In this document: piece by piece, positions 1-64,000 of the stretch
How the letters are laid out: each line of letters starts with the position of its first letter
Numbering within the stretch: the first letter of the stretch is position 1
Assembly (NCBI RefSeq): GCF_004010195.1
Contig: NC_057757.1
Span: 7,338,610 to 7,402,609 of the forward strand
Direction: 5' to 3'
DNA: 64,000 bases
Source of the DNA: Chiloscyllium plagiosum
Lineage: Eukaryota
Notes under the pieces: model-generated
Database searches by the model: none
Told to the model about the DNA's origin: nothing
The model's input: only the letters and a program-made list of their open reading frames with translations
Made by a program: the position numbers and the translations under genes

Positions 1-729
1 GGAATAAAGAAAATGAGAGCTGGAGATTGCAGCAGAATGTATGGAGAATTTGGAGGAATTGGAACTGCATGCCATGATTACTGCAGATAGATATGTCCAG
101 ATGGCAACCTTCAAAGATCGGTGGGAGAGAGGGGAAGAGTGAATGGAAGAGGCAATGATTTGGATACTCAGGAGAAGGTGGATTGTCAGGATTTCTGTGG
201 CCGAGGTCCGTTGTTAGACAGGCTGGTTTTCTCGATTGACAATCCTCTCCAATCCCTAGTGGATTACTCACTGTATCCTTCTGTGCTCGTCTCTGTCAAA
301 TCCTCTTCCCCACCCTCTTCATTGTCCAGGCTGCTCTTAACATCCTCTCTACCTGATGTGGGTATTAAGTTTGTCCTTAATTTTTTTATTCTCGTTTGCT
401 TTTCTTTCTGATCAACAATTTTCCAGGTCAAAATGTTTCCCTTGAATGTACTGCTGTGTATAATCAGTGAATTTTTATGTTTATATTTAATATTTATAAC
501 CCTTCATTTCATGAGACATGCCTCATGGGACAAAGCCAGTAAACTCCCTCCAATAAAAGTGTTTCATCCCATGAGTTGGATTTTCCTATGCAAAGAACAA
601 GATGCTATGAAAATCCTGGTAGTGGAGGAGAATCAGGTTTAATTTATTTTTTAAATATGGCCACCCTTTATTTGTTTTTTGTAATTTGTTTTCCTAACAG
701 CGGTAGTGCTTATATTTTTCGGCCACCTT

Positions 730-892
730 TCATTACTCATCCCTAATTACCCCTGAGAAGTTGGTTATCGACTGCCTTCTTGAACCGCTGCAGTCTGTGT
801 AGTGGAGATACAACCAAAATGCCCTTTGGGAGGGAGTTCCAGGATTTTGACCCAGTGATACTGATCCAACGGCGATATATGTCCACGTCAGA
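730..892 (-). mobile_element. short 3' fragment of a CR1/L2-group LINE
   Basis: Shares gggagggagttccaggattttgacccagtga-type sequence with 1900-2050 and 53010-53060. Confidence 0.5.
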
Positions 893-1841
893 ATGGAGAC
901 TGAATCAGAAGAAAATTTGTGTGTGGCAGTTATCCAAGTCAATGAGGACTTGAGAGATCAGAATCATATCAAAAAGTTCAATTCATGAGTTGCAACATTT
1001 TAACCGAAGCGATTTTCCTCGCTTGTCTGCCTTGCCCTCATTCTGATGGCTGTGTAAAATAAGTGTTGAAGTATTTTTCAACACTTTTCTATAAAAATTA
1101 AAATAAGCTATTTTCTGCTTGAGTTTAATTCTCAATTGCTTATACCTTGAACAAGCTGACCAGCAAAGAATAAGAGATGCCAACTGATTACCTTCATTTC
1201 CCATCTTGTTTTTAGGAATCACGTTGGATTACAGAGAATGCGCAAAGAGAAACTAGCTCCTCGGCCCAATCGGTCTATCTTAGTGATCATGGTCCAGCCA
1301 GTCTCCTCCCATCTCTCATCTAAATGTACCATGTGGTTCCCTGCCCCCTTCTCTCTCAATCGCTTGCCTGCTTTCCTTTTAAATTTCTCTATGTGAGTCA
1401 CTTCAGCCACGCCCTATGGTAGTGTGTTCCAGATTCCCACCACTCTCTGGTTGAAGACGTTTCTTGTAAATTCCCCAATTAAACTGCTTCCTGACTATCT
1501 TGTGTTGGTGTTCTCTGGCCTTCTGTTTTATCAAGCGATGAGGCTGTCAAGCCCCCTCCTGATATTGTAAAGCCAAGCATTTCTGGAATTGTGTTGGGAA
1601 GTCATTTCTGAACCCCTCGCAGTGCCTTGGCATTGATATTGTCAGCTGAAAAGAACCTCCAACTTTTGTTGTGGTTGTAAGTTATTTCTACTGTGATCTC
1701 TCTCCTTCCTCCCTTCACTCAGTGAAGCTGTCTTAATTTCGAAAAGATTAAGAGATGTGAAATGTTTGAAGTCTCCGTAATTGTTACCTTTTATGGTCTG
1801 TTTGAATATCCTATTCAAGGACTGTAGGAGCAGGAGTTTTT

Positions 1842-2851
1842 TTTCCAGAAAATTTATTTGTTGGATGTGGGCATTTCTGACTGGCCAATATTGATTGCCT
1901 GCCCCCACTGGCCCTTGAGAAGGTTGGGGGTGAGCTGTCTTCTTGAAACCCTGCAGACCACCTGCTGTGGGTTGACCCACACTGCCATTAGGGAGGGAAT
2001 TCCAGGGTTTTGATCTAGTGACAGTGAAGGAATGGCGATACATTTCCAAGTGTGGGTGGGGAGTGGCTTGGAGGGGAGTTTGAAGGTCGTGGCGTTCTCA
2101 TGTATTTGCTGCCCTTGTCCTTCTCGATAGAGGTGGCCATTGGTTTGGAAGATACAGTCTGAGGATCTTTGGTGAATTCCAGCAGTGCATCTTGTAGGTA
2201 GTACACACTACTGCTACTGAGCATCGGTGATGGAGGGAGGGATGCTTGTGGATGTAGTGCAATCAAGCAGCTGGTTTGTCCTAGATGGTGTCACACTTCT
2301 TGAATGTTGTTGGAGCTGCACCCATCCAGGCCAGTGGGGAGTAATAGAGTAATCCATTACATTTCTGAGTTGTGCTTGGGCTGATGGACAGGCTTCTGGG
2401 AATCAGGAGGTGAGTTACTTGCTGCAGTATTCCTTGCTTTGACCTACTCTTAGAGCCACTGTGTTTCTGTGGTGAGTCCGGTTGAGTTTCTGGCTAATGG
2501 TAACCCCTAGGATGTTGATAGTAGGGGAATCAGTGATGATAACACCACTGAATGTCAAGGGGCGGTGGTTAGATTGTCTTATTGGTGATGGCCATGGTCT
2601 GGCGCTTGTATGGCGCAAATGTTACTTGCCACTTGTCAGCCCAAGCCTGGATATTGTCTACAATTTCTTGCATTTGAAGACAGACTGTTTCAGTATCTGA
2701 GGAGTTGCGATTGGTACTGAACATCGTGCAATCCTTGGCGAACATCCCCACCTGTGACCTTATAATAGAGGGAAGGTCATTTATAAAACAGCTGGAAATG
2801 GGCCTAGGACTCTACTGAGAGGAATTCCTGCAGAGATGACCTGGAACTAAG
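1842..2851 (-). mobile_element. decayed CR1/L2-group LINE, 3' part (RT C-terminus and 3' UTR), cut by the gap
   Basis: ORF 2569..2751 MFAKDCTMF...NIQAWADKWQVTFAP has a degenerate FADD and the W..KW..F motif; ORF 2415..2618 has INILGVTI. Confidence 0.75.
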
Positions 2852-3351
2852 NNNNNNNNNNNNNNNNNNNNNNNNNNNNNNNNNNNNNNNNNNNNNNNNN
2901 NNNNNNNNNNNNNNNNNNNNNNNNNNNNNNNNNNNNNNNNNNNNNNNNNNNNNNNNNNNNNNNNNNNNNNNNNNNNNNNNNNNNNNNNNNNNNNNNNNNN
3001 NNNNNNNNNNNNNNNNNNNNNNNNNNNNNNNNNNNNNNNNNNNNNNNNNNNNNNNNNNNNNNNNNNNNNNNNNNNNNNNNNNNNNNNNNNNNNNNNNNNN
3101 NNNNNNNNNNNNNNNNNNNNNNNNNNNNNNNNNNNNNNNNNNNNNNNNNNNNNNNNNNNNNNNNNNNNNNNNNNNNNNNNNNNNNNNNNNNNNNNNNNNN
3201 NNNNNNNNNNNNNNNNNNNNNNNNNNNNNNNNNNNNNNNNNNNNNNNNNNNNNNNNNNNNNNNNNNNNNNNNNNNNNNNNNNNNNNNNNNNNNNNNNNNN
3301 NNNNNNNNNNNNNNNNNNNNNNNNNNNNNNNNNNNNNNNNNNNNNNNNNNN
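2852..3351. other. assembly gap (500 N)
   Basis: Run of N. Confidence 1.
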
Positions 3352-6300
3352 ATAAAAACAGAGGTGCCGATATGTCTGAACTGGCTACTGGCTACTTCAC
3401 AATGGCTAACAGATACTGCCTAAGTTAACAATTGGAGGATGCCTTTAGGTTATTTTAAAACATTGGTGCAATGAAAGGGAAGGGCTCAGTTCTCCCAGTT
3501 CAGGTTTCGTCAAGTTTGGTTTAAGTTTTAGCTGGGAACCTAGAGAAGCAGCTACAGTGAAAAAAGGTTCTATGCTTGAACTGAAGTTTTGCCTAAACAT
3601 TCCCTCTGCAAGGTTTCGAGCCTGTAAGAACCTTTGTAGGAATTTACATTTTTGCCAAGGGGTGTGTTTATGGGGTGTTGCAGGGATTGGAACAGCTTTG
3701 TTAAGTAGCATCGCATGTAGGTTGGGTTTACAAACAAGTTATTCTAGATACTGTTTTCATTTGTTTGTGTTCCATTCACAGTGTTTAAATCAATTCTGTT
3801 TTGTTTAACGCTGAGTGGTTTGACCAGCTGCATCATTCCTCAGATATCCACCTTCCATCTACCTTTACAAAAAAGTAAAAGTTAGGGGCCCATTTGTGAT
3901 TTATCCGATAGTTCCAATTTGTGTTTAGGGTGGCTGGACTCGAAGGCGGCAAGTGGTAGGTGTTAGTATCTTTTGTTCCATATCTTGTATTTGGTTGGTT
4001 TAAACAATGCTTAGTGTAGCAATGGCTCTTTCAGTTATTGAGCATTCCTGGGGGTGGAAGACGTGAATTTGGGGGTTTTACAGAAGGTGAACAAGGCAAA
4101 GCTGCTGCAATTAGCTGACAAGCTGTAAATTGAAGCTGCCTCCTTGCATGAAAAAAGGAGAGATAATTATAGTAAAAGCTCAGCATTTAAATATACCGGC
4201 ACACCATCAGAATCTTTGGAAATGGCTAAAATTGAATTGAAAATGAAGCAGTTTGAATTAGAGGCAAAAGAAAAAGTGAAACAGAAATGAAACATTTTGA
4301 GTTATGATTAAAAGCAGAGGAAAGAGGAAAAGAATGAAAGGTCCTAGCAAGACAAAGAAAGAAAAGGACAGAGTTGCTTTAGCAGAGCAAAAAGTAAAGG
4401 AGAGAGAAGAAAGGAGGAAAGAGAGAGAAAAAAAGGGTAAAAGAGTGAGAGAAGAAAGGGAGAAAGAGAGAGTTTGAACTTCATACATTGGCACTTAGAT
4501 AAGAAAATCTGCCTAAAGGATGGAGGTGGATGCACAAGGTAAGCTAAGTGAGGAGGAGAGTGATGATGAGCAAACCCATGGTAGTCAAAGGCCTATTGAG
4601 CACCTGATCAAATATATTCAAGGATTGCTTAAATCTGATTAGAAGGATCTAGAAGCTTTGTCACCTCATTTGTGAAAGTGGTGAAACAAATGCAGTGGGC
4701 CAGTGACCATGTGGGTTTTGCTGATCAAAACAAAGTTGCTTGGAAGAGCTAGTGAGGTATTTGCATCAGTATCAGAGGAGGTATCTGGGGACTATGAAGA
4801 GGTGAAGAAAGCCATCTTAAATGTATATGAGCTTGTGCCAGAAGCTTGGAGACAATGTTTGAAGAATCTAAGAAGGGGCCCTGGTCAAACATATGTTGAG
4901 TATGAAGGAATCAAATATTGTAATTTTGAGAGGTGGATAGGGGCATTAAAAATAGAGCAAACATATGATGCTATGTGAGAGGCCTTTTTTTTTGCAGAGT
5001 TCAAAAATTCATTTCCTGAGGTAGTGAGAACTCAAGTGGGAGAGCAGATTTAGAATGGCAAGATTCGCAGCTGAAATGGCTCATAATTATGTGTTGGTCC
5101 ATAAATCGAAGTTTGGCTTCCAACATCAATTTCAATCCATGATGGATAGAAATTGGGGATAAGAGACTCCCTCGCATGATAAGGGAAATGTAGATCTCGG
5201 TGAACATCATGAGGATTAACTGACCACAAGGTAATAAAGCAAACACATGAATGGGAAAGAGAAGTTGAAACATTCTGGTGTTTACACTACATTAGAATGG
5301 ATCAAGTGAAGGCACAACATTGGTGGGTTAGGAAAAACACTTGGAAGCTAGATGTGGGGAAACAAGATAAGCCAGTGAATTTTATTGGATTGGTAATGGA
5401 AAGCACACCAGTGGCTAACAAGCTGCATGAGAATGTACAATCTGTTCGGAGGTTGGGTAAGGAGGAAGTACCAAATCTTCTTAAACCATTTACCTGCGAA
5501 GGTAATGTTTATTTGCATAGGCCAGGAGCAGCAGGTAAAGAGGTTACAGTATGAAGACAAACAGGATCATGTCAATCTTTGATATTGAGAGATGAGGAGA
5601 TGTGTAACCCAAAAGGATTATTGCCAGAAAAAAAGTGTTAGTCTGTGGGATTCATGGTGAGACAAGAAGTGCTCAGTTATGTAGAATGAGGTTAGAGTAT
5701 CCAATGATGAGTGGAGAAGGTGTGGTAGGAGTTCTGAACCAACTCTCAGCTCCAGGGATACAATCTGTCCGTGCTGATGATATAGCTGCTTCACAGGTAG
5801 GAATGCTGCCTACTGTGGTCGAAAACCCAGTGGAGAATTAGGCAACTGAGGTATTACAGGAAGCAAATCCTGGGATTTTCACTGACTGTGTGGCAATGAG
5901 GTCACAAAGTCACCGGTTAAAACAGGAGGAAAGATACAAGAATACATTTAAGAAAGTTGAAGTAGGATTATCAGACACCATGTTTGACTAAATGATTTAG
6001 ATTCGACAAGAATCGATGGAGGACAATGTGAATGTTTATAGTTTGGAGAAATGAACTAAATTACAAGAGAAAGTTGAAAAACTGAAACAATTGTGTCATC
6101 AAGCATGCATGGAAGAATAATTTAAGTGTATTCCTAACTGGTACTATCTGAAAAATCATGTCTTAATGAAGAAATGGAGTCCATCACATATTTAGGCAAA
6201 TGAAACATGGTCAGAAGTACATCAAGTCATATTGCCAGTAGGTTATAGATAGGAGGTGTTGTGGGTAGTGCATGAACTGCCAGTAGGAGGTCATTGAGAG

Positions 6301-7762
6301 GTAATAAAAATTCAAGCTAAAATACAAAGACATTTTTACTGGCCTGGACTGCATAAGGATGTGGTTGAATTTTTCCAGACATATACATGTTAGCTAATTG
6401 GAAAACCACAAGCAGTTATAAAACCTGCATCTTTAGTACCAATTCCTGTGTTTGAGGAACTCTTTACAAGAGTCTTAATTGATTGCATAGGATCTCTACC
6501 TAAAACAAAATTTGAAATCAGTATTTGTTAACAATAATGGATGTGTCCACTAGATTTCCACAGACCGTTCTGTTATCAATATCACAACGAAAAGGATGGT
6601 GGAAGAGTTACTCAAATATTTCACTGGATATGGACTACCCACAGAGATACGATCAGATCAAGGGTTAAACCTCAATTATTCAAAGAGGTTATTGTCAGTT
6701 TAGGAATAAAACTATTCAAATCCACCATGTAACATCCAGAATCACAGGGAGTGCAAGAAAGATGGTATCAGAGATCACAGACCATGTTGAGGGCCTGTAT
6801 TCAAGACTGTCCAGATGATTGGGATAAAGGAATTCCATTTGTACTTTTTGCTATTAGAGTTGCACCAAATGAATCGACCAAACTCAGTCCATTGGAATTA
6901 GCTTTTGGGCATGAAGTGAGAGGACCGCAAATAATCCATTCCGGAGAAACTAGTAAATCAGAATTCAGAGATCACATATTTGGACTGTGTCAAATTTTAG
7001 GGAGTGATTAAATAGAGTGAGTCAATTGGCTTGACAGCATTTTAAAAAATCATAGTATACAATGAAACAGGAAGCAGACAAAAACTCACAATTTTGCTAC
7101 TGGAGATAGTGTTACTTCCAGTGATACGTGAACCATTAAAAAGCAAGGTTTAGTGGACCTTATAAAGTCAAGAGGAGGTTGAGTGAGGTGAAGTATTTGA
7201 TAAGGATTCCAGACGGATAGAAATCTCACAGACTGTGTCATGTGTTTCCCTGTATTTTGACAGGGAAGGAAAGCAAAAGGAGACTGTGTTATTGGTTACA
7301 ACATAGATGGAAGAATCAAGTTCAGAGGATTCTGAATTGGATATTCCTCAGATTAAATTGGACAATGAGGAAGTTCTCAAAAATTGGGATAAATTATTGA
7401 GTTACCTTCCAGAGGAAAATCAAAATGACCTGGAAGTGTTAATATAACATGAGGAGATATGTGGAAATAAGCTAGGAAGTACTAACCCAATCATGTATGA
7501 TGTAGATATAGGAGATGCTGTTCAGATGAAGCAACAACCTGAAAGGCATAACCCTATAAAGTTGGTACAGGTTGAAAAGGAAATTGAATGCATGCTCCAA
7601 GATGACATAATCGAAGTATGTTACAGTGGCTGGACATCACCCATAGTACTGGTGCCAAAGTCAGATGGTACCCAATGGTAATGTATGGACTATCGCAAAG
7701 TCAATGCAGTTACAAAGACTGATGCATATGCATTTCTACATTTGGAAGATGGTGTTGAAAAG

Positions 7763-8734
7763 TTTAAAAATCAAACAACACCAGTTTATAGTCCAACAGG
7801 TTTATTTGGAAGCACTAGCTTTCGGAGCAATGTTCCTTCATCAGATGGTTGTGGAGGATAAGATTGTAAGACACAAAATTCATAGCAGAAGTTTACAGTG
7901 TGATGTGATTGAAATTGTATATTGAAAAAGACCTGGATTGTTTGTTAAGTTTGTCATCTTTTAGAATGGCCATGTTGGTCTCAGTTCCAACATGGAACCT
8001 TTTTTAAAAAGTTACATTCTCAAGTGAACTTTAGCAATTGGTGTCATGTCTGCCGAGAGAATGTATTGAAGGTGTTAGCTTCCCTGTGTGAGGGAAGTTT
8101 TTGCTCAAAGGTTTTTTTTTAAAAAAAATTGCGATCTGCACATGAAAGAACTGAAACCAACATGGTCATTCTAATAGATGAGAGACTTGACAAATAATCC
8201 AGGTCTTTTTCAATATATAATTTCAGTTACATCACACTGTAAACATTTGCTTTACACTCTGTGTCTTACAATCTTCTTCTCCACAACCACCTGATGAAGG
8301 AGCAGCGATCCAATAGCTAGTGCTTCCAAATAAACCTGTTGGACTACAACCTGGTTTAGATTAGATTAGATTACATTACAGTGTGTAAACAGGCCCTTCA
8401 GCCCAACAAGTCCACACCGACCAGCCGAAGCGCAACCCACCCATACCCCTACATTTGCCCCTTACCTAACACTACGGGCAATTTAGCATGGCCAATTCAC
8501 CTGACCTGCACATCTTTGGACTGTGGGAGGAAACCTGAGCACCCGGAGGAAACCCACGCAGACACGGGGAGAACATGCAAACTCCACACAGTCAGTCGCC
8601 TGAGGCGGGAATTGAACCCAGGTCTCAGGCACTGTGAGGCAGCAGTGCTAACCACTGTGCCACCGCGCCGCCCACGGTGTTGTGTGATTTTTAACTTTAC
8701 ACACAACAATCCAACACCGGCATCTCCAAATCAT
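7763..8734. mobile_element. Penelope-like non-autonomous insertion with long inverted arms, inside Gypsy RT
   Basis: 11-bp TSD GTGTTGAAAAG at 7752-7762 and 8735-8745; 7763-7988 is the inverted copy of 8146-8355 plus 8676-8697; both arms carry CTGATGA hammerhead-like motifs. Confidence 0.75.
8356..8673 (-). mobile_element. HE1-type tRNA-derived SINE (full length)
   Basis: Minus strand starts GGGCGGCGCGGTGGCACAGTGGTTAG (A box), has GGTTCAATTCC (B box) and a (TCTAA)n tail. Confidence 0.9.
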
Positions 8735-9054
8735 GTGTTGAAAAGGTGAGACAAACAGCTTATATTTCTAAGTTGGACTAGCTCAGAGGGTACTGGCAGG
8801 TACCTTTGAAGGAGCAAAGACAATTTAGGTTTTTGTAACGCTGCGTGGACTAAAGTCATGCCATTTGGTATAAAAATGTGCCAGCCACATTTCAAAGACT
8901 AATCAAAAAGGTCATTGCTGAATTACCCAATTGTGTGTTATATTTAGATTACCTGGTGATTTTTAGTCATACATGGAAGGAATATTTACAATATTTATCA
9001 GAAGTTTTTAATCGACTCTCGGGAGGCAGGCTTGTTGATAAACCTGGCTCAAAG

Positions 9055-9184
9055 TTCCTGATGAAGGGCTTATGTCTGAAACATTGATTCTTCCGCTCCT
9101 TGGATGCTGCCTGACCTGCTGTGCTTTTCCAGCAACACACTCTTGACTCTGTTCTCCAGCATCTCCAGTCCTCACTTTCTCCTA
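9055..9184 (+). mobile_element. Penelope-derived short repeat with decayed minimal hammerhead
   Basis: CTGATGA-A-GGGC-TTAT-GTCT-GAAAC at 9058-9083, then gatgctgcctgacctgctgtgcttttccagca shared with other copies. Confidence 0.75.
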
Positions 9185-9839
9185 TAAGTGAACTTGCCAA
9201 AGCCCAAATCAGGTTCCTGGGCAATGTTGTTGTGCATGGATAAATGGCTCCACGGAATGCAAAACCAAAGGGAATTGGGGAGTTGCCCACACCATTGACA
9301 AAAGAGCAGTACTATGATTCCTAGGACTGAATGGGTTTTATTGGAAATTCATACCAAATTTTAGCAGAGTGCCTGCTCCACATGAGGAATTACTGAAGAA
9401 GGGTAAGAAGTTTCAGTGGACAGCAGACTATCAGAAGATATATGACAGCCTGAAGGCCATGTTAACCTTCGCCCCAGTATAAAGTGTTTATTTTGTTTGT
9501 TATGCTTGTTTGTGATTGCTAAGCAACTAAAATGGTGTCAGTTTAATGGTTTTTGCATGTGATCTAAAATTAGATGTAGAGATAGAGAAGAGGAGACTTC
9601 TAAGTGTTGAAGCAAGTTACTTAGCCTTCAGTGAACCAATGGTATGGAAAATACTCAGGGCCTTGCGTCTCCGATGAGGAAAGCAAGCAAATAATTCCTT
9701 ACTCAGTGTACCTGGATGTATGATATGAATAAAATATCCAAAACCACTGCACATGTCATGAGCAGATCTTTCCTGACATTGCTAACAGCTGGAGGATTTC
9801 AGTTAAGGAGAGGCTGCCTATGTTGGGACTTCTCTCATA

Positions 9840-10205
9840 GGAAGTTGAAGGGATGCATAAAAATCATTAGGGGTTTGGATGAGGTGAATGGCAGGCGTCT
9901 TTTCCATATGGTGGCTGATTTCAAGACCAGGGATATATTTTTGAGGTGCGAGGAGAAGGGTGTATAAAAACCATGGGCAATACTTTTCACATGGAATGGT
10001 TCATATGTGGAATGAACTTCCATTGGAAGTGGCGGGTGTGGGTACAGATGCGATGTTTAAAAGACATTTGGATAAGTACACGAGTAACAAATGTTTGGAG
10101 GGGTGTGGGCCAAGCACAGGCAGGTGGTACTTGTTTAGTTAGGGATTATGATCAGCATAAACTAGTTGGACCGAATGGTCTGTTTCCTTGCTGTATAACT
10201 CTACA
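9840..10205 (+). mobile_element. CR1 LINE 3' end fragment
   Basis: KIIRGLDEVN and HMWNELPLEV..FKRHLDKY motifs, followed by the ggaccgaatggtctgtttcc 3' tail. Confidence 0.75.
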
Positions 10206-10635
10206 AGCCTTGATTGAAGCAATTGGGGATGTTTCTGGAACTGTAGCACCGTAGGCTTCATTTTGTAAAGCTAGTGTGTTTGATAATACGTTTCGAGCCA
10301 GGCTTGTTTGCCTTGTTTGATGCATATTACATAATACCGAGCAAACAAAGCTAAAATTGGGTTATCTTGTTTGTGAATTTCAATGTAGCTGCAGATCTTA
10401 GTTGCAGAATTGAACATTTTTAAATAAATTAGAATGATGTTAAAATGAATATTTTGCAAATGATCTGTTTGCAGATATTTAAAAATAGAAATAAGATTTT
10501 TGTGTAATGAAGTTTGATTCATGTATTTGTTCCAAACACCTCCCTTCTCCTCTACTACTGCTGATTTTGTTCAAACGTGTATGTTTCAGTTAATTATGCT
10601 CGTTTTAGCAAATTAAATACTTGTTTTCTAGAAAA

Positions 10636-10945
10636 GGGGTGGCGCAGTGGTTAGCACTGCTGCCTCACAGCACCAATGTCTCAGGTTCAATTCCAGGCTC
10701 GGGCGACTGTCTGTGTGGAGTTTGCACATTCTCCCCGTGTCTGCGTGGGTTTTCTCCGGGTGCTCCGGTTTCCTCCCACAGTCCAAAGATATGCAGGTCA
10801 GGTGAATTGGCCATGCTAAATTGCCCATAGTGTAAGGTGCATTAGTCAGAGGGAAATGGGTCTGGGTGCGTTACTCTTTGGAGGGTCAGTGTGGACTTAT
10901 TGGGCCAAAGAGCCGGTTTCTACACAGATGAGGAAATCTAATCTA
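10636..10945 (+). mobile_element. HE1-type SINE
   Basis: GGTGGCGCAGTGGTTAG A box, GGTTCAATTCC B box, aatctaatcta tail. Confidence 0.9.
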
Positions 10946-11429
10946 TTAGCCACACCTAATTACGCAAAGCCGTTCAAGGTGCTTCTTGATGTGAGTGATG
11001 TGGATGTCGGTGTTATGCTCTTACAGGAAGGTAAGAGGAGGTAGAAAGAGCTATCGGGTATTTCTCCAGTGAATCAAATATTCATCAATGGAAATAATTG
11101 ACAGCTGAACTTAGTGTTCGCGTTACAACATTTCAATGCTTATGTTACCAGTAATATATCTGAGACAATCACATACATTGATCATAACCCATTGAGTATG
11201 TTCTCACTTTATGATTATTATTAGTCTGTTGATTCGCTCAATGCCTTCACATTCTTAATGTCAATGTGCATATTTTATAGTTCCCACTTTACACCCATTA
11301 GTGGATGATGACACATTGTGTACTTTGGTCAACATGATATTATTAGTTGCTATCACAGACTCCATGGAGAAATTCAATTTATACAGAATATGATACCAGA
11401 ATACCACTTGAAGAAAAACTGAAGAGTTT

Positions 11430-12328
11430 CTATTTAATGAATTTTAAAAGTAGAGCATGGGGAAATTTCACCACATTCTTCAACTGTTCTCTGAACTTCG
11501 TCTGTGTCACAGCATAAATGCAAGTATTTGTGCAGCAACTCAGGAGCTGGAGCATGAAGCCAATTTCTTGCAGAAAGGTAGGCAGCATTACTGAATCATA
11601 CCCTAAATACATCATTCGCCACCATATTGTGTAGACCATCAATATTGACCAGAGGAGGATGAAATTCGCTGATATAACAAATAATAAGACCATGGATTTC
11701 CTTCGACTGTCCATCTCTGCATCTCTAGGAGTCTCCCCACTGCTGTGACTTCGGAGTCTCTTTCGGGCTCTGCTGCTCACTAAAATGTGTCTGACAGTCA
11801 AAGCATTGAGCAGCACAATCAGAACAAATGGGATGGCTGGTGTTATAATATGATGAAGGAACTCGATTATTGTCCAGACGGTTGATTTCATAACATCGGA
11901 TGTCATATAGCAAAACCAGGGAAAGTTCTGAAGCCAATACTCATTTGTGAGCATAAAATACCAAAAAATGTTCTTTAAACAGCTCAGCACTGTTACTGTT
12001 CCCACAACCACAGCCGCCATTTTCTCAGTGCAGTATTTACATTTCAACTGATGGCAACAAATGGCTACAAATCGATCAAAGGTGAAAGTGACTGTCAACC
12101 ACACAGAACAGTCTGTGACTGTATGAAGTAAGATGGCATGGATATTGCACACTTTAACGGAAAATAGGAAAAAGAACTGTTCCCGATAAACAATTGGAAT
12201 CTGCCTCAGTATCAGATCAAAGATAATGACCAGCAGATCTGCTGCTGCCATGGCCACGAGATAGCAGGTGATACATTTAGAGAGACCACACTTTCCTTGA
12301 GCAAGTATTGCAATTGTCACTAAATTAA
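11430..12328 (-). CDS. GPR139/GPR142-like class A GPCR, copy 1, exon 2 (spliced protein 361 aa)
   Basis: Acceptor ccttcctaacag|TTAATTTAGTG; ORF 11430..12320 contains YLVAMAAADLL, TFTFDRFVAIC, ITPAIPF and CCTNTCIYA; in frame with exon 1 across a phase-1 intron. Confidence 0.92.
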
Positions 12329-13370
12329 CTGTTAGGAAGGAGAATAAAAATGGAGGTTAGACCTCAGACTTTTCAAATCCTTACCAGCTCTGTTTAAATT
12401 TGACTAGTATAGTATTTGGGATGAAAAGACACCTGAGGAATAACAGGTTATAAGAAATCAAATAAAGTTCACTGCTGAACTGACAGTCACATGTGAATAT
12501 GAACATTGTTTGAGTGTTAAAACAAGAGAACTAATCCTCTGTTGGATCAAATCGTGACCTCAATATCTCTGGGATAATTTACATGCAAAACATGTTAAAA
12601 TGCTGATGCTTATTACCTTTCATCTGAGTGAATATTGGAAAATCAACCTCGCTAGTGAATTAACTCACGTGTGTATTAATTAATGTTTCACAGCCATGCA
12701 TAATTCAACTCAACTCCTGAGATGTGTCTGTAAGCGTTGGTCTATTTGATACTGAACATTTGTTGCCATTGGAGAATACAATATATATTTTTCCCAAACA
12801 CTAGGAGTTCAGTTGGAGAATGATGCAGTGACAAATAAATGTTTGTGTGATCAAACTTTACTGCAATGCTTCACATGAGTAGAGGAGTGAACTCCTGGAA
12901 CTAGGATTCAGCAGTAAGAGCGACAAACCCCAGGAGAGGAGACTGCATTTCAAATCATTGCTAATCAAGTATAAATTTGATTGTTTCCCAATAAAGGAAT
13001 TCAAAATTTTAATGTTTCTTCTATTTTATATAATCAATATGAGGTATTATGGCCTGTGTAAATATTGATCTTCCAATGTGTTTATCAGTAATTTCCAAAG
13101 TGTTTACCTATCATTTTATCTGGACTATTCATCTGGCAGTTGTGTATTGACACTTGGAAAACATTGGAACTACACAAATGAGGTTGATGTAATGTTGCGA
13201 CTGAAGGTTTAATTTGATAGTGAACAAACTTTAAAATGACAAATTCATATATTATCGTCGATTTTTGGCTTGCATTTTGATAACTAGTTGGGGCACTCAA
13301 TGATAAATGGCAATTCAGAAGAACAGTCAGGAATGGTTTATCGCGTTGAGAGCTGTCTGGAGAGACTTAC

Positions 13371-13557
13371 CTGGGACTCCAACAATAGCAAGGATTGGAT
13401 AGTATATGTACTGACTAATCCGAAGTGTGTAAAAGATTCGAGGTGCCAATGGTAGCCATTTGAAATATGTAGAAAGATAGTCAATCTCTGAGGAGAAACT
13501 CTTGCCCAGTGTTGTAAGATTCCAGTCTCCTGTTCCCAGATTCAGATTCAGCTCCAT
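13371..13557 (-). CDS. GPR139/GPR142-like GPCR, copy 1, exon 1
   Basis: ATG at 13557, reads MELNLN...IYYPILAIVGVP, donor CCAG|GTAAGT; 187 nt gives phase 1, matching exon 2. Confidence 0.85.
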
Positions 13558-13605
13558 TGTAACATTCTAATCCAATGTTTTCGGATTCCAATCTATTGTC
13601 TGTCA

Positions 13606-13636
<31 letters not shown>

Positions 13637-14409
13637 GCTGTCTCTGGGTCACGGATTCCTGCTGTGATGGATGTGATGCTCCTGCTGACATTTTGCAGAA
13701 CCGAAATAAAGACTTCTCTTAAAATAAGGAGGAAATCTCCTGAGGCTCAATTAGGGGCCATGGAGACTTGACTTTCAGTACAGCCTTTGAGCTGACAGTT
13801 CCAATTAACCCATTTCAATTCCACACATTATTTATCACAATAATCCAAAAGATGTGCTCACTCCTGATGGGATGCATGAGCTTTGTTGAGGAAAGAAAAC
13901 TTGGAAATCACATGGCACCAAATTTAACCTGGATATGGAAACCTTGTTCTGACCATTGCTGCCAACTATGACCTTCTACCTTTATATGGGCTTTGCCTCC
14001 CACAGCATATTTGTATTTAATGTGGCAATTGTTATGGTTACACTTTTGTGACATGACAACGAGGCACGGGTGATATGGTATTGAAATGATCAGCAGAGAT
14101 TTATTAATGATTGTGATAATATACAACTTTGCGTTTACATGCCAATCAGTGTTTGGGCTAACAGCTATTCAGTCACAAAGAGTGGAAAGATCTCAGTAGG
14201 TGAATCCTGGATGCAGAGATTCTTTTTCTTTCAGAAGGTAATGGACTCTTTGGAATTCCCTTTCTAAAAAGGCAGTGAAAGCAGAATCCTGAAATAGTTT
14301 TAAGGCAGAGGTAGTCAGATTGTTGATTATCAAATAGATGGTAGATTATCAGGCATGGTTTGCAGGCATGATTTGATTTGATTTGAGTTATTATTGTCAC
14401 GTCACCCAC

Positions 14410-14635
14410 TTGATTAGCATTCCATTCACAATCATCCACTCTTTCCATCACCGACGCTTAGTAGCAGCAGTGTGTACGTTCTACGAGACACACCGCAGAA
14501 ATTCACCAATGATCCTCAGACAGCACCTTCGAAAGACAGGACAATTTCTATCTAGAAGGACAAGGGCAGCAGATACATGGGAACACCACTCCCTACAAGT
14601 TCCCCTCTGAGCCACTCCCAATCTTGACTTGTAAA
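14410..14635 (+). mobile_element. CR1/L2-group LINE 3' fragment
   Basis: Reverse-complement homology to 2040-2250 and 53070-53260. Confidence 0.65.
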
Positions 14636-14769
14636 CATACCCATAAACGTGCCCATCAATCCCAGTGCCTGCATTCACTCCTGTTGAGCCTTCCTGTTCC
14701 TGCAAAATGGAGGCCGTTGATTCCACGAGGTAAGTATTTAGTGACAAACACATTGAGTAGTAGGAAAAC

Positions 14770-15017
14770 CTCAGGCACTGATAAAACCAACATCCCTAAT
14801 AGCCACACGTGAGGAACCTTTTACAAATGTCTTAATTGATTATGTAGCACTCCTCCCTAAACCAAAAAAAGTGGGAATCAATATTTAGCGACCAGTATAG
14901 AAGTATGTACTAAATTTTCAGAGGCCATTCCATTCCACAGCATCAAAGCCAAAACTCATTTCTTTTAAACTAGATACAGACTACCCACAGAGATACAATC
15001 TGAGTTCAAAGTTGTTC
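14770..15017 (+). mobile_element. Gypsy integrase fragment (left part, split by L1)
   Basis: gaggaaccttttacaaatgtcttaattgat...ctacccacagagatacaatc is homologous to 6455-6655 and 24960-25165. Confidence 0.75.
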
Positions 15018-15940
15018 CGGGGGGGGGGGGGGGGGGATTCAAGATGGCAGTGACCTAGAAGGATCACGTTGCTGAGCCCTGCACCACAACATTAGCAGGA
15101 TAGAGCTGGAATAAGTTCCACCTATCTTTGTTTATGTTGTGGGAGAATGCCGAAGAAAGGAAGGAGTTCGCCTTCAGCCGGTGCCAGGGCTCAATCCATT
15201 GAGGCGGTGGGCTTGCTTTGTCACCAGGCCTTGGTTGAGGAGCTCACCAAATCTCGTGAGGTCCCAGGGAAGGAGTTTGAAGAAAACAAATTGGGGAAAA
15301 GCTGAAAAAGCACGAACAGCCGCCGGAAGGCCTGTGGAAAAGGACTGATGAGCTCAAACGCCGGGTCCCAGGTGTGGAAGCAGAGGCTGATTCATCTAAA
15401 AGTCGGATCTAAGCCCCGGAAACACTGGTCTGTGGTTTGCTAGATCTGGTGGATAACCGTGTGAACAGGGGCAGAAGAACCAACCTTTGTGCTGTTGGAA
15501 TACCGGAGGGGATGAAAGGTGAGCAGCCAGCGGAATTATTTGCAAAATGGTTCCCAGAATTGTTCAGTTTGGAGGCTAAAAAGCGAACCGAGCGGATCAT
15601 GGCATGGAGGCCAGAAATAGACCAGTGTCCTTGCCCTGTCCTGGTACGTTACCATTATTTAAAGACAAACAGAGAGTCATGGAAGCTTCCAGAGCCCAAG
15701 AAGGGATCCAAGGGAGTTGATGTGCAAGGGCTACAGGGTAATGTTTTTCCAGGACTTTTCAGCGGCGGTGATCTGGAAAAGAAGTCCTATAATGGCATCC
15801 AGAAGAGATTAAAAGAGCTTAGGATTCTGTACTCTCTATGATATCCAGCAGAACTTCGGATTAATTATAATGGATCTGTACATTTATTTGACTCACGGAG
15901 AAAGTGAGGAACTTTGTGGACATGCTGACTCTCTGAATAG

Positions 15941-16137
15941 CTGAAAATGTGTTGCTGGAAAAGCGCAGCAGGTCAGGCAGCATCCAAGGAACAGGAGAAT
16001 CGACGTTTCGGGCATAATCCCTTATGCCCGAAATGTCGATTCTCCTGTTCCTTGGATGCTGCCTGACCTGCTGCGCTTTTCCAGCAACACATTTTCAGCT
16101 CTGATCTCCAGCATCTGCAGTCCTCACTTTCTCCTCA
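15941..16137. mobile_element. palindromic Penelope-derived insertion in the L1
   Basis: 13-bp TSD ACTCTCTGAATAG at 15928-15940 and 16138-16150; inverted arms meet at about 16020 with the CTGANGA cores deleted. Confidence 0.85.
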
Positions 16138-19100
16138 ACTCTCTGAATAGGCACAGATAACAGAGTCCTTCTTTAGAGAGGACTTAGTGGAATCTCCTTC
16201 AGTTGGTAATAAGTTGTGTTAAATTATGCTTGGGATAGATAAAGTTGATTTCCTTTAATAACCTTTAATTTCTAAGTTAAGTTATACCAAGAGATGAGTG
16301 ATGTTTTTACTTTTAACTTACTTATGTATATTACTAATCTTGTTTTTTACTCACCTTTTTTCTTTTTTTGCTACTTTATCCTGGATTGCCTGTGTTTGTG
16401 GCATGACACTAGCTGGTAGGAGTTAAGAGGGCGGTGAGAATGGTTAGTAGGGTTTTGGGATGTGTAGGCGCCCCCATTGAATTGGGGATAAATTGCTCTC
16501 ATCAGTGCTTTTCCATTTTTAGTGTACATCGTTTTTTCAAGTTTTGTAGGTTGTTGGTTGTAGCTGTTTTAGTTAATGGAGTTTTTGTGTTTTGTGGACT
16601 TTCTTGTACTGAAGCTCGACGATTCGCAGTTTGAGACCTTCCTCTCTGGAGTCTAAATACTGCTATAGAAAGTTATGGCTAAGGATATGTTCAAAAGGTG
16701 TACCTGGAACATTAAGGGGAGTCCCTTGCCGGTTAAGGGGAAGAAGGTGCTCTCCAATCTTAAAAGGGAGAGAGTGGATGTTGTAAGGAACGCACCGAGA
16801 TGATGCAGAGCATTTGAAACTGCAACAGAACAGGTATGACCAGGTTTATTTCTCATCTTTCAATACTAGGAGTACGGGATGGCCATACCTGGGAAGAATC
16901 TCCCATTTAAGTTGTCAGAGTGTATTGAAGACACACACATGGGAGATTTGTAATCCTTAAAGCTTTGATAAATGAGCAAGAAAATGTCATCTTAAATGTT
17001 TACTGTCCCTTGGCAAACCCCTTAAGTTTTGATAGATGCACATTCTAAATTGGTTAACCTCACATCTCAGTATACTATGATGGGGGTAGTTACTTGTCTA
17101 ATAGATCCTACGGTAGACAGATTGCCCAAAGGCCCCCCGATATCATCTTCATGACCTAAGCAATAAAGGGATTTGCGTGTTGAACTAGGACTGGTAGATA
17201 TTTGGAGTCGCCCTCACCCTTCCGGCAGGGATTTTATGTTTTTCTTGAATCCGCACAAATGCCACACCAGGTTTGATCGTACATTTGGCAAGATCACTAT
17301 TTCTGATCACACTCCAGTGTATCTAATGTTCAAGAGTAAGGATACTAGGGTAGGTTTGAGGCATTGGTGACTGGATCCCTTCATCCTTAAGGATACCAAG
17401 CTTAATCAATTCTTTTCCACTGAATTCAGGGCATTTTTAGACATTAATTCAGACTCGGCCAGTAATCTGCCACCTGTCTGGGAAACTGCTAAAGCCGATG
17501 CTAGTGGGTAAGTTATTTCCTATTCTGTCAGTAAGAAATAGCAGAAGAGTGAGCAGCAACGGTGCTCGAAACACTTCTGAAGGCAGCTGAAAAGGCATAC
17601 TTTGATCAGCCCTCATTGGCTAAACTGAAGAGGATCCCAGTGCATTGGTCCACACTGAACTGCATGCTCACACAGACAGCTAAGAGGAAGCTTACATTTG
17701 CAAAGAAAAGCTGTTTGAGCATGGGGATAGTCAAGCAAGTACTCAGTATAACTTGCCATGAAAAGGAGTGCTCCTCAAACCATTAGCTCAATCAGAGAAG
17801 ATACTGGAAAATTAACACATGGTTCGAAAGAGATTAACATGGCATTTCAGTAATTTTACTCAGAACTATTCCTTTCTGAAAATAGTGAGGATGGGCGTGC
17901 TAGGGTGGAATCTTTTTTTTAAGAATTTGGACTTCCCGGGAAAGACTCCTGAGCAAAAGTCTCTCTTTCATGCCCCATTGTCTGTGCAAGAGGCTGTGAG
18001 ACAGCTTCAGACTGAAAAGGTGCCTGGTCCTGACGGACTTCCCGGTAAGTTGTATAAGGAATTTATAAGTATACTGTCAGGACTGATGCTTAGTATGTTT
18101 AATGATTCACATAGTCATGGCCTCCTCCTGTCATCTTTAAGGAAGGCAAACATCTGTCTTATCCTTAAGGGAAGGCATGGAGGACTATACTTCCTATAGG
18201 CACACCTCAGTCCTGAATGTCGATTTCAAAATCCTATCTAAGACTCTTGCACAAAGATTAGAAACTGTGCTGCCCTCCATCATTAAGGAGGATCAGACGG
18301 GTCTTATAAAAGGTCGCAGATCATCGAATAATGTCAGAAGGTTACTTAATATGATCGAAGTATGTCATCAACGATTGGTGCAGGGTTTAGTGATCTCTCT
18401 CGACGTGGGGAAAGCATTTGACTGGATAGAGTGTCCATACCCTTTTTTATACTTTAAGGTGGTTTGGCTTGGGTGAGGTCTTTATCAAATGGGTAAAGGT
18501 TTTGTATAGTGAGCATCTTGCCGGGGTACTCACCAATGGTGTGCAATCAGGCAGTTTCAATATTCTTAGGGGCAGTATCATCGTCGCTTTTCACATTGGT
18601 TATTTATCCGCTGGCAGAAGTAAAATGTAGGGATCCCAACATGTCTGTTCCAAAAGTGGGGCCAAAGTCCCGTAAGATGCATTGTATGCAGATGACGTTC
18701 TTGTCTTTTTGTCAAAGCCAGCAGTTTCGGTGCCTCATCTGATACAATGCCTCATCTGGTCCTGAGGATGAATCTCAACTTCCCTTTAGATGGTCACAGG
18801 AGGGTTGTCTCTACTTAGGTATATGCAATCCTCCCGTCTTTGATCGGCTATTTTAAATCAATTTTGCCCATTTACTGAACAGAATCAAACAAAACCTTCG
18901 AAGATGGTTTCTTGGCTAGGTTGGATAGCCCTCATTAAAGTGAACATTCTCCTCTGTATGCGGTATCCTATGTGAATGCTTCCTTTGCTTTTTCCGAAGC
19001 AAACATTTAGGAGACTGAATGGCTGGTTCAGTTCCATTATCTGGTATTGCAACCCTTATTAAACTAACTAAACTGCAGCTATCTCACAGACTGGGAGGAG

Positions 19101-19549
19101 TTGACCTCCCTAATACTTAAAAACTACCAATTAAGCTTGTTGCTAACTTATGTGAATGGCTTGGCCTGTGTGGACGCTCACTCACTACGGTTAGACATCG
19201 AAGCATCTCAGGCAAGATGCCCCCTCATTAGCTTGCTGCTCTTGGCCAAAATGAAGGCAGTTAAGGAATATTGCCACAGCCCAATAGCTATTGATCCTGT
19301 TAAAGCATGGAGGGCAAATGCATCAGAGTGAGGACAATATTGCCAACATGTTATTTTTTACACTCGTAGTTGGTATACTGTGCTTTCAGCCAGGGATGAT
19401 GGACTTGGGGTTTAAACTATGGGCAGCTGGGGATGTGTCTTGCCTGGATGAATTATTCAAGGGGGGTATAATGATGTCTTTTGACCAGTTGGCTTGGAAA
19501 TACGAGTTACCCAGTAGGACTTCTTCCATTTTTTTCAAATTAAAAATTT

Positions 19550-19726
19550 CATGTACAATTGCAACATTCAAAAGGCATCTGGATGGATATATGAATAGGA
19601 AGGCTTTGGAGAGATATGGGCCAGGTGCTGGCTGGTGGGACTAGACTGGGTTGGGATATCTGGTCGAGATGGACGAGTTGGACTGAAAGGTCTTTTCACA
19701 TTCTGTACATCTCTATGACTCTATGA
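19550..19726 (+). mobile_element. CR1 3' tail fragment nested in the L1
   Basis: FKRHLDGYM motif and (CTCTATGA)2 tail. Confidence 0.75.
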
Positions 19727-20734
19727 TTTCTAACTGATTCTTATAGACCTGACACGTAGAAGAGGGTGCTGAGTGCTGAGAATACATTTACTGTCAGCCA
19801 TGTCTATCACCTATTGGAAGAGGGCCCCTTGGATGAGTCCGAATTTGCTGTGTAAGGTAGGAGCGGGAGCTGGGCATTGAGATCTCTTCTGAAGTATGGG
19901 AGGATATCTGAGAAAATGTAAAGAGAATCTCAATTTGAAACAGGACCCATGCCTTGCAATTAAAGATTCTCCACAGGGTCCACCTGGCTCCAGACCACGT
20001 TTCAAAGTTTAAAGTGGAAGTATCACCAATGTGTCCTAAACACAAACTGAGTATGGGCACGCACACTCATTGTTTCTGGTCCTGCCACAGGCTGCAGGTA
20101 TGCTTGAGCACTGTGGTAGGTGAAATAGAGAGGATCTTGGAGACAGAGTCGGAGATGGATCTGATATCTCTTCTTCTTGGCCTTGTTAATCCACTTCCAT
20201 TAGACACACAGCAAAAAAAAGCCTTTTCAGTATCCTCGCTTTTTGTGCAAGAAAGAGCATTCTAAAAGGGTGGGTGTCTGAAAACCCCCCGTGGCTGTCG
20301 GCTAGTGTAAGCTAGTCTTGGAAAACATCTCTTTGGACTTTCTTACAAGAATGGTGCAACATAAAACTGAGAAGTTTTATATGATGTAGCAGCCTTTTCT
20401 GGACGACTTGGCTACAGATTTGTCTGCTCTACTAATAAGGGCCTTTGTATAGCCACGACGACTCTGTTAATTGAATCTGGTATCTAGAGAGGGGGAACTA
20501 CGACCACATGAATATGTATAATTTTATGCTCATGATGGTTGAGGGATATTACTTTGTTGTGTTGAGTTGTATTATTATTATTATGGTCATATCTTATTAG
20601 TTAGTTGTTAGTAATTATTTATTATTTATTTATTTTCTTAAGTGGTTTTCTTTGTATTGTTTTGAATGTAATTTGTTGTAATATACAAAAAAAATCCTGT
20701 TTTTCAATAAAAAAGTTATTCAAGGAAGTTAGAG

Positions 20735-20885
20735 GACCTAGAATACCTGCGGTGTGGAAGCAGGCTATTTAGCCCAACCAGTCCACACTGACCAACAAAA
20801 CGTATCCCACCCAGACTCACTTCCCCACCTTATTACTCTGTATTTACACTGACTAATGTGCCAAGCCTACACATTCCTGAACAAT
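20735..20885 (-). mobile_element. decayed HE1-type SINE 3' part
   Basis: gtggaagcaggctatttagcccaaccagtccacactgacc resembles 8381-8425. Confidence 0.55.
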
Positions 20886-20887
20886 GA

Positions 20888-21185
20888 GTTATGGATGTCA
20901 CAGGAATAAAACAATTCAAAAGTATTGTGTACCATCGCGAATCACAGGGAGAGTTTGAACAGAGACATCAAACTTTAAAGACCGTATTGAGGGCCTATAA
21001 TCAAGACTATCCATAAGACTGGGATAATGGAATTCCATTTGTATTTTTTGCAATGAGGGATGTACGTTATGAATGAACTGAAGTCAGTCCTTTTGAATTC
21101 GTTTTTAGACATGAGGTGAGAGGACCACTGAAATTCATTAAAGAAAAATTGGTGAGTCAGAATTGAGAGATTACATAAATAAAAT
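20888..21185 (+). mobile_element. Gypsy integrase fragment (right part)
   Basis: gactgggataatggaattccatttgta and catgaggtgagaggaccactg are homologous to 6815-6930. Confidence 0.75.
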
Positions 21186-21923
21186 TCTAAGGAACTGCGG
21201 AAGGTGAAAATCACAAAAACAGAAATCGCTGGAAAAGCTCAGCAAGTCTGGCAGCAATCTGTGGAAAGAAATCCGAGTTAAGGTTTCGGGTCCAGAGAAC
21301 CATCCTCAGGGTTCAAGGTCATGTTGTCCTTGGTTATTTTCAAGATGGGTCGTAAAGACAGAGGTGCCTATATGTCTGAACTGGCTACTGGCTACTTCGG
21401 CCAACAGATACTGACTAAGTTAACAATCAGAGGATGGCCTTTAGTTTGTTTTTGAAACATTTGTACAATGAAGGGAGGGACGTGTTCTCCCAGTTCAAGG
21501 TTCTTCAAGGTTGGTTTAAGTTTTAGCTGGGAATCTGGAGAAGCAGCTACAGTGAAAAGGGATTCCATGCTTCAACAGAGGTTTTGCCTAAACATTCTCC
21601 TGAAAAGATTCCAGCCTGTAAGAACCTGTGTTTGAATTTGCCTTTTTGCCAAGGGGTGTTGCAGTGATTGGAACAGCTTTTTTAAGTTGCTTCACCTGTC
21701 GGTTGGATTTTCAAACAAGTTATTCTAAATACTGTTTTCTTTTGTTCGTGTTCCATTCACAGTGTTGCAAATAAATTATGTTTTGTTTGAAGTTGAGTAG
21801 TTTGACCAGCTGCATCATTCCTCAAATATCCACCTTACATCTACCTTTACAAAAAAATAAAATAAAAGAATGGGCTACATTCTTGAAATGTTTTGAGGGT
21901 GTCTGGTCTGGTCCATAACAAAT

Positions 21924-21941
21924 TGGGGGCCCATCTGGGAT
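21924..21941 (+). promoter_or_regulatory. primer-binding site, tRNA-Pro type
   Basis: TGGGGGCCCATCTGGGAT matches TGGGGGCTCGTCCGGGAT at 15/18 and lies 3 nt after the LTR-terminal CA. Confidence 0.8.
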
Positions 21942-24062
21942 TTATTCTATAGCTCCAATTTGGGATTAGGGTGGCTGGACCCGAAGGCGGCAAGTGGTAG
22001 GTGTTAGTGTCTTTTGTTCCACGTCTTCAATTTTGTTGGTTTAAACAGTGCTTGGTGTAGTAATGGCTCTTTCAATTATTGAATGTTTTCTGGGGTTGGA
22101 AGACATCACTTTGGGATTTTACAAAAGGTGAACAAGACAAAGCTGACAAGCTGAAAATTGAAGTTGCCTCATAGTAATAGTTCAGCATTTAAATATTCTG
22201 GAAACACCATCAGAATCTTTAGAAATGGCTAAAATTGAATTGAAAATGAAGCAGCTTGAGTTAGAGGCAAAGGGAAAAGAAAGCGAAACAGAAATGAAAC
22301 AGTTTGAATTATGATTAAAAGCAGAGGAAAGAGAAAAAGAATCGAAGGTTTGAGCAAAACCAAAAAAGGGAGAAGGACAGAATTGCTTTACCAGAGCAAA
22401 ACGAAAAGGAGAGAGAAGAAAGGAGGAAGGAGAGACAGAGAGAAGAAAGGGAGAAAGAGTGAGGGAGGAAAGGGAGAAAGAGACGAAATGGAGAAAGAGA
22501 GAGAGTGTGAACTTCATGAATTGGCACTTAGATAAGAAAACCTGCCTAAAAGGATGGTGCTGAATTCAGAGAGTGAGGATGAGCAAACCATGGTAGCCAA
22601 AGGCCTGGTGAGGATCAGTTTAAATATATTCAAGGATTGCCTAAATCTGATGGGAAGTATCTGGAAGCCTTTGTCATCTCATTTGAGAAAGTGGCTAAAC
22701 AAATGCAGTGGCCGGTGACCTTTTGGTTTTGTTGATCCAAACAAAGTTGAAAGGAAGAGCTAGTGAGGCACTATCAGAGGAGGTATCTGGGGACTATGAG
22801 GAAGTGAAGAAAGCCATTTTAAATATGTGTGAGCTTGGGCGAGAAGACTGCAGACAATGTTTGCAGAATCTAAGGAGGGGCCCTGGTCAAACATACATTG
22901 AGTTTGAAGGGATCAAACCATGTAATTTTGAGAGGTGGATAAAGGCATTAAAAAGAGAGCATACATAGGACGGTTTTTTTTGAGGAGTTCAAATATTCAC
23001 TTCCTGAGGTAGTGAGAACTCAAGTGGAAGAGCAGAGAGTTAGAACAGCAAGATTAGCAGCTGAAATGGCTCATAATTATGAGTTGGTCCAAAAATAAAA
23101 GATTGGCTTCCAACATCAATTTCAATCTATGGTGGATCGAAATTGGGGATAACAGGAATCCTCACATGTTAAGAGAAATGTAGATCTCGGTGAAGATCAT
23201 GAGGATTAATTGACCACAAGGTAATAAAGCAAACCCATGAAGGGGAAAGAGAAGTTAAAAAGTCCTAGTGTTTTCACTGCAATAAAGTAGACCCACATGA
23301 AATCACAGAGTTGGTGGGTTAGGAAAAACATAGGGAGCTAGGTGTAGGGAAAAAAGATAAGCCAGTGAATTTTATTTGAGTGGTAACGGAAAGCACACCG
23401 GTGGCTAAAAAACTGCATCAGAATGTACAACCTGATCAGAGGCTGCCATGGAGTAAGTACCAGATCTTCTTAAATCATTTACGTGCGAAGGTAAAGTTTA
23501 CAGCATAGGCCAGGCGCAGCAGGTAAACAGATTACAGTATTAAGACAAACAGCATTATGTCAATCTTTGATATTGAGAGATGAGGAGATATGTAACCTAA
23601 AAAGATTATTGCCAGAAAAAAAAAGTGCTGGTCTGTGGAATTCATGATGAGACAAGAAGTGTTCAATTATGTACAGTGAGGTTAGAGTATGCTGTGAAGA
23701 GTGGAGAAGTTGTGGTAGGAATTCTAAACAAACTCTCAGCTCCAGGGATACAATCTGTCCGTGCTGATGATATAGCTGCTTCACAGGTAGGAATGCTGCC
23801 GACTGTGGTTGAAAAACCAGTGGAAAATTAGGCAACTGAGGTATTACAGGAAGCAAATCCTGGGATTTTTACTGACTGTGCAGCAATGAGGTAAAAGTCA
23901 CCGGTTAAAACAGGAGGAGAGACACAAGAATATATTTAAGAAAGTTGAAGTAGAATTAGCAGAGACCATGTTTGATCAAATGGTTGAGATATGACAAGAA
24001 TAGATGGAGGACAATGTGGATATTTTTAGCTTGGAGAAATTAACTGAGTTACAACAGAAGGT

Positions 24063-24468
24063 TGTTTGCTCACTCACTTTAATAATTTCAGTCCAAGACC
24101 AAAAATCTGAAACAGAGTCGTTTATTTGTACACTTGCAAGTGGGTGCCATGTCTAATGCCAGGTAAGGCAATGACAAATGCACAGTAAACCCCAACAAAC
24201 TCTCGCAATTTATACAGTTTTTTCCCATATTTTTTCCTTATTCCATTGTTTGTTCCCTGCTTCGCTTACATCATTCATTTCCTTAAGACTGATCCCACAA
24301 CTTCTGTTTATCCGGCCTTGTCCGTGACAAATGTCTATCTCTGCCNNNNNNNNNNCATTTTTGCTAAGTCAGCTCTCGTCCGAAACAATCCCACACTAAT
24401 GTGAATTCATTTACTCTGCATCAGAACTTATAATTGCAGAAATAACATTAATTCACCTATATCCCACA
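24063..24468 (-). mobile_element. probable solo LTR inserted in Gypsy copy B (contains a 10-N gap)
   Basis: Absent from copy A; TG...CA ends; minus-strand AATAAA at 24121-24126; GTTG on both flanks. Confidence 0.55.
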
Positions 24469-24559
24469 GTTGAAAAACTGGAGCAATTGTGTCATAAAGA
24501 ATACATGGAAGAAGAATTTAAGTGTATTCCTAACTGGTACTGTCTGAAAAATGATGTTT

Positions 24560-24663
24560 CATAGAACATAGAACATAGAACAATACAGCGCAGTACAGGC
24601 CGTTCGGCCCTCGATGTTGCGCCAATCCAAGCCTACCTAACCTACACTAGCCCACTATCCTCC
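24560..24663 (-). mobile_element. CR1 3' tail with (CATAGAA)n repeat
   Basis: TSD ATGTTTCA at 24554-24561 and 24664-24671; absent from copy A. Confidence 0.75.
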
Positions 24664-26257
24664 ATGTTTCAATGAGGAAATGGAGTCCATCACATATTCA
24701 GGCAAATGAGACATGGACAGAAGTACATCAAGTCATATTGCCAGTGGGTTATAGATAGGAGGTGTTGTGCGTTGCACATAAACTGCCAGTAGGAGGTCAT
24801 TGAGGGGTAATAAAAATTCAAGCTAAAATACAAAGACATTTTTACTGGCCTGGACTGCATACAGATATAGTTGAATTTTGCCAGACATATCATAGATGTT
24901 AGCTAATTAGAGAACCATAAGCAATAATAATGCCTGCATCTTTAATACACATTCCTGCATTTGAGAAACCATTTACAAGAGTCTTAATTGATTGCATAGG
25001 ACCCCTACCTAAAGCAAAAAGTGGAAATCAGTATTTGTTAACAATAATGGATGTGTCCACTAGGCTTCCAGAGGCCATTCCGTTAATGAACATCGCAACA
25101 AAAAGGATGGTGGACGAGTTAGTCACATATTTCACTGATATGGACTACCCACAGAGATGCGATCAGATAAGGGTAAAAACCTCAATTATTCAAAGAGGTT
25201 ATGGATAGCTTAAGAATGAAACAATTCAAATCCACCATGTAACATCCAGAATCATGGGGAGTACAAGAAAGATGGTATCAGAGATCACAGACCATGTTGA
25301 GGGCCTGTATTCAAGACTGTCCAGATGATTGGGATAAAGGAATTCCATTTGTAATTTTTGCTATTAGAGTTGCACCAAATGAATCGACCAAACTCAGTCC
25401 ATTGGAATTAGTTTTTGGGCATGAAGTGAGAGGACCGCTAATATTGATTATGGATAAGTTGGTAAATTAGAATTCAGAGATCACATGTTTGGACTGTGTA
25501 AAATTTTAGGGAACAATTACATAGAGCGACAGCATTTTAAAAAGTAAACCACAGTATGTAATGAAACAGGAAGCAGACAAGAAATCAAAAACAAACTCAC
25601 AAGTTTGCTACTGGAGATAGTGTTACTTCCAGTGATACGTGAACCTTGAAAAGTAAGGTTTAGTGGACCTTATCAAGTCAAAAGGAGAGCGAGTGAGGTG
25701 AAGTATTTAATAAGGATAGAAATCTCACAGACTGTGTCATGTGTTTCCCTGTATTTTGACAGGGAAGGAAAGCAAAGGGAGATTGTGTTACTGGTTACAA
25801 CACAGATGGAAGAATCATATTCAGTGGATTCTGAACTGGACGTTCCTCAAATTAAATTGGACAATAAGGAAATTCTTAAAAATTGGGATAAATTATTGAG
25901 TTACCTTCCAGAGGAAAATCAAAATGACCTGTAAGTGTTAATATCACATGAGGAGATATGTGGAAATAAGCTAGGAAGTACTAACCTAATCATGTATGAT
26001 GTAGATATAGGAGATGCTGTTCAGATGAAGCAACCTGAAAGGCATAACCCTATAAAGTTGGTTCAGGTTTAAAAGGAAATTGAATGCATGCTCCAAAACG
26101 ACATAATCGAAGTGCGCTACAGTGACTGGACGTCACCCATAGTAATGGTGCCAAAATCAGATGGTACCCAATGGTTATGTTTGGACTATCACAAAGTCAA
26201 TGCAGTTACAAAGACTGATGCACGTGCGTTTCCACATTTGGAAGACTGTATTGAAAA

Positions 26258-26775
26258 GTTAAAAGTCACACAACATCATGTTATAGTCCAACAGGTTTAT
26301 TTGGAAGTACTAGCTTTCTGAGCACTGCTCCTTCATCAAGTGTTTGTGGAGAATAAGATTTTACGACACAGAATTTGCAGCAAAAGTTTACAGTGTGATG
26401 TGACTGAAATTATACATTGAAAAAGACCCGGATTGTTCGTTAAGTCTCTCATCTTTTAGAATGACCATGTTGTTTTCATTTCTTTCATATGTAAATCGCA
26501 AAACTTTTCTTAATAGTTACATTCTCAAGTGACTTTAACAACTGGTGTCCTGTTAGCCCAGATAATGTATTAAAAGTGTGAGGCTGTCTGTGCCACAATG
26601 GTCAGACTGATTCCTGAAGAAGGACTAATGCCCGAAACGTCGATTCTCCTGTTCCCTGGATGTTGCCTGACCTGCTGCGCTTTTCCAGCAACACATTTCC
26701 ATCTCAGACTGATTCTAACCTTAAAAAAAAACAGATTTACAGAATCTTACATGGATTCATGTAGTTTTTAAGCAA
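26258..26775 (-). mobile_element. left half of the Penelope-like insertion orthologous to 7763-8734, with a nested hammerhead repeat at 26611-26703
   Basis: Same insertion point (after ttgaaaag, C[IV]EK); nested copy CTGAAGA-A-GGAC-TAAT-GCCC-GAAACGTC with TSD TCAGACTGATTC. Confidence 0.75.
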
Positions 26776-28777
26776 AGCCTAAATCAGCTTTCTGGGCCTT
26801 GTCATTGGATATACAATGACACAGAATGCCAAAATAAAGGAAACTGGGGAGTTTACCGTGCTATTGACAAAAAGAGCAGTACTACGATTCCCGGGATTGA
26901 ATGGGTTTTATCGGAAATTCATAGCAAATACTCGCAGAGTTCCAGCTCCACTCAAGGAATTACTAAAGAAAGGCAAGATGTTTCAGTGGACAGCAGATTA
27001 TGGGAAGGCATATGACAGCCTGAAGGCCATGTTAACCATTGCCCCAGTATTAGCCACACCTAATTACACAAACCTATTCAAGATATCTATCGGTGTGAGT
27101 GATGTGGGTGTCGGTGCTGTGCTCCTATGGGAAGATGACGAGAAATCAAACATTCATCATTGGAAATAATTGAAAGTTGAGCTTGGTGTTGGCATTACAA
27201 CATTTCAATGCTTATGTTACCAGTAATGTATCTGCGACAATCATATGCATTGATAATAATCTATTGAAGTTTGTAGAGAAATTTAAAGACAAAATCTAGA
27301 CTTGTTGTTACAGCCATTCAATTTGACAATTGTGCATGTGGCAGGGTGGGAAAATGTGATTGCCATCACATTGTCGAGACCTGGGTGAGGAATGGAGACA
27401 TATGGTGGTCGGAGTAAAACAGACTGAGACAGCATGTAGTAGCGCATGTTTGCATATTTACAGTCAATGTAATGTCTATGTGTTGTAGAGCACTAACAGT
27501 GTAAGATTAATGGGTTTTAAAATGAAGCCGCCTTTGGATATTCATGCTTCATTTTTTTAAAGGAGGGGGAGACCTGGAACAATTCTGCTCACTTAACAAG
27601 GTTATGTTTTCCTTAGATCTTTTTCAGAAGGGTCACAAAGTCAGAGGTTCCGAGATGTCTGGGAATGTCTACTTGAGAAAGCTTTCAAGTCTTTCTCTTA
27701 AAGCCCTTGTACAATGAAAGGGGAGCGGCAAGTTCTCCTAGTTCAGGGTTTGGTTTGGTTTTAGCAAGCAGTCTGTTTGAGGCAGCTGGTCAAAGAAACA
27801 GCTTCATGCTGATCCTCTCTCTCTCTGATATCTCTCCCATAAGAATCTGTGTTTGATTTTACCTTGTTGGTTTGCCAAAAGGCTGGTAATGAGGATGTTG
27901 CAAGTATTTGGAGCAGCGTCATTATGTTGCGAGAGAGTCGACTGGGTTTTCAGGTAGGTTAAGTTTTTCTAAATTTGGTTGTCTTTTGTTCCTGTTCAAT
28001 TCAGTAGTCTCCAAATAAATTCTGTTTGATTTAAAACTGAGTGGCTGGGCCAGCTGTATCACTTCTGGAATATCCAGTCTGCACCTGCTGGTAAAAACTA
28101 GCAAAGTTAGGATCTGGGTGAACTCCTTCCAATGTATTGTGGGAGTCTGGCCTTGTCCATGACACATACAGCAGGTTCAAAGGGCTGATTTTCCTACTCT
28201 TGTTCCTGTGTTCTATAATTTAAGGACCAGCAGCATGCAGAACATGAACAGCAGAAAAGCACGAATCACAGATTGCAACCCCCTCTTCCTTCGTCTGAGG
28301 GTGTGGTGCTGGGGAGAGGGAACATGCGACTTAGTTGTAATTGACATTGTTTTCCTCCCTCCCTCACGACACAGAAAATGTGGTGTTCCAATAATAAGGA
28401 CTGTAACCTTTGCAGAAAATAGCTCAGAAAATAACCCTCTAAAGCATAATTCATGACGGACAATCAATAATCTTTTTGTTAGACATGCTTGCGTACTTTT
28501 CCCAGACATGGGTGAGCAAGATTGATTGGAGTTGTGCTTACAAACATCATGAACAGACAAATTTATGAAATAGGAGCAGGCGTATCCCATCACCCTCGAG
28601 CCTGCTCCACCATTTTATAGGATCATAGCTTATCAGTTTGTGGATCAAATTCTGCATTTACAATTGATCTTTCATTTCCTTTGCTGTCGAGAAACCATCT
28701 ACCTTTGTTCCAAAAAGATTAAATAACAAACCCCCAACCTCATGACTGCCTACGGATCAGATCCAAAGCCCTTTCAC

Positions 28778-29072
28778 AGTGGCACAGTGGTTAGCACTGC
28801 TGCCTCACAGCACCAGGGTCCTGGGTTCGATTCCCGCCTGTCTGTGTGGAGTTTGTCCATTCTCCCCGGGTCTGCGTGGGTTTCCTCCAGGTGCTCCGGC
28901 TTCCTCCCACAATCCAAAGATGGGCAGGTCAGGTAAATTGGCCATGCTAAATTGCCCACAGTGTTAGTCAGGAGTAAATATAGGGTAGGGGGTGGGTTTC
29001 TCTTCGGAGGGGCGGTGTGGACTTGTTGGGCCGAAGGGCCTGTTTCCACACTGGAGAGAATCTAATCTAATC
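28778..29072 (+). mobile_element. HE1-type SINE
   Basis: gtggcacagtggttag, ggttcgattcc, aatctaatctaatc tail. Confidence 0.9.
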
Positions 29073-29933
29073 ACAACTATAGAGAGAACAACTATTCTCC
29101 TCCTCTCTTATAAGGGCGAGCCCTAAGTTTAAAACAGTACCCCTGCTCTGCCTCACCCCCATTCTTCACTGGCCCACAAGAGGAAACATCCTTTTGGTGT
29201 ACACCTTGTTAAACTGTTTCAGATCTTACATACTTTGAGTGATTTGACACATTTTATATCTGATCAGATCGATGTCACAAAGTAATATTGGGGTCATTAA
29301 TTTCCTATTCCATTTATGAAGAGATGGAGAGTTGCTTTGGGATTTCCCGTCTGAAGAACAAGAGCTACGTGTTGACCACGTGTTCACTCCGACCTGCAGA
29401 GCCATTGATCAGAATCCCAGCTGGTATTCTGTTTCATTCCCAGTTGCTTGCCCAATGCCTGGAAGAGCCTGAAATTTGTAAATCCCACTTGCCCAATTCA
29501 ACCGTAAAGTCAGCGGGAAAAGGCAGAATAAACAGGAAATAATACCTATTTCAGGCAGCTTCGATTGGTAAAGCAAAACTTACACTTTCAGACTGATGCT
29601 CAGTTATCAGCAGATTTTTACACACGTTCATACTATCTCCTTATCTCGATTGAAAGTGAGTGGCCCCACTCCCATTAACTCCACAGTAGAGATTAACAGC
29701 TTTCTCCATTTTATTTTCTGTGAATTAAGTTGGAATCTGTTTGAGCTCTTCACTTATGCATTTGTGTTTTTGGAGATCAATTCACGAATCGTCCACAGAG
29801 CAAGTCTTCCAGTAAATGAACTTTATGGACAAACATAATTAGACTGGAGACTCTATGATGCTGACTACATACGGTTCTCGTGTTCTTAATAACAGAACCT
29901 GAAGTGGAAGTTAGTCTTCATAGTTCAAAGACT

Positions 29934-31252
29934 TCAATCTGTCCCATGATTTACCAATTTGTTGGAAGGGCTTTTCATCACATTCTTCAGCTCTCTCTGA
30001 ATCTGACCTGAATCACAGCGTAGATGCATGTGTTGGTGCAGCATCTTCGCTACATGATCTGTGATAAAGCCAGGGCCTGTGTAAGAGGAGTAACATTGAG
30101 TGTGTGTAATTCATGCATAAATATTGTACACAACCCGGGTCACCCACAGCAACACAAAACTGTCTGATATGCTGAATAGCAAAATGATGGACTTCCTTCG
30201 GCTCTCCGTCTCCACATTCTCTCCATTTCTTTGACCACTGAGACCCCTACGGTTTTGACTGCTCACTAAAATTCACCTGACAGCATATTGACCAGCAAGA
30301 TCAGAAAGAATGGCAAACGAGGGGCTAAAATGTAGCTAATCATTCGAATACACCTCATGCAAGGGAAGTGAAGTAACTGGTTTTGTGGGTGCAACTTAAT
30401 GCAATATTCTCAATGATGTAAAGTGGCTCATATATAAACTCCAGGGATCCCAGCAAAGTCACATTCCCCAGAAATATTGCTGCAGTCTTCTCAGTCCAAA
30501 CCTTCTCATAGCAAATGGCTATAAATTGGTCAATGGTGAATGTGACTGTGGGCCAGACAGAAACCACTGTGGTGGCTGACCCCAAGGTAGAAAAAAAAGA
30601 CAGCAAATATTTGTCATTCTCATGAATGAACATGGTAAATAAATTGGAACAGTGATCCACAGTATGGCATCAAAGACAACGACAAGGAGATAGGCCATAG
30701 CCATTCCAGTCAGGTAAAGAGTCACACATTTGGAGAGATCACACTTTTCTTGGGATAGGATGACAATCACCACCAGGTTAACTGTGAGGGAAGAGAGTGA
30801 AATCGAAGCGAATATTTACAGATCATGCCCAGAGTCAAAGAATAACGTGACAGAACTAAAGCAAACTTTGCAGCTTTGTTGTTGCATGACAGGTGTAAAC
30901 TGAAATATTGAGTGCTTTCTGACAAATACTTGCTTGAACCACAATTAGGAATAACATGTGTTGGAATACATAACACAGGAATTGCAAAACGCATGCAGGT
31001 TTATGGTGCATCTTTATGGGTAAAATGAATTTCCTACAAGAGTGAAGGAGCAGACATAATCACAGCACTTAACTATCAGAATACTACCAGTATTTGTTTA
31101 AACTGCACAGTGATAAATAATTAGTCTTAAATAGCACTGTTAACATCAACTTTCACCAGGAACACTTGAAATAACAGCTTACCAGTAACGCTAATGGCTG
31201 AAATAAAAGGAAAGAAAATATCTTGTATTTGCCATACAATTGGATATGCCAT
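29934..31252 (-). pseudogene. GPR139/GPR142-like GPCR pseudogene, copy 2 (exon 1 31183-31252, exon 2 about 29934-30781)
   Basis: Exon 1 MAYPIVWQIQDIFFPFISAISVT G|GTAAG; acceptor ctcacag|TTAACCTG; exon 2 is broken into frameshifted pieces (YLTGMAMAYLL, TFTIDQFIAIC, CCTNTCIYA). Confidence 0.85.
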
Positions 31253-32464
31253 TTTTGCAAGTAGCAACAACTTGTGTTGTTCTGGGGGCACACAGACCTG
31301 GCAGGAACTGTGAACTAGTGCATTCTAATAGATCCTGATTTATGCAGAGGTTAAGTCCCCAGTGACATAGTTACACCTGACATCGCTATTAGTTACACTA
31401 ACTGGAACAGACACATGGCATCAACAGCTCTGACTATGAGGTGAATAACGTGTTGGACAAAACATATACATCTCAACAGTCAGGACCATATCTTAGTTCC
31501 ACCATAACACAATGATGCTAGAATGTGTGTGTAGAGAAAACTGATCTCACTAATAATGAACAGCTTCATTCACAGTTTGCCCATAAACCACGATCCTTCC
31601 TGCTTCAGTTAAATGAATTGTTGCTGCTCTGCAAGTTAGATTGAATCCAGCAATAAAGATTCATCCCATTTTGGAGATTGACATTAAAACCACGCACTTT
31701 AATTATCTAAGGACATTGGTGTCTGTCCATTCATTTGAGGGCAATGTTCACTTAACTGAGCTACAGATGTTTGGCTACATGGAGGAGGATGTCACATGCA
31801 TTGGTAGGATCTAGAAGTCAGTCTTTACTCTGCCTAGGACTTATTCACCAGGTGAAAAATTGCTGATGTCTAAATCCTAACTCTGAAACCCAAATCCACT
31901 GCCAATACATGATATTTGCGTGCAATTATTCAATTAATGCTCTACTACTCTAACCTTAACCCTAACACCAACTCTACACTGATGTCTGATTTGTACAATT
32001 AACACAGAAATGGAGCGTGCACTTTCCTTCTCTGTCACTTCAATAATGTATTGGAATCAAGGTTCAGTGTAATCTGAGCAGCAGATTTTTGCCACTTTGA
32101 TTTTTTTGAATTCTTGGACTTGGGCACGGCTGAATGGGTGCCCAATAAGTTATCATTATCCCTAAATGCCCTTTGAGAATGTGCTGGTGAGCTACTTTCT
32201 TGAACTAGTGCAGTCCATGTGCTGTAGGTAGAGCCACAATGCCATAAGGGAGGGACGTTTATGGCTTGGACCAGTAACACAGAAGGAATGGCTTTCAGTG
32301 TGGTAGCAACATTGAATGTCAAGGGGCAGTGGTTGGATGGACTGCTATTGGAGATGGTCATTGCCTGGCTTGTGGCGTATATACTAGTTTCCACCTCTTA
32401 GCCTAAATCAAAATGTGTGGCGCTGGAAAAGCACAACCAGTCAGGCAGCATCCGAGAAGGGGCA

Positions 32465-32497
32465 GAGTCGACGTTTCGGGCATAAGCCCTTCATCAG
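32465..32497 (-). ncRNA. minimal hammerhead ribozyme motif (Penelope-type)
   Basis: CUGAUGA-A-GGGC-UUAU-GCCC-GAAAC-GUC with intact core and stem II. Confidence 0.7.
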
Positions 32498-32934
32498 GAA
32501 TGTTGGGAGCTGGGGGCAAGGGTGGCTGAGAGATAAATGGGAGGTGAGTGGGGCTGGGGGAAGGTAGCTAGGAAGGCAAGACGTAGATGAAGGTGGGGAG
32601 TGCTGGTGATAGCTTGGAGCCGATAGTTCGGAAGGAAGATGGACAGGTAGGACAGTTCAAGAGGGCAGTGTCGAGTTGGATGGTTAGATCTGGGATAAGG
32701 TGGGGGGAAGGGGATATGAGGAAACTGGTGAAATCGACATTGATTCTGTGTGGTTGGAGGGTCCCAAGGTGGAAGATGAGGTGCTCTTCATCCAGGCATT
32801 GGGTGGCTAGGATTTGGTGGTGGAGGAGCTGTAGGACGTGGTAAAAACAATGACTGCAGATGCTGGAAACCAGAGTCTAGATTAGAGTGGTGCTGGAAAA
32901 GCACAGCAGTTCAGGCAGCATCCGAGGAGCAGTA

Positions 32935-32967
32935 AAATCGACGTTTCGGGCAAAAGCCCTTCATCAG
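32935..32967 (-). ncRNA. minimal hammerhead ribozyme motif, in a nested insertion about 32842-32970
   Basis: CUGAUGA-A-GGGC-UUUU-GCCC-GAAAC-GUC; GTAGGAC repeated on both flanks. Confidence 0.7.
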
Positions 32968-33815
32968 AAGGCGTAGGACTTGCATATCCTTGATGGAGTG
33001 AGGGGGGAGTTGAAGCAGTTGGCCGCAGGGTGGTGGAGTTGTTTGGTGCATGTGTCCCAGAGATGTTCTCAGAAATGTTCTGCGAGTTGATGTCTTGTCT
33101 CCCCAATGTAGAGGAGGCCACATCGAGAGCAACAGACACAGTTTATGAGGTGTTCAGATGTACAGGAAAGTCTCTGTCATATGTGGAAGGATCCTTGAGG
33201 CATTGGATGGCGATGAAGAGGGAGGTGTGGGCGCAGGTTTTACACTTCTTGCAGTGGAAAGGTAAAGTGTCGGGAGTGGAGGGTGGGTTGGTGGGTGGGG
33301 TGTGGTCCTAACGAGGGAATCACAGATATAATGGTCTCTGTGTAATGCGAAAAGGGGTGAAGACGAAAATATACCTCTGGCGATTGTAGGTGGCAGAAAT
33401 AGCAAAGGATGATGTTCTGTATCTGGTGGGCTGGTGAGGTGGAAGGTGAGGACTAGCGCTGTTGTTTACATCTTGGTTGCAGTAGGAAGGGTGGGGTTCA
33501 AGGGTGGAGGTGTAGGAAGTGGATGAGATGTGCTGGAGGGCATTGTTGATCACTTGGGAGGGAAAATTGCAGTCCTCGTAGTAGGATGCCATCTTAGATG
33601 TTCTAGAGTGGAATTGCTCCTCCTGGGAGCCGATATGGTGGAGGCAGAGGAATTGGGAGTAAGGGATATCATTTTTACAGGAGGGGGCGTGGGAGGAACT
33701 GTAGTTCAGATAGCTGTGGGAATCGGTGGCTTTAAAGTAGATGCCTGTGTTGAGCTGGTCTCCAGAAATGACAATGGAGAAGCACAGGAAGGGGGAGGGA
33801 AGTGTCTGGGATGGT

Positions 33816-34480
33816 CCAGGTGGACCATCCTGGATTTTGTCCAGAAGTTGTTGCAAAATACATGGACTGCTTCAGTATCTGAGGAGTTGTGAATGATGCT
33901 GAATCTTGTGCAATCATCATCAAACGACCCCGCTTCTGAACTTATGATCGACAGTGATTCATTGATGAAGCAGCTAAAGACGGGCAAGCCTACAACATTC
34001 CCCTGATGATCTCCTGCAGAGGTGTTCTGGAGCTGAGATAACTGGCCTTTAACAACCTCAAACCATCTTCCTATGTGCCAGATATGACTCCACCCAGTGG
34101 AGAGTTTTCCTCCTGATTGACTCCAGTTTTCCTTGGGCTCTTGTTGCCATACTCGGTCCAATACGACCTTGAGATCAAGAGCAGTCACTCTCATCTCACT
34201 CCCCATTAGTCAGTTCAGTGCATTTGTGCATTTGTGACCCAAAGCTGTAACGAGGTCAGGAGCAGACTGGTCCTGTAGGAACCCAATCTGGGCAGGTTAT
34301 GATTGAGTTGTTGCTTGATAGTACAGTTGATGACACTTTCTGTCACTTCATTCATAATTGAGAGTTAACTGATGGGGTAATAGTTGGCTGGGTTAGATTT
34401 CCTTACCTTTCATGTATGGGACATAGCTAGGCAATTTACTACTTTTATAGTTAGATGCCATTGTTGTACTGGAACACCTT
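33816..34480 (-). mobile_element. decayed CR1/L2-group LINE RT fragment
   Basis: ORF 33706..34206 ALDLKVVLDRVW...GLPVFSCFIN...FDDDCT. Confidence 0.7.
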
Positions 34481-34579
34481 GATTGTAACGTGTTGCTTAT
34501 TCTGTTTGTATTTTTAACCCTGTTTTGTTATTTCACCAGAGTATTGATTATTTGCCAGCTCTTCCCAGTCATGGACAAG

Positions 34580-35112
34580 TCAAGGTCATCAGTATGGGTT
34601 TGTTAAGGGAAAGTCAAGCCTTACGAGTTAGATTTCAAACTTTGAGGCAGTGACAAGGATATTGATGAGGGTAGTGCCATGGATGTTGTCCACGTGGAAT
34701 TTAGTGATGTCTTTGGCAAAGTCCCACATGGCAGACTAGTCAAAAATGTCAAAGCCCCAAATGGGACAAATTGGATCCAAAGTTGGCTCAGTAATAGGAT
34801 AGGAGAAAGTGAGGACTGCAGATGCTGGAGATCAGAGCTGAAAATGTGTTGCTGGAAAAGCGCAGCAGGTCAGGCAGCATCCAAGGAGCAGGAGAATCGA
34901 CGTTTCGGGCATGAGCCCTTCTTCAGGAATTCCTGAAGAAGGGCTCATGCCCGAAATGTCGATTCTCCTGCTCCTTGGATGCTGCCTGACCTGCTGCACT
35001 TTTCCAGCAACACATTTTCAGCTCAGTAATAGGATACAAAGGGGAGTCAATGGCTGCACTTGCGAATGGAGACCTGTCTAGAAAGTGTTCTGCAGGGCTT
35101 GGAGTTGGGTTT
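34580..35112 (+). mobile_element. decayed CR1 RT fragment, interrupted at 34802-35020
   Basis: MDVVHVEFSDVFGKVPHGRL..WIQSWLSNR. Confidence 0.7.
34802..35020. mobile_element. young palindromic Penelope-derived insertion with two back-to-back hammerhead motifs
   Basis: 16-bp TSD GCTCAGTAATAGGATA at 34786-34801 and 35021-35036; about 94-bp inverted arms centred on GGAA|TTCC (34929/34930). Confidence 0.9.
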
Positions 35113-35929
35113 CAAGGAGAGTTTTAGTGTCTTTAAGTTATTTTTATTATCTTCCCCTGATGGAAAAAAAAACACGTACATCTAAATACATTATGGGTTT
35201 ATGCCACGCTATGAATTTGGGTTCAAGACAGAGGCAGAAGAAGGGAAATTCGAGAACTGTTTGAATTAAAGATGAAATGATGGTTTAAATAACATAACCA
35301 ATTGATTCGATAATGGGAAACAGGACTGGTGTATTGCGATGTTATCATGCAGCAGGTTGGATGCACTGTTACTCCGAAAGCTTATGCGTAGTAGAGTTCA
35401 GAGGAGCTTTAAAGTTTGTGTTGATAATTTAAAATCCAGAGTTGCACTGAACTGATTTTGGTTTCTTTTTGCTCATAGACTTGTGGAAACCAAAAAAAGT
35501 GGATTATGGAATGTCAAAAAGGACTTGAGCAGGTGGTTCAGGATGGAACTGACAGGAGTATGCAAGAGACAAAGCAGGCAGAACAATGATTGAAAGCAGC
35601 TAACATCGGTGTGCCCTCAATATCAATGCTGCAAAAGCTTAGCTCCAAACAAGCTGATCCAAATTGCAGGAATTGAGATTGAGGATGGGACACTGAGCCT
35701 CACTGGCTGTGAGCTGAGAAGGAATTTCCCTGCAAGCTTGAAATCCCTTTTCTGTTATAAGCAATCATCGAACTAAAATGTGCTGCTGTATTTTGCTGGG
35801 CAAAGGAAGTCGCTAGCATAGACATTACAGTTTTTATTTTCCGCTCTCAGGCATGGAGAATGAGCTATTTATCAATGATTTTCTTTTTCCTTCTCTTACC
35901 TTTTATATACCGAACAAATACTCTTGCAA

Positions 35930-36990
35930 CCTATTTTATTATGAGCTCCCTTACTCTCATATTTCATTTTCTCCTATCTTATTGCTTTTCTAAATTATCT
36001 TCTGTTGGTTTTTAAAGGCTTCGCAAGCCTCTGCCTTCCCATTGATCGTCACCATATTGTATGCTTTTTCTTTTGCTATTACGCTGATCCTCATCCCTTA
36101 TGTTTGCCTCATCCGCCCCTTGATATGTTTCTTCTTTCTTGGGATAAATTTGTGTTGGTGGTGCTTCCTAAATTACTCACAGAAACTCCCTGCCATTAAT
36201 ACTCCACCTTCTTCGCTACTCGGCTCCCCTTCCCATCAATTCGTGTCTTTCTAGCTACCTTTACTTAATTGCCATTGCATTACATCTGATTCAAGATTGT
36301 CCCTCTCAGTCTGCATGGTGAATTCTACCATGTTATGGTCAACGCCCTCCGGAGGTTGGAGTGGTGTAGGAGGGGGTGTGGGTATGGGGGTTTGAGTTCC
36401 TTTACCTTCAACTCCCTAACCATATCTGCATATGACATGATGTTCAGTCCAGAGTTCCACGTGCCATGTTCCTTGTTCCACCACAAGCTGCTCCAAAAAG
36501 AAGTCATAGACATTCCACGAATTCCACAAATTTGCGATAAACTGTCAAACTGATTTTCCCTGTCCACCCTGTGTACTGAAGTCCCCATGATCACGGTGCT
36601 ACTCCCTTACTTACCTGCCTTTCTAACTTCATATTTATTTTCATCCCTACATCCTGACTGCTGCTGGGAGGCCTGTACACCACTCCCATCAGGGGCATTT
36701 CTCCACCGTGGTTCCTCAATTCAGCCCACAAAGATTCTAACCTATCTGACTCCATATCACTTCTTACTGATATAACATCACCTTTTAGTAACAAGGCAAT
36801 GCTGCACCCTCTGCCCTGTCCTCCCAATAATATGGATGTCCTTGAAAATTTCCTTCCCAGCCCAGATTCCCTTGCAGCCACATTTCTGGGATACCCACAG
36901 CATTGCCCCACCCAATTCCAATCTGTGCTACAGTCTCATTTTCCTTGCTTTGTGTGCCGTATGCATTTAAGGGCAACAGCCTCATTCCTG
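35930..36990 (-). mobile_element. old CR1 ORF2 endonuclease region
   Basis: ESLWAELRN..LMGVVYRPPSS (36591..36911) and LLPLNAYGTQSK..EMWLQ. Confidence 0.65.
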
Positions 36991-37969
36991 TGTTGACTAC
37001 GCCCCTTCTCTTGTTGTCCCCTTGTCTGCTGTCCCTGGAGTTTATTCTGTGTCCTAACACCTGTTCTGGAAATGCTCCTAAACTCTGCTGAGCACTCCAG
37101 CCTCGAACATTTTCCATAATGTTCCATGCAAAAGAAGCGCCCTTCCCATTACTATTTAGCTTCAAGCCTAATCCACAGATAAAGTGATGTGATTCGCATG
37201 GACTCTGTTTCCAGCATGATTCAGGATAAGCTTTTAGCTCAAATGGGTGAGCACCTGATGAAAGGCTACGGGCCTCACTCTTTACATAGGACTCATGAAG
37301 ATAATAGTGTATTTCTGGTAGTGTGGACTTGATGGGCTGAAGCGTCTCTTTTGTGCTGCATGATTCAATAATCTCAATCCTAAATGTCATCCTCCTTATT
37401 TTTAGAAGGTGCTCCCTGGTTGTAGACTCCTGAAGCAGGTAAAACATCATTACCCTGCATTCACTCGACATCCTCCGCCTGGTCTATTTCTTGAACCAGT
37501 TTGGAACTTTCCCTGAAATTATCTCACATTCACAAAACTTGAGAAAATACAGACTTGGTTTATACAAATTCCCTTCGTAGGACAGTCTCACCATCCCAGG
37601 AATAATTCTGGCGAACGAAAAAGTGAAAAGTCAAGATTGAAGGGATTACTTACCCTTGTCTCAGTCACATCACAAATCACTTGCAGTTTTGGCAAGTTAA
37701 TACGAGTGGGGTGTAAACGTGAAGGGTTTGGGGCATTGATACACACGTTCCAGGTGGGATTTGAGAGGGGAAAATGCCCTCTGATAATCTGAGGGACACT
37801 GAAGATGTGGTCATACATTGGAGTGGCAAAACTGGTAATAAATCATTTTCATAGAATAACAGGAGAGAGAGGCAAAAAGTAAAGAGGAGATTTATTGACA
37901 AAATCTGCAAAGATGTGGATGATGAAGAGATTTATTTGCATTTATTTGTGAAAATGCCAATCAATTGCG

Positions 37970-38290
37970 AGTGGCACAATGGTTCAGTGATGTGCGCTGC
38001 TGCATCAGCAGACCAAAGACCCAGGTTCGATTCCACTTGAGGTGACTGTATCAGTATAGGTTTTGCATTCTCCCTGTATCTGCGTGTGTTTCCTCCCACA
38101 GTCCAATGATGAAAGGATTGATGAATTGGCCATGTTTAAGTTGCCCTTGGTGTCCAGGAATGTATAGGTTGGGTTGCAGAGGTCATGGGAGGTGTAGGGT
38201 TATTGAGTAAGAGGATAGGTCTGGTTGGGATGCTCTTCAGCATGTTGGTAGTTTGAATGGCTTGCTAACACTCTGTAGGGTGTCTATGGT
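37970..38290 (+). mobile_element. decayed HE1-type SINE
   Basis: gtggcacaatggttc, ggttcgattcc, tttcctcccacagtcca. Confidence 0.7.
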
Positions 38291-38768
38291 AATCTTTAGC
38301 TCTGCATCTGTGTGTTTCCTGTGCTTAGACCAGGCTTGATCCCTCACTCAGTGTGCCATTATCCTGCCTAAGACTCTTGACCCTGTCCAGATATCAACCC
38401 ACCCCCTCAACTCCCTCAGGGTTGAGGAAATGTAGAAAGCAGACTGATCCAAATGTATCAAAGACATTATTGATAAACATCAAATTACACAAGAACATTT
38501 CCAGTCTCTGCATGATTTTGATTTCTGATGGGAAAGTATATTTCTTCATTGACTCGACCTGGAAATTCAAACAGTGCAGGTGGGGTAGAGATTGTGGGTG
38601 CTGTTCCTTTTTTCTCTCCAGCAGGGGTCATCATGCTCTCATTTCCATTCAGTCCTCCAGCCAACACCTCTTGTCCAATGGCACACTGCTCTTTCACTTG
38701 TGTCTATTGGAAATCTGGGACATTCAAGGACTGGAAAAAAGAAAGTGGCCCCCACCTCTGGGTGCATC

Positions 38769-39679
38769 TCAGTTATTTTGCTTATTAAGTAACTGAATGA
38801 TCAATGTAACTGGATATTTCATCGCGCTTTCCAGCTGCTCTCTGAACCTTGACTGTGTGACTGCATAAATGAATGTGTTTGTGCAGCAACTCATATTCCG
38901 CAGCATAAACCCAACTTGTTGAAGTATATATTCAGAATCATTGTAATCTCCGGGATAAGTTCCTGTTTTGATATAGTATAAGAAATCTATGATATTTACC
39001 AACCAAAGAAGGATGAAGCTACCAGAAATGGTGAACAGTAAAATGATAGACTTCCTTCTACTCTCTATCTCTGGGTCTCTTTGATCCTCTGCCATGCTCC
39101 GACCCCTCAGTCCCTTACGGATCCGATTGGTCACTAAAATGTGTCTGATGGTCAAACAGTTGAATAACAAAATCAAAGCGAATGCGAGAAATGGGGTTAA
39201 AATTGTATCAAACCAGTCAAAACCCAGCCACCCAGGGTCTGTATAATAACTTGACTTTGGGTGACAGTCCCAGGATACATTATTGATTATCCATCCAGGT
39301 TGAAGGATAAAGTAGAATGGGACATTTTTTAAACAGAGTATGGTGCAGGTTGTTGCTAGAACCACAGTTGCAATTTTCCTAGTACAATATTTTCTTTTCA
39401 GTTTCTGGCAACAAATGGCCACAAATCTATCAGAGGAGAAAGTGACGGTGAACCAGACAGAATAGTCTGTCGCTGCTCGATACAGGGCATAAGTAACGCT
39501 ACACACAGGGGTGAGGTCCAGGAAGGTTCCCAGGAAATAATAGTATTTCATCCGCCGCAGTATGACCTCAGTGATCATGACTAGGAGATCTGCCATTGCC
39601 ATGGCCACCAGATAGCGAGTGGTGCAGATTGAGAGGCCACATGTTCGCCTGGACAGGATCACAACTGCAATCAAATTAA
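38769..39679 (-). CDS. GPR139/GPR142-like GPCR, copy 3, exon 2 (spliced protein 325 aa)
   Basis: Acceptor ttccttgcag|TTAATTTG; ORF contains YLVAMAMADLL, TFSSDRFVAIC and CCTNTFIYA; the first ~38 aa of the track ORF 38769..39794 are intronic. Confidence 0.92.
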
Positions 39680-40420
39680 CTGCAAGGAAGAGTAGGGAAA
39701 AGAGACTGGAAATTAATCGATTAAATATTCTGTTCAGCCAGACAGGGGCACCACACCAAACAAATGTATGTGCCAGGTTCAATGCATGTACCAAAAATGA
39801 AAATGTGTTAACCTAATCACAGTCCCAGCTCCATCTCACTGACAGTTAGGTTTAATAGAGTCAGGACGCAGGTTAATAGGCAACGTCTCCCATTGAGGCC
39901 AGTTATGAATTTAAATATCTGAAATGGGTTTAATCTCTTAAATGGGTTTAACTTTTCTTCATTTGAACAGGCAGGTCTGTTGGGTTTCCAAGAAGTTTTT
40001 AAAATTTTCACTGGATGGAGATGAAGAGAGGTCCCTGGAGAAGATGAGCCACTTCAGAGTAATACTTGCAGTCGAGGAAATTCTCCCCACTGTTCCCCAT
40101 CCGAATCTGCCCATGGACTGTCAGACACACTGATACAGAGTACACCAATTTGGTGCAAGGGATCTCACAGATTCGACAACTTCCCTCTCTCACCCACATA
40201 AAAGTCAGATAACGTAAATTGGAAAGTTGCAAAGTAGAGATATATTTTCGTTGAGACCATTACTTTTAACAAGGGGAAGGGAAAAATAATGAATGATGGA
40301 CTGATTGAGCACCTATAGAGTGGCAAGCATTAAATAAGCGCACATCGACATCAGTCAGAGTAATACCAAAGAACAGTTCACAGCCCAGTTTAAACAACGT
40401 CCACAGGTACAGTCACTCAC

Positions 40421-40487
40421 CAGGAACTCCAATGACAGCAAGGATCAGGTAATATATTTTAGCAACGCTGGAAAATGTTTCACGCAT
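40421..40487 (-). CDS. GPR139/GPR142-like GPCR, copy 3, exon 1
   Basis: MRETFSSVAKIYYLILAVIGVP then G|GTGAGT; 67 nt gives phase 1. Confidence 0.85.
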
Positions 40488-40570
40488 TTTCAGTGTGAGG
40501 ATAAGTGTCAGTTTTGCTGCTGGTAATCTCACAGTCTTACATCTGAGATGATAGACTCCGATTAATTCAA

Positions 40571-40576
40571 TTTATA
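40571..40576 (-). promoter_or_regulatory. candidate TATA box of GPCR copy 3
   Basis: TATAAA on the minus strand about 85 nt upstream of the ATG. Confidence 0.4.
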
Positions 40577-40821
40577 CCCCGTGGAAATATCACAGGAATT
40601 TGCAACATTGGTCTAATTGAATTTTCTTTTTACTTGAGCAGACACATTATGACATTGAGTGAAGTCCATGTTGTTGTTGAACAGATGCACTTATGAGATT
40701 CTGCAATTGGAAACCTCCAAGGGCTGGAGAGGTGTGAATCATATTAATGCAAATATGAATTGATCGTGTTATTTCTGTCACCAACAGTCCCATCCCTTAC
40801 TCTTGTGTCGTTACATTCATA

Positions 40822-40903
40822 GATGGAAATGTGTTGCTGGAAAAGCGCAGCAGGTCAGGCAGCATCTAGGGAACAGGAGAATCGACGTTTCGGGCATTAG
40901 CCC
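40822..40903 (-). mobile_element. truncated Penelope-derived repeat
   Basis: 14-bp TSD TCGTTACATTCATA at 40808-40821 and 40904-40917; GGGC-TAAT-GCCC-GAAACGTC present but CTGANGA missing. Confidence 0.8.
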
Positions 40904-41399
40904 TCGTTACATTCATATCCCACATTTACTTGATAGGAAGACAAGCTTTAGATTCAATGGGGTTCTTGAAATATGAGTTGGATTCACAATTGATGGAGAT
41001 GAAAATGCAGGATTGTGTGTGTGCGTGTTGGGCTTTGGAGGGTGGGTTGTGGAGGGGGATGAGAGCCATCTACAGCATGCTTTGCAGCAACTGTCCCAGG
41101 CACCTTTCACATCACCTTCCAAAATTACAACCTCGGCAATTTCGAAGCCCAACAGTGGCGGTCACATGGGAACAACAACCCCTAAAAGTTCCCATCAAGC
41201 CACACACCATCCTGACTTGGAAATATGCTGCTGTTCCTTTACTGTCGCTGAGTGAACATCCAGGATTTTCAGCACCTCCTCCCACTCACATGCACAGCAA
41301 AATAAGATGAATGTAAATAATACATCTCACCACAACCTTCTCAAGGGTGGGCACTTGCAGTTCCTGTCAGCATTACTTACACCTCCTTTCCCTTCCACA

Positions 41400-41770
41400 C
41401 TATCCCTTGCAGCATCCACCTCTCTATCCCACTCACTTTCTGTCAGTTCTACTCAGCCCTGTCACTCCCAATCAGCCCATGCGTCTTCCAATCAGCCCTT
41501 GCCCTTTCCACTCAATATCTGTCAATTACACTCGATCTCTCTCTCCCTCCCACTCACTCTCTGGCTCGTAGGTGCATTCTCTCTCGCTCTCTCCATCTCT
41601 TCCATTCACTCTCTCACTCCCATTCTCTTCAACTCAGCCCCTGTCACTCCAACTCACTCTGTTGCTCCCACTTACCTCCTGACTCTCACTCAGGCCTTGT
41701 CTCTGCCTCTCATTCTCTGTCTGTGCCACCCATTTACTCTCTCTCTGACTCAGCCCCTTTCTCTCCCATG
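41400..41770. repeat. pyrimidine-rich low-complexity tract
   Basis: Recurring ctcactc/ctctct and actcagccc motifs. Confidence 0.7.
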
Positions 41771-41859
41771 TGTATTTTTCTATCTGTTTAAGAGTGAGAT
41801 TTATTGAGAGCTAGAGCAAAGAGAAAAGCCTTTGGTGTATCACATCACGCCCATCAGAA

Positions 41860-43060
41860 ACAACCACCTCAGCTTTCTCATCCCATTTCCCAGCATTTGA
41901 CCCATAGCCTTTCTTGCTTTGGCATCGCAAGCGTCCATAGAAATATTTCTTCAATGACATGAGGCTTTCTGCCTACACTGTCCTTACAGTCAATGAGTTC
42001 CAGATTCCCAATACCCTCTGGGTGAAGACATTTTTTTCCCCCATCTCCTCTGAACCACCTGCCCCTTACCTTAAATCTGTAAACCCCCACTTCCCAATCA
42101 CTGCTCCCTCCAGCAAACAGAAAAGTTTCTTCCTGTCTACCATGTCAAATCCCCTCGTAATTTGAAACATCCCAAATCTGTCACCTCTCAATATGCCCTG
42201 CCCCAGGGAAAACAACTCTAATCTGATATCTTCAGGGACCAGTGGACATACACACCAAGGTCCCTTTGATCCATGTTGCTTGCCAGGGTCCTACTGTTCA
42301 ACATGTGTTTCCTTGCTTTGTTTGTGCTGTCCAAGTGCATCACCTCACATTTCCCTTCACTGAATTCCGTTTGCCATTGATGAGCTCATATGAGCAGGCG
42401 GTCTTGCAGTCTCGGCAATCTTCCTCAGTATTTCACAGCTCACCAAATTCTGGATCATATTCAAGTCTGAATCGTTTATAGAAACCACCAACAGAAAGGA
42501 CCCAAGCACTGACCCTATTGGACACAGATTTCCAGTCAAAAAAACATCAGAACAACATCCCCGTGACAATTCTGTGTCCAATTTGCCAAATTTATTTGAA
42601 TCCCCTGTGCTTTTACATTTCCAATCAGTCTCCCAGTCGGGAACGTTTTCAAAAGTTTTGCTGGTTCCAAGTAACCGACATTAAAAAACATCACTCTCAT
42701 TGACACATCTGGTCAGCACTTTGAAAATATAAGTCAAGTTGGTCAGACGTGGCCACCCTTTACAAAACTATGCTGACTGTTCCTGATTAATCCCTGCCTC
42801 TCCAAATGCACATTAATTCTGTCCTTCCAATAATTATGCTGCCACTAAGGTTGGACTTGTCTTTGATTTCCTAGTTTATCACTTGCTCCCTTATTGAATA
42901 ACAGCAACACATTGGCTGCTCTCCAGTCCTTCAGCCTTGCTTCTCTGGCCGGAGAGGAATTGACAATTGTTGCAAGTGCCCATGCTATTTCCTCCCATAC
43001 CTCATTCCACAGCGTGGGATACCTTTCATCTGACCCTGGGAAGATATCAACTTTTGCCCC
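41860..43060 (-). mobile_element. decayed CR1 fragments
   Basis: GSVLGSFLLVVSINDSD and 3' motifs (FKVRGRWFRGD). Confidence 0.65.
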
Positions 43061-43085
43061 AGCCAGACCACGCAGAATCTAAAGT

Positions 43086-43355
43086 CGGGGTACGGTGGTT
43101 ATCACTGTTGCCTCACAGCACCAGGAGATCTCGGTTAAGTTCTACCCTCGCATGACTGTCTGTGTGGAGTTTTCAGTTTATCCCTGTTTCCATTTGGGTT
43201 TCGTTCAGGTTATGGTGGATTGACCATGCTAAATTGTCCCGTAGTAATCAGGGATGTCTTGGTTAGGTGAACGAGCCATGGGAAATGCAGGGATATATGG
43301 TAGGGGGTTGAGCCTGGGTGGGATGCTTTTTGGAGCGTCAGTGTGGACTTGTTGA
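43086..43355 (+). mobile_element. decayed HE1-type SINE
   Basis: ggtggttatcactgttgcctcacagcacc, ccatgctaaattg, gtgtggacttgttg. Confidence 0.7.
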
Positions 43356-43969
43356 TTCGATATAAACTCCACACTATCTATACTAATTTCTTTCATTGTA
43401 TCACAGACCTTCTCCGTGGTAACTATATCCATATCATCCCTCTCACTTGTGAACATTGACACAAAATATTCATTTTGAACAATACTATATCCTCTGGCTC
43501 CAGGCACAAATGGTTTGTAAAGGGCCTTGTTCCTCCTCTTGTTATCCTTTTACCCTTAATGTACCCAAAAAACAACTTGGGATGTTCTTTTATTTTTGCA
43601 TGTCAGTATGCTTTCTTCAGCTCTTCTAATTTAAGTTCCATCTTGCACCTACTGAACTACTCCAAGGCTTCTGCTGTTTTAAGTTTGAAGTCCTCTAATA
43701 GGTGAATGGAGATTCACCAGTTATTTCCTCTATCTCCTTCGCAACACCTTTGCAGCCACAAACACACAGACACAGTTAGGTAACTGCATCTGCATAAACA
43801 TGTCCACATAAATATATGAAAGAACACATTTAGTAATACACACAAGCACTGACATTCACAATGACAGAGACAGATTGGGAGAGAACCACACTGAGGTACC
43901 TCACATTCACAAACACATTTTATGCCGTTTATAGGTGGTGTTTCTATAATTATAAAATGTAATCCCCAG

Positions 43970-44410
43970 CCTTCACAACTCCCTCACCTCAGATGCCTCA
44001 CCCATAGTCAACACAGAATCCTTCATCCCAGTGTCCTGAGACCCCTCACTCTCAGTCTCCCCTGTACCCTGACCCTCATTCTCCACAGATTCCACACCCA
44101 CATCCTCCCAAGTGCCCTCACTCCCAGCATCTCCAGAGCCCTCACTCCCAGCCTGCCCAGACCTCTCACTCCAAATCTCCCCTCCCCACCCTCACTCCCA
44201 GTCTCCCCTGTACACTCACTCCCATTCTCCATAGATTACTCACCACAAACTCCCCAGAGCCCTCACTCCCACTCTGTGCAGACCCCTTACCCACAGCCTC
44301 CCCAGACCTCTCACCGCCAGCCTGCGCAGACCCCTCAAACCCAACCTACCCACAGCACACACACGCAGCCTCCACATCACCCTCACTCCCACTCCACCCT
44401 CCCCGCCCTC
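43970..44410. repeat. degenerate C-rich minisatellite (agaccctcactcccagcctcccc-like units)
   Basis: Repeated ccctcactccca motifs at roughly 20-25 bp spacing. Confidence 0.7.
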
Positions 44411-44714
44411 TATTTTGGCACCATGAGTAATCACTTTGATTCCTGACCCCCTTTTCTGCCCCATTCACAGGCTAGATGTCAGCCCACACACACTCACAAT
44501 GCTATTTTGGAACACTCGGGGAAGTGCCTTTTCCAAGTCTTTACATCACTCATCGATGTTTGTGTACTCTCTAGCATCACCACAGACCAAGGACCAAGTG
44601 ATACTGATGTTATATGAGGCTGGTTGTTATCGTCATTATTAGCGGGGACCTAGTGATGTTGTTGATGTTGTAGGATTTTGTGGACCGGCTTCCCCCCTTT
44701 TTTTATTTTTATTT

Positions 44715-47700
44715 TTATATTTTTTTGGTGGGGTTCGTCCAGTCCTTGTCTCGGTGGAGGATCTTATCGCACAGTTTACGGGTTTTAGCTCTCTTGTCAC
44801 TGAAGAGTTGTAAGAGTTCAAGTGTCAGTGACAGAGTGAGTCTTGATGTTTTTTGGGCGAACGTATCGTATCTTTCGATGCTAAGGAATTTAATGAGGCG
44901 GTTATTCATACCCAGCCACTTGCCTCGTGTGCCCATCATGAAGCCAAAGTATTTGGGGTCCGCGCCTCCCGTCAATTCCATGACCTCGGCATTTAGGTGA
45001 TTATATTTCTCGTGTTTCTCTTGCCATGCTGTTTCCAGTGCTTTACTATCATTCTCGTACCGCACTGTGACATCTACAAACGCGATCTTCTGGTCTTTTC
45101 TAAATATGAGATCGGGCTTCCATAGGGAACCGTTTTTGGCAAATAGCCTGGGCTCCACGTACGATGTCCAGCCATACTTACTGACTTGCTTCTGCAACTG
45201 GTCAGCGATCTTGTTATGGCGTTTTATTCGAGCATTTTTCACGAAAGGGCAGCATCCTGAGATGTGTGATATGGTCTCGTTTGCCATCTCACACCTTCGG
45301 CATAGTTTGGTTCGGTTTGGCCTTCCTCTAGATTGTGTGGCTCTTGTCGGGTATAGATTAAACCACGAGAGCATGCTGCTTATGAATCTAGAGGATTTTT
45401 GTTGTACTCCGGCTTTTGTCCAAGAATTAGAGATCTTGTCATCTCTAAAGTACTGGATGCCTTCCCCTTGACATTCCAGCTTTTGCCATTTTTCGAATTC
45501 CCACTCCACCCAGCCAGCATACCTCGCGTTTGCCTCCTGGAGTGCAGGCATGATGCCTTGGACGGCGGTCATCGGGTCGATTTTCCCTTCGCCGCTGCTG
45601 CAGTTACTGGGTTGGAAATTTTCAATTTCTTTGAGGACCTTGAGCTCGCGCAGTCCCGCAACGGTCTTTGTGTTGCTCTCACCTTTATATTGAAAGAGGC
45701 CCGAATGACCACACCACTGGACATGTCTGGTGCCTCACATTTGTGAACAATCGCGGATGGGATTTGCACCTCCAGTTTTGGGACGCCTGGACCGCCGTTC
45801 CTGTTGCTAGCGTATAGCACTCCGTCTGCGATATGAGGTGGTAGGTGTAGGAATTCTTTGGTGGCGTTGCGGATTATTTGGTCCAGCTTTGTGAGAGTAG
45901 CCTGTGACGCTTCTGTCAGGATCAGATGGAAGTACAATTGGGGGATGACATGTATCTTTAGGAGCTCCAGCCGTTGTCGTGGTCGGAGAGGTGCTGCCTG
46001 TATTCTTAAGCTTCTCCTCCCAGTCCCCTTCTGCCACACCTGCCCATGGATCGATCCGGGCACCCAGGTATTTCTCTGTGTCACCTGGGGGTATGTGGGC
46101 TATGGCTTCGTCCCGCAGCTTCCAGTTTGCGAAGTGATTGTACGAAAAGGTCTTCCTTTTAAAAGTGAAGTGGAATCCCTTCGTCTTCGCTGTGTTAATA
46201 CTGAGGCCTGGATGGTCACAGTATTTCTGGAGCAGCTTCAGTTTCCTAGCCATACCAGTGTGTGAGTCGCTTAGAAGGGCGATGTCATCCGCGAAGGCCA
46301 AAGTTGACTCTTCTGCCACCCAGGGGCATGGCGACCCCTGAGTTAGCCCTCTCCAGAGAGCACACCAAAGCGATGTTAAATAATATTGGTAAGAGTGGGT
46401 CGCCCTGCTTTATGCCCCTCTCGATAGTTATTGGGTTAAGTTTCCATTCCCTTCCACCACTATTGTGTTGCCAGTGTATAAGTCTTCGATGAGACTTACA
46501 AAGGCTTTGGGCAGTTTCACTCTTTGCAAAGATTTGATCAATAGCATGTGCCCAACCGAGTCAAACGCTTTTACTAGATCGACAAAGACAACCGCGAGGC
46601 CCTTACGATTGTACTTTGCTCCCTTGATGATGTTTTCGAGGACCACAATGTTTTCATTGCATCCGGGAGTGGCTGCTAGGAATCCCTTTTGCCTGGGGTT
46701 TATCTCGACTGTTTCACTCAGGCGTTTAGCCATTGTTTTCGTGAACAGCCAGAGCAGCATTGGACCGATGGTTATTGGCCGCCAGTTAGCAATGCTTTTC
46801 AAGTGTTCCTTATCCTCGCACTTAGGAATCAGGACCGTTCGACTCTTTTTTAGTGAATCAGGGATCATGCTTGACTTTAGCCATAAGGAGAAGAGGCGGG
46901 TTAGACGGGTTTCCTCCTGCTCATGGAGTGTTCTTATGTCCTGCAGTTTCAGGCCGTCTGGTCCGGCGGCACTGTTCTCGTCTATCCCCTTGATGGCCGC
47001 TTCAAGCTCCTCTACCTCTATGGGTTTCATCAAGGACCCGTCATCGACTTTGCCAGTGTATGGGGCATACTTATTTATGTTTGATTTCTTATTTGGTGCT
47101 GACAGTTTCTCACGGAAACATGACTCCACTTCCTCTCTTGATAGAGGACAAGCAGATGAGGTCGGCGCCCCCATGATCTCGCGAGCTAGTTGACGCTGGT
47201 TGGATTTGTAAAGCTGCTGTGTTGCTCTAAATTGCGCCTTACATGCTGCCCACCATGTTTTGGCTCCGGTATTGCTGCCGGGCCTTTTGTCTTTCTGGGC
47301 CCGATCTTTCTGGGGCCTCTTGTGTTTGCCCTGTCTTTTCCTACTATTCATTAGTAGGTCGGTAATACTCTCCACTAGTCCGATTCCAAGGGCAAGCGTG
47401 TCCAGGTCATTCCTCGCGCTCAAAAGCTCCTCAGCTTGTGTAAGCTGGTCATCTACGTCCCGATGTTTAGGGATCGAAGCCGGTGTTTTTCGGCTGGCTC
47501 TTTGGCGCTGGGCTTGGTCGTCGGAATTTCCCTGGACACTCTCTGCCTCAGAATCGTGCGAGTCTATACCCGTCGTTGGCTCGCTGATGTTCTTGACCTC
47601 CGTCGGGGTGTTTGCCAGGAGCCTGCGCTTGTCTGAGATTTGCTTTGGTGTTTTGGTTTTCAGGGTGCTAGCGATGGATTTGTTTATAAACTTGCATCCT

Positions 47701-48549
47701 GAAAATCTCACCTCTAATTCCCTCAGGAGTGCCACCTCCTCCCGTGACCATACGCGGTCGCTTCTCCCAGGTTTGCCCTTGACTTTGGGTGCCGGTTTGA
47801 GACGTCTCTCGTTTCGTAGAACCGGGTGTCTGTGCCTCTCGTGTTGACCAAGGCCTGATTGTGTTGGTCACATGCGCTGCATGTAAAGTCCTCAGTTGGG
47901 GGTTGTTTCACTCCTTCGCATTTTGGGTAATGGCAGGCTATTGAGTGGTATTCTCCTGCCTTATTGCAGCGTGAACATCTTGTTCGGATGTTCTTTATTC
48001 CGTGCACTTTAGGCACATGGGTCTTAAACATGCTCACCGTGGGGAAGAGGGTGTTGCAGTCCTTGCAGAACAGCCCATTGACGGGATAGTGGATGATTAC
48101 CTCCGAGACAGATGTTCTGTCACATACTGGCTCGATAACAACTCCTTCCATGAAGGCAGTTGCATCATCTGTTTCCTCGCCAGTCTCATTCATAGTCTTT
48201 TTTGTGTCTGTGCCCTGCTTTATATCTCGATAACTTTTGTTGTAGAAGGTTTGGGTGGTTATGCTTATCTCAACCACAGGGTGGGCTGCCCTTACAGTGC
48301 CTTCTTCAACGTTATCTTTGTTATTCGTTACAGGGTGAGCCGGCTCCCTGAGAGGGGTGACCAGTCTCAGCTCCATGTAAGGTAGGAGGTAACGTCTCAA
48401 GGTCTGGATGAGATGGACCTTGTTGCAGGTTTTATACATGTACAACCTAATGACTTGTCACAGCTCTCGGTTGTGGACGAGGCTGCGGGGAGGTTGTTTT
48501 TCTGGGACACTTCCCAGCCGGACTGCTCCGTTGAAAATGGAAGACTCAT
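44715..48549 (-). pseudogene. disrupted R2 ORF (pieces 48397..48624, 47723..48445, 46428..47735, 45807..46319, 45569..46084, 44715..45572)
   Basis: Consecutive minus-strand ORFs give the R2 domain order with several frameshifts; the start codon is uncertain. Confidence 0.85.
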
Positions 48550-48604
48550 ACTGGTTTTTTGAGAGCTGGTCAGTCTAGACCACATCCGTCTTGTACTTTT
48601 TCTG

Positions 48605-48762
48605 ATCGTTTGGTCACCCAACATCCAGGATTGCTGGGTTTACCGGCGGGGCCAGCGGGGAGGCACGACACACACTATGCGCCAAAAATACATGAAAACG
48701 TCATAGTCGGCAACTATGCCTCCTTGACCAAGGCAAGAAAGAGAGTCATAGTTACTCCCGCC
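48605..48762 (-). ncRNA. HDV-like self-cleaving ribozyme at the R2 5' end
   Basis: P1 GGCGGG/CCCGCC; P2 GUCGU/ACGAU; P3 GCC/GGC with L3 UCCCCGCU; P1.1 GG; P4 ACCCAGCA/UGUUGGGU; J4/2 GACCAA. Confidence 0.88.
48739..48762 (-). other. 24-nt 28S rRNA remnant (positions -28 to -5 of the R2 target site)
   Basis: GGCGGGAGTAACTATGACTCTCTT is identical to the conserved 28S sequence preceding AAGG|TAGCC; flanks are not rDNA. Confidence 0.92.
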
Positions 48763-49779
48763 AATGATGAGGTTCCAGCTTCCTCCCTGCTATCTCTCTC
48801 TCACTCATCACTGGATATGTTTGATCACACTGCAATAACTTGTGCTCCTCACGCTGCAATATCTATCAATCAGGATCGGGGAGAAGTGTTGCCTGTGGGT
48901 GATGTGTAATTCCATCCCAGTTTTCAAGCTGGTGTCTGGTCATGGCTTTGATGTTGTCTGAACTTTGATACTGTTTTTCAACTGTGATGACCTGTCCTAG
49001 CTTCCCCATTTGTTACAATTCCAGATTAAAGTTTTCAAGCCATTAAACTCCTGAGTGAGATGAAGTGGCTACTTTTGATTATAGGCCTCCTCCCTTCAAC
49101 CTTTGCAAGGAATTTCTTTTGGAATGATCTTTTTCTCCGAGACCCAAAATGACCTGAGGATTTGAAAGGTGCGAATTTTATCAGGATTCCTTGAATCAGC
49201 AAAAAGATTGAGGTTATTCATTACTAAATTCGAAAATGTATCATGTGATATTGCACATATGCACAGTTTAGAAATATAAAGTAGGTCTAAGGGCTGTGGT
49301 AGATAGCACGTTTTAGGAATGACCACGAGACACAGAGAATACCTCAAGATGATAAGCCTTTAGCTGCAAACAACAGCTATGGCCATCACAGCAGATGACC
49401 CTGAAAGCCTGTGAACTGTGAGCGTACTCTAATGTTTATGCTCTTCTAAAAACCACACTCCATCCCTGTTACATTAGCATAACCAATCGCACTAAGCCTA
49501 CGTTATATCCCCTTTAAACAATCAGATTCTGCCACAATTGTCTTCTGGATTGCTCCAGACCCTCACGTTGTGCGTGGTCATCTTTATTCACCTTTTTTCA
49601 CCTGACAGGCTGTAGTCACGCAAGACTGAACCAAACATGCAACCCAGATCTTACACTTACGGAACGTCTCAACATGTATTACTTTGAAGTTATATATTCA
49701 TATTTACCATTAAAACAAGACACAAGTTATAACTAAGGATAATATAGATATGGTCTGAATGCTCATGAAGGACAGGTAG

Positions 49780-50390
49780 TTAAATCTCATGATCCTTGCA
49801 ATGGAGGTTACCAGCAGAAATGGCATTGGCAGGTGTGCTGTCGATTTTGAGATTCTTGGCTTTGGAAGTTGATTCCAATTCTTTCGCCCTGTTTCCTTTC
49901 ACAAGTGGCAGACCGGCAGCACTCAGTGAGCAAAACGTCTTTTCCTGTTTTATAACTTGCAGTGCAGTGGTGTTTAAATCACAGTTTTCAGAACTGTCAC
50001 CTTCGCAGTACGCACAAGTACACACACGAATATCTCAGGCCAGTAATATGCACAGAATCGTGCTGCAGCCTGTATTAAAGGCATGTTATTTTTTAATATT
50101 TCTGGAAAACTAAAACACGAAAGTTCACACGAGATGTTTCTTGGTCATATCTCTGCTTTTGTTTTAAGTTTCCCTGAAACACTTTTGCTGCAATATTCTA
50201 TTGCCCTCACAAAATATTTTATTGGATAATGACTAAATGTACATGTGCAGCCACTTTTTTGTTTTTCAGTAGATTTCTTTTGAAAAGTTAACCCATCAAC
50301 ATGACAATGCCCAACACTGACCAAATCACAGGTCTCCATTGTCTCTCCCAAATACACGAAACTTGAGCATCCAAACATTTCTCACTGAGA
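49780..50390 (-). mobile_element. possible very old Gypsy integrase remnant
   Basis: Across frames, DLVSVGH..VDGL, KQRYD and ARFC resemble the ELVFGH.VRGPL / KQ.YD / ARF.GPY integrase motifs. Confidence 0.35.
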
Positions 50391-50584
50391 CTCAGGTCCT
50401 CAGACATGGCAACCCTCAAACAAACATCTGTCACCTCTAAACTGTCCATCCTTTGGGCCAGTCCCACAGCTCTTCATTCCCCTGAGAGAAATTCATAAAC
50501 AAGGAACAAGAATAGCCTCTCAGCAATTCTAGCTTGATCTGCCATTCCATAAGATCATGGTTGATATTAACCTCATCTCTAGTT

Positions 50585-51840
50585 AAGAAGATCACAATCA
50601 TCCTGGTGCCAAAGAAAATTCGTGCAGCATTCCTCAACAACTACCGCCCAGTGGCTCTGACCCCTGTAATGAGGAAGTGCTTCGTGAAGTTAGTCATGGC
50701 TCACCTCAAGTCAAGCCCACAGCCTGACTTGATCTCTTGCAATTTGCCTGCCATTGCAACAGGTCCACAGCAACAGCCATTATGCTGGCCCTAACTCATC
50801 CCTGGAACACTTGGATAGCATGGATACCAACGTCAGGCTCCTACTTGACTACAGTTCCGCCTTTAACACATAATTCCAAACAAACTAATCTCCAAACTCC
50901 GAGACCTGGGTATCTACTCTACCCTTTGCAACTGGATCCTCGACTCCCCGCAATCAGTGAGAATAGGCAACAACAATTCCTTCACGATAATCCTCAACAC
51001 TCACATCCCACAAGGCTGTGCACTCAGCCCTTACTGTACTCGACTGTACACCCGGGATTGTGTGGCCATATTTCGTTCTCACTCCATCTACAAGTTTGCT
51101 GATCACACCACAATTGTGGGCTGGATCTCAAACAATGACGAGACAGATCGCAAGAAAGGCTAGAGTGCTTGATGGTGCGGTGGAAGGATAACAATCTCTT
51201 CCACAACATGAGCAAAATTAAAGAGCTGGTCATTGAAATCAGGAATTGGGGAGGAGGACATGCTCCTCTCTACATCGGTGGTGTTGCGGTGGATATGGTC
51301 AATAGTGTCTGTTACTAAGAGTGATGCTCACCACCAATCTCTCCTGGTCCATGTTATGGTCAAGAAAGCACAACAAAGCTTCTACTTTCTCAGGAGGCAA
51401 GGGGAATTTAACGTGTTTGCAAAGATTTGCACCAACTTTTGTTGACAGCCTTCGGTCTGGATGCATCACGGTTTGGTATGGCAACCACTCTTCCCAGGAT
51501 CATAAGAAACCACAGAGAGTTTGAAGACAGCCCAGTCTATCATTAAAGCCAGCCTCCCATTCATTGACTCCATCTTTAGTTATCGCTGCCTCAATAAGGT
51601 AGCCAACACAATCCTTTCCAATTTTTCCATTGGGCAGAACATACATCAACATAACCACGTGCACCAACAGATTCAAGAACAGCTTCATCCCCGCTGTCAT
51701 CCGACGTCTGAACAGACTTCTCAAATTTTAAATTTAAATGTTGTTCTCACTCTTTCTGCACTCTGCAGCTGTGTCATTGTATTCCTCACTCTGTTCTATT
51801 CGTCTAAAGCACTTTGTATGGCATGGCATGGTCTGCCTGT
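50585..51840 (+). mobile_element. 5'-truncated Rex1/Babar-type LINE
   Basis: [51 protein letters not shown]. Confidence 0.8.
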
Positions 51841-51925
51841 CCCACACGTTCATCCTGGAGTTCAGTTGTTAGTGGCGTACCGCATGTATTTGTTTTGGGG
51901 CCATTGCTGTTGTCATTTTTTATAA

Positions 51926-52830
51926 GTGACCTGGTTGTTTCGTAAGTTTGCGGATGATGCAAAGGTCGGGGGAGTCATGGATCATGCTGAAGAATGCTGG
52001 AGGTTACCGAGGGACATAGATAATCTGCTGAGCCGGATTGAGAGGTGGCAAATAGAATTTAAAGTGGAAAAGTGTGAGGTGATTCACCTTGGAAGGCGCA
52101 ACAGGAATAACGAGCATTGAGCTAATGGTAAGACTTTTGGTAGATGAGCAGAGAGATCTCGGTGTCCATGTACATAGATCCCTGAAAGTGACCACCAAGG
52201 TTGTTAGGGTTATGAAGAATACATTTTGTGTGTTAGCTTTTAATGGTAGAGGGATGGAATTTCGGAGCCACAAGGCCATGCTGCAGGTGTAATAAACTCT
52301 AGTGCAGCTGCACATGGAGTATTGCATGCAATTCTTGCCACCGCATTATCAGAAGGATATGGAAGCTTTGGAAAGGGTTCAGAGGAGATTTACTGGCATG
52401 TTGCCTGGTATGCAGGGAAGATCTTAAGAGGAAAGGCTGAGAGACTTGAGGTTGTTTCGTTAGAGAGAAGAGGTTTTAGAGGTGACTTAATTGAGACATA
52501 TAAGATAATCGGGGGTTAAATAGAGTGGACAATAAGAGCCTTTTTTACTCAGATGATGATAGCTCGCACGAGGGGACATGGCTTTAAATTGAGGGTTGAT
52601 CAATATAGGGCAGATGTCAGAGGCAGTTTCTTAGAGAAGAGAAGGGGCATGGAATGCATTGCTTGTAACAGTAGTAGACTCGCCAACATTAAGGACATTT
52701 AAAAGGTCATTGGATAAACATTTGGATGTTAATGGAATAGTGTACGATAGATAGTCTTCAGATTGGTTCCACAGGTGAACGCAACATCGAAGGCTAAAGG
52801 GCCTGTACTATGCTGTAATATTCTATGTTC
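51926..52830 (+). mobile_element. CR1 LINE 3' portion
   Basis: KFADDAKVGG..WQIEFKVEKCEVIHLG, RGDLIETYKI, ttctatgttcta tail. Confidence 0.85.
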
Positions 52831-52859
52831 TAAAACAAATCTTTTCACTGTGCCCAGGT

Positions 52860-53270
52860 ACATGTTCTTAATTTATTTGTTTTGTGAAATGTGGATGACA
52901 GTGGCTGGGCCCAACATTTATTACCCATTCCTAGTTGTCCTTAAAAAGGTAGGGGTGAGCTCCCTTCTTGAACAATTGAAGTCCACATGTTGCAGGTAGA
53001 CCCACAATGCTATTAAGGAGAGAATTCCAGGATTTTGACCCAGTGACAGTGAAGTAAAGGAGATATATGTCCGAGTCAGAATGGTGAGTGGCTTGAAGGG
53101 GAGCTTGCAGTGAGTGGTGTTCCCGTGTATCTGCTGGCCTTGTCCTTCTATATAGAAGTAGTCGTGGCTTTGGAAGGTGCTGTCTGAGGATCCTTGGTGA
53201 AGTTCTGCAGTGCGTCTTGTAGATAGTGCACACTGATGTTACTGAGCGTCGTTGTTTGGGGAGAGTGAAA
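52860..53270 (-). mobile_element. CR1/L2-group LINE 3' end
   Basis: Homologous to 1860-2250. Confidence 0.7.
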
Positions 53271-54509
53271 AGTATGGAAAGGGAGACCGTGAAACTGCTG
53301 GATTGACGTGAAAAGCAAATTTGGTTCCCACTGCCCTTCAAGGTGTATATCCCGTTACCTTCCCAGTTTGGCCCATGTGTGACTCCAGAATCTCGACAAA
53401 GTGACTGACTTGTTTTCTTACTGCCCCTTCAAGCTGCAATGGAAACATTAAACAGGAATAAAACCAAATCCTCACCCGATGTCGACCCAAATCCCAGAAA
53501 CAGAGAACACTTCCCTGGCACTGCCCTCCTCACTTGTACAATCACTGGCTGAATTGGCCCATTGGATTGCTCATGCAACAGCCTGATGTAGTCAGGCTGT
53601 CCGAATCACACCTTACAGACAATGTGCCAAGCTCCTTCATAACCCATCCTGGCAAATCCTTTAACACCAGCCTGATAAACACACCACTGGTGGACATGGC
53701 AGTGTGTTATACAGGAGGGAGTTCACAATATTGACTCCAGATTGCATGGGGTCATAGAGTTTTGACAGCACGATCCACTGTATCTTTTCCTTTCTTCATT
53801 CAGAGGATGTGGATTTTGCCAAGGCCGGCCAGCGTTTATTGGCCATCCTTAATTGCCCGGGAACAGCTAAGATCCAATTGTATTTATATCCGTCTGGACT
53901 CACATGTAGGTCAGACCAAGTAAGGACATCTCCTTCGCTGATGACATGGAGGACCAGATGGGGTCTTCCAACAACCAGGAACAGTTTTATGGTTACCAGA
54001 ATTTTATCGGTACTTTTTTGGAAAAGATTGAATTCAGATTTCACCCTGTATCATGGTAAGATTCAGGGTTTAGTCTCTAAAATATTACTTGATTCTCTGG
54101 AATGATAATCCAGTAACAGCACCAGAAGACAACCACCTCCCCTTCAGAATGGACTGATCATCAAACATCTATTCTCATCCAACTCTGCAGCATTGACCTG
54201 TAACCATGAATACCTTGTTATTTTAAATCCTCATCTAAGTCCTATTTGAATGGATTAAGGTACCCTTCTTCTACCATTCTTTTAGACAACGAGTTCTAGA
54301 TATCCACAACATTCTCAGTGAAAACAATTTTCCTCAAATCATCAAACCTTCTTTCTTTTTATCTTCAATCTGTGCCTCCAGATCATTGATCACTTTATTG
54401 AAGGGTAACATTTCTCACTATGAACCATGGCTAGAGTTATATTGTAGATCCAAATTAGACCCCTAAGCCTACTCTACTATAACGAAATCTCGAGACTTAC
54501 ACAATTAAT

Positions 54510-55235
54510 GTTCCGGTCCTGGGAGTGTTGTTGAGCAGAAAGACCTCAGGGTTCAGGTACATAGCCCTTTCAAAGTTGTATCACAGGTAGACAGGGTGGT
54601 AAAGAAGGTGTTTAGGAACCTTGTCTTCATGATTCAGACCATCGAGTATCGGAATTGGAATGGCATTTTGGATGTTCGTGAGCCACTTTTGAAATACTGT
54701 GTGCTGTTCTGGTCACCCTGCTATGGGAAGGAGATTATTAAATTGGGCAAGATGCAGCAAAGGTTTATTTGGACATTACAGGGGCCACAGGGTTTGAGCT
54801 ATAATGAAAGGCTGAATAGGCGTTCACCTTTCCCCCTGGAGAGCAGAAGGGTGCGGGTGGACCCCACAGAGGTCTATGAAAAGTCATGAGGGGGGCATAG
54901 TTAAGTTAAAGAGCAAAAGTCTTTTTCCCGAGACTGGGAGCGTTCAAACTAAAACGAACAGGTTTGAATTTAGGGAGGAGAGATTTAAAATTGAATGAGA
55001 GGGCAACTTCTTCACACAGAGGGTGGTGCATGTGTGAAATGAACTGCCAAAGAAAGGATGAGGGGCAGATCTAGTCACAACATTTAAAAGACATTTTGAT
55101 AGGCACTAGAAATGGAAAGGTTTGGAGAGATGTGGGTCGATGGCAGTTAAATCTGACTAGTTTAGTTTGAGAAATATGGTCAGCATAGAGGATTTGGACT
55201 GAAGGGTCGATTTCCATACTGTATGACTCTCTGAC
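54510..55235 (+). mobile_element. CR1 LINE 3' portion
   Basis: PLLKYCVLFWSPCY..LSYNERL, followed by the 3' tail. Confidence 0.8.
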
Positions 55236-56819
55236 TTAGCAAAAACGTGTCCAGCATTTCCCGTAACCTAACATTGCCACGAAGCCAGGAAATAGAGTAA
55301 AATTTGTGACGCCTTCCTTTCACACACTTAAACACAGTTGTATCTCGGTTTAGATTCAATATAAGTCCTTTAGTTCATTGACCTGGAGAATGCAAGGGTA
55401 GTTCCGCCATAGATTTCTCATATTAAATAATTTCAATCTTTAAAAATGTTTTTTTTCAATCTGTCTTTTCCTCTCAATACTTCGTTCACAGTACCTTATT
55501 TAACAAGATAGTCTCAATTTTAATGCACATTTTATGTTACACTCTCATTGACAACTGGCTGTCTTAATGAGGCTGACAAGTGTTTGTCCTATTCACAAGG
55601 GTCAGCATCTTGGTTGTCACACATAGGGTCAAGTTCAGTTCAAGTCACAATCAAAATCAATGACCAAAGCTCAGAAACCTCCACTACGAAGCTAACTTCC
55701 GAATTCCAATCTCGCGATCACTGACTGCCACAGTGGGATCTAAACTCCTGCCTTAAAGTTGCCCTGGGCCCTTCCAATAAAATGACACAACATTGCCATG
55801 AATGCTTTGAAATTTTATTTTGTCGTCTCCGATTTAAAACAAGTAAACTCAGGAATATCCAATTCTTAACATCGCATTGACACGTTCTGTCTGGTGGCAC
55901 AGTAATAATGTCACTGGGCTGGAAACACCACAGCAGGTTAACCATTTGAAGGAAAAAGATTCAAATCTCAATGAATGCAGGTGGTGAAATTCGAATTCAG
56001 AAAAAAAAATCCAGCTTCGTGATGCCCATGTCACTATTGGCATGAGAAACGCATCTGATTCACTGGTGCCCTTCAGGAAAGGAAATATGTCGCCTTTTCC
56101 CAGGCTGGGCTCCACGTGATTCCAGACGAACCAGTGTGTGGTTGAATCTGAACTGCCTTCTGAAATTGCCTGTGCGAGCCTCTCAGTTGTCTCATACCCA
56201 GAGAAATTCAGGATGGGTAAGATATGCTGACCAATCAGTGACTCCCACAACTCAGCTACAAAATAAACCTTGCCTTGCCATTGGCTGAATGTCAAGGTGA
56301 GTTGTCTGGACTGGAGGTGTCAGGTTTCTTTGCCATCCCAAATAAATGGGAGTAAACTCTATTCAAGATGTTGGGATGAGGGCACAGAATTATTCTAGTA
56401 TACAGGGAAGAAACTCAACACCTTGAGTCCACACTGGCTTTCTAGACAGCAATGCAGTCAGCGTTCATGACCCACTCCATATGTTTGATTGACCAGCTTA
56501 TTTCCTTCAGGTCCCTATGCAACACCCATTCGGATATGTTTCATGATTGCTGCTTTCACCATCCATTGAGGCAAGAAGCCCATGCATTACCACACATCCA
56601 TAATTATTCTTCAAAACACTTAAATTGTCCCACTTGGTCCTATTCTTATCTGCTAATGCGAATTACTGTGTCTCTCTTACCCTCATTATGTTGCTCACCT
56701 CTTTCAAATCTCTGCTCGAACTTTTTCATTTCAAGAGAAACTGTTGGAACCATTTCAATCGAGCCTTACACCCAAAATCTCCCACTGCTGGAACGAGACC
56801 TGGGTATCTCTCGTACATA

Positions 56820-57352
56820 GGTCACTGACACTGAGCATGCAGGTGCAATAGGCAGTGAGGAAGGCAAATGGGATATTGATCTTCCGAAGGAGCGGATTGG
56901 AGTACAGGAGCAGAGATGTCTTGCTGTAATTGGACAGGGTTTTGGTGAGACTGCTACTGGAGTACCGTGTGCAGTATCACAGGAAGGCCGTTCTGGTGAT
57001 GGAGGGAGTGCAATGAATGGTTACCAGACTCACCCCTGGGATGACAGGTCTGATGTATGAAGAGAGACTGTATTGGTTAAAATTACGTCCACTGGAACTT
57101 TGAAGAGTTATTTGGTACAGATTTCAATTTTTAAAAAAAACTCAGGAAATTAGACCAGGACCAGATGGGACAAACACAGGAAGATGTTCTTGATCACGGT
57201 AGACTCTGGAAAAGTGTATCACTGTCTAAGAATACCGGGTAGACCATTTAGGGTTGACATGAGGAGAAATATTTTCACCCAGTTAGTGGAGTGCCTATGG
57301 AAGTCTGTACCACAGAAGGTGGATGAGGTCTCAACATTGAATATTTTCAAGA
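56820..57352 (+). mobile_element. CR1 LINE 3' portion
   Basis: MRRNIFTQLVECLWKSVPQKV..LNIFKK. Confidence 0.7.
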
Positions 57353-57893
57353 AACATAGAAACATTGAAGACAGCAGCAGAGAGGTCCATTCGGCCCTTC
57401 AAGCCTGCCCCACCATTCATCACGATCGTGGCTAATTGTCCAATTCAATAGTCTAATCCTGCTTTCTTCACATAACCATTGATCCCATTGCCCCAAGTGC
57501 TATAATTAGCTACCTCATGAACGCATTCAATGTTTTGGCACCAACTGCTTCCTATGGTAATGAATTCCACAGGCTCCCCACTCTTTGGGTGAAGATAGGT
57601 CTTCACCCGAAATTTTTATACTGTGACCCCTGGTTCTGGACACACCCACCATCGAGAACACCCTCCCTGCATCTATCCTGTCGAGTCTTGTTCGAATTCT
57701 GTAAGTATCTATGAAATCCCCCCCCTCTCACTCGTTGGAACTCCAGCGAAAACAATCCTAACCTCGTCCATCTCTCCTCATCCGTCAGGCCCACCATGCC
57801 CGGAAACAGCCCGGGAAACCTTCGCCTCACTCCCTCAAGAGCAAGACAATCCTCCCTCAGAAAAGGAGAACCAAACCTGCACACCGTATTCAA
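57353..57893 (-). mobile_element. CR1 LINE 3' portion, opposite orientation
   Basis: SPFLREDCLALEGVRRRF..LGLFSLE and gaaacatagaaac tail. Confidence 0.75.
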
Positions 57894-58484
57894 GGTAGGA
57901 AAGAGTGAGATATACTTCGGGTCAATGTGACAAAGGGCATGAGAGGACGAAGATGGATGATCAGGCAAGACCATTTTGAATGGGGTAGCAGGTTCAAAAA
58001 GGGCCGAATGTCCTCCTACTGCTCCTATGCTCTACAGGTTAAGGGCCAGCAGCATGCAGAGCAAGAAAAGTCAGCCAGCACAGACTACAGATTCTTGCCC
58101 CCACTTCCTTCCTCTGGCGAGTAGGTGTGGAGTGGGTGGGGATGGGGGAGGGGGAACATACGATTGGGTCATAATTAACATTGTTTTCCCCCCCCTCCCT
58201 CATGACATGGAAAAAGTGGTGTCCCTATTATATGGACTGTAACCTTTCAACAAAATGGCTTAGTACTCTAAAGGACAATAAATGATCTCCTTGCTATAAA
58301 TGCACGCGTAAATTTACTAAGACGTGGGTGACAAATTTGGAGTACTTTAGGCTTATAATCATCGACAAACAAACACATAGAACATAGAACATAGAAGAAT
58401 ACAGCGCAGTACAGGCATCCCACCCCACCCCCTCCCCACCCCCTCCCCACCCCCAAAGTCTGTTCTGCCGTTTGGTCAGATCAT

Positions 58485-58614
58485 TCTGAAGAAGGGTTAC
58501 ACCTGAAACGTGGACTTGTGCACCTCCTGATGCTGCCTAGCTTGCTGTGTTCTTCCAGCCTCCTACCTATCCACTTTAGATTCCAGCATCTGCAGGGTTT
58601 TTTTTTTGTTTCTA
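58485..58614 (+). mobile_element. Penelope-derived repeat with hammerhead-like motif
   Basis: CTGAAGA-A-GGGT-TAC-ACCT-GAAAC; TSD-like TTTGGT[C/A]AGATCAT at 58471-58484 and 58615-58628. Confidence 0.7.
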
Positions 58615-59908
58615 TTTGGTAAGATCATAGCTTATCTGTTTGTGCTTCACATTCTCAGTTTACCTTTTATTTCCTTTGCAGTCAACAAATCTTTCTAACT
58701 GTTGCTCGAAGAAGATTCTATGACAAACCCCCAACCACACAATCGCCTCCTGATCAGATCGAATTGTGTGCATAACCATCAGTGAAAACAAAAATTGGCC
58801 CCTCTCTTAAATTTTTAAACAGTGTCCTGCAGCAACACCCAACTGCTCATTCTGCACTGACGCAAGACAAAATGTCCTTTCCATGTGCACCTTGTTAAAC
58901 TATTTTGGATCTGATGTGCTTTGAGTGATTTGACACATTTTGCTTCGGCTCAGAGCCACATTAGAAAGGTACATTAGGGAGCATTCATTTCTTAGAGGAG
59001 AAAGTGAGGACTGCAGATGCTGGAGATCAGAAAAGGTACATTAGGGAGCATTCATTTCTTAGTCTATTTATGGAAAGATGAAGAGGTGGTTTTGTATTTC
59101 TCATCTTAACAGTGAGGACTGCGACTGACCATATCTTCTCTCTGAACTGCAGAGCCATTGATCAGGATCATAGCTGATGTTCTATCCCATTGCCACATGC
59201 CTGCCCATTGCCTGGAAAAGCCCTGGACTGAATTGAAATTCTGATCTCGCGGCAATCCAGTTCCACTATAAAATCTACAGGTAAGGCAGGAAAAGTGGGA
59301 AATACCTGCCATTTCAGATAGCATTGATTTGGAAAAAAAGAGTCAGCTTTTCAGACTGATGTCAGTCATCCGCACTTTATTACAAATCTTATCTCTGATC
59401 AAATTGAGAGCCCCCGCTCCCATTAGTTCCACAGTAGAGATTGGTGGGTTTCTCCATAATTATTTTTCTTTGGGTTTTGTTGGAACTGAACTGAGCTTTT
59501 GAGTTACACATTTTTGTTTTTTGGAGATCAGTTCATGAATTGCAGCATCTGCAGTTTTTTTTTGCCTCTATTTGGTAAGATCATAGCTTATCTGTTTTTA
59601 TATTCTAACGTCCCAGTTTACCTTTCATTTCCTTTGCAGACAAATCTTTCTAACTGTTGCTCGAAAAATATTCAGTGGCAAACCCTCAACCACACAATCG
59701 CCTCCTGACCAGATCAAAGTGTGCACAACCATCAGTGAAAACAGAAATTGGCCCCTCTCTGTAATTTTAAAACAGTGCCCCACCACAACACCCAACCGAA
59801 GAGCAAGCATTAAATTAAGTCAATTTTTTGAATGCACTGAATCAGACGGACTGAGCATGCACTTTCCTCGCCTCTGGCAATGGTAGGGTATGGAATGTGA
59901 GCTGGTAT

Positions 59909-60490
59909 TTAGTTCTCAGATTTCAAACCCTTCAATCTGTTGCAAGATTTAATGATTCGCTTCATCGAATTCTTCAGCTCATCTCTAAACTTAGCCTGGA
60001 TCACAGCGTAAACGCATGTGTTTGAACAGGAGCTGAGCACCTGCAGCATCTTGGCTTTGGAATCTGTGATAAAGCCAGGGTCATTGTAGGAGGAGTAATA
60101 TCGGGTGTGTGTAAATATTGCACGCAACCTGGGTCACCCACACATCACAAAACTGCCTGATATACTGAAGAGCAAAATGATGGACTTCCATTGCTTCTCC
60201 ATCTCTGCATCCTTGTGTTTCTCTCCAATTCTTTGCCCACGGAGACCCCTGCAGATTTGACTGCTCACTAAAACACGCCTGACAGCACATTGAATAGCAT
60301 GAAGAAAGAATGGCACACAAGGGGTTAAAATGTAGTTGATCATTTCAAAGGCAGCCCACGCAGGGGAAGTGAAAGAAGTGGATTTATGGATCCAACCCCT
60401 TGGAATATTGTCCATAATGTACCGTGGCTCATATATAAAGTACCAGGGTAGAGATTCCAATTCCCAGAAATACTGCTGCAGTTTTTCTCA
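59909..60490 (-). pseudogene. GPR139/GPR142-like GPCR pseudogene, copy 4 (5' half deleted)
   Basis: ESLPWYFIYEP..YILTPCVPF..KSIILLFSISGSF and SCSNTCVYAV lie in different frames; upstream sequence jumps to the homolog of about 31610. Confidence 0.85.
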
Positions 60491-60827
60491 TTGCAAAACT
60501 TTGTTTTCACCTTGCTGCTTAAATGAATTATTGCTACTCTGCAAGGTAAACTGAATCCAGAGACACAGATTAATTCTCTTGCTGGAGATTCCCATTAAAA
60601 TCGCAAACTTTGATACTCTAAGGGCATTGGCATCTGTCCTTCTGTTTGAGGACAATGCCCACTGAACTGAGCTGCAGATGTTTGGTTGCATGGAGCAGGA
60701 TATTGCTTAATTTGATGGGAACTATAGAGTTAAACGTCTGACAGTCAGTTCGGGAAGGAAATGTTTAGAAGTCAGTCTTTGCTCATCTTAGGATTTATTC
60801 GCGAGGTGAAGAATTATTGACCTATTT

Positions 60828-61143
60828 TGGGGCTGCACGGTGGCTCAGCTACCTCACAGCACCAGGGTCCCGGTTCGATTCCAGCTTTGGGCCAGTATCT
60901 GTATGGAATTTCCACGTTCTCCCCGGGTCTGGGTGGGTTTCCTCAAGTTTCCTCCCACAGTCCAACGATGTGCAGGTCAGGTGAATTGGCCATGCTAAAT
61001 TGCCTGCAGTGATAGGTGCATTAGTCAAGGGTTAATATAGGGGAATGGGTCAACTTGGGTTGCCCTTCAGCGGGTCGGTGTGGACTTGCTGGGCCTAAGG
61101 ACCTGTTTCCACACTGTAGGGAATCTAATCTAATCTAATCAAT
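60828..61143 (+). mobile_element. HE1-type SINE
   Basis: ggttcgattcc B box, ggtgaattggccatgctaaattgcc, (aatct)n tail. Confidence 0.85.
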
Positions 61144-61914
61144 CACTTTTAATAACGCAGCAATCCTGCACCCTCTGCCTATCCTCCCTACAGTATGGAT
61201 ATCCTTGAAAATTTCCTTCCCAGCCCAGATTCCCTTGCAGCCACATTTCTGGGATACCCACAGCATTGCCCCACCCAATTCCAATCTATGCTACAATCTC
61301 ATTTTCCTTGCTTTGTGTGCCGTATGCATTTAAGTGCAACAGCCTCATTCCTGTGTTGACTACGCCCCTTCTCTTGTTGTCCCCTTGTCTGCTGTCCCTG
61401 AAGTTTACTCGGTGTCCTAACACCTGTTCTGGAAATGCTCCTAAACTCTGCTGAGCACTCCAACCTCGAACATTTTCCATAATGTTCCATGCAACTGAAG
61501 GCCCCTTCCCATTACTATTTAGCTTCAAGCCCTATCCACAGATAAAGTGATGTGATTCGCATGGACTCTGTTTCCAGCATGATTCAGGATAAGCTATTGA
61601 GCTCGGATGGGTCAGCACCCGATGGAATGTTTCAACATTCAAGGCTACAGGCCTCACTTGGTACATGAGACTCAATTGATGGGCTGAAGGGCCACTTTTG
61701 TGCTGCATGATTGCATAACCACAATCCTAAATGTCATCCTCCTTATTTTTAGAAGGGTGCTCCCTGGTTGTAGACTCCTGAGGCAGGTAAAACATCATTA
61801 CCCTGCATTCACCCGACATCCACCGCCTGGTCTATTTCTTGAACTATTTTGGAACTTTCCCTGAAATTATCTCCCATTCATGAAACTCGAGAGATTACAG
61901 GCTTGGTTTATACT

Positions 61915-62182
61915 GGTGCTTCAGAGGGCCAGAAACCTAGTTTCGATTCCAGCATGTGACGACTGTCTCTGTGCAGTGTGCACGTTCTCCCCGTGTCCAC
62001 GTGTGTTTCTTCCCACAGTCAAATGATGAATTAGCCATGCTTTGGTATCCATGGATGGATAGGTTGGGTGCAGAGGTCATGGGAGGTATAGGCTTATTGG
62101 ATAAGTGGGTGGGATGCTCTTCAGAGAGTCGGTGTGAACTTTTGGGTCGAATGGCCTGTTACACACGGTAGGGATTCTATGG
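61915..62182 (+). mobile_element. decayed HE1-type SINE, paralogous to 37970-38290
   Basis: Shared gggtgcagaggtcatgggaggt and the same 3' flank. Confidence 0.65.
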
Positions 62183-62574
62183 TTTTCTTCAGCTCAGGAT
62201 CTGTGTATCTCCTGTGCTAAGACCAGCTTTGAACCCTCACTCAGTGTCCCATAATCCTGCCTGAGACTCTTGACCCTGTCCAGACATCAACCACCACCCC
62301 CCAACTCCCTCAGGGGAAATGTAGACAGCAGACTGATCCAAAATGTATCAAAGACATTTTTGATAAACATCAAATTACACAAGAGCGTTTCCAGTCTCTG
62401 CATGATTTTGATTTCTTTTGGGAAAGTTTATTTCTTCATTGACCAGAGCTGGAAATGTAAACAGTGCAGGCGGGGTTGAGATTGTGGCTGCTGTTCCTTG
62501 TCCTCCCCAGCAGGGGTCATCATGCTCCCATTTCCATCTAGTGCTCCAGCCAACAGCTCTTGTCCAATGGCACA

Positions 62575-63578
62575 CTACTGTTTCACTTGTGTCTGTTGGG
62601 AGTCTGGTGTAGCTATTACATTGAAGGACTGGGAAAAAATAAAAATGGTCCCCATCGCTATGTGCCTCTTAGCTATTTTGCTTCTTAAGTAACTGAATGA
62701 TCCAGTAACCGGATATTTCATTGTGCTTTCGAGCTGCTCTCTGAACCTAGACTGTGTGACTGCATAAATGAATGTGTTTGTGCAGCAACTCATATTCCGC
62801 AGCATAAACCCAACTTGTTGAAGTATATATTCAGAATCATTGTAATCTCCGGGATAAGTTGCTGTTATAATATAGTATAAGAAATCTATGACATTTACTA
62901 ACCAAAGAACAATGAAGCTGCCGGAAATGGTGAACAGTAAAATGATAGACTTCCTTCTACTCTCTATCTCTGGGTCTCTTTGATTCTCTGCCTTGCTTTG
63001 ACCCCTCAGTCCCTTACGGATCCGATTGGTCACTAAAATGTGTCTGATGGTCAAACAGTTGAATAACAAAATCAAAGCGAATGCGAGAAATGGGGTTAAA
63101 ATTGTATCAAACCAGTCAAAACCCAGCCACCCAGGGTCTGTATAATAACTTGACTTTGGGTAACAGTCCCAGGGTACATTATTGATTATCCATCCAGGTT
63201 GAAGGATAAAGTAGAATGGGACATTTTTTAAACAGAGTAAGATGTAGATTGTTGCTAGAACTACAGATGCAGTTTTTCTAGTGCAATATTTTCTTTTCAG
63301 CTTTTGGCAACAAATGGCTACAAATCTATCAAAGGAGAAAGCGATGGTGAACCAGACAGAATAGTCCGTTGCTGCTCGAAGCAGGACATAATTAACACTA
63401 CACACAGCGGTTAGGTCCAGGAAGGTTCCTGGGAAGTAATAGTAATTGATCCGCCACAGTATGACCTCAGCAATAATGACCAGGAGATCTGCCATTGCCA
63501 TGGCCAGCAGATAGCGAGTGGTGCAGATCGAGAGGCCACATGTTCTCCTGGATAGTATCACAATTGCAATCAAGTTAA
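62575..63578 (-). CDS. GPR139/GPR142-like GPCR, copy 5, exon 2 (exon 1 beyond the window; C-tail frameshift-extended)
   Basis: Acceptor ttccttgcag|TTAACTTG; open frame through all remaining TM helices (AFSFDRFVAIC, CCTNTFIYA); close paralog of copy 3. Confidence 0.85.
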
Positions 63579-64000
63579 CTGCAAGGAAAAATAGGGAAAA
63601 GAGACTGAAAATTAATCGATTAAACATTCTGCTGAGCCAGACAGGGGTCCAGCACAAAAGAAATCAGCATGTGCCAAGTTCAGTGTATATACCAAAAATA
63701 AAAATATGCAAACCTGATCACAGTCCCAGCTCCATCTCACTGACAGTTAGGTTCAATAGAGTCAGGGCATGGAGTAATTGGCAACATCTCCCACTGAGGC
63801 CGGGTTATGAATTTGAATATCTGAATTGGTTTGATTGTCTCTGATTTAAGTTTTCTTCCATTGAACACAGGGGCTGCTGGCTTTCCAAGACCTTTGTAAA
63901 AGGATCACTGGACAGAGCTGAAGACAGAAGATAAGCCACTCCAGGGTAAAGCTTGCAACCTTGGAAAATCTCTTCACCTCTCCCCCATCCATCTATTCCC

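Follow-up and report, generated by a model that had tools for sequence, protein, structure and literature searches.

A five-copy receptor array of Chiloscyllium plagiosum, the large chondrichthyan class A GPCR family to which it belongs, and its possible chemosensory role

The genome of Chiloscyllium plagiosum (assembly GCF_004010195.1) carries on contig NC_057757.1 a series of GPR139-like receptor genes, some of them decayed, which raises the question of which family these genes belong to and what such an array might sense. The window analysed here is the whole stretch from 7,338,610 to 7,402,609, with a length of 64,000 nt, and all coordinates below are given within it.

Gene models and local duplication

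A previous sequence-only reading had described five same-strand receptor copies, and both tblastn and a family HMM, run over the whole window, recovered these five, all on the minus strand, and no sixth. The phase-1 acceptor that it had assigned to four of them (CAG/TTAA, encoding V-N-L) was found at 12328, 30781, 39679, and 63578; a fifth match to the short acceptor pattern, at 24043, had no receptor sequence behind it. Copy 1 is intact, with an exon 1 (13371..13557; 62 codons plus 1 base; exon-1 HMM E 4e-7) that encodes a long N-terminus with an N-glycosylation sequon and then the first half of TM1, and an exon 2 (11430..12328) that completes a spliced product of 361 aa. Copy 3, composed of a 67-nt exon 1 (40421..40487; exon-1 HMM E 4e-13) and an exon 2 at 38769..39679, is likewise intact (325 aa after splicing) and is preceded by a putative TATA box (40571..40576) placed 89 nt upstream of the ATG. 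Farther upstream of this copy lie a 20-bp array at 1 kb and a decayed 24-bp array at 3.6 kb, which have no counterpart above copies 1 and 2. The short TM1 exon proposed earlier was observed in copies 2 and 3 (70 and 67 nt), but not in copy 1 (187 nt, 62 codons).

Two pseudogenes had been reported, and copies 2 and 4 are indeed broken. Copy 2 presents a 70-nt exon 1 (31183..31252), with a CATAAA element 92 nt upstream of the ATG, and an exon 2 (29949..30781) disrupted by several frameshifts and stops, so that the spliced frame terminates after 110 aa. Copy 4 (59945..60518) preserves only TM4-TM7, with one frameshift and one internal stop, abuts a homologue of the region upstream of copy 2, and lacks the acceptor because the segment from exon 1 to TM3 was deleted. 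In copy 5, exon 1 falls beyond the window edge and exon 2 (62575..63578) is open across all helices; a 2-nt deletion near 62730, after helix 8, leads to a different and longer C-tail. Pairwise comparisons supported the proposed division into three subtypes (1; 2/4; 3/5), since amino-acid identity was 46% between copies 1 and 3, 48% between 1 and 5, and 89% between 3 and 5, while copies 2 and 4 shared 73% nucleotide identity over 630 bases.

Self-blastn revealed that a cassette containing copies 2 and 3 with their flanks (28170..40102) has patchy homology to another containing copies 4 and 5 with theirs (57987..63990), and local duplication is limited to this pair of cassettes. Within them, copies 3 and 5 share an identical tract of 162 nt (39101..39262 in copy 3, minus strand) comprising 53 unchanged codons (permutation p 0.00015), which probably arose by gene conversion. 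The dN/dS of copies 3 versus 5 was 0.30, and therefore both have been maintained as proteins. The region is rich in retroelement remains, and a further duplicated pair of segments, 3353-8078 and 21353-26582, consists of decayed LTR-retrotransposon copies rather than receptor cassettes. An Rfam scan returned no matches.

Relationship to GPR139 and other receptor groups

GPR139 and GPR142 are class A orphan receptors activated by L-Trp and L-Phe. The receptors of the window present the class A features D2.50, D/E-R-Y/F, W6.48, N7.49xxxY7.53, and a seven-helix fold, and the three copies tested matched Pfam 7tm_1 with 61-73 bits, far above chance (cut-off 30.5). It was the only Pfam match at E<=0.001, with none to the OR, V1R, V2R, and T2R profiles. 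The predicted model (pLDDT 92) has a peptide-receptor-like fold with an ECL2 beta-hairpin and a TM-score of about 0.7 to class A structures; its top matches, mostly peptide receptors, were tied (Z 24-25) and therefore indicate the class A fold and not the type of ligand.

By sequence, GPR139 was the best solved-structure match (E 2.8e-10, or 3.5e-17 with a profile), being the top PDB entry for the shark family and for three relatives. Both share W6.48, N7.49, Y7.53, and a non-proline residue at 7.50; their identity when aligned by structure was about 20%. The absence of NPxxY from TM7, pointed out earlier, was confirmed (T7.50 in 50/58 diverse shark rows), but it marks no departure from GPR139 and was discarded as a novelty, since GPR139 itself has F at 7.50, as given in the accessible text of PMC8807744. 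Unlike GPR139, the shark family has lost P6.50 in 51/58 rows, carries an acidic residue at 3.37 in 52/58, and occurs in very many copies; it also preserves the C3.25-ECL2 cysteine pair (55/58 rows for each cysteine), while no Cys is aligned at 3.25 in GPR139.

The ligand sites argue against orthology. The basic residue R244, at position 6.51, is described in that same text of PMC8807744 as critical for GPR139 activation, and this position is occupied by L, N, and N in copies 1, 3, and 5, with K in only 4 of the 58 shark rows; a basic 6.51 was kept in 21/21 amphibian rows, in sturgeon, in 5/5 other bony vertebrates, and in 3/3 amphioxus-type relatives. Similarly, the Trp/Phe site of GPR139 and GPR142, reported in the part of PMC5430874 consulted as F3x33, H5x43, W6x48, and N7x38, reads H, H, W, F in copy 1 and R, D, W, F in copies 3 and 5; that is, F3.33 and N7x38 are absent from all three, and H5x43 is found in copy 1 only. 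Moreover, the family profile scored 188 bits for salamander, 182 for coelacanth, 120 for amphioxus, and 99-104 for invertebrate-type receptors, above the 65.7 bits of human GPR139. Orthology to GPR139/GPR142 was thus rejected on the loss of Arg6.51 and on these scores: GPR139 is simply the closest among the named human proteins, and the place of true sister belongs to another gene, which amphibians and sturgeon have kept.

In the trees, the chondrichthyan clade (support 97/89) was sister to this amphibian and sturgeon gene with support of 100/99, and of 96 in the other tree, among a sampling composed of sequences other than GPR139, GPR142, and the characterized invertebrate members of the SPR/MIP-R/FMRFaR group. 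The sister gene, automatically named 'probable GPR139' (for example XP_069092602.1 of Pleurodeles, with orthologues in Xenopus, a caecilian, and Acipenser), shares with the shark family its ICL1, ICL2, and ICL3 motifs and has 28-31% identity to the window copies. Matches to it were amphibian in 20 of 25 cases, one per genus, and it is apparently a conserved single-copy gene of amphibians and sturgeon. Unlike the shark family, it forms one cluster per genus and maintains an invariant pocket (K6.51, F3.33, W6.48, P6.50, N7.39) nearer the GPR139 pattern; it has N at 2.50. The literature searches, directed at the shark family, returned no published function for this gene.

Another lead concerns the nematode srw chemoreceptors, since Atlas clusters neighbouring the shark family carry PF10324 (Srw) on 17-50% of their members; no PF10324 match was obtained for the window proteins at E<=0.001. 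The srw receptors are reported to descend from peptide receptors (PMC3963977, in the portion available), and the wider SPR/MIP-R/FMRFamide-receptor group is described as binding aromatic neuropeptides (PMC12208981, section 8). The srw and the invertebrate FMRFamide/MIP/SPR-like receptors probably belong to the same broad group as the shark family, which represents an independent vertebrate expansion.

Family size and the variation of the ligand face

At E<=0.001, two database searches retrieved 1951 and 2385 clusters, each built at 90% identity, and the chondrichthyan family is estimated to total about 2,000-2,400 database clusters. All 120 matches listed per search had shark or ray names wherever a species was given. 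Horn shark accounted for 76/120 and 67/120 of them by hand count, without overlap and on many long contigs, that is, at least 143 clusters among the matches listed. It was also verified that the expansion extends over sharks and rays and includes a chimaera, and that the three window subtypes fall into three deep subfamilies common to other species, so that neither an expansion within this one species nor an exclusively local emergence of the subtypes was sustained; a lineage confined to cartilaginous fishes was rejected as well, since this is true of the expansion only. NCBI names the family members 'probable GPR139', and a family that placed considerably more than a hundred receptors in each genome behind one misleading automatic name would change the GPCR count whatever these receptors sense. 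No published description of the family was found in a literature search that mostly covered journals outside subscription; the main text of a catshark study (10.1101/2022.11.27.518102) does not contain gpr139, and in the text seen of PMC12294341 the GPR139 and shark wording matched through a mention in the reference list only.

The rate of change differed markedly between the two faces of these receptors, with all rates computed from proteins, so that faster change could reflect relaxed constraint rather than positive selection. In three shark sets the extracellular loops changed 1.99, 3.26, and 5.65 times as fast as the intracellular loops (p<=2e-7), whereas the 21 orthologues from amphibians gave a ratio of 0.43 (p 0.001). 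Pocket sites compared with other outer-helix sites gave ratios of 1.64 in the 58 diverse shark rows, 2.19 in 120 sequences of the copy-3/5 subfamily, and 0.39 in amphibians. For 120 rows of the copy-1 subfamily the deep-pocket ratio was 0.48 (p 0.02), or 1.37 (p 0.65) with a second site list, and about 15 sites of saturated rate, where the residues W, Y, R, E, and D abound, were placed on ECL1-3, 6.58, and 7.32; a repeated N-terminal glycosylation unit was present in 48/119 rows. These alignments indicate that hypervariability of the deep pocket is a feature of the copy-3/5 subfamily; copy-1 members conserve this pocket and vary their surface loops instead. A hypervariable pocket with a conserved G-protein face was observed across subfamilies and in copy-3/5, but not for the deep pocket of copy-1, and the inner face was near-invariant across at least three deep subfamilies common to distant sharks, rays, and a chimaera. 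Variation is greatest where the receptors meet the outside, and therefore they resemble chemical or immune sensors; the earlier proposal of an uncharacterized birth-and-death repertoire with the variation of sensor families is supported by family size and by this rate pattern.

Possible functions of the repertoire

The OR, TAAR, V1R, V2R, and FPR/MRGPR families are clustered, evolve by birth-and-death, and combine a variable ligand face with a constant inner face. The shark family is similarly large, clustered, and interspersed with pseudogenes, and shares these traits despite its different ancestry and its single phase-1 intron in TM1. The preferred reading, to which we give a probability of roughly 45%, is that it acts as a set of chemosensory receptors. 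Its starting point would be a single receptor of the jawed-vertebrate ancestor, from the peptide-receptor group that also includes GPR139. Amphibians and sturgeon would have kept this gene single and with a fixed pocket, and in cartilaginous fishes tandem duplication and the copying of whole cassettes would have multiplied it, accompanied by losses and gene conversion. With a G-protein face that hardly changed and a ligand face that diversified, many outside ligands would feed one signalling output. The nematode srw chemoreceptors, with their reported origin from peptide receptors, offer a precedent. We infer that these ligands are external, differ between copies, and are most likely peptides or amino-acid derivatives, and that the cells would be sensory, in the nose, skin, gill, or gut. 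The conserved deep pocket of the copy-1 subfamily misfits a small-odorant model and speaks against this reading.

A bolder version, which we consider possible but doubtful, is that the family may constitute a fifth major vertebrate olfactory or chemosensory family, and the largest such family that sharks, rays, and chimaeras have. It would have arisen independently from the peptide-receptor gene still present as one copy in amphibians and sturgeon, and its subfamilies would be tuned in different ways, one through the deep pocket and another through surface loops of an antibody-like kind. Cartilaginous fishes are reported, in the available parts of 10.1101/685743 and 10.1101/2022.11.27.518102, to be poor in GPCRs and, although their noses are large, to have a small set of olfactory receptors, the largest recognized catshark olfactory family having 34 genes in the latter. 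If true, the bolder version would overturn this view of GPCR poverty and of smell based on a few dozen V2Rs. According to the same catshark study, the olfactory neurons are microvillous cells of the Go/TRPC2 type that express V2Rs robustly, and therefore the nose may need no further receptor family, a point against the preferred reading as well.

Rather unlikely, although in keeping with part of the data, is an immune sensor repertoire of leukocyte or barrier-cell GPCRs for microbial or parasite peptides and proteins, like the mammalian FPRs and MRGPRs. The kept pocket, varying ECL sites, and glycosylation unit of the copy-1 subfamily would suit an arms race or ligands of large size. MAS1 and related receptors are reported to be missing from sharks (10.1101/685743), and a single-cell RNA run of unlabelled tissue, of which about 2% was read, contained only distant paralogues, one of them with 48 reads and 41 starts; the pocket hypervariability of copy-3/5 and across subfamilies is, however, more like odorant-type tuning.

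Largely neutral amplification appears improbable. In genomes that evolve slowly, the genes would have spread through unequal crossing-over and through the duplication of cassettes rich in transposons, with most copies silent or redundant and the outer-face variation due to relaxed constraint. Two of the five copies are dead amid retroelement remains, a normal short exon 1 occurs in only 56/120 database models, hinting at little RNA support, and none of the 127 reads placed from the above run was at least 99% alike to copy 3 or fell on its exon 1. Nevertheless, the dN/dS of copies 3 and 5, the near-invariant inner face over such distant species, and the concentration of variation at particular sites of the pocket or the loops, which are not the same in every subfamily, are against it.

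An equally improbable role as receptors for diversified own peptides (pheromonal, reproductive, or neuroendocrine), near the ancestral function of the SPR/MIP-R/FMRFamide-receptor group, would fit the aromatic ligands of that group and the retained ECL2 hairpin and cysteine pair, but we know of no matching expanded peptide family, and a conserved pocket, like that of the amphibian sister gene, is usual in receptors for endogenous ligands. Single-copy and present in Xenopus, this gene offers a manageable system in which to approach the ancestral ligand and, when selection is tested, an internal control.

Receptor copies and their local history

Searches by tblastn and with a family HMM revealed five receptor copies in the window and no further ones, all on the minus strand, as the sequence-only reading had counted. 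Copy 1 (exons 13557-13371 and 12328-11430) and copy 3 (exons 40487-40421 and 39679-38769) are intact, with products of 361 and 325 aa, and in both the phase-1 acceptor previously noticed was verified as part of a GT-AG intron within TM1. Exon 2 of copy 5 (63578-62575) is an open frame, lengthened at its tail by a 2-nt deletion past helix 8; exon 1 of this copy lies beyond the window. The two pseudogenes were also confirmed, since copy 2 presents both exons with several frameshifts and stops, and copy 4 retains TM4-TM7 only, joined to DNA matching the copy 2 upstream region, indicating the deletion of exon 1 to TM3. No TATA-like element was found within 400 bases of copy 1, unlike copies 2 and 3; a tetranucleotide microsatellite (13597-13633) is placed 40 bases upstream of the copy 1 start codon.

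One cassette is present in two versions, copies 2+3 and copies 4+5, with flanks 85-87% alike around copies 3/5 and 70-75% alike around copies 2/4. Copies 3 and 5 showed a dN of 0.049 and a dS of 0.165 over 290 codons, and their run of 53 consecutive identical codons (permutation p 0.00015) points to gene conversion between them. In the tree, copy 1, copies 3/5 and copy 4 fell into three separate subfamilies shared with genes of other species (support 100, 99 and 96), in agreement with the three divergent subtypes proposed earlier; judged from sequence, the array therefore combines old subfamilies with one local cassette duplication.

Between the two cassettes lies a broken non-LTR retrotransposon (44718-48457, minus strand) with N-terminal Cys/His motifs and a reverse transcriptase (Pfam RVT_1); its C-terminal part, whose Atlas matches are unnamed, resembles a restriction-like endonuclease by its motif. 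The stretches 3353-8078 and 21353-26582, 83-87% alike, are decayed members of a single LTR retrotransposon family, the RNase H-like piece of the latter reaching 27166, and an assembly gap of about 500 N falls at about 2850-3350. Decayed purine-rich tandem arrays occur upstream of copy 3 only, at 44043-44337 (periods 24/74/145) and 41380-41800 (period about 20), with no likeness between them by blastn.

A cartilaginous-fish family and its sister gene

The copy 5 and copy 1 queries retrieved 1951 and 2385 clusters (90% identity) at E<=0.001, and the best 120 of each were all from sharks or rays where species was given. By hand count, the horn shark supplied 76 of the best 120 for copy 5 and 67 for copy 1, hence at least 143 distinct clusters, the two listings being of separate subfamilies. 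Among the matches listed, the closest to copy 5 was from Chiloscyllium punctatum (91% identical). At E<=1e-30 there were 133 representatives at 50% identity; among the 46 treated as chondrichthyan, 18 were looked up (17 sharks or rays and one chimaera, Callorhinchus) and the other 28 were counted without species look-up. On sequence evidence, the window genes are members of a very large cartilaginous-fish receptor family mislabelled GPR139 in databases. Its genes already carry automatic annotation, and no publication describing it was found in the open-access literature; a whale shark preprint attributes to cartilaginous fishes a 'relative paucity' of GPCRs (10.1101/685743), and 34 V2Rs, with 4-9 genes in every other olfactory family, were reported in the catshark (10.1101/2022.11.27.518102).

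One family profile scored human GPR139 at 65.7 bits, and a salamander protein at 188, coelacanth at 182, teleost at 164, amphioxus at 120 and unnamed invertebrate-type receptors at 99-104. GPR139 uses F3x33, H5x43, W6x48 and N7x38 (PMC5430874), and its activation requires a basic residue at 6.51 (PMC8807744), which was present in 21/21 amphibian rows, the sturgeon, 5/5 other bony-vertebrate relatives and 3/3 amphioxus-type rows, in 4/58 shark rows, and in none of the window copies. Of the 'GPR139/142-like' array described earlier, the receptor array itself holds and the label does not, given the GPR139 score and the loss of basic 6.51. GPR139 has F at 7.50 (PMC8807744), so proline loss would be a trait of the wider group.

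The salamander protein matched 20 amphibian clusters (one per genus), a sturgeon at 46% and four shark or skate proteins at 32-33%, 25 in all, in a search that requires shared words and may miss lineages beyond these. In a mixture-model tree of 43 rows, which omitted 34 of the 77 rows of a larger tree (GPR139 and GPR142 being absent from both), the chondrichthyan clade (97/89) paired with the amphibian+sturgeon gene (100/99). This newly recognized bony-vertebrate sister gene has N at position 2.50, its basic pocket does not vary, and it is distinct from GPR139 although named 'probable GPR139'; it is a conserved orphan GPCR of salamanders, frogs, a caecilian and sturgeon (P0226, P0290-P0309). 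Two further 'GPR139-like' orphan lineages of coelacanth, teleosts and a caecilian (P0230, P0235, P0258; P0255, P0266), both with R6.51 and lacking W6.48, add to the hidden vertebrate paralogues of the group.

Diversification and candidate roles

Protein-level site rates were obtained for four sets, numbered on copy 3. The ratio of extracellular loops to intracellular loops plus helix 8 was 1.99 in 58 diverse shark rows, 3.26 in the copy-3/5 subfamily and 5.65 in the copy-1 subfamily (120 rows each), against 0.43 in 21 amphibian orthologues, a reversal relative to the sister gene that is also new. Pocket sites were compared with other outer-helix sites, using our own helix numbering and either a generic 26-site list or 16 GPR139 contact sites, both applied after the column table had been seen, and the ratios by the two lists were 1.64 (p 0.02) and 2.01 (p 0.0001) in the diverse set, 2.19 (p 0.012) and 2.84 (p 0.0003) in the copy-3/5 subfamily, 0.48 (p 0.023) and 1.37 (p 0.65) in the copy-1 subfamily, and 0.39 (p 0.004) and 0.35 (p 0.026) in amphibians.

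Variation in the copy-3/5 subfamily concentrated in the deep pocket (2.61, 3.29, 3.32, 6.51, 7.39) and ECL2. In the copy-1 subfamily the pocket is fixed and variation falls on the surface, at sites of ECL1-3 and at 6.58 and 7.32, where aromatic and charged residues abound. Two modes of diversification, new for this family, appear, by deep pocket and by surface loops, and each of the two subfamilies may well have its own role. A 14-residue unit containing an N-glycosylation sequon is present in variable number at the N-termini of copy-1 subfamily proteins (P0340, P0341, P0375, P0376, P0407, P0443), with 1-4 copies in 48/119 models and one in copy 1 itself.

The copy 3 exon 2 model (pLDDT 92, with a predicted ECL2 beta-hairpin) was closest mostly to peptide receptors, but with tied scores (Z 24.3-25.4), and GPR139 ranked 10th by Foldseek.

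An ancestor whose pocket was basic, as in GPR139, would have remained a single gene in some bony vertebrates and undergone amplification in cartilaginous fishes, where a constant inner face would imply one G-protein route and a diversified outer face many ligands. The variation is probably that of a sensor repertoire, and to this extent the earlier inference of a chemosensory or immune-style repertoire stands. External chemosensation is our leading, still tentative reading (probability about 0.45), and immune sensing is a less likely role. That the family instead receives endogenous peptides seems improbable, and neutral amplification equally so. Precedents are offered by the srw chemoreceptors of nematodes, which arose from peptide receptors (PMC3963977), and by mammalian FPRs, which serve in immunity as well as in the vomeronasal organ (PMC12294341).

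Reads matching the copy 3 region

Reads of four runs were aligned to 37200-40800 at 80% likeness. Single-cell RNA run X5 (tissue not given), of which about 2% was read, gave 127 aligned reads, none at >=99% to the copy 3 region and none on exon 1. About 48 of them (41 starts) matched ICL3-TM6 of a distant paralogue, with loose ends continuing in frame by hand translation (WMPY at 6.48-6.51); they are antisense as second mates, and whether this means sense RNA depends on library chemistry. Paralogue contigs 1114 and 3415 bases long came from run X7, tentatively taken as RNA.

DNA run X1, which may be the source sample, spans the copy 3 intron and differs from it 3 times over 773 bases. Its summed depth, which does not equal copy number, was 490-2400 on exon 2, with one bin of 151,546, against 17-40 on unique flanks, in line with many paralogues. 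At 39378-39498 (TM3 of copy 3), more than 100 contigs summed to about 150,000, and in some RNA reads a TM3 piece of copy-1 type runs into GC-rich sequence unrelated to it, reflecting either a receptor fragment within a high-copy repeat or thousands of gene fragments.

Follow-up and report, generated by a model that had tools for sequence, protein, structure and literature searches.

R2 elements are jumping genes that normally land nowhere but in ribosomal RNA genes. Vertebrate A-lineage R2 proteins are under development for gene writing into human rDNA, and off-target landing is therefore a practical question. In these proteins (R2Tg of zebra finch and the chains 9nl2, 9nl3, 9nl4 and 9dou), three N-terminal zinc fingers are followed by a Myb domain, a reverse transcriptase (RT), a CCHC knuckle and a restriction-like endonuclease. 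R2 in cartilaginous fishes was first reported in 2025-2026 (PMC12247875, PMC13188248). The RNA of R2 carries an HDV-like ribozyme in which helix P1 starts in 28S at -28 and the J1/2 loop is long; R2 is cleaved most often at -28, also in zebra finch, and duplications of 28S at the 5′ end are passed on, tandem duplications decaying into the element according to the 5′-extension model (PMC3774820, Eickbush et al. 2013). For R2Bm of Bombyx, the T at +1 is essential for nicking, and one rare insertion outside 28S is described, at a partial mimic of the target (PMC10499050, Wilkinson et al. 2023).

Copies outside rDNA have been described in two settings. In Drosophila, rDNA-specific R1 and R2 elements occur outside rDNA with authentic 3′ junctions: non-28S R1 copies, often located in repeated DNA, have 7-28 bp of 28S on the upstream side and up to 14 nt of it downstream, while the extra-rDNA R2 copies are few, often incomplete and 1-2% diverged (PMC2718515, Stage and Eickbush 2009). 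R2NS-1_SMed and R2NS-1_CSi belong to the R2 clade and have unrelated flanks; their copies are more than 98% identical to the consensus, and neither a link to 28S nor, at the date of the paper, any vertebrate R2NS is reported (PMC5035012, Kojima et al. 2016).

The copy described here lies in a 64,000-nt window of the Chiloscyllium plagiosum genome, the whole stretch of DNA that was analysed. Its best sequence matches are vertebrate A-lineage R2 elements (E 1e-69 and 1e-54), with which it shares the domain order and, through relic members of its family, the canonical CAAAA|TAGCC 3′ junction. It differs from them by its location outside 28S and its broken ORF, and the proteins align well but are, by eye, clearly diverged. 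As in Drosophila, rDNA-specific elements are found outside rDNA with authentic 3′ junctions, and the same logic applies, the 28S ends coming, on this reading, from a co-transcript. However, the leader-bearing Drosophila copies are APE-type R1 elements, whereas those reported here are R2 copies, mostly full-length, in tens, old and with a common 5′ end that a ribozyme would define. Extra-rDNA copies with pieces of their target are already documented in insects, and the present case is a useful data point rather than a new principle. The family shares unrelated flanks with the R2NS elements but, in contrast to them, has 28S-derived termini and relic copies in 28S, and no young copies were seen. 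The literature searched, which took in PMC12247875 and PMC13188248, describes no vertebrate with dispersed R2 copies that bear a leader, a point on which the supplementary tables of these two papers may bear.

Anatomy and setting of the window copy

Judged from its sequence, the 4.26-kb copy, which runs on the minus strand from 48762 to 44501 of the window, is an R2 of the three-zinc-finger (A) lineage. Its 5′ end at 48762 consists of the 24 bases GGCGGGAGTAACTATGACTCTCTT. The uninserted 28S of this genome (L032, L040 and L042, the 28S in L040 being confirmed by Rfam) reads ...GGTAAAC GGCGGGAGTAACTATGACTCTCTT AAGG|TAGCCAAATGCC, so that the leader (48739..48762) corresponds to -28 to -5 of the R2 target with 24/24 identity, and AAGG is absent. 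In 3.56 Gb the 24-mer is found 12 times and its reversed control not once; 7/12 exact occurrences are in 28S context, three uninserted and four associated with another R2 family. At the other end, the 3′ UTR (44505..44714, minus strand) finishes with ...GGCACTTCCCCGAGTGTTCCAAAA, an end kept in 30/30 family 3′ loci; its last base, 44505, closes ...GTGTTCCAAAA and is followed by TAGC (44501..44504), equal to 28S +1 to +4. This TAGC may be either a 28S tail from the co-transcript or a microhomology common to the target. On the element strand, CATT directly upstream (48763..48766) is found again at 44501-44498, sharing the last base of TAGC, and could represent a 3-4 bp target-site duplication. 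Among the joints listed, none across the element represents an empty allele of the target.

Instead of the 28S sequence ...TTAAGG|TAGCC, non-ribosomal DNA flanks the copy: no rRNA is detected by Rfam at the gathering threshold in the window, which contains three 7tm_1 ORFs (11430-12356, 38769-39812 and 62575-63663). The 5′ junction is bridged by contigs from three public runs with three organism labels (X1, X13, X9), one of which is ~7% diverged (31 other letters in 438), and the 3′ junction is bridged in X1. The copy is therefore not a misassembly, and the bridging also speaks for its age.

The coding region is the remnant of a single R2 ORF (44715..48457, minus strand), which is now in six frame pieces (48457-47723, 47867-46428, 46560-46285, 46409-45807, 46099-45569 and 45734-44715). 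At its N-terminal end are three zinc fingers (C2H2, CCHC-type and C2H2; 47826..48067) matching R2Tg (9dou) and 9nl2 by phmmer (E ~1e-9), the third finger being split by the first frameshift. They are followed by a Myb-like DNA-binding domain (47622..47750) that aligns to residues 85-182 of 9nl3, the RT core motifs AAGPDGL...FVDLVKAFDSV...RGIKQGDPL...FADD (46272..46970, Pfam RVT_1), a C-terminal CCHC zinc knuckle (45249..45302) located by its motif and by alignment to R2 proteins, and the restriction-like endonuclease motifs KPDLIF, FVDVTVR and EKHEKY of the PD..D..K (PD-(D/E)xK) type (45003..45119; 9nl2 residues 869-1111, E 4.5e-54), all on the minus strand. In phmmer searches of the PDB, vertebrate R2 proteins rank first for the three large pieces (E 1.7e-69, 4.5e-54 and 1.2e-9), and the RT piece matches vertebrate R2 at 1e-69, R2Bm at 1e-24 and LINE-1 ORF2p at 1e-11.

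With five breaks, the frame is not coding-competent. Four breaks are deletions private to the window copy, near 47862-47867 (10 nt, a deletion that 5/5 relatives do not have), 46302 (8 nt, 5/5), 46005 (14 nt, 5/6) and 45696 (1 nt, 7/7); the fifth, between 46560 and 46428, falls where the relatives have no coverage. Every compared relative carries indels of its own, and no frame-breaking lesion is common to the compared copies. No sign of function remains in the window copy, a dead fossil. The original prediction of an R2 with its domains in order, set in non-ribosomal DNA amid GPCR genes, with 28S pieces at both ends and without AAGG, agrees with this anatomy, and the misassembly that would have refuted it is not found; its description as full-length holds for the DNA but not for the ORF.

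The 28S leader and the predicted ribozyme

The 5′ region of the element (48605..48762, minus strand) is predicted to be an HDV-like self-cleaving ribozyme that would cut directly 5′ of 48762, before G1, that is, at -28 of 28S. The first 6 leader bases form the 5′ strand of P1 (48762-48757 with 48650-48645). In the modelled fold, P2 pairs 48669-48665 with 48609-48605, and P3 pairs 48664-48662 with 48653-48651 around the loop L3 (48661-48654). P1.1 joins 48644-48643 to the CC in L3, P4 occupies 48638-48617, and J4/2 (48616-48610) contains a candidate catalytic C. The L3/P3/P1′ string resembles that of genomic HDV.

The five helices of the nested double pseudoknot can all be drawn, and 14 copies retain them. 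Over 24 pairs, 92.5% of 332 cells pair, compared with 28-52% with slid partners, a score obtained on the same sequences from which the fold was derived. Five pairs change on both sides, and covariation is mostly modest because the copies are decaying pseudogenes. The underlying alignment (A1) comprises 14 of the 30 5′ loci; the other 16 were left out, 12 for want of a clear outer leader start or 3′ anchor and four by hand (L004, L010, L013, L021). No rRNA, HDV-like or R2 RNA family was reported by Rfam, either for the whole window at the gathering threshold or over 44400-48900 at E up to 10; the mir-246 and SMAD5-AS1_3 matches, with E of 1 or more, were dismissed as chance. The predicted ribozyme has P1 starting at -28, as in zebra finch R2, and a long J1/2 loop, as in the R2 ribozymes of PMC3774820, from which it differs in that its sequences are new and its fold is a prediction.

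The dispersed family and its landing sites

The window copy has at least 40 relatives dispersed in the assembly, on many chromosome-scale contigs and at 70-94% identity. The closest relative is 94% identical over 407 nt, and the near-identity to a consensus (>98%) that marks R2NS copies is not seen, while the flanks are, as in R2NS, non-ribosomal and unrelated, the upstream flanks being mutually unrelated. Among the 30 family loci with a 5′ end, position -28 is the exact start of 14, and a further 12 start within the leader (-27 to -20); L027 alone runs on into 28S, for at least 60 nt, and 3 are unclear. The commonest genomic 5′ end of the family thus coincides with the predicted ribozyme cut.

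The AAGG-less leader junction at -5 is found in all four subfamily-A copies (L001, L002, L003, L005), which lie at different loci; the loss of AAGG was therefore carried on the RNA and is not local. The original prediction held the missing AAGG to be compatible with lost target specificity but no proof of it: the absence is real but, being common to these four loci, does not prove such a loss. Subfamilies B and C contain internal decayed copies of the leader, like those expected from the 5′-extension model (PMC3774820). It is also conceivable that the leader junctions at -1, -5 and -11 reflect in part internal deletion rather than re-entry into 28S, a possibility that weighs against a 28S donor.

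At the 3′ side, a T directly follows the element in 29/30 family loci and TA in 25/30, which parallels the need of R2Bm for T(+1) (PMC10499050). TAGC follows in 6/30 3′ loci, including L057, where it opens a 14-nt tail. Five copies have 4 nt of 28S before unrelated DNA, while the tail of L062 is 11 nt long and that of L057 14 nt, and relic copies located at the canonical CAAAA|TAGCC site continue into 28S for 62 nt (L075) or more than 100 nt (L077-L079). All of the long-28S 3′ junctions belong to more distant, TTTCAAAA-type copies. Canonical 28S insertion is therefore visible in L075 and L077-L079 on the 3′ side and in L027 on the 5′ side, and the independence from 28S that defines R2NS does not apply to this family, given the 4-14 nt tails of the ectopic copies, the 62 to >100 nt of the relics, and L027.

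One position in the RT motif of a LINE, CCTGGTAACTA|TAGACCAGT, holds 7/30 5′ loci and 7/30 3′ loci, corresponding to ~12/43 distinct stray copies; the uninterrupted 20-mer occurs 36 times in the genome. The LINE flanks of these copies are 75-86% alike, junction details vary from copy to copy, and the LINE-sited copies are scattered over the tree, which together indicate independent hits. The tree itself is comb-like. It places the 28S-embedded copies on very long branches (0.4-1.5), where placement is unreliable; L078 (181 nt) was left out, L076 had no match, and L055 was reassigned by eye to the LINE-sited copies. The topology supports independent LINE hits and does not tell an rDNA master from a dispersed one.

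The LINE motif is similar to the two 28S-derived ends of the RNA. By eye, the TTNANN|T that the RUM/RASIN model of R2Bm calls for upstream of the nick (PMC10499050) is not evident in the LINE site, nor is TTNANN in the flank of the window copy, and the GTAACTA of the LINE site lies directly at the nick and not 14 nt upstream. For these reasons, targeting through microhomology to the RNA ends would fit better than recognition by the protein.

Origin of the stray copies

The window copy is old and decayed, and was probably left by a 28S-specific A-lineage R2 whose co-transcript with 28S was processed by the ribozyme and integrated at an ectopic site. The donor would have been located in a 28S gene and transcribed together with rRNA. 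The 5′ ribozyme would pair 28S GGCGGG (-28 to -23) with CCCGCC of the element and cut the co-transcript at -28, leaving the 24-nt leader on an RNA that had taken its AAGG-less junction from the donor and whose 3′ end kept a few 28S bases. At a non-ribosomal site, the R2 protein would then have made its nick before a T and reverse-transcribed the entire RNA; with no upstream 28S available for cDNA annealing, the whole leader would have been fixed in the genome. The five frameshifts would be later decay, and dozens of other fossils would have arisen by the same process, about a quarter of them at the LINE motif, through microhomology to both RNA ends. The base after TAGC is A in 4/5 copies, while 28S has C, and this explanation cannot account for it.

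Of the two readings put forward in the original prediction, off-target integration is the best fit to the evidence, although, with at least 40 dispersed relatives, the word rare has to be qualified. The proposed test, a count of dispersed copies starting at GGCGGG, does find many such copies but does not separate the two readings. On the co-transcript account, this genome keeps a natural record of R2 misses, comprising tens of mostly full-length ectopic copies. The record places the in vivo RNA 5′ end at -28, which supports the ribozyme model for a further group of vertebrates; it indicates that integration points nearly always have a T at +1 and that the whole 28S leader is retained where upstream homology is lacking, and it has one short LINE motif, mimicking both RNA ends, taking about a quarter of events. 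The relevance to R2-based tools claimed for this copy is real in that such a record is a natural off-target catalogue, yet indirect, as these copies give no evidence of a retargeted enzyme.

A less likely alternative is a self-propagating R2 lineage of relaxed or changed targeting, in which the 28S leader would have become part of the element, and read-through transcripts of dispersed copies would be trimmed by the ribozyme to GGCGGG and inserted at non-ribosomal sites, preferably T/TAG and the one LINE motif. The spread of at least 40 copies at 70-94% identity over many chromosome-scale contigs, the comb-like tree expected of a long-lived master lineage, and the recurrent independent hits at one LINE motif are all compatible with it. 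An HDV-like ribozyme needs nothing upstream of G1 (PMC3774820), and non-specific R2NS families exist in flatworms (PMC5035012). The A after TAGC could be a transduced base, and a different R2 family of this genome has ectopic copies whose long open frames are retained. Inside 28S, the assembly shows no copy of subfamily A, B or C, which also speaks for such a lineage, albeit weakly as rDNA is barely assembled. Against it, 28S tails of 11, 14, 62 nt and more need donors inside 28S, and the 5′ end of L027 runs into 28S. No non-28S 3′ flank is common to the copies, except for the LINE flanks and one exact duplicate, and no frame-breaking lesion is shared among the compared copies. No long open frame is present among the matches at >=64% amino-acid identity, all of which have stops or are short. 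With tens of copies, the family falls far short of the numbers typical for non-specific LINEs, and the closest pair is 94% identical, short of the near-identity expected by Kojima et al. (PMC5035012).

In the co-transcript account, the anatomy, the census of the family, the 28S tails, the compatible fold, the old junction common to several loci and the private breaks are shown, whereas ribozyme activity, the rDNA location of the window copy's own donor and the microhomology mechanism are inferred. Several points weigh against a 28S donor: subfamilies A, B and C are absent from the 28S of this assembly, which is weak evidence with so little rDNA assembled; dispersed copies in the assembly far outnumber those embedded in 28S; and a leader-bearing ribozyme could process read-through transcripts of any dispersed copy. 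The 28S-resident R2 of contig C26 was considered as a donor family and rejected, as blastn finds nothing beyond the leader and tblastn gives 33-58% amino-acid identity; by sequence comparison, it is a different R2 family.

A more speculative and unlikely proposal is that a vertebrate A-lineage R2 has a second natural landing site: guided by its 28S-derived RNA ends, it would integrate repeatedly at the LINE motif and at other T/TAG sites, and at least part of the lineage would propagate from non-ribosomal copies, freed from host read-through transcripts by means of the leader and ribozyme. If true, it would be the first case in a vertebrate of R2 targeting that is relaxed and in part directed by the RNA ends.

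Transfer at the DNA level, by recombination or segmental duplication of an R2-bearing rDNA piece, or as an assembly artefact, is very improbable. Although rDNA fragments and relic 28S pieces do occur on chromosome contigs (L027, L032, L075-L077), arbitrary 28S lengths would be expected, whereas the 28S similarity ends exactly at -28 and +4, likewise at many loci, and the junctions are bridged in independent runs under three organism labels. Copying of the R2 RNA in trans by another LINE (CR1/L2- or L1-type), in the manner of a processed pseudogene, is just as improbable: the genome is LINE-rich and many copies lie within a LINE, but they are inserted in LINE coding sequence and not fused to LINE 3′ ends, have no poly(A) or microsatellite tail, and in 30/30 cases stop at the precise end of the R2 3′ UTR, followed by 0-14 nt of 28S, as is characteristic of the 3′-UTR-specific priming of R2 itself.

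Structure, setting and decay of the window copy

The R2 element occupies 48762 to 44501 on the minus strand of the window (4,262 bp). The 24 bases at its start, GGCGGGAGTAACTATGACTCTCTT, match this genome's own 28S directly upstream of the R2 site without a mismatch. Since uninserted 28S at three loci of the assembly (L032, L040 and L042) reads ...GGTAAAC GGCGGGAGTAACTATGACTCTCTT AAGG|TAGCCAAATGCCTCG, where the bar marks the insertion point, this leader corresponds to 28S positions -28 to -5 relative to the canonical insertion site, and the absence of AAGG reported in the original prediction is confirmed against the genome's own 28S. The 3′ terminus, ...GTGTTCCAAAA, is followed by TAGC (28S +1 to +4) and then by unrelated DNA. 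The assembly (3.56 Gb) contains just 12 occurrences of the leader 24-mer and none of its reversed control. Rfam detects no rRNA in the window, and three 7tm_1 ORFs flank the region of the element, so that the description of an R2 outside rDNA, set among GPCR genes and carrying pieces of 28S at both ends, holds. Within the 3′ UTR, the run at 44690-44730 is T-rich on the plus strand and A-rich on that of the element, and was treated as a repeat in the comparison with public runs. Just past the 3′ flank, at 43895-44446, low-complexity CTCACTCCCA-like units leave two reading frames open (183 and 140 aa) and probably make up a degenerate tandem repeat rather than a gene.

The junctions are also found in public sequencing runs. 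Contigs under three organism labels bridge the 5′ junction: X1 under label A, X13 under label C (5 of 234 letters differ) and X9 under label B (31 of 438 differ). X1 also bridges the 3′ junction; a further contig, X5, extends only 29 nt into the element. The misassembly against which the original prediction had guarded is thus excluded, and the presence of the 5′ junction under all three labels indicates that the insertion is older than the split of the labelled organisms.

The full R2 domain set is spread over six frame pieces, across which every domain of the predicted order was located: motif reading places three N-terminal fingers (two C2H2 and one CCHC-type) and a Myb domain, followed by the reverse transcriptase motifs AAGPDGL, FVDLVKAFDSV, RGIKQGDPL and FADD, a CCHC knuckle and the nuclease motifs PD..D..K. 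The top phmmer matches in the PDB are the vertebrate R2 proteins 9nl3, 9dou (R2Tg) and 9nl2, with best E-values of 1.7e-69 (Myb-RT piece), 4.5e-54 (CCHC-nuclease piece) and 1.2e-9 (finger piece), while R2Bm (1e-24 and 1e-13) and LINE-1 ORF2p (1e-11) rank lower. Judged by its protein sequence, the element is an R2 of the A lineage, i.e., the three-zinc-finger group. Five frameshifts separate the pieces. At the four that could be compared with relatives at other loci, the fifth lying outside their coverage, the window copy carries deletions of 10 nt near 47862-47867 (absent from 5/5 relatives), 8 nt near 46302 (absent from 5/5), 14 nt near 46005 (absent from 5/6) and 1 nt near 45696 (absent from 7/7). 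Each relative has its own indels, different from those of the window copy, and together with the four private breaks this indicates that the window copy decayed in place.

A dispersed family and its 28S-derived ends

The 5′ 391 nt of the element have at least 43 matches in the genome and the 3′ 461 nt at least 42, among 66 candidates, these counts being lower bounds because no more than 40 candidates were scored per search. The matches, 67-94% identical, are spread over many chromosome-scale contigs, and paired ends define full-length copies of about 4.3 kb at 15 or more loci. Among the matches with at least 64% amino-acid identity, no long open frame was found. Three loci on three different contigs, L070, L071 and L072 (G000:C28:50225047-, C17:28866015- and C1:68874276-), show 100% identity over 2.0-3.4 kb that take in an old R2 3′ half; they reflect a segmental duplication of very recent date or else a duplication in the assembly.

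At 30 5′ loci, similarity to 28S starts exactly at -28 in 14 cases (CpG-type changes allowed) and inside the leader, at -27 to -20, in 12; it is unclear in three and extends at least 60 nt into 28S in one, L027. The upstream flanks of these loci are mutually unrelated. The AAGG-less junction is common to all four copies of subfamily A, to which the window copy belongs (L001, L002, L003 and L005), and was therefore carried on the RNA; AAGG is indeed absent, as the original prediction stated in calling this compatible with lost specificity, but the junction was not made at the window locus and does not prove such a loss. In subfamilies B and C the outer leader (-28 to -1) is perfect, and next to it comes a decayed inner copy; at L004, for instance, AAGG overlaps GGCGGGAGTAACTCTGAC by two bases, and L013 begins at the inner copy. 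This arrangement is just what the 5′-extension model of Eickbush et al. (2013, PMC3774820) describes, in which occasional tandem 28S duplications are proposed to propagate and decay into an enlarged J1/2.

The 5′ 158 nt could fold as an HDV-like nested double pseudoknot, with predicted pairings P1 (GGCGGG with CCCGCC), P2 (GUCGU with ACGAU), P3/L3 (GCC-UCCCCGCU-GGC), P1.1 (GG with CC of L3), an 8-bp P4 hairpin and UGACCAA as J4/2; the Rfam models for HDV-like ribozymes have no match in this region. Pairing is kept in 92.5% of 332 cells (14 copies) versus 28-52% with the partners slid by 1-3 columns, on a fold derived from the very sequences used to score it, which are decaying copies. Both-sided changes occur at five pairs, and one P4 pair changes from C-G to U-A in four copies. 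The predicted cut, directly 5′ of the G at 48762, coincides with the modal genomic 5′ end of the family; Eickbush et al. (2013, PMC3774820) found that R2 elements, that of zebra finch among them, self-cleave most often at -28. The same authors propose that junctions become uniform when the cDNA pairs with the target through its 28S leader. At a non-ribosomal site the cDNA would have nothing to anneal to, and the whole leader would consequently be kept.

The 3′ UTR terminus is the same at 30/30 3′ loci and is followed by T in 29, TA in 25 and TAGC in 6. Longer 28S-like tails precede unrelated DNA at L062 (11 nt, two mismatches) and L057 (14 nt). A pattern search found the element end joined to 28S at six places, one being L057; the remaining five retain CpG-decayed 28S, 62 nt at L075 and more than 100 nt at L076-L079. 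L075 and L077-L079 match the window 3′ region at 73-83% and hence belong to its family. Relics such as these joins, together with the 5′ side of L027 (89% to 28S over 141 nt), show that the lineage of the window element once occupied the canonical 28S site. Apart from LINE flanks and one exact triplicate, copies share no non-28S 3′ flank, so that no 3′ transduction from a dispersed donor is seen.

The window copy probably goes back to processed 28S co-transcripts of rDNA-resident donors that integrated ectopically, and the off-target part of the original prediction is thereby preferred; the rarity that it attached to such events has to be tempered, given at least 40 dispersed relatives. Integration from rDNA donors accounts for the start at -28, the 28S tails, the relic 28S copies, the renewed leaders and the private decay, as well as for the lack of young or intact dispersed copies. 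That the family is an autonomous dispersed R2 lineage appears unlikely. In its favour, the window's subfamily is unseen in the 28S of the assembly, where only seven 28S target sites are assembled, the predicted ribozyme would work from any read-through transcript, and differences at the leader/element junction could come from internal deletion. An A, where 28S has C, also follows TAGC in four of five such copies (L043, at window 44500-44504, L046, L047 and L052), with a chance probability of about 0.03 by a rough count. Two further readings, relocation at the DNA level and copying in trans by another LINE, are contradicted by the exact ends and the junction-bridging contigs.

A recurrent target in a LINE

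Seven of the 30 5′ loci (L011, L012, L015, L020, L023, L024 and L028) and seven of the 30 3′ loci (L044, L048, L055, L056, L058, L066 and L069) lie at one position of the reverse transcriptase gene of a LINE (peptide ...FKKGSRDNPGNYRPVSLTSVVGK...), which we take to be CR1/L2-like. After two 5′/3′ locus pairings, this amounts to some 12 of the 43 distinct copies. Without an insertion, the site reads CCTGGTAACTA|TAGACCAGT and has 36 exact occurrences in the genome, and the LINE flanks of the copies align from base 1 at 75-86% identity. Because junction details vary (full leader in L011 and L015, joined inside TAACTA in L012 and L020) and the copies are scattered across the family tree, the insertions are independent hits. 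The site reads TAGAC where the RNA tail reads TAGCC, and its GTAACTA equals leader bases -21 to -15; we infer priming by microhomology at both ends. The T(+1) requirement shown for R2Bm (Wilkinson 2023) agrees with this, whereas the TTNANN motif upstream of the R2Bm nick does not.

Extra-rDNA copies of rDNA-specific elements have a precedent in Drosophila, where R1 copies outside 28S bear co-transcribed 28S at either end and R2, too, has been described outside rDNA (Stage and Eickbush 2009). A rare non-28S insertion is reported for R2Bm (Wilkinson 2023), and non-specific R2NS families are known from flatworms only (Kojima 2016). The first reports of R2 in cartilaginous fishes date from 2025-2026, and their accessible portions make no mention of dispersed copies. 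What the present family contributes is a fossil series of unusual richness, together with a LINE target that was hit repeatedly.

Other R2 families and off-site copies

A second A-type R2 family of about 4.7 kb, unrelated to the window element at the DNA level and sharing 33-58% amino-acid identity with it, is represented at L034+L073 (G000:C26:15863773-15870700) where it is flanked by genuine 28S on either side and has the 3′ junction ...ATCAAA|TAGCC. Its 5′ end has 42 matches: about nine with upstream 28S, about three starting near -25, and most leaderless at their own first bases. Copies of this family outside 28S, L084 (G000:C16:22321900-22322500) and L085 (G000:C20:54991750-54992150), were listed by protein search with uninterrupted frames of more than 1,100 aa; between them, one 3′ end has a 6-nt 28S tail (TAGCCA) before unrelated DNA and one leaderless 5′ end adjoins another repeat. 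Ectopic R2 insertion here is thus limited neither to one family nor to old copies. At L085 and L030 (G000:C31:11208202-11211481), copies of two different R2 families are inserted at positions no more than about 40 bp apart in the same other repeat (...AACAAGCACCAAGACAT..GCTGGTG.GAGAAGG...), which may be a second recurrent landing site. At L040 (G000:C99392:20953-23976), an R2 3′ end bears an 11-nt 28S tail (TAGACAAATGC) and meets 28S at a point about 152 nt upstream of the canonical site, which makes it an off-site insertion inside the 28S gene itself.

Follow-up and report, generated by a model that had tools for sequence, protein, structure and literature searches.

A full-length R2 element in a receptor gene cluster

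The window, by which we mean the whole 64,000-nucleotide stretch of the Chiloscyllium plagiosum genome analyzed here (contig NC_057757.1, positions 7,338,610 to 7,402,609), contains a tandem cluster of two-exon receptor genes (Table 1). Three rhodopsin-type GPCR open reading frames lie on the minus strand, the same strand as the ribozyme described below, as an earlier note on this DNA had reported, and the neighboring genes are GPR139-like. Two units, one close to 30 kb and one close to 60 kb, seem broken. Local duplications with 83-87% identity underlie the cluster (window positions 3353-8078 and 21353-26582; 36777-40102 and 61142-63990).

The ribozyme at 48762-48605 is the 5′ end of a frameshifted full-length lineage-A R2 non-LTR retrotransposon that runs from 48762 to 44505. 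Its reading frame, correctly described before as dead, is split into six frame segments, and the domain set of R2 is complete across pieces parted by frameshifts: zinc fingers, Myb, reverse transcriptase, CCHC knuckle and restriction-like endonuclease. The piece carrying Myb and the start of the reverse transcriptase had vertebrate R2 proteins as its best PDB matches (E 1.7e-69, compared with 1.3e-24 for silkmoth R2 and 1e-11 for LINE-1). The alignment to R2Tg residues 212-303 takes in two fingers and the start of a third, which finishes in the next frame piece. Three N-terminal fingers together with Myb place the element in lineage A, and its architecture of three fingers, Myb, reverse transcriptase, CCHC and restriction-like endonuclease is like that of the lineage-A proteins R2Tg, PDB 9dou, 9nl3 and 9nl2. 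Lineage A has been reported from cartilaginous fish, where R2 has been catalogued (Hassan et al. 2026, PMC13188248). A short internally deleted R2 (SIDE) was rejected on the length of 4258 bp and the presence of all domains.

Table 1 Features of the window, with positions numbered from its first nucleotide
Feature	Position	Strand	Remark
Tandem cluster of two-exon GPR139-like receptor genes	11430-13450, 29950-30800, 38769-40487, 59960-60460, 62575-63663	-	
Full-length lineage-A R2 non-LTR retrotransposon, broken ORF	44505..48762	-	4258 bp; ends from copies and empty paralogous sites
Target-site remnant GGGAG	48783..48787	-	register of 28S -25..-21; empty paralog L120 in same register
28S rRNA-derived leader	48739..48762	-	-28 to -5 of R2 target; all 24 nt as in 28S copy L059; cleavage predicted at G48762
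P1 5′ strand, 28S-derived	48757..48762	-	6/6 pairs with 48650-48645
J1/2	48670..48756	-	87 nt, two hairpins; 42 nt in oldest subfamily
Remnant of older internalized 28S leader within J1/2	48700..48707	-	older copies align from 48707, with their own 28S leader attached there
Ribozyme core (P2 5′, P3, L3, P3′, P1′, P1.1 GG)	48643..48669	-	
P2 5′ strand	48669-48665	-	5-bp helix
P3	48664-48662	-	3-bp helix with P3′ 48653-48651
L3	48661-48654	-	
P1′	48650-48645	-	
P1.1 GG	48644-48643	-	2 bp
P4 hairpin	48616..48639	-	8 bp
J4/2 with candidate catalytic C at 48613	48610..48615	-	role suggested by position
P2′ strand	48605..48609	-	outer pair G.U in window copy
ORF piece, N-terminal zinc fingers	47723..48457	-	aligns to R2Tg residues 212-303, E 1.2e-9
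ORF piece, end of ZnF1, Myb, start of reverse transcriptase	46428..47867	-	matches R2 proteins
Three overlapping frame pieces, remaining reverse transcriptase and thumb	45569..46560	-	
ORF piece, CCHC knuckle and restriction-like endonuclease	44715..45734	-	E 4.5e-54 to R2 protein 9nl2
3′ untranslated end, last four letters A	44505..44714	-	end common to 45 parsed copies
Target-site remnant TAGC	44501..44504	-	equals 28S +1..+4; in both empty paralogs

The copy lies outside any 28S gene: it is flanked by a duplicated unit from the GPCR cluster, and the window has no Rfam rRNA match. Two paralogous units farther along the contig (L120 and L121) are without the element, and their empty sites join cleanly. 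Compared with these, the window copy has no target duplication and at most one base changed, at -1. Contigs of run X1, which is possibly not independent of the assembly, cross both junctions, and the insertion is therefore not an assembly artefact. Two further organisms (B and C) carry the R2 family at similar depth; among the pieces listed for them, none crosses a junction of the window copy.

An HDV-like ribozyme with a 28S-derived P1

Every ribozyme segment named in the earlier note is present on the minus strand where it had been placed. P1, P1.1, P2, P3 and P4 of an HDV-like nested double pseudoknot are all able to pair in the window copy, and C48613 is retained in 20 of the 22 aligned copies. 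The partner of the first G of the ribozyme is C in this copy and U in the oldest subfamily. A descriptor search, which the note had recommended, gave one match on both strands of the window and none in 20 shuffles, a weak control given that the descriptor was derived from this motif. Rfam models produced no match anywhere in the window at gathering score and two chance matches in a relaxed search around the element; neither the gathering score nor a limit of E ≤ 10 yielded an HDV-family match to the element. The 87-nt J1/2 may be the reason for the absent match to the HDV clan. When 16 sequence sources were searched with a covariance model of the core, every match was a family member, and the second R2 family mentioned below went undetected. 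Taken on sequence, the element is supported as an HDV-like ribozyme with cleavage predicted before G48762.

The core was aligned for 22 of 26 copies, with L004, L015, L021 and L025 excluded for deletions or rearrangement, and 92.3% of alignment cells are paired. Of the covariation among homologs that the note had named as a test, two-sided changes are seen at four pairs (counts that kinship inflates), all of them in P4 and none in P2, P3 or P1.1. The claim that all helices are intact stands for the ability to pair and is weakened in two respects. The outer P2 pair is G.U in the window copy compared with G-C in 19 of 22 copies, and the J1/2 base at 48733, which differs from that of the three closest siblings, lets the 5′ strand of P1 pair inside J1/2. 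In a nested model without the pseudoknot, this alternative pairing lowers the probability of P1 to 0.05, compared with 0.96-0.98 in the three siblings; adding 30 nt of flank lowers P1 in all four modelled copies, which marks the limits of such a model. The window copy is thus predicted to misfold, and to fold worse than its siblings. Free folding of the window copy, a method that does not extend to pseudoknots, did not recover the ribozyme fold.

The first 24 nt of the element are those of 28S positions -28..-5 in a 28S copy of the same genome (L059), the 28S identity coming from an Rfam LSU match on L020. P1 is therefore of 28S origin, as had been proposed, but the 28S sequence was not captured by the element: it belongs to the host gene upstream of the target and would be renewed with each cycle, and it looks captured because this copy inserted outside 28S. 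Nor is the arrangement unusual. Eickbush, Burke and Eickbush (2013, PMC3774820) describe many R2 ribozymes that use 28S as the 5′ strand of P1, with -28 as the most frequent cleavage site, zebra finch included, so that in their account no R2 arrangement is commoner than a 28S P1 combined with a cut at -28, and a 2026 review (PMC13580325) treats the retained 28 nt as typical. The window ribozyme shares with the R2 ribozymes of PMC3774820 the 28S P1, the predicted cut at -28, a P1 of 6-7 bp, a long variable J1/2, the candidate catalytic C in J4/2 and leader duplications. It differs in that the copy stands outside rDNA, and its leader has consequently been frozen in chromosomal DNA.

The 5′ boundary coincides with the predicted cleavage site G48762, as the note had maintained, since the empty paralogs L120 and L121 place the flank up to 48764/48763. 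Across the family, 13 of 26 5′ ends begin at the G at -28 (one of them at an internal duplicate of it), 12 begin 1-11 nt inside, and one continues upstream into 28S. This clustering is an indirect sign of cleavage and fits the suggestion that the template was self-cleaved and fully copied; the series of 5′ ends can be read as a fossil map of the putative ribozyme cut. All 26 ends bear a 28S leader, and its majority base equals 28S at each of the 18 positions that were scored in every one of the 26 copies, while the element itself has evolved. J1/2 lengthens along the tree from 42 nt to 80-105 nt as a new leader is added before the old one, which then decays. In several younger junction types the target is complete up to -1, and a second leader, which carries mutations, comes after it. 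Leader duplications at rDNA insertions were modelled in Fig. 8 of PMC3774820; the dated series of stray copies displays the stepwise growth of J1/2 that the figure could only model. Rebuilding of the leader to -1 would require master elements inside 28S genes. At the 5′ junctions of L014 and L017, the leader is immediately preceded by short stretches that repeat the leader or the upstream motif in inverted form, in a snap-back-like arrangement.

The earlier note had also suggested that read-through transcripts of the GPCR genes could be cut here. Such cutting is possible in principle but unsupported: from the cut it is 8.3 kb downstream to position 40487, where the first coding exon of the nearest gene begins. 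We consider it very improbable that selection maintains the window ribozyme, as an intronic or a read-through ribozyme, for the cutting of RNAs from the GPR139-like cluster. Ribozyme and receptor genes do share a strand and the core helices can all pair, but, judged by coding exons, the element lies between genes, the paralogous units do without it, and its P1 is predicted to form far less readily than in the siblings. The core is intact in 5 of 22 copies overall and in 4 of 11 young copies at unrelated loci, which are as well preserved as the window copy. With a terminal branch of only 0.039, an intact core is expected by chance, and its preservation is probably what neutral decay gives. A host-gene ribozyme of the CPEB3 type was also considered and rejected, the element being outside the coding exons of its neighbors and attached to a whole R2; a position in a 5′ untranslated intron is possible.

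Dispersed copies and their landing sites

DNA searches returned 26 5′-end matches and 44 and 41 3′-end matches, which resolve to at least 62 loci; of these, 59 are spread over 32 large contigs. Further protein matches raise the family to at least 74 loci. In a tree of 27 3′ ends, the copies are tips of a ladder-like topology, and the end branches measure 0.02-0.11. Every copy given a score in the protein search is broken or partial. Six reads came from the approximately 2% of one poly(A) single-cell run that was read, none of them at ≥99% identity. The old-subfamily 3′ piece and flank of L053, L054 and L055, on three chromosomes, are 100% identical over 1.9-3.4 kb, for which very recent duplication, transport by another element and an assembly artefact are possible readings. 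Another locus, L048, is a 5′-truncated copy that differs from the others in being flanked by a target-site duplication of 97 bp, at 92% identity.

One copy (L020/L123), the one whose 5′ end continues into 28S, is inserted at the exact canonical site of a 28S fragment. It has 157 nt of 28S before it and a further 264 nt or more after it, and the family is therefore a true 28S R2. None of the 26, 44 and 41 DNA matches or the 38 28S matches listed is a family copy within an intact rDNA array, a weak negative because rDNA is under-assembled, and no high-depth master was seen among the read contigs listed. The elements of PMC13188248 are defined by insertion in 28S, whereas the family described here is dispersed; the supplementary tables of that study may list it.

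Other R2-like pieces are present in the genome. A second R2 family, with approximately 45-55% protein identity to the window element, is dispersed over many chromosomes (L061, L063, L065-L068, L071, L072 and L078-L080, each located downstream of its 28S stretch). Its copies found by the 28S query carry from 100 to more than 1500 nt of upstream 28S, and its P1′ is a run of C that fits a run of G at the element's own 5′ end; this fit suggests cleavage at the junction, perhaps inefficient. At L058, L062 and L081, 28S is broken at the R2 site by an R2-like 3′ tail of approximately 55 nt and resumes downstream. These tails are either extreme 5′ truncations or a short non-autonomous form.

Once L054 and L055 had been set aside as duplicates of L053, along with three 3′ loci that did not parse, 45 3′ junctions were left. 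In each of them the base after the tail is T (43 times in register, twice behind a tail that lacks one A), with A at +2 in 38 and G at +3 in 27. Upstream, at least six of the seven bases of the 28S motif GGGAGTA occur in 8 of 25 copies compared with 2.1% of background windows, and in 5 of 20 compared with 1.7% when copies at the recurrent LINE site are left out. This motif, which was picked after the flanks had been viewed and with 5′ junctions set by hand, is the best of 34 7-mers from 28S -40..-1; its reverse complement is not enriched, and about a third of copies have no clear upstream motif. The insertion site of the window copy equals 28S at 19 of 32 positions, a value reached by 2 of 119420 other window positions. 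The 17 paired junctions showed no target-site duplication beyond three matches of 5-8 nt, which are at chance level. The bias toward TAG may come from a nicking preference or from pairing with downstream 28S left on the RNA; L040, which carries 28S +1..+14, fits the latter. L038 and L040 both seem to be inserted in one repeat family, at points separated by a few bases, which may make it a third recurrent site, and three more junctions have a second repeat site in common.

Membership in the non-sequence-specific R2NS families was rejected, given a T at +1 in 45 of 45 junctions, enrichment of the motif near -25 and a recurrent LINE site. The same junctions bear on the idea that the strays are R2-inserted pieces of rDNA moved by recombination, with the rDNA flanks lost later (orphons). 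L020/L123, flanked by 28S on both sides, and the 28S fragments scattered through the assembly would fit such an origin. However, all 45 parsed junctions are precise at the last base of the element, the empty paralogous and LINE sites join cleanly, which contradicts the idea for the window copy, and recombination would not yield 5′ ends clustered at -28. We regard orphons as an extremely improbable source.

One recurrent landing site is a single nucleotide in the reverse-transcriptase gene of a LINE, hit by 12 of 45 junctions at a fixed threshold and by 14 of 46 with two added by eye. We take this LINE to be of CR1 type from its peptide motif; Pfam gave only a weak reverse-transcriptase match. 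Of the 12 empty LINE copies parsed, 11 show the site, with a majority sequence of GGGAGTA at -26..-20 and TAG at +1. The site is itself repeated, with 1691 preliminary candidates at a first look. Copies at the site lie in the LINE's sense orientation wherever both junctions are visible. Seven are in the tree, where six changes are needed and at least four are forced by well-supported branches; together with their different 5′ junctions, this makes them separate events. A LINE-R2 chimera amplified from one origin was rejected, since 0% of bootstrap trees have a single origin. L019 is inserted close to this LINE nucleotide but faces the other way, and its 3′ end is absent from the two stretches examined. 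For spacing, R2Bm is reported to tolerate one extra base (PMC10499050).

The site preference resembles that of R2Tg. Off-targets of R2Tg in human cells match 28S in two places, the -25..-19 stretch, to which ZnF1 and the RT6a loop bind, and the bases that directly follow the nick on its downstream side (Edmonds et al. 2025, PMC12222951); the shark strays have the same two similarities. Those off-targets came from engineered donors in cultured cells and made up <1% of reads, whereas here the insertions are natural and germline, accumulated over a long time and include a recurrent LINE site. In a further study, PMC11371274, off-target sites resembled the target little outside the primer region, a result that fits the upstream motif less well. 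On balance, a recurrent, independently struck LINE site within a natural off-target map that matches R2Tg is probable.

Probable off-target insertion by rDNA-resident R2

Non-rDNA copies of R2 have been described in five Drosophila species (Stage and Eickbush 2009, PMC2718515) and in silkmoth (Xiong et al. 1988, cited in PMC10499050), and the R2NS families of flatworms are non-specific (Kojima et al. 2016, PMC5035012). Like the insect strays, the copies studied here stand outside 28S at sites partly similar to the target; unlike them, they are many. With its numerous strays, clear site bias, retained 28S leader and canonical-site copy, the family falls between the insect strays and R2NS. The literature covered, which also took in PMC11331408, PMC11204384 and PMC13343379 and consisted of the text of open papers, contained no description of dispersed cartilaginous-fish R2 or of an R2 hot spot in CR1; supplements, Repbase and Dfam may include the family.

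The best explanation, which we hold to be very probable, is that R2 masters resident in rDNA shed dead off-target copies that persisted, of which the window copy is one. A lineage-A family residing in 28S genes would be transcribed within the rRNA precursor, and its HDV-like ribozyme, with 28S -28..-23 as the 5′ strand of P1, would cleave the RNA at a point 28 nt upstream of where the element is inserted. In most cases the R2 protein would reinsert the element into 28S, but it would occasionally nick a look-alike site (GGGAGTA-like near -25, T at +1) and prime reverse transcription there. With nothing to anneal to at a stray site, the 28S leader would be written into the chromosome. Stray copies would have neither promoter nor offspring and would decay neutrally; they may have piled up because, unlike rDNA copies, they are not purged by rDNA turnover. 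Because at least 62 strays is far above the Drosophila or silkmoth reports, loosened specificity could be involved instead of mere accumulation.

A family that has left rDNA altogether would account for some of the same observations. As a self-propagating generalist resembling R2NS, it would own its leader by now, and the ribozyme would free the element from host or LINE read-through transcripts. This is consistent with the at least 62 dispersed loci and the lack of an array-resident copy among the matches listed, with the placing of 12-14 of about 46 copies on a single nucleotide of the LINE, in LINE sense orientation where both junctions are seen, and with the existence of non-specific R2 families in flatworms (PMC5035012). 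It is nevertheless improbable, because the leader is host 28S in all subfamilies and its repeated rebuilding to -1 needs a 28S target, one copy is at the canonical site, the LINE-site copies are scattered tips requiring six changes on the tree, and every copy scored by protein search is broken or partial. Similarly doubtful, and to the same degree, is a cycle independent of rDNA in which specificity has loosened and the nucleotide in the presumed CR1-type LINE serves as a second home, with transcription from the LINE promoter and release by the ribozyme. Were that full claim true, R2 could persist without rDNA by means of a LINE promoter and its ribozyme.

Off-target insertion from rDNA-resident masters thus remains the preferred reading, and under it the ribozyme itself is one more member of a described class, its 28S-derived P1 already known. 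The new part, a dispersed family with 28S-like landing sites and a LINE hot spot, is a modest and testable addition. The review PMC13580325 argues that the division into site-specific and non-specific elements is too simple and that differing rates of loss inside and outside rDNA can mislead, and this R2 family is a direct case of that warning. Lineage-A R2 proteins are under development for gene insertion into rDNA, with off-target rules so far drawn from cell assays; the at least 62 off-target events in this shark are a natural germline record in which the -25..-19 motif of those assays appears again and a hot spot is carried by a repeat. The series of stray copies would further serve as a fossil 5′-end map of the predicted cleavage, and as a record of how J1/2 has grown by internalized 28S leaders.
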